Source of the DNA: Mytilus trossulus
Lineage: Eukaryota
Direction: 5' to 3'
Length of the DNA stretch: 64,000 nt
Assembly (NCBI RefSeq): GCF_036588685.1
Contig: NC_086384.1
Span: forward strand, 59,210,001 to 59,274,000
A model generated the notes under the pieces. The model was not told where the DNA came from. It saw only the letters and a program-made list of their open reading frames with translations, and did no database searches. Below, one piece after another: positions 1 to 64,000 of this stretch. A program made the position numbers and the translations under genes. Every line of letters begins with the position of its first letter. The stretch's first letter is position 1.

Positions 1-3000
1 ACCAAAGTGGTAAATGTCCGTTTACCATTATACATACTGATCTTTTCTCAAAACTTCTGTGTGCCAAAGTGGTAAGTGTCCGTTTACCATTATACATACT
101 GATCATTTCTCAAAACTTCTGTGTGCCAAAGTGGTAAGTGTCCGTTTACCATTATACATACTGATCTTTTCTCAAAACTTCTGTGTGCCGAAGTGGTAAG
201 TGTCCGTTTACCCTTATACATACTGATCATTTCCCAAAACTTCTGTGTGCCAAAGTGGTAAGTGTCCGTTTACCATTATACATACTGATCATTTCTCAAA
301 ACTTCTGTGTACCAAAGTGGTAAGTGTCCGTTTACCGTTATACATAATGATCATTTCTCAAAACTTCTGTGTACCAAAGTGGTAAGTGTTCGTTTACCAT
401 TATACATAATGATCATTTCCCAAAACTTCTGTGTACCAAAGTGGTAAGTGTTCGTTTACCATTATTCATACTGATCTTTTCCCAAAACTTCTGTGTACCA
501 AAGTGGTAAGTGTCCGTTTACCATTATACATACTGATCGTTTCCCAAAACTTCTGTGTACCAAAGTGGTAAGTGTCCCTTTATGGTTATACATACAAATA
601 ATTTCCCAAAACTTCTGTGTACCAAAGTGGTAAGTGTCCGTTTACCATTATACATACTGATCATTTCCCAAAACTTCTGTGTACCAAAGTGGTAAGTGTC
701 CGTTTATGGTTATACATACAAATAATTTCCCAAAACTTCTGTGTACCAAAGTGGTAAGTGTCCGTTTATGGTTATACATACAAATAATTTCCCAAAACTT
801 CTGTGTACCAAAGTGGTAAGTGTCCGTTTACCATTATACATACTGATCATTTCCCAAAACTTCTGTGTACCAAAGTGGTAAGTGTCCGTTTATGGTTATA
901 CATACAAATAATTTCCCAAAACTTCTGTGTACCAAAGTGGTAAGTGTCCGTTTACCATTATACATACTGATCATTTCCCAAAACTTCTGTGTACCAAAGT
1001 GGTAAGTGTCCGTTTATGGTTATACATACAAATAATTTCCCAAAACTTCTCTGTACCAATGTGGTAAGTGTCCGTTTACCATTATACATACTGATCATTT
1101 CCCAAAACTTCTGTGTGCCAAAGTGGTAAGTGTCCGTTTACAATTAAACGTACTGATCATTTCCCAAAACTTCTGTGTACCAAAGTGGTAAGTGTCCGTT
1201 TACCATTATACATACTGATCATTTCCCAAAACTTCTCTGTACCAAAGTGGTAAGTGTCCGTTTACCATTATACATACAAAAAATTTCCCAAAACTTCTCT
1301 GTACCAAAGTGGTAAGTGTCCGTTTACCATTATACATACTGATCATTTCCCAAAACTTCTGTGTACCAAAGTGGTAAGTGTCCGTTTATGGTTATACATA
1401 CAAATAATTTCCCAAAACTTCTGTGTACCAAAGTGGTAAGTGTCCGTTTACCATTATACATACTGATCATTTCCCAAAACTTCTGTGTACCAAAGTGGTA
1501 AGTGTCCGTTTATGGTTATACATACAAATAATTTCCCAAAACTTCTGTGTACCAAAGTGGTAAGTGTCCGTTTACCATTATACATACTGATCATTTCCCA
1601 AAACTTCTGTGTACCAAAGTGGTAAGTGTCCGTTTATGGTTATACATACAAATAATTTCCCAAAACTTCTGTGTACCAAAGTGGTAAGTGTCCGTTTACC
1701 ATTATACATACTGATCATTTCCCAAAACTTCTGTGTGCCAAAGTGGTAAGTGTCCGTTTACCATTATACATACTGATCTTTTCTCAAAACTTCTGTGTGC
1801 CAAAGTGGTAAGTGTTTGTTTACCATTATACATACTGATCATTTCCCAAAACTTCTGTGTACCAAAGTGGTAAGTGTCCGTTTATGGTTATACATACAAA
1901 TAATTTCCCAAAACTTCTGTGTACCAAAGTGGTAAGTGTCCGTTTATGGTTATACATACAAATAATTTCCCAAAACTTCTGTGTACCAAAGTGGTAAGTG
2001 TCCGTTTACCATTATACATACTGATCATTTCCAAAAACTTCTGTGTACCAAAGTGGTAAGTGTCCGTTTATGGTTATACATATAAATAATTTCCCAAAAC
2101 TTCTGTGTACCAAAGTGGTAAGTGTCCGTTTACCATTATACATACTGATCATTTCCCAAAACTTCTGTGTGCCAAAGTGGTAAGTGTCCGTTTACAATTA
2201 AACGTACTGATCATTTCCCAAAACTTCTGTGTACCAAAGTGGTAAGTGTCCGTTTACCATTATACATACTGATCATTTCCCAAAACTTCTCTGTACCAAA
2301 GTGGTAAGTGTCCGTTTACCATTATACATACAAAAAATTTCCCAAAACTTCTCTGTACCAAAGTGGTAAGTGTCCGTTTACCATTATACATACTGATCAT
2401 TTCCCAAAACTTCTGTGTACCAAAGTGGTAAGTGTCCGTTTATGGTTATACATACAAATAATTTCCCAAAACTTCTCTGTACCAAAGTGGTAAGTGTCCG
2501 TTTATGGTTATACATACAAATAATTTCCCAAAACTTCTGTGTACCAAAGTGGTAAGTGTCCGTTTACCATTATACATACTGATCATTTCCCAAAACTTCT
2601 GTGTACCAAAGTGGTAAGTGTCCGTTTATGGTTATACATACAAATAATTTCCCAAAACTTCTGTGTACCAAAGTGGTAAGTGTCCGTTTACCATTATACA
2701 TACTGATCATTTCCCAAAACTTCTGTGTACCAAAGTGGTAAGTGTCCGTTTATGGTTATACATACTGATCATTTCCCAAAACTTCTGTGTACCAAAGTGG
2801 TAAGTGTCCGTTTATGGTTATACATACAAATAATTTCCCAAAACTTCTGTGTACCAAAGTGGTAAGTGTCCGTTTATGGTTATACATACAAATAATTTCC
2901 CAAAACTTCTGTGTACCAAAGTGGTAAGTGTCCGTTTATGGTTATACATACAAATAATTTCCCAAAACTTCTGTGTACCAAAGTGGTAAGTGTCCGTTTA

Positions 3001-3628
3001 TGGTTATACATACAAATAATTTCCCAAAACTTCTGTGTACCAAAGTGGTAAGTGTCCGTTTATGGTTATACATACAAATAATTTCCCAAAACTTCTGTGT
3101 ACCAAAGTGGTAAGTGTCCGTTTATGGTTATACATACAAATAATTTCCCAAAACTTCTGTGTACCAAAGTGGTAAGTGTCCGTTTATGGTTATACATACA
3201 AATAATTTCCCAAAACTTCTGTGTACCCAAAGTGGTAAGTGTCCGTTTATGGTTATACATACAAATAATTTCCCAAAACTTCTGTGTATCAAAGTGGTAA
3301 GTGTCCGTTTACCATTATACATACTGATCATTTCCCAAAACTTCTGTGTACCAAAGTGGTAAGTGTCCGTTTATGGTTATACATACAAATAATTTCCCAA
3401 AACTTCTGTGTACCAAAGTGGTAAGTGTCCGTTTACCATTATACATACTGATTATTTCCCAAAACTTCTGTGTACCAAAGTGGTAAGTGTCCGTTTATGG
3501 TTATACATACAAATAATTTCCCAAAACTTCTGTGTACCAAAGTGGTAAGTGTCCGTTTTCCATTATACATATTGATCTTTTCCCAAAACTTATGTGTGCC
3601 AAAGTAGTAAGTGTTTGTTGACCATTAT
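1..3628 (+). repeat. 62-bp tandem satellite (~58 copies, truncated by window start); each unit carries AAAGTG|GTAAGT, a consensus splice donor
   Basis: Unit ACCAAAGTGGTAAGTGTCCGTTTACCATTATACATACTGATCATTTCCCAAAACTTCTGTGT; two main variants; 1054-bp (17-unit) higher-order duplication. Confidence 0.97.
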
Positions 3629-3721
3629 TCGGCTCACTTCCTTTGGTGTTTTGCACTGTGCATCAGCTGATTTTTTGTAATGAACTGATGCACCATATCC
3701 TTTATTTATTATGCATCACCA

Positions 3722-4117
3722 AATAGACCACTTTCGAGTTCATCCGTCACCGGAAAAAACTCGTAAATTATACGCGCCTTTATCATCGTCATTTGTGCGT
3801 TTAGGGGCGTCGTCACTTCCTTCCAATGTTGAGCGAGTGGTTGGAAAACTATAATTCTATCTTGTACGAATTATTCGGCAAATTGAATTCTCAAAATTGA
3901 CAATCAACACGGCTGTCATTAGAGAAATGTCAGTAAGTACCTACAGAGCAACCATTATTTCTAGTTTATCCTGCACAAAGACGATCACTAAGACGCTTGA
4001 TGAACGTAAATAGTGCAGGGATACAGGCGAGCCCCTCTATCTGATAAATGACGTCAGAAAGGCGTGTATAATTGACGAGTTTTTGCCGGTGACGGATGAA
4101 CTCGAAAGTGGTCTATT
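3722..4117. mobile_element. MITE with ~60-bp terminal inverted repeats
   Basis: AATAGACCACTTTCGAGTTCATCCGTCACCGG at the left end, its reverse complement at 4086-4117; no ORF. Confidence 0.85.
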
Positions 4118-4632
4118 GATCTTCATTTTCGATAATTCTTTTTTTTGTCTTTACTTGCTGTTTATAATACTTTGTTTTTACTTTGCTTTTATTTCTTTCA
4201 ATTTGTGACGCCTTCCTTTGCTCGATACGTATATTTATAATATCGGAATATGTTGCTTATATTTAAAGTTTGCCCTCATCATACATGTATATATGTATAT
4301 GTATATAGATAATAGAGAATGAAAACAGAAAAATAAAACACAGCAGAATGCAGAGTAAATATTGGTAAAAAAAGAAACTCGAGTCCGATGTTAGAATAGG
4401 CAACAAAAGGAAATAATGAAAATGACAATGATTCAAACATTAACAAAGGACTTAAAGTAGATACTGACATGACAATGATCCACAAATTACCTACTTAATA
4501 TATATTTTGTGAAGTATATGAAAGGGTTTATAAGCGGTGTGCTGTTTATGTAAAAAGTCTTTTAAAAACGTTAAATGTATAGAATAAAACTATTGAACTG
4601 AAAAATATTTATTTTCTATTAATATATGATAG

Positions 4633-4848
4633 AAATTTGGAGGTGTACGGAGAGACTTGGGCTTATGCGAGAGAAGTATACGTAATTTCGAAAAAAGTGA
4701 AGAGCCCGGATTAAACGTAAACAAAGTAGTAGAAGAAAGATTTCTAGCCAAAAAATTACAAAACTTGAAATCAAAAGACAGCAAAGAACTGAAGAAAATG
4801 GAGAAAGTCATGTCGGAGTTTGAAGAGTTAGGAGGAGAAATAATGAAG
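4633..4848 (+). CDS. Internal exon (phase 0/0) of an unidentified upstream gene: KFGGVRRDLGLC...EELGGEIMK
   Basis: tag acceptor at 4630-4632, AAG|GTTCGT donor, open frame, phase-compatible with the next exon. Confidence 0.6.
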
Positions 4849-5885
4849 GTTCGTACAGACTATCGAGTTTTATAAACATGGTGAGGTGATGAAATGTCGA
4901 AGGTTCGTATCGAATATCGGGTTTTCTAAACATGGTGAGGTGGTGAAATAACGTAAGTTCGTATAGACTTTCTGATTTTCTAAACATGGTGAGGTAGTGA
5001 AATATCAAAGGTTCGTATGAATATCGGTTTTTCTAAACATTGTGGTGTGGTGAAATATCGAAGGTAAATATCGAATATCGGGTTTTCTAAATATGACAAG
5101 TTGGTGAAATATCGAAGTTTCAAATTTCGACTTTTGGATTTTCTAACATGGTGAGGTGGTGAAATATCGAAGGTTCGTATCTACTGTTGGACTTTCTACT
5201 TTTGGATTTTCTAAACATGGCGAGGTGGTGAAATATCAAAGGTTCGTATAGACTATCGGGTTTTCTTAACATAACGAGTTGGTGAAATATCGAAGATTCG
5301 TATCGAATATAGGGTTTTTCTAAACATGGTGAGGTGGTGAAATATCGAAGGTTCGTATCGACTATCGGGTTTTCTTAACATGATGAGGGGGTTAACTATC
5401 GAAGGTTTATAAAGACTATCGGGTTTCATAAACATGACGGTGTGGTGAAATATCGAAGGTAAATGTCGACTATCGGGTTTTTTCAACATCGTGGGGTGTT
5501 GAAGTATCAAAGGTTCGTATGTACTGTAAGATTTTTTACTTTTGAATTTTCTAAACATGGTGAGGTGGTGAAATATCGAACGTTATTATCGAATATCGGG
5601 TTTTCTTAACATGGTGAGGTAGTAAAATATCAAAGGTTCGTATAGACTATCGGGGTTCCTAAACATGGTGGTGTGGTGAAATATCGAAGGCTAATATCGA
5701 CTATCGGGTTTTCTAATCATAGCGAGATGGTGAAATATCGAAAGTTCATATCGAATATCGTTTTTTTTTAAACATGGTGTGTTAACAAGGTGAGGTGGTA
5801 AAATATCGAATGTTCGAATAGACTATCGGGTTTTTTTTTTACACAATTTTACAATGTAAGTAGTTAAATATCGAAGGTTCGCATA
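4828..5885 (+). repeat. ~54-bp tandem array (~19 copies) derived from the exon end/donor at 4848
   Basis: Unit GAGGTGGTGAAATATCGAAG|GTTCGTATCGACTATCGGGTTTTCTAAACATGGT resembles exon end GGAGGAGAAATAATGAAG|GTTCGTACAGACTATCG; degenerate copies at ~6140-6260. Confidence 0.9.
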
Positions 5886-6780
5886 GGTTTGCTACATGTG
5901 ATTACAAAATTTTGCTAGAGGGAAATATCAAAGGATTGTTAATACTATATTAATTGTGGTTTCGTTTTAACCAACATGCTCGTACATATTTAATTTCGTG
6001 GTTTTGCCATTGGGTGTATATAAGTCTATAGAAAATTTGTAATTCGTTGAATATTTTATTTCAAGGTTCATATAGATCTGTACCCACGAAATACACGAAA
6101 GTAGGTATTCAACGAATAATAATAAATCCACCGTATCTGGGTTTCTACACACTGTAAGCTGATGAAAAATATCGAACGTTCATATCGAGTATAGGGTTTT
6201 CGACACATTGTTATGTGGTGAAATATCGATGGTTCGTACAGACTAATGGGTCTTGTATATACATTGTTAGGTTTTAATTCTACGTTATTATCGGTGAACT
6301 TATCATTGTTAATCATACCACTTCTCTGTGAAATGTGTTGTGCAAATGGACAAAATATCGCGAGCCTAAATCCATTTATTGGAAACACAAGAAACCGCGG
6401 AGGGATACGAACACCGGAGAGCAATTAATGAAAAAAAAATTGTAACGCTGAAGTAAAATCTGAATCAAATTACCATCATGGAGTTATTATAAAGTATTAT
6501 GAGTTTGCATTACATCCAATTACACAAATGTCTCGCTCCTCTCGCTCATTCTAAATAAGGAATCGAAATATAATAAAAGCAACATTCATAATTGTGATCT
6601 GTGATCATGAAATCACTGGATTCTTCAAAACTCGGCAGATTCCTTAGAAAAAATAAAAGAGTTTTAATTTTAATCAAATAATTAGTTAATCATGATTAAT
6701 TGAGTTTTTGATTTCAACTTAATTGTAGTTTAAATGTGAGTTATTAACGTGTTCCTTTGTAGCTCGCTAACATTATACAG

Positions 6781-6869
6781 GAACAGATTCTAAGAAGAAC
6801 GAAGGACCAAATGAACAGTATCCATAACAACTTAAAAACTATATTGTGTACCTGCAAATTAGACAACAA
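6781..6869 (+). CDS. Internal exon (phase 0/2) of the unidentified gene: EQILRRTKDQMNSIHNNLKTILCTCKLDN(K)
   Basis: ctaac branch-like motif plus cag acceptor; AA|GTAAAT donor; open frame. Confidence 0.55.
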
Positions 6870-7592
6870 GTAAATATCAATTGTAACATAAATTGGGTTT
6901 TCAGAGTTTGATGTTTTAATGAAATAATTTGCTTAAAAAGTGTGTTGAGGAAAAACCATGGTATATTATATGAAATTTGATGTTATCATACTTTGCTAAT
7001 TAAATATGCAACTCAACTAGTATACGAATTAAGGAAAGAAGGCTGAGCTTAGCTATAGTGCAACATATTAATTTTCATGTTATTCCATGGTCGAAGCTCC
7101 ACCCTTTTTTTGAAAGGTATCCGCCTCTGAAATATTCAAGAAACTGAAAAACGTAAAAGGTCAACATCTTCATTTGTTTTCATTTTATAACAAAAAGCAA
7201 TTAATCATGTGTACCACATCTAAAGAAACGGTTTTTTTTTCAAACAAAATAGGATTTTTACGAGTTCCCTTGATTTTGGAGGACGAATTCTGACATCGGA
7301 CTCAGCCTTCTTTTAAACTCAGTTTTACTGTGTGTATTGCTGTATGTTTGTTTACATGTTCTACATTGGCTAGAGGTATAGGGGAGGTTTGAGATTTATA
7401 TCACAAGAGATGTTTGACACTTCTGCATGTTTGTGCCAGTCCCAAAGTATAAGACTTCAGCAATGCAATGGCAACTTGATTTGTACAAGAACTAGTGGTG
7501 ATGGTTAAGAAAGCAAAACTTGTATAACATTGTACAATAATTGCAGGATAAATATGTAACCTATACAACTTGTCTTGTCTGATATTTTGTAG

Positions 7593-7701
7593 ATACGAGA
7601 TAGTAGACAACACACTCAGTTCGTATTGGAAGGGAGATATATCAGAACACATCTACAAATATTACAGCGATATATACAAGTTTCCTGTCATAGAATCTAC
7701 G
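7593..7701 (+). CDS. Internal exon (phase 2/0) of the unidentified gene: YEIVDNTLSSYWKGDISEHIYKYYSDIYKFPVIEST
   Basis: ttttgtag acceptor, ACG|GTAAGA donor, phases match both neighbours. Confidence 0.6.
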
Positions 7702-8107
7702 GTAAGAATCGGAATGATTTTTATTGGTTTATTTTATAAGTACATGTAATCATGGTTTTCTTTCTGTTTCCAATAAGTATTAATCATTATCCAATAGAAA
7801 ATTGACCACAGACGGATTTAAGTGTTCTGTTTAGGCCCTTACCAAAAAATGCTTCCACATAATATAAATTTGACTGTCTTATAGCCTCTGATGCAGTTTA
7901 AGAAGTTAATATTCGAAGAAAACCTATTTTCAGTATTTTTTATTTATTTTGATATATTTTTTTAATTGTACGGTCATTAAGACGTTAGCCAGACATCTTT
8001 TTACTTGAAAATGGACAAAACAACAAGGAATTTTTGAACGGATGACATATTAGGTTAAAAATTCAACATTACTTGGTATAGTGACCGCATTTCAACTAAC
8101 GTACTTA

Positions 8108-8366
8108 GGGAGCAACCATTTGATTTTTAGGGGGGGGCTAGGAAGAAAAATGTTGTCCTACATTTTTTTTAGCTGTAATCTCTGTCCTGTCTTTTTATTT
8201 TTCACTCTGTTCGGTCCTGCATTTTTTTTTTTTAGTTTATCTTGCCTTTTGTTTTTGCAAGTGTCTCATCCTGCTTTTTTTTTACTCAAAACTCCTGTCC
8301 TGCCTATTTTTTTTTCAAATTTCATCCTAGCCCCCACCCCCCAAAAAAAATCAAATGGTAGCTCCC
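8108..8366. mobile_element. MITE, PIF/Harbinger-like
   Basis: TIRs GGGAGCAACCATTTGATTTTT / AAAAATCAAATGGTAGCTCCC, flanked by a TTA duplication. Confidence 0.8.
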
Positions 8367-8470
8367 TTATAAACGTCGAATTAGATCTGTTAGGATGTCA
8401 GAAAACCCATTATTTGCATTCTTTGAGATGTTGAATTTTTTCGTATAATTTAATTACGTCTTGCTCTTAA

Positions 8471-8679
8471 GGGGGTAGACCTTGGTCCAGGGAGATAACT
8501 CTTTAATTCAGTGATGCGTTTGTAATAGTCAAGTTTTATTAATGTATTTTAAGCATTTACCTGAAACAGATTGAAAATAATCTATGTATTCTAGAAGCTT
8601 AGAACATATTTATGAAAATGGCTGACACAAACATACGGATGATTTTAAGAGTTATTTCCCTTAACCTAGGTCTACCACC
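8471..8679. mobile_element. MITE with TTAA target duplication (Kolobok-like)
   Basis: TTAA|GGGGGTAGACC...GGTCTACCACC|TTAA, imperfect ~33-bp TIRs. Confidence 0.75.
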
Positions 8680-8706
8680 TTAATTTAACCTTGTTCACTC
8701 TTGCAG

Positions 8707-8815
8707 ACGACTTTTACAAATTGGGGATACTTGTTTCATCTTCAACCCACCATATTACATCGTAAACCCAGAAGTGACGATGAAATTGAAATTATATTCC
8801 TGAACTCTAGCTATG
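8707..8815 (+). CDS. Internal exon (phase 0/1) of the unidentified gene: TTFTNWGYLFHLQPTILHRKPRSDDEIEIIFLNSSY
   Basis: ttgcag acceptor, ATG|GTAAGC donor, lies within ORF 8701-8976. Confidence 0.6.
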
Positions 8816-11284
8816 GTAAGCAATTTAATTCAACTGTAATGTCATACAAGACTAATTTTAGTTTGTTCATCTCTAATTTCAGTATGTATCTTTATGTAAG
8901 TGAGCGCCATTTCATTTCAAGAGAAAGAAAGGGGGGTCCTCAATATGATAAAGAAAAAAAGTGTGGTAAATTATGAACAAAATATTCTGAATCCAGATTT
9001 TCTTCATACCTTTAAGTATTTTTAAATCATTGAATAATTAGATCATATATCATTGACTTCAATAATGAGCAGAATAATATAAGAAAATGTAGTATGAATG
9101 CCAATAAGAAAACTCTTTATCTAAGTCACTATTCCTAAAAGTAAACCATCATAGGCCAAAGTACGGTTTTCAACACGAAGCATTAGCTTACACTGCATGA
9201 ACAACAAACTATAAAGGCCCCCCAGAAACGATATCCTTGTTACTACTAATATATATATATATTACAAAGAAAATTGAGTAAATTGCGGTTATACGAAAAA
9301 CCAAAACATTAACCCTGCTAATATAGCTATAACCAAATGTAAATATTCTACCAAAGTAAGCTCTTGTTTGTGTAAAGTAGATTGGCAAGAAATATAGAAT
9401 GGAGATGTTTTATTGATAAAATTATGTTCTCTCTATTTAAATTGCTATCCAAGCATCTTAAAAAGACTTCATTATATTGAAATGAAAATTCAATGACTTT
9501 TGATCAAAGAGTCTTGATCATATCCTGAGATTAAAAAAAAAATGTTTCCTTCTTAAAAATTCATTTTAAAGCAGAAAGATAAATGTCCACTTGACTTGGA
9601 GTTTCACAATTGATGACATTATTTTGGATCTTTCAATTCAAATATAAGTGAATATCGATAGGGGATTAATAAAGGAATCAAAAGAGTAAAAAAATATACA
9701 TATCAATGTGCTTGATTTCGAGATATTAGCCATTGAAATTTTGGCTGGAAAATATTCTCTTGACTTTTCATAGCTATTTCATTGACAGGTAAATCAATTG
9801 TATCTGATTTTATGCCCTTTATGGGCCCTGTAATTTGGGAAATAAAAATATTCTATTCTATTCATTCTCAAAACTATCAAAGAATAATTTGAATTTTTTT
9901 ATAAGACTTTTACAGCTTGCTTAATATCATTATACATGTAAAAGATTTATAAAAAGATAAATGGGGGTCAATGCCATTTTTTTTGGGCATTCAAATGAAT
10001 AAAACCCGAGGTTTCCGAAAATCTGACAAAAAATCAAAAACCCTGACAAACGAACTGCATTATATCTTAACTAACCTCTGACGCTAAACACAAGTTATAG
10101 GTAATCGATCTTATATATATAAAATTTCTGAAAAAAATGATTCTATTTATAATCAGGCTCTCCGACCAAACACAAATCTTTTCAAGAATCTACATGTATA
10201 TCTTTAAAAAAATAAACCTACCCCCTCCCCCTTTTCTAACCTTCCAACCATATTATTACATTATATATTACATTTGTTGAACCTTATGAAATAAACAGAA
10301 TAGACTGTAAGTGAAGCAAAGCAGTCATATTCCAATTTGAAAATAAACACCCTCTATTTATGTATTTTTTACATAAGTTTCTATTTATGCACTTTTCAGA
10401 GTGGATGTTGCTATGGATAATATGTGTTTCCATGGTAACAATTGAAGTCAACAACACTTGACGTTTGTAATTTAAAGTTTGCATTAGCTTTTATGTATTT
10501 TTCTTATCGGTTAAGCTCTTAAACTGCAATATTCTGCAAATGAAAACTCCGTTTCCAAGGAAAAAATCGGTTGCTATGGTGATAAAACTAAAAAAAATCC
10601 CACACATTTTTCTATTAAATTTGGTAAAGTAGTATCCAAACTTCATAACTATAGTGCTAACTATTCTGTACACATTTGCACTTTTCTGAAAAACACCAGA
10701 GAAAATGTGGTAATTCAGCAAAAATCCCAATTTCAGAAAAGTTGAAAATATGCATTTTTTCACAAAATTTTACAAAACAATTACAAATTTGGTTGACATG
10801 CAATCTTCACCAAAATGAAGCTTAAACCAAGTTCTATCAATGTTACATATGAAAATTAATGAAAAATGCACGATTTGGTTCATAGTCAGGCTCTGAATTG
10901 TGGTGATTTAGCTGATTTTTGAAAGATTTTACCATGCTTAACAACCAAAAAATTGTGTGTCCGTTACCATGACAACCACTCATATTTTCCCACTCAAAAT
11001 TATTTTTTGAGCATTTTTCATTTATTGCTTCTACTAGACCAATTATAGAAAAAATCTGAAACCTTCATGTATCGCACTCTGCCTGGTTCTTACAAAGAGC
11101 TGTACTTAAGTTGTGATTGATAGCGTCGAAAAACTATAAAAAGAACAGGTGTTTTTCGCCGAAACGTTATGACTCAGATTAAAACCATAGCCACACCTTC
11201 ACATTCCCTTTGAAGTTAAATGGTTGTTCTTTATGCTGGATCCCTTCCGTTTTGTACTTGGTTTTTACCATCAGACTAATCCAG

Positions 11285-11337
11285 CTAGCAGCCGAAGGAT
11301 GTCAATGTGGAGCAGCATTCAGGAGATCGTCAATAAT
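11285..11337 (+). CDS. Candidate exon (phase 1/0): (A)SSRRMSMWSSIQEIVNN
   Basis: actaat..ccag acceptor, open frame compatible with the previous phase-1 donor; weak donor GTGTGT. Confidence 0.4.
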
Positions 11338-11590
11338 GTGTGTATACTGCCTGTAATAATGTGTGTATACTGCCTGTAATAATGTGTGTATACTGCCTGT
11401 AATAATTTATGTATACTGCCTGTAATAATGTGTCTATACTACCTGTAATAATGTTTGTATACTGCCTGTAGTAATGTATGTATACTGCCTGTAATAATTT
11501 ATGTATACTGCCTGTAATAATTTATGTATACTGCCTGTAATAATGTGTCTATACTACCTATAATAATGTTTGTATACTGCCTGTAATAAT
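11332..11590 (+). repeat. 23-bp tandem array (~11 copies) starting at the candidate exon end
   Basis: Unit AATAAT|GTGTGTATACTGCCTGT. Confidence 0.9.
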
Positions 11591-11814
11591 TCTAATACAA
11601 AATTAAAGATGGATGTTGGTCTTATTTGTGGTATATTTATACATTGCATCAATTTTCAAACAGTTAAAGGCTCAAAATTAGTTAACATACATTTTGATAT
11701 TTATTTGCATATTTTAAGTCGATTTCTATCCGAAGCATCTTATGAATATACTGGTTAACCGTTTCGCTATGCAAGCTTAAGAGATAGTATCGAAATTATA
11801 CATTTTTGTATATT

Positions 11815-11947
11815 TAATACTGGTTCTAATATAAAATTTATTTATAGGACGGATTTTCTCTTCCTCTAACTGTAAATTATATATCTAATACTGGTTCTAA
11901 TATAATATTTATTTATAGGACGGATTTTCTCTTCCTCTAACTGTAAA
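11815..11947 (+). repeat. 71-bp-period direct duplication containing an acceptor, 24 nt and a GT donor
   Basis: TTTATTTATAG|GACGGATTTTCTCTTCCTCTAACT|GTAAA present twice. Confidence 0.85.
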
Positions 11948-12426
11948 CACCTAGTATCTTCAAGTTACAAAGTACATGAACATGGAGTAATTAAAGAGAA
12001 GCAAGGTATGAAAAAACTTTAATTCATTTTTTAAACATTTTTTTTTTTAAAGCAAACAATTGAGCTTTTTATTTTATCATTATTTCTGTTTGTGTGAAGT
12101 GGCAAATATTTAATGCATGTTCAGGACTAGCACAAGTTAACAATGAATATATGTAGAAGATATGGATTCAAATAACACACCTATATATATATAGAGAGAG
12201 AGGTTGTCCATGACGAAGATATATTTGAAGATGACTGAAAGTTTGCCTCTCAACTACCCATGTGCGGACTCATAAGAGAGTTAGGTTCTTAACTTATAGA
12301 GAGCTTGGTCATCTCTGATACATCGAATTAACTGTGTGTTTTTGGTATATATAATTGCCGCAGGAAAAGTGTAAGTATGTACTCTTATTTGACAATTAAA
12401 ACTTATCAATGCTATTATTTTTTCAG

Positions 12427-12459
12427 ATGTCAGTGTTAAATGTAAACTATGGCTTCTAG
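12427..12459 (+). CDS. Candidate terminal coding exon of the unidentified gene (MSVLNVNYGF*)
   Basis: Strong tttttcag acceptor; phase-0 reading ends at TAG. Confidence 0.3.
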   Translation: MSVLNVNYGF

Positions 12460-13649
12460 CTAAGACAGTTGGCTTTGGATGGTACAGGAAATATTATATA
12501 GGAAAGAAGAGATGGGGAATATTTACTAACCCAGAGTCATTAGATTTGACTTCTTAGTCTCAGGGGAATAAAGTTTATGTATAACTGTCATTTATTATGT
12601 TTGACATGCAATTGGGACTGGAAATGGGGAATGTGTCCAAGAGACAACAACCCGACCAAGGATTTTACCTTTTAATGAGGTTGAAAAATACCATCAAATG
12701 ATATAAGTTAAACCTGTACAGTATGGTAATGATATATATCATACTGATATTAAAAGACTTGTATCAGTGTCATGACTGTTAAGTTTAAAATAATATAGGC
12801 GTATAATTGTTTCTTTTTTTAAATCAAGCGGTTGGTTTTCTCCTTTGAGTTGTTTTGCATTTGTTGTTTCGGGACCTTTAAAATAAGACGGTGGGGTATG
12901 GGTTATCTTATTGTTGAAGGCCGGTATCATTGTACACTACGGTGACCTATATGTCATTTGGACTCTCGTGGATAGTTGTCTCATTGGAATTATGCATTTT
13001 TTTTTTTTTATACTAGTTGTTTTAATTCATTTTTAGAAGAATTAAGAGCTCATTGATCTTCAACACGTCACACCTTCGAATCAAAATCAGTTAAAGGTGT
13101 CCTCTACACCGGATTATGACTGGTTAACAGTCAATTTTCAATGGAAGCAACCTCGTTTTGTTTTCTAATCTAACGTTACCACAAAACACTATGACTTTCA
13201 TAATAAAACATAACATCTTGCTATATTACTTTCCATGTCGTAATGTTACGCTACATTTTCATGTTAGGGTGAAGGTTGGCACCTGTTAAAACGTTTAAAC
13301 ACGCTGCATTTGTTTGCACCATTCCTAAGACAGGTGGTTGTCGTTTATTGATGTGGGTCATAATTTGTTTCTCGATTCTCGATTTTCAAATAAATTAGAC
13401 ATTAATTTTAGGCCATAAATAGTTAGTTGTTCGGTTAAACCAAAGCTCCGCGTTGAAGGCAGATCTTTAACTAATAATGGTTTCACTTTTTACAAATTGT
13501 GACCTGGATGGAGAGTTGTCTCATTGTTCCTTATACCTTATCTTCTTATATCTATAGAATGAATAACTGTGTTGCTGCTCAATGTCCAGCGGCCAATATT
13601 TCATGCATTTTCATGCGAGAACAAAATATAAATTAGTGTGTTATTATTA

Positions 13650-14090
13650 GTTACACAGTGTGTAATTGTCCTAATACGAGAATTTATCAGGTCAATAAAA
13701 TTCAAATCGGGTGAAGCGAAGCCAAACCCGATATGCATTTTATTGACCCGATTAATTCCGTATTAGGACAATTGAACACTGTGTAACGAATTTATCCTGA
13801 TTTTGTTATATTACATATTAATATATATTTAAATTCAATATAATGACAACATTAACCAAAAATATTTTAGATATTTAATCTAAAACTGTGAAAAAGTAAA
13901 ATATTAGGACTATGAAGCAACTCAGTTTTTAAACAAAAATTATTAGGTCAATGGTAGAAGGGAGATAATCCCAATTGACGTAATAAATAAAGGAAATAAT
14001 TCCTATTGACGTAATCAAAAATTGTACTGAAATTTATTAGGACAATATCAGCCAATCAAATTGCGAGAAATTACTCTAAATCAGGATAAA
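13650..14090. mobile_element. Hairpin-ended non-autonomous element
   Basis: ~135-bp imperfect palindrome 13651-13787 with a GCGAAGC-containing loop, then inverted pair TTTATCCTGATTT / AAATCAGGATAAA. Confidence 0.55.
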
Positions 14091-14528
14091 GTTATATGAC
14101 GGATGCATTGCTCTATTCAACAAGTTATCAATCACATGGTTGATATCTACATAAAGTCAGCAAACAGTATTACAACAATGCTCGGTTATTATTTGTTTCT
14201 TTTCGATTACTACGTAACAAACAATATTTAATATAGCTTCATTTGAATCCTTCAAATCACAACTGTAAGGATTTGACTGGTATCTTTTTTTTTTAGAAAT
14301 ATACAGGATATAGATCTTGACGACATATCGAAAACATTCACCCAGTTAGATTTCAATTTCTATAACGGTCAGATTTCCATTTCTATAACGGTCAGAATTC
14401 TATTTCTACAACGGTCAGATTTTCATTTCTATAACGGATTGGCCATGTATGTTGGCCAGTTTATTCATCGGACATATTTTTGAACTCTTATTATCCCATC
14501 AGTAACAGTATGGTTTAATTGAACCAGT

Positions 14529-15399
14529 TTTTATACGCCCGTCAAAATTTTGACGGGACGTATTATGGTATACACATGTCCGGTGTCCGTCCGTCCGTCT
14601 GTCTGGCGTAAACATGTCGCACCGTAACTTGAGAACGACTTATCCAAATTTCATGAAACTTAATATAGTTGTTTCTTATGATTGTCAAATGATCTGTATA
14701 CTTTTTGGTGAAAATTATATTTTAACTTTTTGATTTACGGCATTTGTAACTAAAACAGGGGTGTGTTTTTTTCACATGTCGCACTGTATCCCAAAAAACG
14801 ATTCTTGATTATGGCTTAAAACTTTAAACACTTCTTAGTTATATTAATCTTAATATCTGTATACTTTTTGGTGATGATTCAAAAGTTAATTTTTGAGTTA
14901 TTGAGTATTTTGTAAAAAAGGGGGAGTTTTTTTTTTACATGTCGCGCCATATCTCAAAATCGATTTATGATTATTGCTACAAACTTTACACATGTCTTTG
15001 TTATATTAATTTTAAGATCTGTATACTTTTTGATAATAATTCAAAATTTCATTTTTGAGTGATTGAGTATTTTGTAAAAAAGGGCGAGGGTTTTTAACCG
15101 GATTTTTATTACATGTTGTGCCGTATCTCTATAAAAATTTATGATTATTGCTTAAAACTTTACACACTTCTTTGTTATGTTAATCTAAAGATCTGTATAC
15201 TTTTTGGTTTTGATTCAAAATTTTATTTTAGTGATATTTTGTTTCTTGTAAAACAAAAACAGGGTGGGGGTTTCCCGTCGTGTCTCAAAAACTATATATG
15301 GTTATTGCTTAAAACTTTCTCAGAAGCTATTTATGATTATTGCATATAACTTCCACATAAGACGTCGGGGCGTATCATGCGCTCATGGCGCAGCTGTTT
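14529..15399 (+). mobile_element. Helentron-associated non-autonomous element (HINE-like)
   Basis: 5' TTTTTATACGCCCGTC hairpin, (GTCC)n microsatellite, internal ~160-bp repeats, 3' GGGGCGTAT sub-TIR and GCGCTCATGGCGC hairpin. Confidence 0.75.
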
Positions 15400-16537
15400 A
15401 TTTAATATTACAAATGTAAAAAGTTTTTTTAAAAGTAAACGGACAACCATACCCGACGGACGCCAATTGATCTCAAACGGTTACACTAGCCCTCGGAGCC
15501 AGGTGAGCAGATAATACTATGAAATATGTATGTTTATAGGTTGTATACATCAGATTAACTGTATTCTATATTAAATCAATCTCCTACTTCAAAGCATGGC
15601 CTTAATTTTCCTAAAGTTAAATCCCCTTGATCATTTAATTCATTATTGACCCAATATGAAACTTAATCTTTTGGCCATAATATTTAATTAGTTACTTAAT
15701 TTTATATAAATTTAATTCTAAGGTCGTGACAATCTATAATAAACACCGGCATATTTAATAGTCGGTAGATTGAGTATTCTAAATAAAAAAACATACTTAT
15801 AGAATAACTTATCGAAGAATTCAAATATAGAAAAAAAGGTCACTTCACTAACCCATTATGATAGTAATAAACATTTTTATTTATATATGTGACCATTTGT
15901 AGTGCACTAGAATATTTTCATGAATGTGAACTTCCGATTCAATTTGTCGATCTTTGTCCTATGAAGAGGTTATATCAATATTAATACGGCCCGTTAATAC
16001 TACCTTATTTTAATATAGGTGTCAACCTATTTAAGTATATAACCCGCTTAAACCGAAATCGGATAACACGTACAGCAAATATACATGTAAGCAGACAAGA
16101 GTTATTTCCCTTAGCATGTACTACTGATACGATAACACAACCTTTAATAAAAGATATTTTGCTAGACACAACCTTTGATAAAAGATATTTTGCTTACACA
16201 ACCTTTAAAAAAAGATATTTTGCTAGGCACACAAATTACACAGATTATTTCATAGATGTACAAACATCATATTCGAATATAGACTAAAGATCGTCCTGAA
16301 TACAAATGAAATATTTGTCACTGGTTATTTGTCAAGTGACAATAAATCGAGAATACAAAATAAGGAATGTGCCAATGAGACAATAGCCGGACTACAGAGC
16401 AGAAAACAGCCGAAGGTAACCAATTGGTCGATCAACACAGCGAAAATCCCACACCCGGAGGCAGGCTTCAGATGGCCCCATAACAAAAATTTTAACTATA
16501 CATCTCTAAAAAAATAGAATTACAGAAAAATATAGAA

Positions 16538-17012
16538 AACAAAAATGTGTCCATAGTACACCGAAACCCCACTCGCACTCACTATCATTTCTTATGTTTA
16601 GTTGGCCGTGAAAAGGAGGGGCTCTAATTTGGCATTTAAATTAGAAAGATCATATCATAGGGAACATGTACACTAATTTTCAAGTTGATTGGACTTCAAT
16701 TTCATCAAAAACTACCTCGACCAAAAACTTTAACCTGAAATTTACACTATCATTTTCTGTATTCAGTGAACCATGAATTTGGGGGCAAAAGTCTAATTTG
16801 GCATTAAAATTAGAAAGATCATAATTATCATAGGACACACGTGTAAAAAGTTTTAAGTTGACTCCAACTTCATCATAAACTAACTTAACCAAAAATGTTA
16901 ACCTGAAGCGGGACAGACGGACGAACGGACGGAAAGACAGATGGACAGACGAACGAACGCACGCACAGACCAGAAAACATAATGCCCCTCTATCATCGTA
17001 GGTGGGGCATAC
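16538..17012 (-). mobile_element. HINE-like element, same family as 58335-59076
   Basis: Reverse complement of TATGCCCCACCTACGAT...GGGGCATTATG, (GGAC)n tract, internal repeat. Confidence 0.75.
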
Positions 17013-17430
17013 AAAGTATCCCTCTTAGAGTTACAGTAAGGCATTTGACATGGAGCAAAGTTCCAATTGATTGCAAGACCATGTAAATGATAATAAAAAA
17101 TATTACTTTTTAATATTAAAAACGGGCAACAAAATAAAACAAACTATGGACGGACTATATCCGTTTATTTATCAATGTTTACGTGTATAATAGTTTATTC
17201 ATAATGTTTTGTTTGTTATAAATGAATGAAATATTGATCTTCTTTAAAAATATTTTAATATTATAGAAATATATCTAACATAAAATAAAGTCTTAATATC
17301 AACTTTCACGAACTATGACATTTTATTAAAAATATTTCAATCCTCCTGACAGTCTTTAAATTTAATATTCAGTTGGAACAAGATAATTTAATCTATAAAT
17401 ATTCGTTAGTGTGTTTTTGAAACTTTTACT

Positions 17431-18325
17431 ATGATGTGTTCAAAAAACGTTTACAGGATCTTTTTCTGTTTGTTTTTTGATTTTTTCAACTTATTCAAGT
17501 TTGCACTAAGTGGAGCTCCAGCAGGGTGTGCGTTGGACGACACGGCCAGTTTGATTGGTCGTTTTGATTGCGAGTTTAATTCTGTATCTTTCCCCCTTGT
17601 AATGACAGATTTCTCCTCTCCAGATCCACAAAGAATCCGGATCTATAACGTATCAGGAACGTTAAGTTCTCCGTCATTTTCTGGATTCAGTTCATTCAAT
17701 ACAGGAACAATAGATACTGACTACCCAACGTTACTAGAAATCGAATGTGTTAATGGCGGAACATTGGATATAAGTGCCGGAACGTTTACGGGTATGGATT
17801 ACATCCAGGAATTCTATATCACCAATTGTGTTATACCCGACTTACCAGATAACGTTTTCACCGATTTCGGAACGCTGAATTATTTCAAGATTGAAGGAGG
17901 TTCTATTGGAGTTACTCAAACCAACAGTTTAAATGGATTAAATGTTGCAAGGTCTAGTTCACCCACTCCACTAGGAGCATTCATAATCTACAACTCTCCC
18001 ATCATTACTGGAGAGCTGGCATCTGGTTTCCTAAACCCTTTGACAACGGTAACAACAATCATGCTGAAGAATACTGGCCTAGATTCTATAGAAGCCAATA
18101 TGTTCTCCCAAAATACATTAGTCCGTAACTTAAGTATTGCAGGAAACAATTTTCAAGTGCTTCCCACCAACATATTTTCTGGATTAGATGCGCTAATGTT
18201 TCTAGACATGAGTGATGTCCCCTTTAATTGTAGTTGTTCTAATGCTTGGTTTCTTGATTATTTAGTTGAACATGACATCAGTATAGTGGGAGCAGCTGTC
18301 TGTAGCGAGCCTTCGTCGTACAATT
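17431..18325 (+). CDS. LRR transmembrane paralog 1, exon 1 (signal peptide + LRR ectodomain + LRRCT start); full protein ~467 aa
   Basis: LxxLxLxxN repeats (LVRNLSIAGNNFQVLPTNIFSGL), LRRCT PFNCSC; phase-1 donor AATT|GTAAGT. Confidence 0.9.
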
Positions 18326-21300
18326 GTAAGTGCATACTCCAATAGCGAGCCTTCGTCGTACAATTGTAAGTACATACTCCACTACCGAGCCTTCGTCTTA
18401 CAATTGTAAGTACATACTCCACTAGCGAGCCTTCGTCATACAATTGTAAGTACATACTCCACTAGCGAGCCTTCCTTATATAATAGTAAGTACATACTCC
18501 ACTAGCGAGCCTTCCTTATATAATTGTAAGTACATACTCCACTAGCGAGCCTTCCTCATACAATTATAAGTACATACTCCACTAGCGAGCCTTTGTCATA
18601 TATTTGTAAGTACATACTCCACTAGCGAGCCTTCGTCATACAATTGTAAGTACATACTCCACTAGCGAGCCTTCCTTATATAATTGTAAGTACATACTCC
18701 ACTAGCGAGCCTTCGTCATACAATTGTAAGTACATTCTCCACTAGCGAGCCTTCGTCATACAATTGTAAGTAAATACTCCACTAGCGAGCCTTCGTCATA
18801 TAATTGTAAGTACATACTCCACTAGCGAGCCTTCGTCATATAATTGTAAGTACATACTCCACTAGCGAGCCTTCGTCATATAATTGTAAGCACATACTCT
18901 ACTAGCGAGCCTTCGTCATAAAATTGTAAGTACATACTCCACTAGCGGGCTGTCGTCATACAATTGTAAGTACATACTCCACTAGCGAGTCTTCGTCTTA
19001 CATTTGTAAGTACATACTCCACTAGCGAGCCTTCGTCATACAATTATAAGTACATACTCCACTAGCGAGCCTTCGTCATACAATTGTAAGTACATACTCC
19101 ACTAGCGAGCCTTCGTCATACAATTATAAGTACATACTCCACTAGCGAGCCTTCGTCATACAATTGTAAGTACATACTCCACTAGATGGCCATCTTTGTG
19201 TAATTCTAAGTACATGCTCTACTAGCGGGCTATCGTTATATATTGATAAGAACATGCTCTACTAGCGGGCTATCGTTATATAATTATCAGAACATACTCC
19301 TCTAGCGGGCTATCGTTATATAATTTATAAGTACATACTCCTCTAGCGGGCTATCGTTATATAGTTATTAGTACATAATCCTCTAGCGGGCTATCGTTAT
19401 AAAATTAAAAGTACATACTCCACTAGCGGGTCATCTTTATATAATTATAAGTACATACTCCACTAGCGGGCTATCGTTATATAATTATAAGTACATACTC
19501 CTCTAGCGGGATATCGTTATATAATTATAAGTACATACTCCTCTAGCGGGCTATCGTTATATAATTGTAAGTACATACTCCTCTAGCGGGCTATCGTTAT
19601 ATAATTATAAGTACATACTCCTCTAGCGGGCCTCCGTCGTACAATTGTAAGTTCATACTCCACTAGCGGACTATCGTTATATAATTATAAGTACATACTC
19701 CTCTAGCGGGCTATCGTTATATAATTATAAGTACATACTCCTCTAGCGGGCTATCGTTATATAATTATAAGTACATACTCCTCTAGCGGGCTATCGTTCT
19801 ATAATTGTAAGTACATACTCCACTAGCGAGCCTCCGTCGTACAATTGTAAGTTCATACTCCACTAGCGAGTCTTCGTCGTACAATTGTAAGTACATACTC
19901 TACTAGCGAGCCTTCGTCGTACAATTGTAAGTACATACTCTACTAGCGGGCTATCGTTATATAATTATAAGTACATACTCCTCTAGCGGGCTATCGTTCT
20001 ATAATTGTAAGTACATACTCCACTAGCGAGCCTTCGTCGTATAATTGTAAGTACATACTCCACTAGCGAGCCTTCGCCGTACAATTGTAAGTACATACTC
20101 TACTAGCGAGCCTTCGTCGTACAATTGTAAGTACATACTCTACTAGCGGGCTATCGTTATATAATTATAAGTACATACTCCTCTAGCGGGCTATCGTTCT
20201 ATAATTGTAAGTACATACTCCACTAGCGAGCCTTCGTCGTACAATTGTAAGTACATACTCTACTAGCGGGCTATCGTTATATAATTATAAGTACATACTC
20301 CTCTAGCGGGCTATCGTTCTATAATTGTAAGTACATACTCCACTAGCGAGCCTTCGTCGTACAATTGTAAGTACATTCTCCACTAGCGAGCCTTCGTCGT
20401 ACAATTGTAAGTACATACTCCACTAGCGGGCTATCGTTATATAATTATAAGTACATACTCCTCTAGCGGGCTATCGTTATATAATTGTAAGTACATACTC
20501 CTCTAGCGGGCTATCGTTATATAATTATAAGTACATACTCCTCTAGCGGGCTATCGTTCTATAATTGTAAGCACATACTCCACTAGCGAGCCTCCGTCGT
20601 ACAATTGTAAGTTCATACTCCACTAGCGAGCCTTCGTCGTACAATTGTAAGTACATACTCCACTAGCGAGCCTTCGTCGTACAATTGTAAGTAAATACTC
20701 TACTAGCGAGCCTTCGTCGTACAATTGTAAGTACATACTCTACTAGCGGGCTATCGTTATATAATTATAAGTACATACTCCTCTAGCGGGCTATCGTTCT
20801 ATAATTGTAAGTACATACTCCACTAGCGAGCCTTCGTCGTACAATTGTAAGTACATACTCTACTAGCGAGCCTTCGTCGTACAATTGTAAGTGCATACTC
20901 TACTAGCGGGCTAACGTTTTATAATTATAAGTACATACTCCTCTAGCGGGCTATCGTTCTATAATTGTAAGTACATACTCCACTAGCGAGCCTTCGTCGT
21001 ACAATTGTAAGTACATACTCCACTAGCGAGCCTTCGTCGTACAATTGTAAGTACATACTCCACTAGCGGGCTATCGTTATATAATTATAAGTACATACTC
21101 CTCTAGCGGGCTATCGTTATATAATTGTAAGTACATACTCCACTAGCGGGCTATCGTTATATAATTGTAAGTACATACTCCTCTAGCGGGCTATCGTTAT
21201 ATAATTATAAGTTCATACTCCTCTAGCGGGCTATCGTTCTATAATTGTAAGTACATACTCCACTAGCGAGCCTCCGTCGTACAATTGTAAGTTCATACTC

Positions 21301-21960
21301 CACTAGCGAGCCTTCGTCGTACAATTGTAAGTACATACTCTACTAGCGAGCCTTCGTCGTACAATTGTAAGTACATACTCTACTAGCGGGCTATCGTTAT
21401 ATAATTATAAGTACATACGCCTCTGGCGGGCTATCGTTCTATAATTGTAAGTACATACTCCACTAGCGAGCCTTCGTCGTATAATTGTAAGTACATACTC
21501 CACTAGCGAGCCTTCGTCGTACAATTGTAAGTACATACTCTACTAGCGAGCCTTCGTCGTACAATTGTAAGTACATACTCTACTAGCGAGCCTTCGTCGT
21601 ACAATTGTAAGTACATACTCTACTAGCGGGCTATCGTTATATAATTATAAGTACATACTCCTCTAGCGGGCTGTCGTTCTATAATTGTAAGTACATACTC
21701 CACTAGCGAGCCTTCGTCGTACAATTGTAAGTGCATACTCTACTAGCGGGCTAACGTTATATAATTATAAGTACATACTCCTCTAGCGGGCTATCGTTCT
21801 ATAATTGTAAGTTCATACTCCACTAGCGAGCCTTCGTCGTACAATTGTAAGTACATACTCCACTAGCGAGCCTTTCTCGTACAATTGTAAGTACATACTC
21901 CACTAGCGGGCTATCGTTCTATAATTGTAAGTACATACTCCTCTAGCTGGTCACCTTTAT
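18303..21960 (+). repeat. 40-bp tandem array (~90 copies): last 23 nt of paralog 1 exon 1 + donor + intron start
   Basis: Unit TAGCGAGCCTTCGTCGTACAATT|GTAAGTACATACTCCAC; the first copy is the real exon end. Confidence 0.97.
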
Positions 21961-22454
21961 ATAAACTCCTCTCATATTCACTGTCCCCATAATCCTAAGT
22001 GTATGCTCCACTTTCTTACTGAAACTTTTTAGAAATTATTAAGTCTTAACATATTTATGTTTAGTTGATTAGGAAACAACTTATTGCAACTTATATGAAT
22101 ACTTTTTTACTTTGCGGGTGCGAGTGCTGCCTTGAAGCGGCATCAGCCTGCTCTTTTTTTGTAAATCTGCAAGGGTGTCTTTAATGTGCAAGAGATAGGG
22201 CTCTCTCTTAACACGGGCCAGTCATTTATCGTCCCCTGTCGACGGATTATCATCGTTTCCCTAAGACCATACTTGCAAATTGTGTCAAGAGAGAGCCGAA
22301 AATTCAGTTCCTGAAATTTTCATATTAAGAAGCCGTGTCTTCAACATTCATCATCAACTTGATTGAAGGCCTATCTATAAAATTACTTGCTGGTGACTTG
22401 TGTCGTGCCAAACATATCATTTATTTAATTTATCAATTATTTATTTCATTTCAG

Positions 22455-22517
22455 TACAAAGAGCGACAATATTCCAAGATGAAAACTGTCCTTATGATCC
22501 TTGTGGAAATATCCCAG
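22455..22517 (+). CDS. Paralog 1 exon 2: (L)QRATIFQDENCPYDPCGNIP(G)
   Basis: tttcag acceptor, CAG|GTCAGT donor, phase 1/1, Cys pattern shared with the other paralogs. Confidence 0.85.
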
Positions 22518-23297
22518 GTCAGTAGATCTCTTAATATATGGAATGTATTTGATTCAACCACTAAATGATTTTGATAGATATTGCTAGAACGTGAACGTTG
22601 TTCTTTAATAAAATGTTGAGAATGCATGTTACTAAGATGTTAATGAATTCAGTGTTCACAAATAAATGTCATTGGCTACGCCATTCGGGAATCTTGAAAT
22701 CACAAGCGCGTTAAACCCAACCTACTAACGTGTTTACAATGTTGTGACAAACTTAGAACACGGGTGTTAAAACATTTGACTTTTCTACTCTTTACATAAG
22801 TATTCCCCATTCCAAATTAAAAAGAGGTCGTATTGCTTTGTTTAATAATTGAATGTCCAATGTAGATACAAATATCTTTTCGTAGGGACAGATAAATCCT
22901 TTTTTCTGAAACAAAATCACTCTGATGACGTGTTTTTCAACAATCTATCTTATGTCGTAACTATAATCCGGTTCCCTTTTCACACATGAAACCTACACAA
23001 TTAGACAATTTACCGGGTTTGTAATACAATGTAACATGAGCAACATGACGGGTGCAACATGTGGAGAAAAATCTGCTGATTCTTCCTGAGCACATTGAAT
23101 CGCCCAAGTCTTTTGGTGGGGTTCATGTTGCGTAATATTTAGTTTACTATATGTCGTTTCTTGTGTTAAACTTACAATTTGCCTGTTGACCATGCATGGC
23201 GTTGTAATTTTATTTTTGATCTGTGAGTTTGAATGTCCCACTGGTATCTTTCGCCCATCTTTTGTTGATGTACAATTTTGAATATCTTTGTTTTCAG

Positions 23298-23743
23298 GTA
23301 TAAATGCAGATCCGCGATGTCATACGATTTTCCAAGTGTTCGGATATGTTGTCACATGTGGTTGTTTACTCATGACATTGATGGCCATTTATCTGTACCT
23401 TAACACCCGACTGCATATTGCTATGCCAAAATTCCGACTAGAACAGAAGAAAAAGAACGCTTGGATTAAAGTACAAGACTCACTTTACAAAGGTGTGGTC
23501 AATATGATTCCACCAGCTTCGACAGGAGTAAACGGAGTTAAACTGCCTCCTATTAAGAGAGCAATGAGGAAGAGATTCTCATCCCCGAACGTGATACAGC
23601 ATTCTGATCTTCCTAACAATTCTGATCTGGAAAAAAATGATTTGGAAAAAGAAATTAATGAAAAAGACAACATTGCTCCTTTTGGAAATAGTTACTCGAC
23701 AAATGAAATGAGTAACAAATCAAAAACGGATTCAGAAGTGTAA
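23298..23743 (+). CDS. Paralog 1 exon 3: TM helix + cytoplasmic tail ending ...TDSEV
   Basis: ttttcag acceptor; hydrophobic IFQVFGYVVTCGCLLMTLMAIYLYL; KKKNAWIKVQDSL motif. Confidence 0.85.
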
Positions 23744-24663
23744 ATGTCAAGCGGACAATGATTATGTACATGTACAGTACACGGATATATTGCACGTGAA
23801 GACATTGGCCAATTAAGGTAAACGGTAGATAAATCAAATGATTTAAATGAGACAAGTGAACGTAAAATAAAGCAAATCGCCATTTATAGCTTGCTTTTTA
23901 TACAATGTGATTTGGACAGAGAGTTGTCTCATCATCGGCATTTATATACCACATCTTCTTATTTATATTGAAAATAAAATAAAAGAGTAACACATTTTAT
24001 ACAAGCAGTCATTGACAATTGTAACCATTGAGTGTCGCAATGCTGTATTATTCTAGCTCGGAGCCTCCCTTTTTCTCTCTACTTGTTATATTTTGCACAT
24101 TATTCCGTATTGACTAGGATTGACATTTTTCCTGTCGTAGGTCGATAGTTTTCTCCGGTTACCCCCGAGTTCCTCAAGCAATAAACACATGTATAAACAT
24201 GTTAATGAAAGCGGGAGAAAAAAAACAACAATTTTTGGAGCCCATTATATTATTCTCTTTTCTGTTAACCAAACCCGGATTTTGTAATTGTTCACCTCTG
24301 AACTTTTGTTTTAAAGTTTCATTAAGAATTATAATAACAGATACAGAACACAAACAAACGCATCTTACAAAAATATTCAAACACAATTTACCGATCTGAG
24401 AGATCTCACAGTCATTGACATCTTCAACGCAAATTACAACTAAAAAATTCATGTACATGTAGTTCAGTGGTTGTCGTTTGTTAATGTGTTACATATTTGA
24501 TTTTCGTCCATTTTGTTATATAAATATTAAGGCCGTTAGTTTTCTCGTTTGAATTGTTTTACATTGTCATATCAGGGTCTTTTATAGCTGACTATGCGGT
24601 TTGTGCTTTGCTCATTGATGAAGGCCGTAAGGTGACCTGTAGTTGTGTATGTATGTGTAATTT

Positions 24664-25156
24664 GGTAAACGGACAGAAAGTCACAGGACAAAAAGTCACA
24701 GGACATAAAGTCACAAATTTGGTAGGACAAAAAGTCACAAATAATCTGTTGACAATTATTTGAATATATAAGAAAAATATCTTGAAATATTTACTTTTTA
24801 ATACATATATTCATATTAAAGTGTAGGAAATGTGTCATTATAAATGAAAAATTAGGATTTATTTAATTTTAATCATGCAAAGGGTATATTTCTTGGCACA
24901 ATGAAGCCATTTAAGTGCAAAGTCATGTTGACATTTTGTTGTTTTAACAATTGTTTGATCATCTTTGATATTTTTTGGATAAATTTTGTTTACAATGTTG
25001 ATCTATATACAATAGGTAAAAAAAAATACAAAAATATTTTTGTAGAAATAAATGTTTTTTATTCAAAGAAAATTTTCAGAAAAAATGAATTGTGACTTTT
25101 TGTCCTGTGACTTTTTGTCCGTGACTTTTTGTCCTGTGACTTTCTGTCCTACATTC
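24664..25156. mobile_element. MITE with subterminal GGACAAAAAGTCAC repeats, inserted in an older dispersed repeat
   Basis: Inverted repeat arrays at both ends; 8-bp TSD TGTAATTT. Confidence 0.8.
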
Positions 25157-25896
25157 TGTAATTTTGGTCTCTTGTGGACAGTTGTCTCATTGGGAATCAT
25201 TCACTTTTTTATATGTATCAAAGACTAAAATATCAATTTGAATCCATCATACCCAACTATTTCAGTCCTATTCAGGACCGATAACTCTGTCGATAGATAT
25301 TATAGGGTATACAATATTGTTAAATCCAGATCAATCGTATCATACGTCTCTGCTGGAATGTATACAATAACTCTTTTTTTAACACAATTTAAACTTTATA
25401 TCGATTCATTGCCTGGATTTAGCTTTAACTATTGAATTAAAAAATAAATAACAATAAAATCATATTCAATGATCGAAATTCATTTAAATTAAAATTTGAA
25501 TCAGAATAATTTGAAATAATTATAGAAACATATAAATATTTGAATGCCTTTTAAGCAAAGAAATTTTCATAATATTTATATTCTCCTAAAGTTTATTATG
25601 AACCATACTTCTTCTGATTTGACACGGGTAGGAGAAGATATTAATTTGTACATTTATGAAAACTTTTGTGTATCACAAAATTTAAACTCTGGTAATACAT
25701 GTATACACACTGACAGGATGTTGAATGTCACCTGGTTGCTTTTGGTTTGCACGTCTACCTGACAATATATTATGATGTAACATTTAACCCAAGTTAGATT
25801 TCACCTGTTCGGTCAAGGAATGTAAAGGTATAGAATATTAATCTATTATAATTGGACATCATTTTTTTTTCTCTTAGGATGAAAATATGGGAAAAG

Positions 25897-26924
25897 GGCG
25901 TATTGCATTTCCGCTATTTTTTCAAAGTTCCAATACTACGTTTCCGCAAATTTAAAGTATACGTTTCCGCAATTTGTAATTATTACTTTTCCGCAAATTT
26001 ACCTGGTAAATTATAAGAATTGAATTTACATATATGATAAATTATTTATTTTTTTATTTTTAATAAAGAAAATGTTCTGATCTCAGTATAGCTACAATTT
26101 ACTAGATATAACTAGTTGACTCGGATAAGGATGAGTTAAACTTCATTGAGACATCTTTGGTTTGGCTTACTTGCCAACTGACATGATTGAAGAATGCTTT
26201 TTTGAATTAATTGTCGATGTTCAACTGACGATAAATGCATGAGGTCTGCCGATTATATATATATCGGAATTTTATATAGATGGCAATTGAGATTTCAACC
26301 AAACAGTTGGGTATCACCTCCTGACCCCGACGAAAAGAGAACAACTAATGGTGTCGAGTCTTTTTGTGCCTACCTGAAGGAGCAGTTTTACGCTAGCCAT
26401 CCTACCATATTTGTCTTTGCCAATGTGTTATTGAAACTGAAGAGTTTTAGACAACATCTTACATAAAGATGAGAACTCTAACCGTAAAAGCACCCGTTCG
26501 GAAATATGAAAAGGTGAAAATGGACTTCCTTCCTGAACAAAATACAAAACTTGTAAACGTTGAATATGCTACTATGGACTATGTACGACGTGTTGGCTAC
26601 AAATATTCTGCCAGAACTGACTTATGAACTCATATCAAGATATTTTTGAACATACGTTTTCATACATTTTAATGATGTAGTTTACTTACATGTTATGATG
26701 GCCTTTAACTTACTACATATTGATCTTTTATTATAGCTTTGCTTTCGATCAATAGGTTTTCCTTAATTATTTGCGGAAAAGTAATAATTTACTTTTTCCG
26801 GAATAGTTACTTTTTTTCCGGAAAAGTAAGATAATTATTTGCGGAAACGTCAACTTTTTTTTCCGGAAACGTCATCTTTTTTTCGCGGAAAAGTAATGCC
26901 AATTTGCGGAAACGTAAAACGCCG
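25897..26924 (+). mobile_element. Mutator (MULE)-like transposon deletion derivative
   Basis: TIRs GGCGTATTGCATTTCCGC / GCGGAAACGTAAAACGCC with repeated TTCCGC; transposase C-terminal remnant RTTNGVESFCAYLKEQFYASHPTIFVF. Confidence 0.75.
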
Positions 26925-28980
26925 GAAAATATTTGTTTTGGTCTAAAAGGAATGTTTAATATATTTTTAAAGAAAAATAGAATATAAACATTTTTAAAAA
27001 AAGAAGAGAATTTTTTTTAAATTATATATATTGTAAACTTTTGTCTGGTAATAGTATCTCCTGGATGAATATCTGTCAAAATAAATGTTCCCGTGTCACA
27101 CTTAAAATATTTTTTTTTTATTAAGAAATTTTGAAATCAATGATATCGAAATATCACTAAAGGAAAATAACAGAAACATCAGAGATTCTTTATGAAAAAT
27201 AAGATATGATCTAGGAAAGTCTTAATATAGAAATCATTGATTTGATGCAGCATTCCCATATGATACATCAGCCGCCATTTTGAAAAATCTCGGAAAATTC
27301 CCTTTTTTAAGTCGATGTTTGACCGAATTTGCCCTGAAATTAAACTTTTTTAAGTAGTATTTTTCGCCAGCTACATGTTTGAATATACTTGATCGATTTG
27401 CAAAGTTTGTGTTTTATTTACAGAATTTCTTTATTTGTTGTAAAAGTAGACATGGGTATGGGTAATTTAGCATTGAGTCAACGGAGAAATGACGAGAAAA
27501 AGTGCATGTTTTACGATGTCGATTTGACCGAATTTAATCAAAAATTAAACTGTGAGGACCAACATTGTTTGATAGAAATATGTTTGAATATCAAGGATTG
27601 ATTTGCAAAAGTGAGAAAACGGATCAGGTTTATGAGAAAATTAAACTTTACAACAACAAATGGAAGTTTTTAACGACCTTGACTGGCTATTTTAAACTTT
27701 ATTGAAGCATAAATGCATTTTATATGGGGAAATATAATACAAAATGGCGGCTATTATACGTCACAAAAGTCACGTGATGTCCAACTTAGTTGGATATGTC
27801 CATGAACTAAGTGAAAAAAAAAGTCATAAACAGTCAGAGAAAACATGATTTTGTGCGATGGCAAGATATAAGTAGTGGTACGTGTAGTTAATGTTCATAA
27901 CTGTAAAGAAATGCTATTTAGTAATCATGACTGTTTTAATTTATTTATTACGAAATTAATATTTTTACCAATAGACACAATATCTAACGATCTGATCACA
28001 GTGGGTAAGTGATAACATAGTTAAATAAGTTTAGTTAAAGGGTCGATACGTTTACACTGATCGTAGTCTAAGTTTACTGACTCTATAAACCATATCACTG
28101 TACACATGTGTATTGCAAAAAGATTTCTTATAGTAGAGACAACTTTCCAAACAAAATATGTTTTTCTATGAAAAAATCTACTGGGGGTTTGCAGTCTAAT
28201 ATTTGTGTTAACGACATACTTCCATGTTCTAAAAGCAGTTGTTAAATGAGTAGGTCCGGTATTAACTAAAATGCTAAAATGATTTGAGTATTTTATCATG
28301 ACTTAATGATGCTAGTACCCAATGTATTGTCAAAAACAGCCCGTATTTATGTACAAGCAGTATTCTACTTTCTAATAAATAACTAAAAGTTTAAATTTTA
28401 ACAATTTTGTAAAACTGCTATATTTTGGGGCCAAAAAAGGGGTCTTACCGGATCTTTTCCTTTGTCTTGATGAATTACTTAAACGAAAAAGGTATATTAC
28501 GAAAAAAAACTATTTTGGAACGCAAATAGTAGACCCATGAACTACTAAAAAGGATGAGTGGTTACATGTCAATACGACCAAGGAGAATCGTCTGATCATT
28601 TATCAGTGAAATGTTATATATTATTAGTTTCATTAAATTATTTGTCCATGGTGAAAAGTTGCCTCATTATCATTCAAACCATCTCCATAATTTAGCTGGT
28701 TTGACACGAAGGGTCACCTTTCGTACCTCGTCTATAAACCTGCAAAAACTCTGAATTTCCATATGTGTGTATATTATTATACTCTTCACAGAGCTCCAAG
28801 CTGTGTAATCCTCAATCAGAAAACAGGTATTCCCGATAACTTTTCTAAGTCAATGACTATCATTGATCCAATGATGCCTAACTAGATCTAAATATTTTAT
28901 TCTTTAAAACGATAGTCTGAAGCACATCTTAATTTGGATACTTCCATTGTGCCAATTGCGTCCATTTAAGGGACTATATA

Positions 28981-30361
28981 TAGAGAATAATACATGGCAA
29001 AATCCGTATCATACGTCGTATCATCCCGAGACATCAATATCAGCCCGAGGGCCTTTAGGCCCGAAGGATGATATTGGTCGAGGGTGATACGGCATGTGAT
29101 ACGGATTTTGCCATGTATTATACGCTTTATCATATATTTCAACAGAAGAGTATTATAGTATATGAACTGTTTTCTGATCCATAGCACTGGGCTACCTTCA
29201 GTTCTGCTTTTGTCTTGTTTCAAAGCTTTAAAATAACTGCTCAATTATTTATACGAAGCACCTAGGTTACCTTACAATCTGTTGTTTTGAAAATCTTTTG
29301 TTTATTATTGTATATATCTAAGTGTTTTGTATTTTTTATAGTTGCATTGAGTGTGCCAAAAAATATGTTTTAAAAACTTGATGTTCGTGACGTCACATAT
29401 AATATGAAAACTTGATGTACGTGACGTTACATTTTGTACCAAACAATGACGTAATTCCAAAAAATTACCTATTTTAATAAAAAAAAATCTTAAGCAAAAA
29501 AAAACCCTAAAAAGCTGACTTTAGTTAAAAAAAAAAAAAAAAAAAGGTATGCGATACGGGTTTTACCATGCGATACGAGGTATGCGATACGGGTTTAGCC
29601 ATGCGATACGGGGTATGCGATACAAGGTAGGTGATACAGACTGGAAAAAAGAACCTTTATTAGATATACAAAATAGCTGTATTTTGTACAAAATATATGA
29701 TAAATATTTTTATCATATGTTTAGTAGTGAATACAGTAGTTTTGCATATGTGATAAATAGCCTGCTGTTTAATCCATATCGCGCAACTTTGATGCGCACC
29801 CTTTATCGCATACCCTTTATCACACCCCTACCCTTTATCGCATACCCTTTATCGCACCCCTACCCTTTATCACACCCCTACTTTTTTTTTTTTTTTTTTA
29901 CATAAAGTCAGTTTTTTTTTTTTTTGCTTATGAAAAATTTTCCTCAATTTTTTGTTATGACGTCATTGTTTGGTATGTGACGTCACGAACGTCGTTTTCC
30001 TATTGTATGTGACGTCAAGAACGTCAAAAAAAAAATCTTATTTTTTGGCACACTAAATGCAACTATAAAAAATACAAAAATAAACAAAATATTTTTAAAA
30101 CAACAGCACGTAAATTGTAAGGTAACCAATGTGCTTCGGATTAGTAATTGAGTAGTTCTTTTTTAAGGCCATTGACACAAGACAAAAGAAGATCTGAAGG
30201 TAACCCAGTGTTATGAATCAGAAAACAGTTCATATAATACTCTTCTGTTGAAACATATGATAAAGCGTATAATACATGGCAAAATCCGTATCACATGCCG
30301 TATCACCCTCGACCAATATCATCCTTCGGGCCTAAAGGATTTTGCCATGTATTATTCTCTA
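28981..30361. mobile_element. Foldback element with ~600-bp inverted arms
   Basis: 28981-29630 is the reverse complement of ~29795-30361; left arm opens with an internal hairpin TACATGGCAAAATCC...GGATTTTGCCATGTA. Confidence 0.85.
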
Positions 30362-31023
30362 TTTATCGCTATTTTGTGCATTTTTCCTTTGATCTTTTTT
30401 TGTGATAATTTTCATATCATGCTTCTCGCTTGATATGGAAAAATTATTGCTAGAAACTAAGGAGGCCACGTGGCGTTGTTAACGAAATTGACATTGAAAT
30501 TGACAACGTCGTCATAGGTAAAATAGCGATAAAAAGATTATCATTGGTCATCTCAACTCGATTGCTTTTCTCACTTTCGCTGCTCCAGCTCAAGCGAGAA
30601 AATCAATCTCGTTGAGATAATCAACGATAATCTATAAGTACCACTCATTAAAGGCTGATAACTGTGTTCTCGGAATAACTGATTATCATGATTCATATTT
30701 ATGGATTTTAACGGGGAAAATATCTAAGAATGATGTGTAACCTGGAGACTTGATGCATATACACATATCTCTATATACTTTCAGGGTTTGTTCATTAATA
30801 TAATCTCCTAAACATAATAAATATTAGACTTAATTACTTGTTTCCATAATTTAAAAACTTACTTACACTTATGGATTAAAGGATTAAGGCGATAATAAAA
30901 GATTAACATGTTTTTATATAGAAATGGTTCAATATTTACAGTATAGATCCGACATCAGCCAATTTTGGAAAATGGAGGTGCGAATGTAAAATTATTCCGA
31001 ACACGAAATCAGAAAAATTTAAA

Positions 31024-31903
31024 ATGTTGATGTTGTTAGTGGTATTGTTGTGTGGCGCTGTGATGGTGAAAGGCGCAGCACAATCTGGATGTACTTACGT
31101 TGATACAGATGGTTCAGCCCGAGGGGTATACGAATGTGATTATCTATCGGTCTCTCTTCCTTTGTCGTATTCATCCTTCTCTAGTCCGATCCCACAAAGG
31201 ATGCAGATTTATAATGTTCATGGACAACTTCCTGCCAGTAACCCAACATCGACTTTTTCAGGTTTTTCTGGAATGGGAACACTTGATCCCGATTATCCAG
31301 CGTCTCTAGAAATACGCTGCTCCACAGGTGGCACCCTACTTTTATTCTCGGGAACATTTACCGGGATGTCGTACCTCCAGGAACTATCAATTATCAACTG
31401 TGTCATCAGCAGTGGGTTTACGTCATCAGCCTTCTCAGCCATAGGTTCACTCAATTACTTCTTGGTGTACGGTGGCTCCTTGACCACTCTGGCTAATGAC
31501 GCCTTTACCGGTCTCGATATACAGAAGCTAACCACCGTTCCAGATCCGAAAGGAGAACTAGCTATGATTGGTGTTACGTTACCTAGTACAACTTTACCAC
31601 AAGGACTATTGTACTCGCAGACTAATTTAGTTAGCGTAGTACTGGACAATCTCGGACTAACCGTCGTAAGGGCAGATGATTTTTCTCAGAATTTTTTACT
31701 AGAGAAGATTTCACTACAGTACAATGCATTTACCGAGATTTCCTCCACGATCTTCGATGGCCTTGACCTACTATTGAGTGTGAACTTGATGGGAACTGAA
31801 TGGAATTGTTCGTGTGAAAATATCTGGATCGTCAATACGGCGAATGCAAGCGGATACGAGATAGAGACCGGATATACATGTACCACACCAGCGCTGTATG
31901 AAA
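31024..31903 (+). CDS. LRR transmembrane paralog 2, exon 1; full protein ~401 aa
   Basis: Signal peptide MLMLLVVLLCGAVMVKG, LRRs, WNCSC LRRCT; phase-1 donor GAAA|GTAAAT. Confidence 0.9.
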
Positions 31904-32703
31904 GTAAATATAATTGTTTATAAAAAAAAATGAAGATGTGGTATGATTGCAAATGAGACAACTCTCTACCAAACAACAACAATTTAACTGTATTTTGTAA
32001 ATTAATTTGAATTGAATACTTTGTAAATAAATTTGAATTGAATAATATGTAAATGCATTTGAATTGAATAATTTGTAAAAAATCAAAGTAATTATATATA
32101 AATAAGAAGATGTGGTATGATTGCCAATGAGAAGGTTCTCCATAAGAGATCAAATGACACAAGTATACATAGGTCACCGTATGGCCTTCGCAAATGAGAA
32201 AAAAAACACATACAGCATAGTCAGCTATAAAAGACCCCGACATAACAATGTAAAACAATTCAAACGAGAAAATAATGACCTAATTCATGTACAAAAAATG
32301 AACGAACAACAAATATGTAACACATACGTATGTGACCACTGAATTAAAGGCTCCTGACTAGGGCCAGGCACATACATACAGAATGTGGCGGGGTTAAACA
32401 TGTTAGCGGGATCCAAACCTTCCTTAACCTGGGACAGTCGTGTAACAGTACAACATAAGAACGAACTATAAAAATCAGTTAAGAAACTCATCAGACGGAT
32501 AAAAATACAAATACTACTAATACAAGTGGACGTGGCCGGGTACTTGTACATCCCAACAACAAAAAACACTAAGAACAGATAAGACAGTACTCGCAGTTAC
32601 TGACAGCTAGTTCAAAGCCACTAACAACTAACCAAAATTGACTGCATCTAAGACGAAATATGTAACACTATATAGGTTAATGTATATTGTTTTCTATTGA
32701 CAG

Positions 32704-32772
32704 AAAGGACAGGAAAAGAATACTACATCAAAGAATGTGAAATCCCTGATCCTTGTATCACGGAGGGCAAAG
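32704..32772 (+). CDS. Paralog 2 exon 2: (K)RTGKEYYIKECEIPDPCITEGK(G)
   Basis: ttgacag acceptor, AAAG|GTAAAA donor, phase 1/1. Confidence 0.85.
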
Positions 32773-34010
32773 GTAAAAATCTTAATCTCTGATCCCTTAT
32801 TACGATGGGCAAACATACAAGTTTTAATCCCTGATCCCTGTATCACGGAGGGCTAAGATAAACGTCTTAATCCTGATCCGTGTATCACGGAGGGCAAAGA
32901 TAAAAGTCTTAATCCTGATCCCTGTATTACGGAGGGCGAAGGTAAAAGTCCTAATTCTTGACCCCTGTATCACAGAGGGCAAAGGTAAACGTCTTAATCC
33001 CTGACCCTTGTATCACAGATAGCAAAATTAAGTCTTTATCCCTGATCATTGTATCACAGAGGGCAAAGGTAAAAGTCTTAATCCCTGATCCTTGTATCAC
33101 AGAGGGCAAAGATAAAAGTCTTAATCCCTGATCCCTGTATCACGGAGGGCTAAGATAAACGTCTTAATTCTGATCCGTGTATCACGGAGGGCAAATATAA
33201 AAGTCTTAATCCTGATCCCTGTATTACGGAGGGCAAAGGTAAAAGTCCTAATTCTTGACCCCTGTATCACAGAGGGCAAAGGTAAACGTCTTAATCCCTG
33301 ACCCTTGTATCACAGATAGTAAAATTAAGTCTTTATCCCTGATCATTGTATCACAGAGGGCAAAGGTAAAAGTCTTAATCCCTGATCCTTGTATCACAGA
33401 GGGCAAAGGTAAAAGTCTTAATCCCTGATCCCTTTCCACGGTGGGCAAAGGTAAACTTCTTTATCTCTGATCCCTTATCACGGAGGGTAAATGTAAAAGT
33501 CTTAATCCCTGATCCCTTATCACGGAGGGCAAAGGTAAAAGTCTTATTCCCTGATCCCTTATCACGGAGAGCAAAGATAAAAGTCTTAATCCCTGATTCC
33601 TTGTCACGTAGGGCAAAGGTAAAAGTCCTAATTCCTGATCCCTGTATCAGAGAGGGCAGGAAAAAGTAAAGATTTAAATCTCTTCATACAGTTTTTTTTT
33701 GCACTTGTATCACGGAGGGCAAATGTAAACATCAAAATCCCCGACTCTTGTATCACGTAAAAGTTTGAACCCCTATTTTTGCTCCACAGAGGACACAAGT
33801 AAAAGTTCAAATCCCCGAATTTTTGAACACGTAAGGCATTGTTAAAACGTTGAACCCTTGTGCATCATATTCAAGGAGCAAAATTAAGGTAACTCTTAAA
33901 ATCCCTGATCTTAGAATAACAGAAGGCGAAAAGATATACTTCGATCCACTGCTCTAAGACGGCAGAGATCAATATATTATAATCCCTGATCATAGTAATA
34001 CGAAGGGCAA
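32741..34010 (+). repeat. 43-bp tandem array: last ~32 nt of paralog 2 exon 2 + donor; decays distally
   Basis: Unit ATCCCTGATCCTTGTATCACGGAGGGCAAAG|GTAAAAGTCTTA; ~297-bp higher-order duplication. Confidence 0.95.
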
Positions 34011-34461
34011 AACTAAGGAAGATTTAGTTATTAAGAAAACGCTGACTTCCTTTCCTTTTTCTTCAAAGCAACATTCTGCATTTTGAACTTTTCAGGTGTT
34101 TGCATGGATTAATGTGTAGAAATATAACTTTCAAATTGTTCTTTCTTTTTAAGTAAGTGGTCATTGATTTTTTTAACATATATAAACGCCGTAAACTAGT
34201 ATAGCCAAACATTGTTTCGTCTAAATCATATTATAAAATATGTAAAAAGTGAAAAGTATAACATCAATGAGATACTCAACTCACAATAAAAAATAATTGA
34301 AAAACGAGGAGAGATGTTAAACTACAAGACTAAATCAACTTGTATATAGAAGAGCAAAGACCTCCACCTACAAACTTTATTACTGCTTTAATTTTATTCA
34401 TGTCACAGTTTTTTTCCGATAAAATGTATTTAATGTCATGGACCTAAATTGTGTATTGCAG

Positions 34462-34718
34462 GTTTCCGTTGGGGAGTGGAATGTTTTATTCTATACAATA
34501 TAATAGCGTATGCAGTATTGTTGTTTACCTTAGTTATTGGAGCTTTAGCTTTAGCAATAGTATGCCATGTTAGACGAGATCTAATTACTGACAGAGAAAG
34601 ACTGATGAAAAAGAGGAATATTGCATGGATGAAAGTACAACAAGCTCTTCTACATGGAGGTGGGGGTGGTCAGAGACCCCCTGCATCGACGGCTCCGCCC
34701 ATGCGAAAGGGATGGTAG
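34462..34718 (+). CDS. Paralog 2 exon 3: TM + tail
   Basis: ttgcag acceptor; IIAYAVLLFTLVIGALALAIVC; KKRNIAWMKVQQALLHGG. Confidence 0.88.
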
Positions 34719-35467
34719 CAGAGACATATGCGTAAGGAAGGTAGCAGAGACCTAAGCTCCGCCCATGCGTAAGGGATGGTAGCAGAGACATTATAAAAAC
34801 ACTATATTATTCTCGTTGAATGTACACTATCTATTGTGACAGTTAAATGTAAATAAATCTTTGAAAATTGTCTTTAAACGTGCTCTGCCTACTTGTGTAT
34901 GATCACAAACAAATATTGAAGACCTGCTGGTGACCTTCTACTGTTGTGTTTTCTATGATCGGGTTGTTGTCTCTTTGACACATTTCCCATTTCCATTTTC
35001 AATTTTATTTTTACAAAAGTGGTTGTTCCAGTTATTGAATTATACTAGAAGTTCAGGCATACATTCAAGACGAGAAACACATTAATCCTGAGAAATTGTT
35101 AACATAAAGGTGGATTCTGCAAAGTGGGTAGAATGAAAGGAGGGGCATTTAAACTGCCTCTCGAAAAGGGAACCAGAATAGTACCCTTGTCAAACGGCCA
35201 CCAGTAGTACTAATTGTTTCTTTAAAGGACCAAACACTAAGATTATTACATACACATACACTGATGAGATTCAGAAACTTTGAACTAGAAAATGTAAATT
35301 AACATTTGGTAAAGATAAATTTAATACAATGAACACTTTCCTTCTATTTGTTTGATTTATAAAATGAAAAAAAAGACCCTGGATGCCATGATGATCTGTA
35401 GATGTATACATTTATAGATGTATTTAGGTTTTGTGTCGTTTTAATGTTGCGTAATTTATATGTTCTA

Positions 35468-36049
35468 CTAGAAAACACCCGTGATATCGCGGGTCCGTGA
35501 CTGAATTTATAAAGTATATAACTATTCGCAAGCCTTATTTCAGTAATATTATTGTCATCTGATAAAGTCATACTGATTATAAGATACACAGTTTTCTCTG
35601 CTTTCAAATCTTTCTGTTTGAACCCGTAGAACTGGAACTGTGATTAGTATTCGTATTGTTATCTTAGAAAAGCTTACTGATTAAAATACTACAATAGGTA
35701 ACAATTTGACAATGGTTGATGGAATTTAGTAGTGTCAACCCTGTGATAATGACCCGTGTAATTAGCAGTAAATATACCGTTTGGTGGTGCGCCTGTCAGA
35801 TGCGGAACGTACAGACAAGGTAATAGGTAACAGGTGAATATACTATTGGTATCGGTATCGGACTCGACACGGAACTTCTGAATTATTGGCATTTATTAAT
35901 TACTTGGAAAACAAAAGGGCCTGGAGTGGTGTAATTTTTAATCTACACCTTTGTACTATATTAGTTATATATTTAGTTGAATTCTTTGATTCGTTGTTTT
36001 TACGTGATGACGGCTGACAAATTGAACCTCGTTATTTTAGTATTATAGA
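35468..36049 (-). mobile_element. Non-autonomous Helitron
   Basis: On the minus strand: starts TC, ends CTAG preceded by hairpin CCCGCGATATCACGGG, inserted between A and T. Confidence 0.8.
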
Positions 36050-38078
36050 TATATATGTCCCGTTTTATTCATTTAGAGGAATGCTGAATAAATATAAGTT
36101 CTGTCGAAGTATATTTACCCTCGTTATTACGAATTCAAATGTAACAGATTTATTAAGAAAGAATAAATCACACTGATGATGCCACGCAGACAAAAATACA
36201 TCATGCTACCCCTGTTAGGTTATGACCATTTGATATTAGGAATGAGAGTGAGGAGGGTTATTTGATATTCTAGTGGGGTGAAGTGGCGGATTCAGGGGGG
36301 CGTAGAGGGCGTACGCCCCCCCCTTTGCTCCTCGGACTTTTTTTTTTTGTAAAATTATTTATCAGACTAGACTTCATGAAATTTGCCATTTCCCGAGTAT
36401 TTAATTTTTATACGACAATTCTTTACTTACAAAGATATTTTTCGGTGGTATTTTCTGATTGTCAAAGTCATGTGATTTGCTATGGTGGAGTTGACCAGTG
36501 CGTTGAAAAAACGGCACACGGTCATTTTGAAATTAAAATTACAGTAATAAACATTGCTAAGGCTGAGGATGTCATGGCAATCAGAAAACCTTCAAAGCAA
36601 CACAGGATTGAGCAAGAACGTATTGACTTCTATTTCAGTATTCCACCAAACAGAAAGTAATAGTAAATACTCTATAGACTATTGCACTCTCAAGAAAAAG
36701 AAAGTTCCACAATATTATTTACCTACGAAAACATGTTTAACGCCAAATGCACCAGCTTATTTTGAAAATAACAAAGTTGAATAATGAACCCCTGTCACTC
36801 CGCCGCATTTTTGCGCTTGTTCCAAGTCAGGATCGACCGGAGCCTCTGGCCTTTGTTAGTCTTGTTTTATTTTATTTTTAGTTTCTTGTGTACAATTTGG
36901 AAATTAGTATGGCGTTCATTATCACTGAACTATATTTGTCAAGGGACCAGCTGAAGGACGCCTCCAGGTGCGGAAATTTCTCGCTACATTGAAAACCTGT
37001 TGGCGACCTTCTGCTGTTGTTTTTCTGTGGTCGGGTTGTTGTCTCTTTGACACATTCCCCATTTCCATTCTCAATTTTAGTATAAGCTCTAGAAAATTTC
37101 AAGTCTCAGGTAGGACCATTTGATTTGATGAGACAGTCTTAGATATTTGAGAGAGAAAAATTGACTCTGATTCTTGTCTTAAACAAAAATTCTGAACCGT
37201 ATCTGGATTGAAAACAATAGTCTTGTCCAGTTTTTTGCTATTAAAAACGAAAATTTCTTACAAAATTATTTAGCATGAAATGAACATGATGAAAAAAACG
37301 GGCGTAGTTTTTTTGTGGCCGGGGTTTGCGTGTCTGACTTGAATGTCTGTTTCGCCGGACTTATATATATTGAATACTTTGTAACCTGCCTACTGGGTGT
37401 GACCTTTATGTCTCCATTTGTCGACCATCATTCTAAATTAGTTGTCATTTCAGACACTTTCGTAATCTTTGGGGGATTTGGAACCCCTCACTTCGGTTCT
37501 CTAAGTTATGTTGGGTGAAACATATCAATCAAACATTTTGATAAAAACTGCTTGTTTGTCTTTTTTAACTCGTGTTGGTCGTATTGTAAATTTCATCGAA
37601 TGTCCATGTCCATAAAAATGTCCAACCCTTACACTTTTAATACAGCAACTATAAAATATACAAGCCCCAAGCCAAGGAACCGTTTAAATTGTGCATATTA
37701 CACTTATTTTATGTTTTTTAGCCGAAAAAAGGTCCTAAAAATTTAAACTCTTCGCCCCCCCTTTCCAAAATCCTGGATCCGCCCCTGGGGTGGGTGCAGT
37801 ATTTGCTGATTGACCATTCACCGTCATCTGCTTCTACACTTGCTATGCTATGTTTAGGGTTAGGGTTAGGGTTTTCCCACCTGAACACAGAATTCCTTTT
37901 ACAGTTTTCCTGCCGAAGGTCGTCGGTCTTCTCACACACTCACTCCGGTTCCCTTCATTAAAACTGGACCCCATAATAAGCTGTCTGAAAGTGGTATTTG
38001 AAACCATTAAATAAACAAATCTACGATAGTGATCATCTCAAACAAAACAAAAACCTAATATAAAACGTCGAAAGAGAT

Positions 38079-38150
38079 AGCCGTGGTGTAGTGGTTAGTG
38101 CATGCATCGGACTACTAACACAAAGGTTCCTGGTTCGATTCCTGTTCGGG
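38079..38150 (+). mobile_element. tRNA-derived SINE head or tRNA pseudogene
   Basis: Box A TGGTGTAGTGG and box B GGTTCGATTCC; cloverleaf not intact. Confidence 0.55.
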
Positions 38151-38235
38151 ATCTAAGAATGGATGGGCAGTTCAAGTTATCTGAAGGACTGTTAAATTCA
38201 AAGCAGAATATGTAATTGACTTTATAATGGTAATC

Positions 38236-39246
38236 AAAAAACTAGATATCATTGAGATGGAAGCCATCTCTGTGGGCCCCGCTGTCAATAACGTTGGGTA
38301 AATAAATATAGTGTGAATCAAAATTGTAAGCGATGGACAGACCAACAGACAGACAGACCTTTGACCTAGGAAGTTGTACATACATCATGACACACCCTCT
38401 GGTGTTGGTTAAAATGGATGTCAAGTATAATATTTGAAATCATAACGGTTCCCAAGATATAGAGCGGACACAATCTTCAACTCAGGACACAGGGTTGTCA
38501 ACTCAAACCAAAGTTTTTTTTACCTTGACCTTTGACCTAGGAAGTTGTACATACATCATGACATGCCCTCTGATGGTGGTTAGAATGGATGTCAAGTATA
38601 AACTTTGAAATCAAAAAGGTTATCCAGATATGGAGCGGACATGATCTTCACCACAGGACACAGGGTTGTCAACTAAAACCAAAGTTTTTTTTACCTTGAC
38701 CTTTGACCTAGGAAGTTGGACATACATCATGACATGCCCTCTGATGGTGGTTAAAATGGATGTCAAGTATAAACTTTGAAATCATAAAGGTTATCCAGAT
38801 ATGGAACGGACATGATCTTCACCACAGGACACAGGGTTGTCAACTGAAACCAAATTTTGACCTTGACCTTTGACCTAGACAGTTGTACATACATCATGAC
38901 ACACCCTCTGGTGTTGGTTAATAAACATGTTAAGTATTAAGTATAAAATCATAACGGTTATCTAGATATGTAGCGGACACGATCTTCATCACAGGACACG
39001 GGGTTCTCAACTGAAACCAAAGTTTTTTTTACCTTGACCTTTGACCTAGAAAGTTGTACATACATCATGACACGCCCTTTGGTGGTGGTTAATAAACACG
39101 TAAAGTATAAAGTATGAAATCATAATGGTTTTCTAGATATGGAGCGGACACAAAGTTAAAGTGTTACGGACGGACGGACGGGCAGACGGACGGACGGACA
39201 GACTGATCACTATAGGGCAACCCGACTAAAGTCGGAGCCCTAATAA
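38236..39246 (-). mobile_element. HINE-like element with ~175-bp internal tandem repeats
   Basis: ~5 copies of GACCTTTGACCTAGGAAGTTGTACATACATCATGACA..., (GGAC)n tract, terminal hairpins. Confidence 0.75.
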
Positions 39247-40377
39247 TTTAAAATTTAGGACTGCCAATCATAACTCTTACGAATTCGAGTTCATACTAAA
39301 ATAACGGTCTGTTTAATGTACAAAACGAGAAACAACTGATGTATAGCAAACAAAGGTCAACCACTAAGTTATACGCTTCAGAACTGCGACAGGCACGTTC
39401 AATAAAAGGTTATATTAAACATGTTTTCTGGTGCCGATTTCCACTCACCCATAGCCAATGGCAGTTCAAAATCAGGCTCTGCTCAAGAATATTCCATAGA
39501 GTAAATACCTCTGCAATAGACAGAAGCATAAGACAATTGACTGCGTATGCATGATTGTACCCCAACAAGAAATCTGACTATTTAAGCCTTCATTCAACAT
39601 ATCTTTATAATTGGTTATTATGTTGTACTGTTACACTGTTTCCAATGGCTAGGGGAGAGCTGAAATCGGCACCAGAAAACATGTTTAACATAACCTCTTA
39701 TTGAACGTGCATGTCGCAGTTTTGAATGTTATAACTTAGTGGTTGACGTTTGTTGCTATATATCCGTCTGTTTTCGTTTTGTCACAGCAAATTATAAAAA
39801 TCAGTTGAAAAAAGCTGAAATCGTCAGATGGAAATATATCTAACAAAACACAGATAAGACGTGGACAGGTACTTGTACATCCCAACAACAAAAGACAGTA
39901 AGTACAGATCTCAGAGTCGTTGCATTTACTGAAAGCTATTAATTTAGAAAAAAAAAAACATAAGCATAAGCAATCAAAGACAAAAAACATGGCATCGTGA
40001 AATTATTCGTTTGATCCGGAAACAATGATCAGAGCTTGTAGACAATGTTTTTTTGGGTCTTTATATTTTATATCACATTGTAATAACAAGATTTCTTGCT
40101 GGGTTACAATCATGATTTAAGGCTTCTGTCATTTGCAGATGCATTTACTCCAATTGAATATTCTTGAGCAGAGCCACCTTTGAACTGCCATTGACAGAGT
40201 AATGTGTTGTTAGGATACTGTCGTGTGCAAGGTCAATAAGCTGAGGTATTGTCTTATATAAGTAGTCCCCAATTCTTTGTCGATCTTAAGGTGTTTCAAA
40301 ACTTTTTTCGGCTTTCTATTTGGCTCAAACATTGTTTTTCATTTGTTTCTACAAAATTCATTTCTTATCTTTTTAAC

Positions 40378-41580
40378 GATGAAAAAAGTATTGCAACACC
40401 TTGATTTTTTAAAACTTGTAAAATCAGTCTCTTATATTGGATGTAATATGATAAAATATCTGTAAAATAATATTGAAACGTTGTTAATGATAACATTGGC
40501 TTTAAAACGAACAAAACATGTATGAAATTATTTTTTTTATCTAATCAAAATTTTTTTTTACAAAATGAAGTGTTTTTTGTTAAAAAAAAATGCATTTTAC
40601 AACTTTTACTGTAGTCGAACTTTACAATGTTAGACATTTCAAAATTAATCTCTAGGTGATTGTTCACATCATGGTTGATCGCCATACGCCAAAGAATTAG
40701 TACATTGTGCGCAGCCTCCATTCAAATGGATAACCTCATCTTAACGTCTTCTGATTCCTGAAATAAGTCGACTAATGTGTTGCTAAGCTAGCAGCAACCA
40801 TTCTTAACGAGGACTTGTTTGAACTGGGGTGTCCTTTCATGCAATTTACGTCAAAAAGTGTCCCATATATGATCGATATGGTTCAAATTCGGGCTACAAT
40901 TGGGCCAAGGAAGATAAACCGAATTCCATTTGTTCGTAGGCAAAAGTCTCCGAAATGGTATTATCGCACGATAACCGGAAGCGATGAGCCGATCTCGAAC
41001 AGCTCTTGTTTAAAGGCTCCTGTATGGTCATCATTCTCTTTTTAGGATCGTATTGTTTGCAATGGGTTTCCTTCTGACCAACCTTCATTATGCATTATTT
41101 TCCCAAGCAGATGTTACAGCGGGTCTCATTGACCTAGGAAGGTCTTTAACATCGTTTCTTGCCTGGTTTTTATTCCCAAAACGACTTATAGTGGAATGGT
41201 GATGACCAACAATACGTGCAATTATCACAGCGACATACACAATGTACCTGCTTCCCTCATGCTTGATATCTGCCAACTTGCTGAAGTTATGAGTTGCGGA
41301 TGACCAATTACAAGGTATCAATAACATAAACTAATAAACTTGGTTAATAAAGTGTTGAAAACAAAAAGGATAAAAACATCTGTTTTAGTCTTTACGAGTA
41401 CAGTAGCTGCATGTGCAGATAGGAACTGATAGAGTCGGTATTTATTGATTAAAATCAGCTGTTATTTAAATAATGTTTAACTAGTTCTATTTCAAAAATT
41501 TATTTAACAAAAAAATAAAAAGTGTTTTTTTTTAATTTGAATTTCAATTTGGTGTTGCAATACTTTTTTCTATGTGTATA
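40378..41580 (-). mobile_element. Degenerate Tc1/mariner transposon
   Basis: TIR GAAAAAAGTATTGCAACACC (40381) / GGTGTTGCAATACTTTTTTC (41551); transposase remnant HHSTISRF...DVKDLPRSMRPAVTS on the minus strand. Confidence 0.75.
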
Positions 41581-41987
41581 TTTAGAGGTGAATTATCATT
41601 TATTTTTGTTTGTTTACTTTTTTTATTTCAATAGATCTTTCTAAGTTTTTAGATCTTACTGTTTCAATAAGCATGTAATATTTGCCACTACGTAGATGTA
41701 GAGCAGCTAACAATAAAACAATACTTTAGTGCATACCAGGGTTTATTCTTAAATAGAGCAAATACTAATTTGTCACGATTAAAGAATAAACATTCTTAAT
41801 AATCCAGATTAAATATATTTTTGTTAATTGTAAAATGCTACATTAAAGTACAACCGTTATATGTCTATATAATATTAACCAGTTTTATAGGATCAAAGAT
41901 TAGGAATTAAGATCGTTGTTATTTTGAGAAAAAAAATGGCGGACAGAAAATAAGAAAATTAGAGAAACCATCAGGAATATCAGAAAT

Positions 41988-42843
41988 ATGGCCCTTCTTT
42001 TAACCATTCTGATGTTTTGTATCTACAATGGTGATGCAGCGACACCTACCGGATGTACAGGAGATAGTTCCGATAGTTCTATCATTCATTACACGTGCGA
42101 CAAGACAAGTATCGGTGGATCTATCAGTTTCGCTGGATTCACGGATTCTGAGCCACAGAGGCTAACCATCTACAGCGCCAGTGGTACAGTTTCCGCGGGA
42201 ACATTTAGCGGTTTCAGCGCATTTAGTGGTGTTAACTCTGATTACCCGGCAACCCTTCAGTTCCTATGTTCAGGATCACTTACGTTTTCTACAGGGACGT
42301 TCGGTGATCTCGGGTATTTTGAGGAGGTTGTTATCAAAGATTGTACTACTTCTTTGATTGCCAGTATGTTTAATAGTCTTGGAACGGCGAACAAGATATC
42401 GATCAGTGGTGGAACACTATCAACCATTGATGCTGGGACATTCACAAGCCTCGATATCACACCAATATCCACAACAGCAAGTCCAAGAGGAGAGCTGAGC
42501 ATCAAAAACGTAGTACTAACGCCAGGAACATTTCCCTCGACATTCTTTAATCCACTGACGAATATTAAATTCATATATTTGGAGAATCTAGGCCTGACAT
42601 CTGTTGATGCTGCGTGGTTCAGCAGTAACACAGCCCTCGTATATCTGTCTCTGGCTAACAATCAGATCACAACACTCCCGAGTACTATGTTTGATACAAC
42701 ATTGGCGTTACTGTATATCAATTTACACGGGGCTCCTTTGGATTGTACAGATACTAGTACCACTTGGTATTATGATTACACTGTAGCCAACAACATCACT
42801 TTTGACGGAGCAGCTGTCTGTTCAACTCCAGCTGCTGAACAAT
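41988..42843 (+). CDS. LRR transmembrane paralog 3, exon 1; full protein ~380 aa
   Basis: Signal peptide, LVYLSLANNQITTLPSTMF LRR; phase-1 donor CAAT|GTAAGT. Confidence 0.9.
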
Positions 42844-43775
42844 GTAAGTAATCACTTGGTATTATGACTACGCTGTAGCCAATAACATCACTTTTGACGG
42901 AGCAGCTGTCTGTTCAACTCCAGCTGCTGAACAATGTAAGTAATCACTTGGTATTATGACTACGCTGTAGCCAATAACATCACTTTTGACGGAGCAGCTG
43001 TCTGTTCAACTCCAGCTGCTGAACAATGTAAGTTGTCACTTGGTACCGTATAGCGGGTTATTTTCGCGGGGTGCAAATTTTCGCTTATTTTCGCGGACAG
43101 AACTTAATCGACAAAATAAATTCCGCCAAATTAAAAGTGTACATACAAAGGTATTAATAAAAGTTTTTAATCCGCCAAAATAATAACCGCCAAAATATTT
43201 CGTATACCTTGTTCAATGAAAATCGCGAAATTTTACATCCGCGAAAATAACCCGCTATACGGTATTATGATTACGCTGTAGCCAATAACATCACTTTTGA
43301 CGGAGCAGCTGTCTGTTCAACTCCAGCTGGTGAACAATGTAAGTTGTCACTTGGTATTATGATTACGCTGTAGCCAATAACATCACTTTTGACGGAGCAG
43401 CTGTCTGTTCAACTCCAGCTGCTGAACAATGTAAGTTATCACTTGGTATTATGACTACGCTGTAGCCAACAACATCACTTTTGACGGAGCAGCTGTCTGT
43501 TCAACTCCAGCTGCTGAACAATGTAAGTAATCACTTGGTATTATGACTACGCTGTAGCCAACAACATCACTTTTGATGGAGCAGCTGTCTGTTCAACTCC
43601 AGCTGCTGAACAATGTAAGTTATCACTTGGTATTATGACTACGCTGTAGCCAATAACATCACTTTTGACGGAGCAGCTGTCTGTTCAACTCCAGCTGCTG
43701 AACAATGTAAGCTATCACTCTGTATTATGATTACACTGTAGCCAATAACATCACTTTTGTTGAAGCAGCTGTCAT
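42761..43775 (+). repeat. 92-bp tandem array (~9 copies): last 83 nt of paralog 3 exon 1 + GTAAGT + 3 nt
   Basis: Unit starts CACTTGGTATTATGA at 42761, 42853, 42945, 43037, 43348, 43440, 43532, 43624, 43716 (last copy diverged and partial). Confidence 0.97.
43046..43262. mobile_element. Tc1/mariner-type MITE inserted in the 4th 92-bp unit
   Basis: Perfect 24-bp TIR CCGTATAGCGGGTTATTTTCGCGG, TA duplication, empty site visible in neighbouring units. Confidence 0.92.
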
Positions 43776-44094
43776 TTCTAGCCTAAGTGTAAGTAATCAA
43801 GTCTAAGTGTAAGTAATCAAGTGCATAGTGTATAGTTTGATTTTGTCAAATGAATTTAGTATTGTGTGGTATTATGTTACTCAAATCCGTTGAATAGCGT
43901 AAGTTAATGAGTGTGTCATGTCATAACAATATTCGAAAAACGAATTCAAAGTAATCTTTTTGTCTTTTAAATCTATCAAACAAAGGGTATAACAGTCAAC
44001 GTTAAGCAAACAACAGTTAATCAATCAGTATAATTCTGGTGAACAAGATCAATATTGAAGTCAAGGTCATTATGATACTAAAATAACAAAAATA

Positions 44095-44590
44095 GTGATC
44101 TTCGAGGTAAATCAGTACTTGATCAGAAAATCAGTACTTCAGAATACAACAAAACAATTATATATCATTCCTACAAAGCAGCTACTATTAAAGTGGAAAA
44201 TATCTGAGAACGATAAATGCAACTTTTGTAAAACAAAAGAAGAAGATTATTTGCATTTCTTTATTACATGTTCATTTTTGAAAGATTTTTGGGAGAAAGT
44301 ACATTATCTTCTAGCAAAAATGAATTTTCAAAACAAGATATTGTCAAAACATATAGTATTTGGATACAAAAATTCAGATCAAGGATATAACGGTTTAAAT
44401 TATTTCTTGACAATTTTAGGTTTTTGTATTTACAAGTCGTACTATGTGTCAGAGCAAAAACTGAAATTTTTAGATGTGTATGCTATGTTTATAAAGGAAC
44501 TACGGGGGTTTATGAATGAGAACAAAACAATATCTCATAATTTATTTTTCATAAAGTTAAAAAGATTGATATAATTGATGGAAAAAAAAT
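44095..44590 (+). mobile_element. 3' fragment of a LINE (ORF2 C-terminal zinc-binding region)
   Basis: CNFCKTKEEDYLHFFITC motif followed by an A-rich tail. Confidence 0.75.
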
Positions 44591-44794
44591 AATGTTTATA
44601 TTTATTTATATTCTGTGTATTTTCCTGGATACTCAGAAAGTATTTCACAGGGATACTTTATTGAAGCTTGGACAATGAAGTAAAGTTGTAACAAGCAATT
44701 TGATGAATAAAGAATATTTATTTGTTGTTAAAAAAAAACAACAAAAAAACCCAATTGTTATGAAATATTCAAGATGTGTGATTACTATTTCCAG

Positions 44795-44860
44795 ATAAAA
44801 GTTTAACAGTTTGGGCACAGGCGTTTGCAACATCAACTGATGCATGCAATGGGGAAATGG
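44795..44860 (+). CDS. Paralog 3 exon 2: (Y)KSLTVWAQAFATSTDACNGEM(G)
   Basis: tttccag acceptor, ATGG|GTAAGA donor, phase 1/1. Confidence 0.8.
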
Positions 44861-46171
44861 GTAAGACTTCGTTTTATTTATATATCGTTTTCATCTGTAA
44901 TATACATGTTAATTTTTTGGTACTTGTGATGGTGACAAAACTTGTTTCCCTCTAAACTTATTTTATTACACGAATGATTTTACTATATATTTATTTGTTT
45001 CATTTCTTTTTTTTTTTTGTAAAAGAAAGTCTGGAAACAGCTATTTATCCATGACGTAAATCCGACGTGCACTTGACAAAACCAACATCAAAATGTATTA
45101 ATTTTTCGTCATCGTAAAAAGTAAAATCACAAAGATACTGAACTTAGAGGAAAATCAATTCGGAAAGTCCATCACATGGCTAAATCAAATAACAAAAGGC
45201 ATAAAAAACGAATGGACAAGAACTGTCATATTCCTGACTCGGTACAGTGTTTTCAAATGTAGAAAAAAAAGTCAAAATATGGGTACATCAGTCATCATTG
45301 TGTTACAATTTCAAAAGGAACAATCACAGGAAGACACCAATACTCAGAAAAAGATTCCTTAATAAATAAACTAGTAGGCAGACGATGTCTCTTGTTTAAA
45401 TTAATTGCAAATCATGTTACTTGTTACATGAAACCATGCCAACGTTCTAGTATGATAGTAAGAAATAGAGTTCATGTCATTCTGTAGATAATCGGAACCA
45501 AAATTTAACATTTGCAGGAACGATTTGGAGACTGAATGCAATTAGTTGCAGAAAAATTATGTTCTAACACATATTTCACTAAACATATATTATGATATTA
45601 GAACTATTTGGTATAATGCTCTTCAACTTTGTACTTGTTTGCTTTTATAAATATTTTGATTTGAGCGTTCCAGATGAGTCTTATGTAGATGAAACGCGCG
45701 TCTAGCGTACTAAATTATAATTCTGGTACTTTTGATAACTATTAACACCACTGGGTCGATGCACTGCTGGTTGACGTTTCAATAATGTGGTCATTTTTAT
45801 AAATTTCCTGTTTACAAAACTTTGAATTTTTCGAAAAACTAAGAATTTTCTTATCCCAGGCATAGATTACTTTAGGCGTATTTGGCACAACTTTTTGGAA
45901 TTTTAGATCCTCTATGCTCTTCAACTTATAATTGACTGTTTGGTTTTATAAAAAATTTGATTTGAGCGTCACTGATGAGTCTTATGTACACGAAACGCGC
46001 CTACTAAATTGTAATCCTGGTGCTTTTGATAATTATTGTCTGTGTTCTATATGAATTAATTTTTGTGGCTTATCAATTCAATTACATACACGTATGTATA
46101 CACGTGTTTGTTGTCATAAAGTCCACCAATGAAGTATGACTTAACATCTTGTATTGGTTTATGTTTTATAG

Positions 46172-46392
46172 GAATAGTAGTCGGCGGCTCTTGCATTGGT
46201 TTATTCCAGTTGATCTGTTACTGTGTGACATTTGTGTGTCTGATATTTGGTATCGTTGCCCTTATACTGGTAATATATCTACGTCGCAGCACACTGAGAG
46301 CGAAACAAGACAATGGCAGAAACGGAAACCAAAGGCAAGAGAAGAGGAAAGGAGGAAGAAGGGAGAAAAGAGATTCAAATGCATGGACTTAA
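46172..46392 (+). CDS. Paralog 3 exon 3: TM + short tail ending SNAWT
   Basis: ttttatag acceptor; LICYCVTFVCLIFGIVALILVIYL followed by RR. Confidence 0.85.
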
Positions 46393-46534
46393 ATATCAAC
46401 TTTGTATCTAATGATACATGTAAAAGACAAAGACGTTTCAGATTATCTATTGGATACGCTGAACATTTTATTTGTTTTATTATTAAATTATTTTACTTAT
46501 TCATTCATTCATATCTTTATTTCCTCTTTACAGA

Positions 46535-46979
46535 AATTATTCCACATACTCTTGAAAAGTGGAACTCACTTGATGGAGAAGTTAAAAATATTTTAGGCTT
46601 CACAGGATTTAAAAGAAAACTGAATAAGGACATAAGTCCTTGTCCTGTTTTCTTTTCCACTGGTTCACGTAAAGTTAATATAATCCACTGCCAATTAAGA
46701 AATGTGGCTAGTGATCTAAAAGATAATCTCTTCTGTGATCATTTGTCGGACAGCTCTATATGTGCATGTGGAGATCCAGTAGAAGATATTTTTCATTTCT
46801 GTTATGTTTGTCCATTTTACATTTATCAGAGATATGAACTCTTTCGAAAAATAAGTAACTTTGATAATGTCAATCTTGATGTCCTACTACAGGGTTGCTC
46901 AGACTTAAATATTGATGAAAACACAGAGATATTTACATATGTACAACAATATATTCATGAAACTGGAAGATTTTTATAA
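46535..46979 (+). mobile_element. 3' fragment of a LINE (CR1/L2-like ORF2 end)
   Basis: KWNSL...FKRKL...QLRNVASDL...CACGDPVEDIFHFCYVCP. Confidence 0.75.
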
Positions 46980-48145
46980 TAATTCATGTGATATTATACT
47001 GTTTAGAAACCAGCCTATAACCACAGTGTACCACTCCTTGGTCTTAATTAAAGACAAACTTTTAACACAAAAACAACCAATTGTGTTTAGAATCTTTTTG
47101 CAAATGAATTTATATATATTTTATTTTATTTTTTGTATTAGTAATTATATTTTCAAAAATCAAGAAATTAATAGTCATGTAATAAGATGGTAAACTAAAT
47201 TATTTATGTATTGCAAAAAGGGTCAATCAATTCTTTTTATTCATATAAATAGAACAACTTTGGTGCAGTCAGCTTGTGAATTTGAGTAAAAATCACTTTA
47301 TGATCTACTTGATTCCTTACCAACACTTAGTCTTCTTTCCACTTAATACATCTTAACTATATAAAGAAAAACACAACACAAACTTATGTTGTTGACTAGC
47401 TCGAGTACTGCATATTGTGAGCTGCCGATTTAATAAGACAAATGATCAATATAAACATATTATACACTCTACAATGTGAAAACAATAACATCATTGTTCA
47501 ACAAAAATATATACTCATCAATGTTGACCTTTTGTATTAGAATAACTGAATAAATGAATGTTTCGTGGCCGCCCAGGAAAAACCCTTTTAGGAAACCTGT
47601 GTCCTTTTGTCCATGCCAACGAAACTCTAAGTGTTGGACCTCACTTATCAAATGAGAAAAAGAAAAACATAATTTTGTTTGTAAATATCGAAATAGAAAA
47701 GAAAGCGAGTCATTAGGACTCAAGGGCTATGAAAAGTTTTGGTACAAAAGTCTAAATACGATTACGTTTGTATAGCCAAACAACCTACATAAAAATCAAT
47801 ATATTTATCAAATACAAAATTATGCAAATCTTTTTTCCTTAAAAAACCCTTAAAAATACGATGTTCACAGTACGAAGTACAGGCTAGAATTAACTATATA
47901 AAACAGTCACTTTACAACCTAATTTTTTGGCGCCAAAAATTCCTACGCCTACACGTACATGTATTACACATGCGCAAGAAGACAATCAATTCCCGTTATA
48001 CTTATGTGCCTCGGGAATTTTTTAGTCTTCTTTCCACTTAATACATCTTAACTATATAAAGAAAAACACAACACAAACTTATGTTGTTGACTAGCTCGAG
48101 TACTGCATAGAGCAACAAAGATAGAAAAATAAGAAAATAAATATA

Positions 48146-49204
48146 CTACAAGCCTAAAGTTTTAGATACGGCTAACCTACTTTCTACAGAGTCGGCTACG
48201 TAGCCGTCTTTGCTTGAATCACTTTTCCACCTACCATGGCGCTTCCAGCACCTTTCATTGACACCTGAATTTGCCGCCATAGTAGCTCCACCAGACCTAA
48301 GAGAATGCAACCCAAGATTCAATTCAGGTGCAACTAGTCTTAATCTCTTAATAACACACTCCCTAGCAGTAGTGTAACTAATAGGTTTGTTAATACTAAT
48401 TAATGCACATTTTTTCTTACTTCTGTACAAAGGTCGAAATAAAAACATATCACTATCCAAAACTAATTCAGCTAAACTTACATATCTAAAAAACATAGCA
48501 TAAGGACAAGCCAAAGTATGACCTTTACAAATTAAAATTTCATCACCTGATCTGTACTGATCCGTCTTACTTCGCCTAATCTTAATAACTAAATGCTCTT
48601 CTTTTACGAAAATATCGTTACATCTAAGCTGACTTAACTCATTAAAACGTAAAAAACCACTGAAACCTAGCAAAGTCATCAAAAGATCCCTAACTACCAG
48701 TAAATCTGTAGAAAAATGAAACATAGAACATAACCGAATTAAGATATCAGTAGTGACTGGGTCTTTCTTATTAACAACAGGTTTAGCAGTTCTTTTAGCT
48801 GATTCAACTAAACTTTCAACAAAAGAGTTATTTGTAGGGTCAATTTGACCACACATTTCATGTGCCCATTTAATTGAATAAACAGCAGATGATACCGTAC
48901 TGTACGTTGATCCGGAATCTAACAAATTAGACAAATATAAAGCAATATGTATAGGCGAGGCAGGCATTGAAATTAAACAATGTTTACTAACAAATTTTTC
49001 CCACTTTAAAAAACCATAGTAATATTTTTTCACAGTACTGTCACTTCTGGATCCCAATAAACGTGTTGATAAGCTGGCAACCGAACTGTACAAAGGGTGA
49101 GTTTCATCAATTCCACTATGTACCACGACGTCACGCACAAACTGTTCTTGCTTTATTCCTGTGCAAAAGGAAATACTACAATCAAAATCTGATTTTAAAA
49201 GCAA
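48146..49204 (-). CDS. Tyrosine recombinase of the retrotransposon
   Basis: Catalytic residues R (FLRFNEL), K (SKTDQ), HSLR, HGRW, Y (DGY). Confidence 0.93.
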   Translation of the reverse strand: MLLKSDFDCSISFCTGIKQEQFVRDVVVHSGIDETHPLYSSVASLSTRLLGSRSDSTVKKYYYGFLKWEKFVSKHCLISMPASPIHIALYLSNLLDSGSTYSTVSSAVYSIKWAHEMCGQIDPTNNSFVESLVESAKRTAKPVVNKKDPVTTDILIRLCSMFHFSTDLLVVRDLLMTLLGFSGFLRFNELSQLRCNDIFVKEEHLVIKIRRSKTDQYRSGDEILICKGHTLACPYAMFFRYVSLAELVLDSDMFLFRPLYRSKKKCALISINKPISYTTARECVIKRLRLVAPELNLGLHSLRSGGATMAANSGVNERCWKRHGRWKSDSSKDGYVADSVESRLAVSKTLGL

Positions 49205-50189
49205 TCATTGCAAAATTCAAAGGATTTACTCCAAAAATACCATTATTACCTCTACCTCTTACAATTAAGTTTTTATTTGTAAGCCGCATTTTACTCTCAA
49301 CAAAAGTGCAATTCGAATTGTGTAATAATGCCCAGAATGGAGCTGATTTCCAAAATGGAACAACAAGAGTACTGTCCGCGCTATCGTTGCATACTTTTCT
49401 AATGACCTTGGCTATCAAATTTGGCGGTGGCGCCAACCAGTTATTTTCCCCTTGCCAATTTTGCGTGAAAGCGTCAATAGCTTCAGTACCTTTGCACCAA
49501 CATTTTGAATTAAACCTTAAACATTTACTGTTATAATCAGTAGCAAATCTATCTATAGAATGTTTTCCCCAAAGCTCATCAAGCATGTCAAACGTATCAA
49601 AATGAATTCCCCAATCATCACAATCTGAATATCTACTTAAATTATCAGCTATTGTGTTTTGTTCCCGAGGAACCCATTGTGTCTTAATACTTATATTGTT
49701 TTCTGTGCACAATTCATTTAAATCGCAAGCAATCTCTTGAAGATCCAACTTTCTACTACCGTTCTTAATTATGCTTGTAACGTTTTTATTATCAGTATTC
49801 AGTTGAACTGTATGATTTTTCAGCATTGTAACAGAACTTTTAACTACTCTACTTACTGCTTCAAGCTCTCTCCATGTAGAGCTTTTAACACTTTCAGATA
49901 CCGACCAGTTACTAGTCACAGTTATCAAACTGTTATAAGGAACTTCTAGACCACAATCAGTCATTTTCATAATACAATCAGAGTCACAGACAGACTCTGT
50001 ATCAGCTGGGACTACATATCCCCCAAAGCCGACATCTGATGCGTCAGTATACGCCACAAAATCACAAAAATCTGACTCATGCAGATTAAAACCCTTTCTA
50101 TTGAACTTTCTTAAGTTCTCAAACCAAAAATATAGCTCTTCAATAGCTACAGAATTCAATACTACAAGCGAGTTCCAAATTGCTCTCAT
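49182..50189 (-). CDS. RNase H + N6-adenine methyltransferase-like domain (continuation of pol after a frameshift)
   Basis: YTDASDVGFGG, STWRELEAV, TDNKNV, ADNLSR; IDRFA...DAF...WLAPP. Confidence 0.88.
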   Translation of the reverse strand: MRAIWNSLVVLNSVAIEELYFWFENLRKFNRKGFNLHESDFCDFVAYTDASDVGFGGYVVPADTESVCDSDCIMKMTDCGLEVPYNSLITVTSNWSVSESVKSSTWRELEAVSRVVKSSVTMLKNHTVQLNTDNKNVTSIIKNGSRKLDLQEIACDLNELCTENNISIKTQWVPREQNTIADNLSRYSDCDDWGIHFDTFDMLDELWGKHSIDRFATDYNSKCLRFNSKCWCKGTEAIDAFTQNWQGENNWLAPPPNLIAKVIRKVCNDSADSTLVVPFWKSAPFWALLHNSNCTFVESKMRLTNKNLIVRGRGNNGIFGVNPLNFAMIAFKIRF

Positions 50190-50194
50190 TTAAA

Positions 50195-52036
50195 TCAATT
50201 GTACAATTCTCGAGTTCTAAGTCTACAAACGTTTCCCATTACAGACATCATTGATATTATCTGTCCAACAATACCAGCCACAAATCTAGCATTATACAAA
50301 AGCTTGCCTTTACCTACACTTATCAATGTTTTGTCAATAACCGAAAGAAGTCTTTCGACTCTCTCCTCGGTAATACTCAATTTTCCAAATTGCATTTCCC
50401 AAAATAACCCTATCCAAGTAATATTCTGTACAGGCAACCATATACATTTCTCTTCTGCTATTAAAAAACCAAACTCTGTCAAACTTTCTCTTACAAAAGT
50501 GCTAACACGGTGTGCGCAATCGAAATTACTGTCTCCTCCCAAACCATCATCTAAGTACATTAGGATTCTAAAACCTTGACTCCTCCAGTACTTAACAACT
50601 TCTTTTGTAAGTTTGGTAAATATATGACCAGCGCTAGCAAATCCAAAAGGAAGAACATTAAATACATAATATCTGGTTGTCCCTTCAAATTGCCAACTAA
50701 AACCTAAATACTTTCTGTGGTCTGGTAATATCTCTATGTGATGATAAGCACTTTTTAAATCAAAGCGAAACAGATAATTTCCTTTATTAAATAGTTGCTT
50801 GGCAACTGACCCATCTTCAAACTTAAATTTAAACTGATGTATGCACTCGTTGATATGTCTGCAATCTAGAACCAATCTAGGTTTTGCTGATCTGTTATAT
50901 GCTACCGTTAGCGGATTTACTACATACGGTATTTCGTGTACTTCTGAAATACACTTCTTATCTAATAATTTAGAAATTTCACCATTTACAAAAACAGAAT
51001 TATCTAAAGATGATTTATTATTTCTGAGAACACAACTGTCTGGAAGAGTTTTAAATGGTATGCCATAGCCTTGCTCTATTACTTTTAAAATGTACTCACT
51101 TGTACCAGTCTCCTTCCATTTGTGTATTGCCTTATTTAATTTACCTACTGGTGTCAAAACATTCACCTGTAAATTTAAATGACCAGACGTCTGGTCATTA
51201 CTCTCGTCATAACTGACTGAACCGTTAACACAATTGACCATTGTTTCGTTTACCTCTTTGTGAGCAGAATTCAATAAACGACTCCCCCCTTTTAACTCAA
51301 AATTTGATTTGTAACTCAAATCCCAAGCTAAATTACAACATTTATCAAAAATTTTACTTAACTTTGGTCGTTTCTTTTCAGGACACTCATTCTGCCAATG
51401 ACCAGGCTTGTAACAATTATAACAAACACCAGGCTTCCTTGATACTGTCTGTCTATCTCTGCTTCCACTGGAACTCGCTGGTTTTACATAAGGCTCAGCG
51501 CGGGATCTCCTCTTTACTCTGTCTGCTTTGATCTTCCTTTCCGCTCTGTTTTGTGCTCGAAATATCTTTCTGTCATCTTCTGAATCGTCCGCCAAAGGAT
51601 TTGCGGTATACTCCTGAACCAATTTCCACCCACATTCTGAAGAGTCTGCCATCTTTACTAATTTTTGCCGATAATTTAAAAGTTCAATACCTTCAGATAT
51701 CTTCTGTTTAGCCCTCGCGGCAGATGGGTCTTTTGGCTCGATAACAGCTTCTGCTTCTTTCAACGCGACAGACACTTTCTGGTTGAACTTAAATTGATCT
51801 TCACAACTTTTCCTCTGAAATTTGTAACTGTCTGTTGATAAAAGGTCATTGTGAATACGGTTGAACTGTGCGTCCGAACGTTCCTTCTGTTGCTGGTCAT
51901 AAACTTGAAATTTAGTAGTAAATAAACTGTCCAACTTAGATAAAAATTCATTCTGTGATCTATTTACTTCTTCACTAACGATACGCTTCACATTATTTTC
52001 TAAGTCATCCATAGCGTGACGGTGAACGGCACTCAC
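50195..52036 (-). CDS. Gag (CCHC knuckle) fused to reverse transcriptase
   Basis: CYNCYKPGHWQNEC; FDLKSAYHH, LPFG, YLDD. Confidence 0.92.
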   Translation of the reverse strand: MSAVHRHAMDDLENNVKRIVSEEVNRSQNEFLSKLDSLFTTKFQVYDQQQKERSDAQFNRIHNDLLSTDSYKFQRKSCEDQFKFNQKVSVALKEAEAVIEPKDPSAARAKQKISEGIELLNYRQKLVKMADSSECGWKLVQEYTANPLADDSEDDRKIFRAQNRAERKIKADRVKRRSRAEPYVKPASSSGSRDRQTVSRKPGVCYNCYKPGHWQNECPEKKRPKLSKIFDKCCNLAWDLSYKSNFELKGGSRLLNSAHKEVNETMVNCVNGSVSYDESNDQTSGHLNLQVNVLTPVGKLNKAIHKWKETGTSEYILKVIEQGYGIPFKTLPDSCVLRNNKSSLDNSVFVNGEISKLLDKKCISEVHEIPYVVNPLTVAYNRSAKPRLVLDCRHINECIHQFKFKFEDGSVAKQLFNKGNYLFRFDLKSAYHHIEILPDHRKYLGFSWQFEGTTRYYVFNVLPFGFASAGHIFTKLTKEVVKYWRSQGFRILMYLDDGLGGDSNFDCAHRVSTFVRESLTEFGFLIAEEKCIWLPVQNITWIGLFWEMQFGKLSITEERVERLLSVIDKTLISVGKGKLLYNARFVAGIVGQIISMMSVMGNVCRLRTRELYN

Positions 52037-53210
52037 AAAATACGATGTTCACAGTACGAAGTACAGGCTAGAATTAACTATATAAAACAGTCACTTTACA
52101 ACCTAATTTTTTGGCGCCAAAAATTCCTACGCCTACACGTACATGTATTACACATGCGCAAGAAGACAATCAATTCCCGTTATACTTATGTGCCTCGGGA
52201 ATTTTTTATTAATGTGGTATACAATTCGACATCACCTTCAGTAGGTCTTGCTTTGACTTTGTTAACATAGTTATTTATATATGTATACACAAAAAAAATA
52301 CTTCAAGAAGTGGAGGAACTGCCTCCCCTGACTCACTGCAACAACGTATGATCTATTAAAATTATATACTCTATCTCGTGCATGTTATTCAATCCATCTT
52401 GTATTGGAAAGGATTTGTAAAGGCACTGCCTCTTGTCCAATCCCTTTGTTTAAATGTATATTTGATATTTGAACAATACAAAATTTGGAATTGAATTTAC
52501 AGAGATAACATGAATTATATAATCATGAACAATACATTAAAACATTAATAACATAACATATAAATGATAAAGTTTTGAGCAATATGCAATATTTACATAT
52601 AAATGAAAATGATCAGTTCAAGAGCAAAAGAGTTTATATCGCGTGCTGTCGATATTACATGTGCTAGCATTATACTATATTGTTCAATTGACGATTGTAT
52701 TCGGATGCATATTTTGTTACATGGATGTAGCAAAGTCGCTTGAATGCTAGACAGTAACTGTTTTTGATGACTACGCGTCATAACAGTGTATACAGTACTG
52801 TATAAAACAAACCGACAATAAATTAAAATCAGAATAAAAGTTACAGAATTTAATTAACGATAACCAATAAATTAGTGAACCCCGTGTTTCACCAAAATTT
52901 GTTAATCTCAAAGTATCAGCCACACACTTACCAATCAGAGACCATATAACAAATTAATGAGATGTGGTATGATTGCGAATGAGACAAATACCCATCCAAG
53001 GTCAAAGTTCGAAGTGGATGTTAACAATTAAGGGCAACCGTAGGACTTCCACGATGAGAAAAAACCATACTGTATTTCCAGCTATAAAAAGCCCTGACAT
53101 AACAAAAAAAGTAAAGCTATGCAAATGTGAAAACTAGCGAATCATTGTGATATTAAAAGTATTGTTAAAAGATATAATATACTTTAAAAGTTGTAATGCC
53201 TTACATATGT

Positions 53211-53890
53211 AAGCCTCGGTCACACTTTACAGGATAGCTCGAACGGACGCTTAAAGCCTCGGTCACACCTTACTGGATAGCACGAACAGTCGCCTAACGG
53301 ATGAAAATAAAAGTTGTCCGTTGACAAAATTGTTATCCGCTGGGAGTCTGTTGGTGTCTTGACCGAAGACAATGGACGTGTAGCGAATGCATAATGGACA
53401 CACACCGGATATGCAATGTACAAGAAACGGAAACGTAACGGACAAAACGTATGTCGAACGTACATTCAACGGACGAGTACCACATAAAACGGACACATAA
53501 CGGGAGCGTACCGGATACAACGGATGAATAAGATATACGAAACAATTAAAGGCGACAAAAATAATGCATGTACATTGCATAAATATTCAAAATGTTTCTG
53601 TGTAACTAGTTTTCGTTTGTTCTTCAAAATGCTTCCAAAGGGCAGTGTCTTGCCTGAATAAGAGCTGCTTGATTGTGAAGACGTGCATTTACTCTAAGAT
53701 CGATTATGAATAATTGGAATTCATGAACTTAAGAAATCTGACATACCAATATATATATACATGGCATTTCTGACGTGAAATTTTTGAATGGCATTTTTCC
53801 GTTTCAGATCCGTTCATCATCCGTTTTATCCGTTATACGTCCAGTAGAAGTCCGTTTCTCATTCGTTCAACATCCGTTTTATCCGTTGGT
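53211..53890. mobile_element. DNA transposon-like remnant with AACGGA/TCCGTT inverted repeat clusters
   Basis: Duplicated terminus AAGCCTCGGTCACAC; oppositely oriented AACGGA motifs. Confidence 0.5.
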
Positions 53891-55701
53891 GAATTTATCT
53901 TCCAGACACGTAAAAGAAGGAATTAAAATTTTAAACAGTAATGCTGATCTTATTAGACTATTTAAATACACAGTAAAACATTATATAACTTACCTGTATG
54001 AATAATTGTGTGATGCAAGATGTATGAGAAATGTTTTTGAGAAACACTTTTTTAAGAATAATATTCTGGTACAAGAAACCGAAGGTGTCATAACATGTAA
54101 TTTCTAATTATTGTGCTGATTATATTTGTCATTATACTTCAAAAATTGCCTTGTGATATTATTGTGTAATATATATTAAAGTTGTTGTATATTTAAGTTG
54201 AAAAATTTAATAAACCAAGGAAATAAAATCTATTAAAAAGCATGTTAATGAGCCATGAAAGACTGAAATATCTCTAAGTACACATCCAATATCCAATGCA
54301 TTTAGAGTTAAAACGCATCATTATCAGTAAGAGAAAATACGATCATATGAAGATATGGGTATCGACAGGTCAAAATATCTAAAGGCTCTATATATGTATA
54401 CCTGCATCGTCAACAATGTACACTCGTCAACATTTCCAAAGGACCTCTTAGTTATGTTGATCATTATTGTTTGTGTCTACAGCTTCTCTCTATCTGCTTA
54501 ATACAAAAAAATGATATAATTTGCCATTTAATGCCAATCATTCATAAAGTGTCTGCAGTAACTACAATTTCTGCTAAATTTGGCTTATTTGTAGATCAGA
54601 TCTATAGTCTTATATAAGAATTGGACTGACGGTTTGTTTATCTATAAAAAATATCTAATGTGTAGATCTTGTCGTGCTGATAATTTTTGCTTATTTACGT
54701 TTTTTGTCTATCTATTACAGGTTTTAAGATATAAGCCAAAAATGAAAAAAAAAACAACAGGTAAAAGTCGTTTAAATGAGCGGGAGTCAGTCTGGGCCTT
54801 ATTATTTTTGTATTGCAATTTATTTTAAGAGTGATCATTGATGAAACAAAATGCTGGCGTTGTTTGGTTAATAATATTATATGAAAATTTTGAAATACTG
54901 TTTTAGAAATACTGTTTTATTAAAGGTTGTTCACGTTTGTTGATCTAGATAAAATTCTGCAATGTAGAAAAATGCAACGAGTATTTGTCGCTGTTTCAGT
55001 ATCTATAAAATTACTATTTTTGTGGTTTTGTCCTTCAGTAATATTAGAAGGGTGTGATCCCTGAATCCGCTTATTGTTTTGTCAGATTCCCGTATCTCGC
55101 TTATCAATTTTATAATAACGCTTGTAATTTCACGCGTCCCGCCTTCCTTTTTTTACCCACAAGCTTATTTGCACGTGTCACACTTACAAACAAATTGGCC
55201 AATTCCGCGTCAAGCTTCAACCCCATTGAGACACTGTGACACTTAGTAGCAAGTGTAAATTTCTTTAACTCAATCATATTTTGATAATAATGTTTCTTAA
55301 TAATACATTAAAGTTAACACTTTATTATTTTATCTTACTTATATCTAATCCTATTACTATTTATGAAGTTTTATTTTCTAGCTTCGAATGTAGGTCATTT
55401 TTAGGTTAGTCTCTAAATGATTTAATATTTATTTTTGTTAGATCTTATTAAGTTCTAATCCATATTTTGCAATATACCAATATTTGAACCTGTAATACAT
55501 ATTAGTTACAGTTGATAACATTTATACATGTTATAACGATCAAAAGATTAAATCGAAAAAATTTGGAACTAAAAGTTCAACATAATTTTGTGACCCAGCT
55601 GTAATAAGAAATGTGATTGTTTTCGTTAAAATGTAGACCATCATAGTCTGAATGCTGCTGCAGAATAGTATATGATTAAATTTGAACTTAATTAAAACAA
55701 G

Positions 55702-56578
55702 ATGAAAATTGTAGAAGTGTTTGTGTACTTATGTACAACGTACATTGGATATGTGTATAGTGCACAGCCTACCGGGTGTACATACGACAGTACAGATTCA
55801 TCAACAGGTATCTATACGTGTACATTCGGAAGTTACACAGCACCACTTACCTTTACTGCGTTCACTGATCCGTATCCACAACGTCTTATCATCAATGCTG
55901 TAAGCGGCACTTTACCAACAAACACTTTCTCGGGATTTTCATCGTTTGCTGCTAATTTGATAGATCTTGATTATGCTGCAAGCTTACAGGTTATTTGTAG
56001 TTCTGGAGGAACACTGACAATTTCGCAAGCTTTATTTTCGAGCATGAGCTATCTACAGGAACTGAAAATAAGTAACTGTGATATTCAGTCGCTTCCTTCG
56101 AGTGTTTTCTCAAACTTAGTAACACTCGATTCTCTGTGGATTGAAGGAGGTTCAGTCAACACACTAGCAACTAATATTCTTACGGGTTTATCTATAGAAA
56201 AATTGGACGTTCCAGTCCCGACCGGCGAATTTGTCATAAAGAACACTGTGGTTTCCGGTAATCAAATTCCGGTCGGTATGCTTGATGGACTGACTGCTGT
56301 TAAATCAATTAGATTCGACAACATCGGACTGACTTCCGTTGATGATGCACTGTTCAGTCTGAATACAGCTCTGACGTCTTTGTCACTTGTTAACAATGCT
56401 GGGATAACAAAGATAGAAACTGCTTTGATAAGCACACTGGAGGGGTTATCTTCCCTTGATCTAGATGGTATCCCGTTTGAATGTACGTGCGATAACTTAT
56501 GGATCCTCACTCATGCCACAATGAATGGTATAGCCTTACCATCAGGAATCATTTGCGGCACACCTGCTGAATACCAGA
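55702..56578 (+). CDS. LRR transmembrane paralog 4, exon 1; full protein ~399 aa
   Basis: Signal peptide, LQELKISNCDIQSLPSSVFSNL, PFECTC; phase-1 donor CAGA|GTACGT. Confidence 0.9.
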
Positions 56579-57462
56579 GTACGTATTTGTTATGACAATC
56601 GTATTGATATACAATATAGTTTGATCATGTAGGTTGCACTTGCTTCTGTTTCACAACCCACGCCCATTTTGGGGAGATAATTAATATTCATAGATACTTT
56701 GTTTGTTAACGTAATGAATCCAAGTCTGAGATAAGCTACATACAGTTATACATGCTTCATCTCATAGAGACATAACTTGAGAAATGTTACCAGTATCAAT
56801 ACACTTGAATAGTGGCTAAATTGAATTCTGAGAAAGACCCAAAGTGAAAGGAGGGGTATATATAAAAGGATTTGGTAAGATTGCCAATGAGACAACTGTC
56901 CACAAGAGACCAAAATGACACAGATATTAACAACAGTAGCTCACTGTATGGCCTTCAACAATGAGCAAAGCCCATACCGACCGGTCAGCTATAAAAGGCC
57001 TCGAAAAGAAAATGTAAAACATTTCAAACGAGAAAACTAGCTGCCTTATCTATTTATAAAAAATGAACGAAAAATAAATATGTAACATATAAAACACGAC
57101 AACCATTGAATTACAGGCTCCTGACTTGGGACAGGCAAATACGTAAATAAAGTGGTATATACAGTAGAACATAATTTTAGTATAAATTAGTGCCTAATTA
57201 TTTGGAAGTTCGGGCATATAAATGTTGAAAAATGTCACACCGCTTTTATTGCTGTACTTCATCTGAAAGTCAAAGTGATGCCTCCAAAATGGAACAAAAT
57301 AAAAACTATATAACTTTACTACAAGGTAATGTCGGCCGCTACCGTTGGCTTTATTATATTTAGTACTGGTTACATTGCCAATGAAAGTGCTTCACTCATG
57401 GCTTATTTAGTAAATAAGTTTTGTGATTCCATAATGATTAACAAGGCTATATTTTTATTCAG

Positions 57463-57528
57463 ACAAGAAAGCTTCCAAGTATTATGACGAGATGTGTGAC
57501 ACAGCAAACGCGTGTGGAGATTTACCAG
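57463..57528 (+). CDS. Paralog 4 exon 2: (N)KKASKYYDEMCDTANACGDLP(G)
   Basis: tttattcag acceptor, CAG|GTTAGT donor. Confidence 0.85.
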
Positions 57529-57918
57529 GTTAGTATAGAACGTTTGAATATACAAAAGGAACAATCCAATTTCATAAGACAAGGAAATGACCAACGAACT
57601 CGTGGCTAGAAAAATACAAAAAAGGACCTTGAAAATTCTACATAACTCTACATGAGAACTTAACGTAGACGACCAGAACACCAACACAATACCGGGGTTG
57701 ATCTCATATCGATTTAACCACGAATTTAAACCATAAACCATCTTCTGTTTAAAAAAAAAAAATCATTTGATCATGTTGGTCAAATTGCTTTATAAATTTG
57801 TCGACATTTGTTTGCAATCAGACCATAGATTTTTTTCCATGAATACAAAGTGGAATACAACCTCCCAGTGGTTAATCAAAATATAAAAAATATCAATCAA
57901 CATACTTTTATATTTCAG

Positions 57919-58175
57919 GTATAACCCTGGGTCCAACGATATGTATGACTATTATCGAGATTGTCAGTTATTGTATCCTAGCTGTTACCATGGTAATAGC
58001 AATAGTAGCACTTGTTATCATATGTTATGTCAGAAGGAAACTGGTCATTGCCAAAGAAAATCTGGAGAAGAAGAGAAATAGCTCATGGGCACGTGTACAA
58101 AATGCACTGAAGAAGGGCGGAGCATCTGGTCAAAAACCACCATTGAGATCTTCACAAGTAGATGGTTGGGTGTAA
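57919..58175 (+). CDS. Paralog 4 exon 3: TM + tail
   Basis: tttcag acceptor; IVSYCILAVTMVIAIVALVIIC; KKRNSSWARVQNALKKGG. Confidence 0.88.
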
Positions 58176-58334
58176 CAAATATTGATAAACCAATAGCTGT
58201 CTGAGTTTGCCTGTCCTTAATTGATGTTAAAACACTGTATACAACTGCTTAACAAATAGATGCTTGGAATCTTATTTACGTCATTAAAACACATTTAATA
58301 AAATGTTTTATAGAACACGTTTTTAACATAGATA

Positions 58335-59076
58335 TTTTTATGCCCCACCTACGATAGTAGAGGGGCATTATGTTTTCTGGTATGTGGCTCCGTCCGTTCG
58401 TCCGTTCGTCCGTCTGTACGTCCGTCCGTACGTCCGTTCCATTTCAGGTTAAAGTTTTTGGTCAAGGTAGTTTTTGATGAAGCTGAAGTCCAATCCACTT
58501 GAAACTTAATACACTTGTTGCTTATGATATGATCTTTCTAATTTTAAAGCTAAATTAGACTTTTGACCCCAATTTCACGGTCCACTGAACATAGAAAATG
58601 AAAGTGGTCATTTCAGGGTTAAAGTTTTTGGTCAAGGTAGTTTTTGATGAAGCTGAAGTCCAATCAACTTGAAATTTAATACACTTGTTGCTTATGATAT
58701 GATCTTTTTAATTTTTAAGCCAAATTAGACTTTTGACCCCAATTTCACGGTCCACTGATCATAGAAAATGAAAGTGGCCATTTCAGATTAAAGTTTTTGG
58801 TCAAGGTAGATTTTGATGAAGCGGAAGTCCAATCAACTTGAAACTTAATACACTTGTTGCTTATGATATGATCTTTCTAATTTTAAAGCCAAATGAGACT
58901 TTTGACCCCAATCTCATGGTCCAGTGCACATAGAAAATGAAAGTGGCCATTTCAGGTTAAAGTTTTTGGTCAAGGTAGTTTTTGATGAAGACTTTTGACC
59001 CCAATTTCACGGTCCATGGAACATGGAAAAGGATAGTGCAAGTGGGGCATCCGTGTACTTTGGACACATTCTTGTT
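58335..59076 (+). mobile_element. HINE-like element with ~170-bp internal repeats
   Basis: TTTTTATGCCCCACC..., (GTCC)n, 3+ repeats, GTGGGGCAT sub-TIR and terminal hairpin. Confidence 0.8.
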
Positions 59077-59419
59077 TAATGTAGATTAATACGATCCTGA
59101 TTCAGAAGTCATATAGTTATCCGTTGCTTGATATCCAACATAGATATACTATAATTTATTGGATGATCACTAGCGCATAACAGGTGAAAGGTCGCAAATA
59201 GGGGTACATCACCCAACATTGTGTTGTTATCTTAATCACTATAAAAACAAACAAATATGTAACAAAGACTTACAAAAACAAATAGACAAAGCACATATTA
59301 AGCAGAATACAAAAGGTATCATAGAACAATAACACAATGACGGGATGTATAAGTACAGAGCCACGTCATACATGTATGCATCAAAGAAACACAAAATGGC
59401 ATATAGAAAAAAGGTTCAT

Positions 59420-60599
59420 TCTGGCTATTCCTACATTTTGAAATTTATAGGTAAAATAGTAAAATTTTATGTAGGAGTTCCCAGAATTTTTTGTAAACAA
59501 TGGGATTATGTAGGACTATGTTGTAACAACATTAAACTAATGAGATCTAAAGAATCAAGGTAAATGCAGGTAATTCTTGTAGAAAATAAAGAAAAAGAAT
59601 AATTTATATCACAATCTTATATTTCATTTAATAATTTCAACGGCACAGTTTATATAAATAATATTCAATTTCATAATATAAATTCATAGCTTTAATTGCA
59701 TGCACAAGTAATTCCAATTATTTACAATAATATATACAAGTAAATAATATCATTTGAAATATCAATGTTAAATCATTCTTTAATCAAAGCAATAAATGTT
59801 GAGTTACAATAAACAAAGCACCAAAAGTATACTAAATTTAAATTTATTTATAGCACTCACATAGTTATACAACATATAAGAGAATACAAAGTATTTATCA
59901 ATGTGCAGGAGATGAGAAGCAGCATCTCCATACTCGACTGGAGTAAGTTCATCATTCTGTAACCTTATTATCTATTATTAATGTTTTTGATAGTATATTC
60001 ATTTTTAAAAATCATAATTTGTTAAAATAATGAAATTAATAAATCTTTTGTGCCTGTCCCAAGTCATATCAGGCCTTTTATAGCTGACTCTGCGGTATGG
60101 GCTTCGCTCATTGTTGAAGCCGTACAGTGACCTATAGTTGTAAATGTCTGTTTCATTTTGGTTTCTTGTGGACAGTTGTCTCATTGGCAATCTTACCACA
60201 TCTCCTCATTTATATTTGAGGCTGAAGTTGAAAGTGTAGGTAACTATTAATTTTTTATTTACTTTTTTTTCAGACTTTCCAGACTTTAAAGTGCTTTAAA
60301 TTAACTACTTTTTCTTTCATCTTATTTTTATTTGTCCAATGCTTTTTTTTTTAGAAATTCCATGGTATTAAAACACTTAAAATTATTACTTTATGCATGT
60401 TTTTGAACAAGAAAGTCCCATTTTTTACATGTAATTAAGGATTTTTATTTAATTTCCACAGGTAAATTTACCTTTGACCAAATTAGACACTTATGACTAA
60501 ACCAACATATTTGCAATAACAACATGAATTGTTCTTCCACTAATCTCCCATGTAGGAATAGGCAGAATAGTAAAATACAAAATGTAGGAATAGCCAGAA
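59420..60599. mobile_element. Non-autonomous TIR element
   Basis: TCTGGCTATTCCTACATTTTG / CAAAATGTAGGAATAGCCAGA inverted pair. Confidence 0.6.
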
Positions 60600-62018
60600 G
60601 ACACCAGAAAACCAGTCCATGTACAATAAACTATATATAAACTGAATTTAATTTTGTAATTACTAATAATTAACCAAATTAAATTGTTGTATTGAGGTCC
60701 AAGAATACTGACTCGTTACATGTACCAGTGTAAGGTTTGTGCTGCTCTCACCATTTTACATTTGTCTAATGATATTATGTGGATGAGTCAATATGATAAA
60801 CAGTGGCTAACATTCAATTTGTCTACCCACAAATATTTCATATTTTGAACTGAGATATATTGAAATATGCCTTTTTAAATCTCATAATGCTTGCTCTTCC
60901 AGAATAATCATTCTTCCTAGTTACATTTCAATTATTATTATAGTTGGAACAAGCTCGACGCTTAACTTAATTGTGAAGGAAAACATTCGTGAAATTGGCA
61001 TTCAATTTATAAAATCGAGAACGGAAACGGGAAATAAGTCAAAGAAACAACCAAAACATAGAGCAGATAATAGCCGAAGTGCTGACCAATTGGTCTTGAA
61101 AAAAAACCAGAAACATCTCGCACATGGTAGTGTTCCATAGCTTGACCCTAAATACAAACGTGAACTAGTTGAGTGAAAATGGACGTCATAAACTAAACTA
61201 CAAAACAAAAAAATGAACTAAAATTAAAATATATTCCTACAAGACTAACAAAGGCCAGAGGATCCTGATATTTTTTCTCTTTTTTTTTTTGCTTTATTTA
61301 TTTGTATCCTGGTATCTATGATGAGTGTATTTATCACCCTGTTATTTTGAAAAAAAAAAGTAGCGAACATCTTTAAACTTCTTGATGTCTTTTCTTAACT
61401 CACGGAGATAAACAGCTATTAGAGATTCCTTATTTTATTTGTGTTCAATTGTTGGATTGCTGACTAGTTAAAAACATCCAGTTTGAAATCTCTTTGTATT
61501 CATCAATTTAATGCCTGTACCAAGTCAGGAATATGACAGTTCTTGTCCATTCGTTTTTGATGCGTTTTGATATTTGATTTTGTCATGTGATTATGGACTT
61601 TCCGAATTGATTTTCCTCTAAGTTCAGTATTTTTGTGATTTTAATTTTAATTGTTTTAAAAAAAGATTCTTTTGTGAGAAATTTATTTTATAAAAACATA
61701 AACTACAGGAACTGTTATCATTAGTTTATTGGAACTGTTAGCTTGTAACCCGGATTTGGTCTCGATTTATGAGTTTCGAACAGCGGTATACTACTGTTGC
61801 CTTTATTCATCATGCCGTTTTGAAATTCAAATGTCTTTATAGTCAGCGTGCATCTAATGGTAAAAAAAATCAAAATATTAAAATCAAATACATAAAGGGC
61901 GTCTATACTTAATCCTTAATTTATTTGTTTTGTTTAATCGCATTTATAGTGCAAGTAATATGCAGACCGGATAAAGAAGATTAAACCCATAAGTTTACAT
62001 TACAATCACAGATTCTAT

Positions 62019-62940
62019 ATGTTATGTTTTATTATATTTATGTTCTCTAAAATGTTAAAAAATTGTAAGATTTTTCCGTTTGCAATCTACTTTATTTTAT
62101 TGTTTGAGACAATAAATGGAACTTCTCCGACCGGTTGTAGTTATGACAGCGCCTATTCATCAACAGGGATATATACTTGTATATTTGGAAGCTACGCGGA
62201 ACCTTTGACTTACTCAGCTTTTTCAAGTCCACTTCCACAAAGACTGAAGATCACGAATTTAAACGGAAACTTGCCAGCCAGTGGAAGTGCATTTTCGGGA
62301 TTCTCAAGTTTTACCTCTGGTTCGTTCGACAGAAATTACCCAGCTCACCTCGAACTTGTCTGTACAACGTCAGGTTCGTTAACTCTTACAACGAATACTT
62401 TCACCGATATGAGTTATCTACAGGAAGTTAAGTTTTCTTATTGTGACATAGTTTCCTTATCGAATGGCATGCTAGGACCATTCGGAAGTCTGAACTCATT
62501 GATATTTGAACACGGATCTATAGCGTCTTATTCGGCAGACTTTTTAACATCTGTTACGATAGAATCACTTGCTGTTGCTGAACCTAAGGGAGAACTTATT
62601 GTGAAGGATTGTTCGATTACTCCAACTACAATACCAGCAGGTGTGTTCGACGGACAAACATCGATACGATCAATACAATTAGTGAAAGCTGGGGTTACAT
62701 CTATTGATGCTTCAGCGTTTAGTCTGACAACTCAGCTTAATTATATATCTCTGGTCGACAATTCTATTACGTCATTGGAGAGTAATCTTTTCACAAGTAT
62801 TAAAAGTCTGTCGTCCATTGATCTAGGTGGACTTCCATATGACTGTTCCTGTTCAAATTTAGACGTTCTAACGTATTCTAGTGAAAACTCTGTAAAACTG
62901 CCGTCTGATTTAATCTGTAACACACCAGCCAGTTCTCAAG
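62019..62940 (+). CDS. LRR transmembrane paralog 5, exon 1 (start Met uncertain)
   Basis: LNYISLVDNSITSLESNLFTSI, PYDCSC; phase-1 donor CAAG|GTATGT. Confidence 0.9.
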
Positions 62941-63335
62941 GTATGTTTATTATTAAAAAAAAATGAAATTCGTAAGTAATATCATTCAAGTGTTAACCTT
63001 ATCTTTAAAAACAACATTCGTAAAAAAAAAAATCTTGTGAAATAGTGATGGAGCGTAAGCTGACAAAAATATATTTTACTTTGAAATATCCTGTTATCTG
63101 TATTGAAACTTACTCAGGTAGTCTAGAAATAAGGGGGAAAACCAAGCCTGAAATGGGTGTCATCAAAGTTTGTTCTTGGATAAATCAGATCTTTGTTCTC
63201 TTCATAAGCGCACATATTTGATAGTAAATATAAAATTTCTTATGATTAAAAACAAACACTGTTGTTCGGAATATCAGGACAGGTACAACAATATTTGAAG
63301 TTTTGTATAAATGATTATAAATGGTATTTTTGTAG

Positions 63336-63392
63336 ATAAAAAAGCTACAAAGTTTTACGCTGAGACCTGTGCTACAGTGTCAAGTTGTTCAG
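63336..63392 (+). CDS. Paralog 5 exon 2: (D)KKATKFYAETCATVSSCS(G)
   Basis: tttttgtag acceptor, CAG|GTAAAT donor. Confidence 0.85.
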
Positions 63393-63828
63393 GTAAATAC
63401 AGATTTTGCTTTCTTTCAAAATTAATTGTTTATTTTACCGGTATATCCTGATCTGACTGATCAACTGATTTTTGTTGTTGTTGATTTTATGCTGAACTGT
63501 AACACCACTAACCAAGGTAATAGAGATGATTGAATGCCCCAAAAAATTTATCCCCGCGATAGCCGATTATCAGTTGTCTATGACTTATAAGAATATCCGT
63601 CCGTTTTACTAATTCATTGTTTGTTTTAATGTTTGAGATAACTTTCAGCACTATTTCCTAATATCTACAACAGCATCACTTCTCAGAATAGGGTACAATG
63701 TATGAACCAAAAGCATGATTTATACTTATTGATTTTATTGTTGATGTGTTAAACTTTAGCTTGAAAAAGAAATCTACTTTGATTTAAGCTGTGGTCGAAT
63801 TTTAATATTTACTTTAATTTGATTGTAG

Positions 63829-64000
63829 GTTTGTCTTGTTATACTGCGATAGAAATCGTAGGATTCGTCTTACTAGGCCTAGCATTAATTGTCGCTTGTG
63901 TTGCCTTGGCAATGATTTGTCATGCAAAGCGACAAATAACTTCTGCTGCAATATCATCCAGGAGAAGACGACCAAATAGATGGTCAAAAATGAAAAATGC
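63829..64000 (+). CDS. Paralog 5 exon 3 (runs off the window): TM + tail
   Basis: ttgtag acceptor; LSCYTAIEIVGFVLLGLALIVACVALAMICHAKR...RRRRPNRWSKMKN. Confidence 0.85.

Follow-up and report, generated by a model that had tools for sequence, protein, structure and literature searches.

The window, a 64,000-nucleotide stretch of the Mytilus trossulus genome, holds three tandemly duplicated genes (A, B and C) of a single LRR membrane-protein family, together with six tandem arrays with periods of 23–92 bp and 8.7–91 copies. All of these genes and arrays lie on the + strand. TRF recovered the six arrays of the original prediction, each at its predicted position. That every one of them joins an exon end to its donor, in four genes from two unrelated families, was only partly confirmed, the genes shown being three and of one family. 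The locus is present a second time, on a separately assembled contig (C39) which is either an allele or a recent duplicate, with unique flanks 92–98% identical to those of the copy containing the window (C12). Exon searches were done exon by exon, by reference.

Junction-spanning arrays in three LRR genes

Exon 1 of gene A (17431..18325) encodes a signal peptide, LRRs and an LRRCT, as seen from its Pfam LRR_8 match and its 100% identity to M. trossulus LOC134693795 (P0001). Using P0001 in tblastn, we also located micro-exon 2, with a Cys-x5-Cys motif (22455..22517, placed with the help of the sequence), and exon 3, encoding a transmembrane helix and cytoplasmic tail (23297..23743, 100% identity). 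The GT of the authentic exon 1 donor is at 18326-18327. The 40-bp array (18303..21947, 91 copies, TRF and sequence) has a unit made up of the final 23 nt of exon 1, GTAAGT and 11 more intron nt, and it fills the whole of intron 1 except for ~500 bp. In the LOC134693795 protein model, 18325 is spliced to the start of exon 2 at 22455. Against a target consisting of exon 1 and the first 12 array units, RNA-like contigs from public runs span 17290-18331, and one of these (X2 record 16) ends at 18325, with its remaining 55 nt lying elsewhere. Thus both the own-species protein model and this contig indicate that the most upstream, authentic donor of gene A is the one used.

In gene B, exon 1 (LRR; 31024..31903, 96% identity to M. 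californianus LOC127732366, P0006) ends at a GTAAAT donor that carries no array. The array is found one exon further on, at micro-exon 2 (32704..32772), to which the P0006 residues KRTGKEYYIKECEIPDPCITEGK map. Each unit of this 43-bp array (32741..33658, 21.7 copies, called as 42/43 bp by TRF) comprises the final 32 nt of the micro-exon followed by GTAAAAGTCTT, with GTAAAA as the donor. Exon 3, again a transmembrane helix and tail, was placed by tblastn at 34455..34718, its start being approximate.

Gene C exon 1 (LRR; 41988..42843) has 98% identity to the M. edulis protein P0012, which splices at the first donor of the array (GT at 42844-42845), a donor homologous to that of gene A. The 92-bp unit contains the final 83 nt of exon 1 and 9 intron nt, GTAAGTAAT. 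The array (42761..43773, TRF and sequence) is split into 3.1 and 5.6 units by a MITE with 37-nt terminal inverted repeats (43044..43264, from an inverted-repeat search), which sits at a TA inside one unit and is missing from the C39 copy. Micro-exon 2 (44795..44862, bounds approximate, 95% identity) and exon 3, with the transmembrane helix and tail (46168..46392, 97% identity), were located by tblastn of P0012. The gene models of the 96–98% identical orthologues show that genes B and C, too, use their most upstream donor.

These three cases had been put forward as firm, and they are: each array starts inside the exon, includes its donor and extends into the intron, in agreement with the protein-defined exon ends. 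The 40-, 43- and 92-bp units each copy the exon end of the gene in which they lie, and the arrays are not transposon-borne or dispersed satellites, whose units would be spread over many unrelated loci or form part of a mobile element. The units of the 62- and 54-bp arrays are likewise confined to the locus and its second copy on C39, except for a single short match to the 62-bp unit elsewhere on that contig.

The window contains the right-hand 3.6 kb of the 62-bp array (1..3628, 58.5 copies by TRF), whose unit carries GTG/GTAAGT. The whole array (C12:59199765-59213628, ~13.9 kb, roughly 224 units) starts 10.2 kb before the window, and a search of the species' own genome DNA put its left edge 35 nt ahead of the first GTAAGT, on C12 and C39 alike. 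Such an edge would fit the end of a putative parent exon plus its donor. The TRF-defined 54-bp array (4830..5779) has diverged units (~77% alike) carrying AAG/GTTCGT, and its locus also occurs on C39 with 89% identity; the parent exon claimed for it (4636-4854) has 0 protein relatives among 1.84 billion representatives. The 23-bp array (11332..11590, 11.3 copies, TRF) has neither a strong donor motif nor a supported exon. None of the ORFs between 3.6 and 17 kb, including those that flank the 54- and 23-bp arrays, has a Pfam match. With neither a protein relative nor Pfam support, the exons called by eye for these two arrays found no support, and as a consequence neither did the proposed second gene family.

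Recurrence in neighbouring genes and in a second locus copy

Among the genes that come next in the cluster, G carries a further donor array at exon 1 (40 bp, 78 copies) and I one at exon 2 (67 bp, 46 copies). Mirror-image arrays, anchored at acceptors, are present at exon 3 of both F (60 bp, 36 copies) and G (78 bp, 20 copies). Thus the reported lack of any acceptor array holds within the window but not 3.5 kb past it, and since arrays of the next two genes are anchored at acceptors, the process does not depend on donors or U1 sites. The acceptor units of F and G are 20 and 26 codons long, in frame and stop-free, and the open frame in gene G extends across 11 units in the C12 copy and 42 in that of C39. 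In genes A, B, C, G and I, the first donor is followed by an in-frame stop. Paralogues D and E have no arrays.

The donors of A, C and G are homologous, yet the exon and intron nucleotides per unit are 23+17 in A, 83+9 in C and 34+6 in G, registers which point to separate births. The claim that each array arose separately therefore stands, A and C differing in register and each fitting its own exon. For the same reasons, namely that the registers differ and that each array copies the exon end of its own gene, we rejected descent of all the paralogues' arrays from a single ancient one.

The same arrays are found on both C12 and C39, with copy numbers that differ 1.2- to 10-fold. For C12 and C39 respectively, we counted 91 and ~32 copies in the 40-bp array of gene A, 21.7 and 16.7 in the 43-bp array of gene B, and 8.7 and 7.6 in the 92-bp array of gene C, which is uninterrupted on C39. 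The corresponding figures are 36 and 17 for the F acceptor array, 78 and 236 for the G donor array, 20 and 60 for the G acceptor array, 46 and 29 for the I donor array, and about 224 and 23 for the 62-bp array (13.9 kb versus 1.4 kb). In gene B the difference is one internal block of ~7 units. Copy number varies in a VNTR-like manner between the two locus copies, be they alleles or the products of a recent duplication. The joints between units are marked by short repeats, TAGC in gene A, ACAT in G and GTATGA in F. Joint microhomology and block differences in copy number are ordinary DNA-level minisatellite behaviour, and nothing in the arrays needs the RNA templating that had been suggested.

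Placement of arrays at exon edges and donor motifs genome-wide

Within the cluster, 6 of the 11 arrays touch one of the 40 exon edges (7 when C39 is counted), and not one of 200,000 random placements gave at least six such contacts (P < 1e-5). The association between arrays and junctions in the cluster is real and far beyond chance. This bears on the explanation that minisatellites are simply abundant and the donor-like ones were picked out by chance, by the reader's selection or through an assembly artefact. Although three of the six original cases depended on unsupported exon calls, and arrays with plain GTAAGT do not outnumber those with the reversed motif, the placement test and the exon ends fixed by independent protein models make this explanation highly improbable, as does the presence of the arrays on two separately assembled contigs and of array units in public-run contigs.

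Genome-wide, motifs were assessed as pattern counts against reversed-motif controls. Arrays carrying donor 8-mers are 1.4-1.9-fold above these controls (550 vs 290 and 225 vs 157 matches), a modest excess. For AGGTAAGT on contig C1, 11 distinct arrays carry the donor form vs 2 the reversed form, and 11 of 19 AGGTGAGT arrays have C at -3. No excess over the reversed motif was seen genome-wide for plain GTAAGT arrays (13,474 vs 14,558 matches) or for acceptor 8-mer arrays (230 vs 218). The proposal of a splice-site-coupled amplification is thus partly supported: the association is real in the cluster and the donor-motif excess is there, if modest, but the process is bound neither to donors nor to U1.

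One way to account for these figures is that, as the original prediction proposed, exon-intron junctions are mutational hot spots. Polymerase pausing, R-loops and transcription-replication conflicts might lead there to fork stalling and template switching; or recombination and conversion tracts between diverged haplotypes or paralogues might end at the limit of homology. The strong exon-edge excess in the cluster is in keeping with this, as are the involvement of donor and acceptor edges alike, the three independent births at one homologous donor, and the donor 8-mer, C1 and -3 counts. However, the genome-wide excess is modest where it is seen at all, and transcription of immune-type receptor genes in the germ line cannot be taken for granted. 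We regard hot spots as a rather doubtful explanation.

Origin, persistence and relation to known systems

We favour, with a probability of roughly 0.6, the interpretation that the arrays are junction-anchored hypervariable minisatellites of the kind seen in human F7 intron 7, born through microhomology, enlarged by slippage or unequal exchange and surviving on the intron side. At birth, a junction-straddling segment of 40-92 bp would be tandemly duplicated between two short repeats. Growth would then proceed by unequal exchange or slippage, visible as the copy-number and block differences between the locus copies, and would persist only toward the intron, because the exon copy must remain intact. 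The arrays would be tolerated because the spliceosome picks the exon-proximal site, as seen for gene A itself and in the orthologue models for B and C, and all that lies beyond goes out as intron; use of a decoy would add an in-frame stop, and the transcript would probably be removed by nonsense-mediated decay. The acceptor mirror form would face a harsher filter, and both examples are in frame and stop-free. What the birth-plus-filter model leaves unexplained is the excess of births at exon edges over intron interiors, which is real in the cluster: purely random birth followed by a filter predicts mostly intronic or intergenic arrays, so that 6 of 11 at exon edges counts against it. A more speculative suggestion, which we make only tentatively, is that minisatellites arise preferentially at exon-intron junctions in Mytilus, either via transcription- or splicing-coupled instability or via recombination tracts between very diverged haplotypes or paralogues that end at the exon-intron homology boundary. 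Intact 5' splice sites, by the tens to hundreds, would then stand at the start of hundreds or more introns, so that donor choice and U1 binding could be studied in a natural experiment on the scale of the genome.

The state of the decoy donors bears on whether selection keeps the arrays as functional elements, either as rows of U1 sites, which would hold the transcript or keep it from being polyadenylated prematurely, or as decoys that tune output via unproductive splicing. Most decoys are identical in sequence to the authentic donor and retain its consensus: GTAAGT is kept in 51 of the 52 scored 62-bp units, and the donor is intact in 130 of 159 decoys in G on C39 and in 7 of 8 in C. The donor motifs show no decay, and in three arrays they are more uniform than the remainder of the unit, but the counts are not independent events, and per-position variation dominated by a few amplified variants cannot show selection. 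The arrays are also common to both locus copies. On the other hand, a G to A change at +1 has killed the donor in ~40% of the units in gene A and ~25% of those in gene B (among 45 scored 40-bp units, 23 have GTAAGT and 18 ATAAGT), and the 1.2- to 10-fold copy-number differences are those of neutral VNTRs. Moreover, young arrays hold their motifs even when selection is absent, acceptor arrays cannot work via U1, and D and E function with no arrays at all. We therefore think selection of this sort unlikely.

Among known processes, the Rogers model reportedly describes intron gain through tandem duplication of an AGGT-containing exon segment. The mussel arrays resemble it in that tandem duplication adds splice signals whilst the mRNA is unchanged, but here the introns pre-exist and no new one is made. 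An intron created in this way would be absent from relatives and bounded by the duplicates, which is not what was found; the phase-1 intron after exon 1 has the same place and phase in 10 of the 10 paralogues read.

In microhomology-mediated tandem duplication, short repeated bases flank the unit, and selection depletes duplications from coding sequence (PMC13167724). The duplications described there are single and evolve mostly neutrally, whereas the mussel has arrays that are anchored at exon edges and number tens to hundreds of units. Work on intronic minisatellites in C. elegans and on the mouse pseudoautosomal region was considered and does not bear on the mussel arrays. Our literature searches for clustering of donor-spanning minisatellites, for recurrence at homologous donors and for a genome-wide excess found no such reports.

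The original prediction knew of no named mechanism, but arrays of this kind have already been described in human genes (PMC1557585). In the 37-bp VNTR of F7 intron 7, the exon-intron boundary falls within the first monomer, so that identical pseudo-donors trail the authentic donor; its copy number is polymorphic and the most upstream donor is chosen (PMC1557585). The boundary-spanning first monomer, the use of the upstream donor and the variable copy number are shared with the mussel. However, the first F7 monomer has only 4 exon nt, and five pseudo-sites were studied (PMC1557585), compared with 8 to ~224 units with 23-83 exon nt in the mussel, where several genes of a cluster are affected independently and acceptor mirror arrays lie nearby. 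Other human donor-spanning minisatellites are those of 6-16 (interferon-inducible, 25 pseudo-sites), CBS intron 13 (15-20 repeats), LAMIN B2 (100-bp unit) and PDGF intron 4 (81-bp unit); splicing in 6-16 and CBS also draws on the two nearest pseudo-sites, whereas in LAMIN B2 and PDGF it is confined to the authentic one (PMC1557585). These four have the anatomy of the mussel arrays but are isolated cases in unrelated genes.

Arrays in single human genes served to show that the first of several identical donors is taken. The five donor arrays and two acceptor mirror images of one 120-kb mussel cluster, with up to ~236 units, amount to many natural replicates, which bear on the choice of the authentic site, the effect of long U1-site rows on the transcript and the germ-line fragility of exon edges. 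In practical terms, such arrays break gene prediction, inflate introns and give highly polymorphic markers in immune-type receptor genes. Junction-spanning minisatellites, known from a few human genes, are thus unusually frequent in this mussel LRR receptor cluster.

Arrays across protein-defined splice donors

The window (C12:59210001-59274000, where C12 is its contig in the 1.3-Gb Mytilus trossulus assembly) holds, on the + strand, five of the eleven tandem paralogues of a cluster whose product is a small membrane protein. Each paralogue has three exons: exon 1 codes for a signal peptide, leucine-rich repeats and an LRRCT cap (Pfam LRR_8), a micro-exon of ~65 nt carries a Cys-x5-Cys motif, and exon 3 codes for a transmembrane helix and tail. 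A second copy of the entire cluster lies on contig C39. Since its unique flanks are 92-98% identical to those on C12, this copy may be either a haplotig or a recent duplicate. A segment with gene B (window 30638-40481) is inverted in it (C39 2373209-2379807).

All six arrays of the original prediction, with units of 62, 54, 23, 40, 43 and 92 bp (window 1-3628, 4828, 11332, 18303, 32741 and 42761), were recovered by TRF. Exon ends were set by annotated proteins, searched exon by exon. For gene A, M. trossulus LOC134693795 shows full identity over exon 1 and links base 18325 to 22455, where exon 2 begins; the 40-bp unit consists of the final 23 exon bases, GTAAGT and 11 further intron bases. Micro-exon 2 of gene B (32704-32772) is present in a 96%-identical M. 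californianus protein, and its final 32 bases plus GTAAAAGTCTT make up the 43-bp unit. In gene C, a 98%-identical M. edulis protein places the splice after 42843, and the 92-bp unit is the final 83 exon bases plus GTAAGTAAT. The units thus match the protein-defined exon ends, as had been predicted for these three arrays. Contigs of four public runs cover gene A exon 1 from ~17290 and leave the 250 bases upstream uncovered, a pattern which fits RNA, the run type being a guess; one contig aligns through 18325, the first donor of gene A, followed by 55 letters placed elsewhere. All four runs show very high depth and many different joints over a repeat just upstream of gene A (16560-17039); the repeat contains a (GACG)n-like tract and probably represents an abundant mobile element that is transcribed.

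Contact with exon edges is far more frequent than expected. The 127-kb cluster on C12 has 40 internal exon edges, and 6 of its 11 arrays (periods 25-92 bp) are in contact with one of them; none of 200,000 random placements gave six contacts, and five arose at a frequency of 1e-5. On C39, seven arrays lie at exon edges, and the array at gene G exon 1 directly adjoins that exon there. Genes A, C and G (G being a further paralogue of the cluster) each carry an array at the homologous donor of exon 1. The registers of these three, in exon plus intron bases, are 23+17, 83+9 and 34+6, and each array is built from the sequence of its own gene; the separate births that had been proposed are therefore upheld.

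Acceptor arrays and weaker cases

We also examined the remainder of the cluster on C12 and its C39 counterpart. Further donor arrays occur in gene G (40 bp x78, each unit the end of its exon 1 followed by GTAAGT and nothing more) and gene I (67 bp x46, its own exon 2 end plus donor). In addition, arrays of gene F (60 bp x36, L001:3555-5718, C12 59277555-59279718) and gene G (78 bp x20, L003:425-1992, C12 59294425-59295992) lie with their final unit across the acceptor of exon 3. The claim that arrays form at donors alone therefore breaks down 3.5 kb beyond the window. The two acceptor units comprise whole codons (60 bp = 20, 78 bp = 26), in frame and stop-free, and the gene G frame is open across 11 units in the C12 copy and 42 in the C39 copy. 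Were upstream copies used now and then, such units would be in line with stricter filtering at acceptors; upstream acceptors could add hydrophobic repeats beside the membrane helix. No known exon edge anchors two arrays of great length, 25 bp x127 (L004:3479-6649) and 28 bp x164 (L005:3664-8266); the latter stops ~50 bp short of gene I's exon 3, whose first bases its unit resembles.

What the window shows of the 62-bp array is the last part of a run that extends over 13.9 kb on C12 and 1.4 kb on C39; apart from a single short match at another place on C39, it is confined to this locus and its C39 copy. The left edge of the array, 35 nt ahead of the first GTAAGT in either copy, is placed as would be expected of a candidate donor-anchored array. 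An element with 60-nt terminal inverted repeats (95% complementary) occupies window 3722-4117, starting ~95 bp past the array's end. A search of 1.84 billion protein representatives found no relative of the exon put forward for the 54-bp array, the 23-bp unit is without a good donor, and ORFs between 3.6 and 17 kb of the window have no Pfam match; the second, unrelated gene family that had been proposed is therefore unsupported.

Length variation, unit joints and other repeats

C12 and C39 share every array, at unequal lengths (91/32, 21.7/16.7, 8.7/7.6, 36/17, 78/236, 20/60, 46/29 and ~224/23 units, C12/C39). The two gene B arrays share their first nine and last six units and differ in a single internal block of ~7 units, a hallmark of unequal exchange. 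The joints between units coincide with short repeats (TAGC in A, ACAT in G, GTATGA in F), consistent with an origin of the arrays by microhomology-mediated tandem duplication. Decoy donors are mostly intact; a G to A change at +1 affects ~40% of the units in gene A and 25% of those in gene B. Because the reading frame meets a stop after the first donor in genes A, B, C, G and I, use of a decoy would yield early-stop transcripts.

Several other rearrangements and repeats accompany the arrays. Gene H exon 3 and the 58-bp array following it are doubled, 2.87 kb apart (L003:8436-L004:1570; C12 59302436 and 59305307), a larger tandem duplication. A small inverted-repeat transposon (window 43044-43264; 37-nt terminal repeats, inserted at TA) lies within the gene C 92-bp array on C12, is absent from C39, and is younger than the array. 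At window 48146-52036 (-), three consecutive ORFs match reverse transcriptase plus zinc knuckle, RNase H, a Dam-like methyltransferase and a tyrosine recombinase, the last two under the Pfam curated cutoffs; we read this as a putative DIRS-type retroelement. Satellites at 38356-39203 (171 bp) and 58389-58990 (169 bp), each adjoining an (ACGG)n or (TCCG)n microsatellite, are not junction-derived, and we take them to resemble the transposon-borne satellites of bivalves.

Genome-wide counts and human precedent

Across the genome we counted motifs occurring three times at spacings giving 20-50-bp periods, with the same motif reversed as control. Donor enrichment was seen for the 8-mers AGGTAAGT (550 matches against 290) and AGGTGAGT (225 against 157), but not for plain GTAAGT (13,474 against 14,558), while the acceptor motif TTTTCAGG gave 230 against 218. 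Contig C1 has 11 distinct AGGTAAGT arrays versus 2 for the control, and base -3 is C in 11 of 19 AGGTGAGT arrays, as in real donors. From the excess over reversed controls, donor-derived arrays are therefore a real but minor share of the genome's many minisatellites, with donors exceeding acceptors, in counts that are copy-number-weighted and cover few motifs.

DNA-level duplication, unequal exchange and the spliceosome's choice of the first site would together account for the form and survival of the arrays. Their frequent birth at exon edges is the interesting residue, beyond the reach of such a model. Our literature search found no report of junction-spanning minisatellites in mussels, nor of their clustering or recurrence. 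The kind has a precedent in human genes, where the first monomer lies across an exon-intron boundary in the minisatellites of F7, 6-16, CBS, LAMIN B2 and PDGF (PMC1557585); in F7 the pseudo-donors are competent, yet the most upstream site is chosen (PMC1557585). Set beside these, the mussel arrays are real junction-anchored VNTRs, ordinary in kind and unusually dense and recurrent here.
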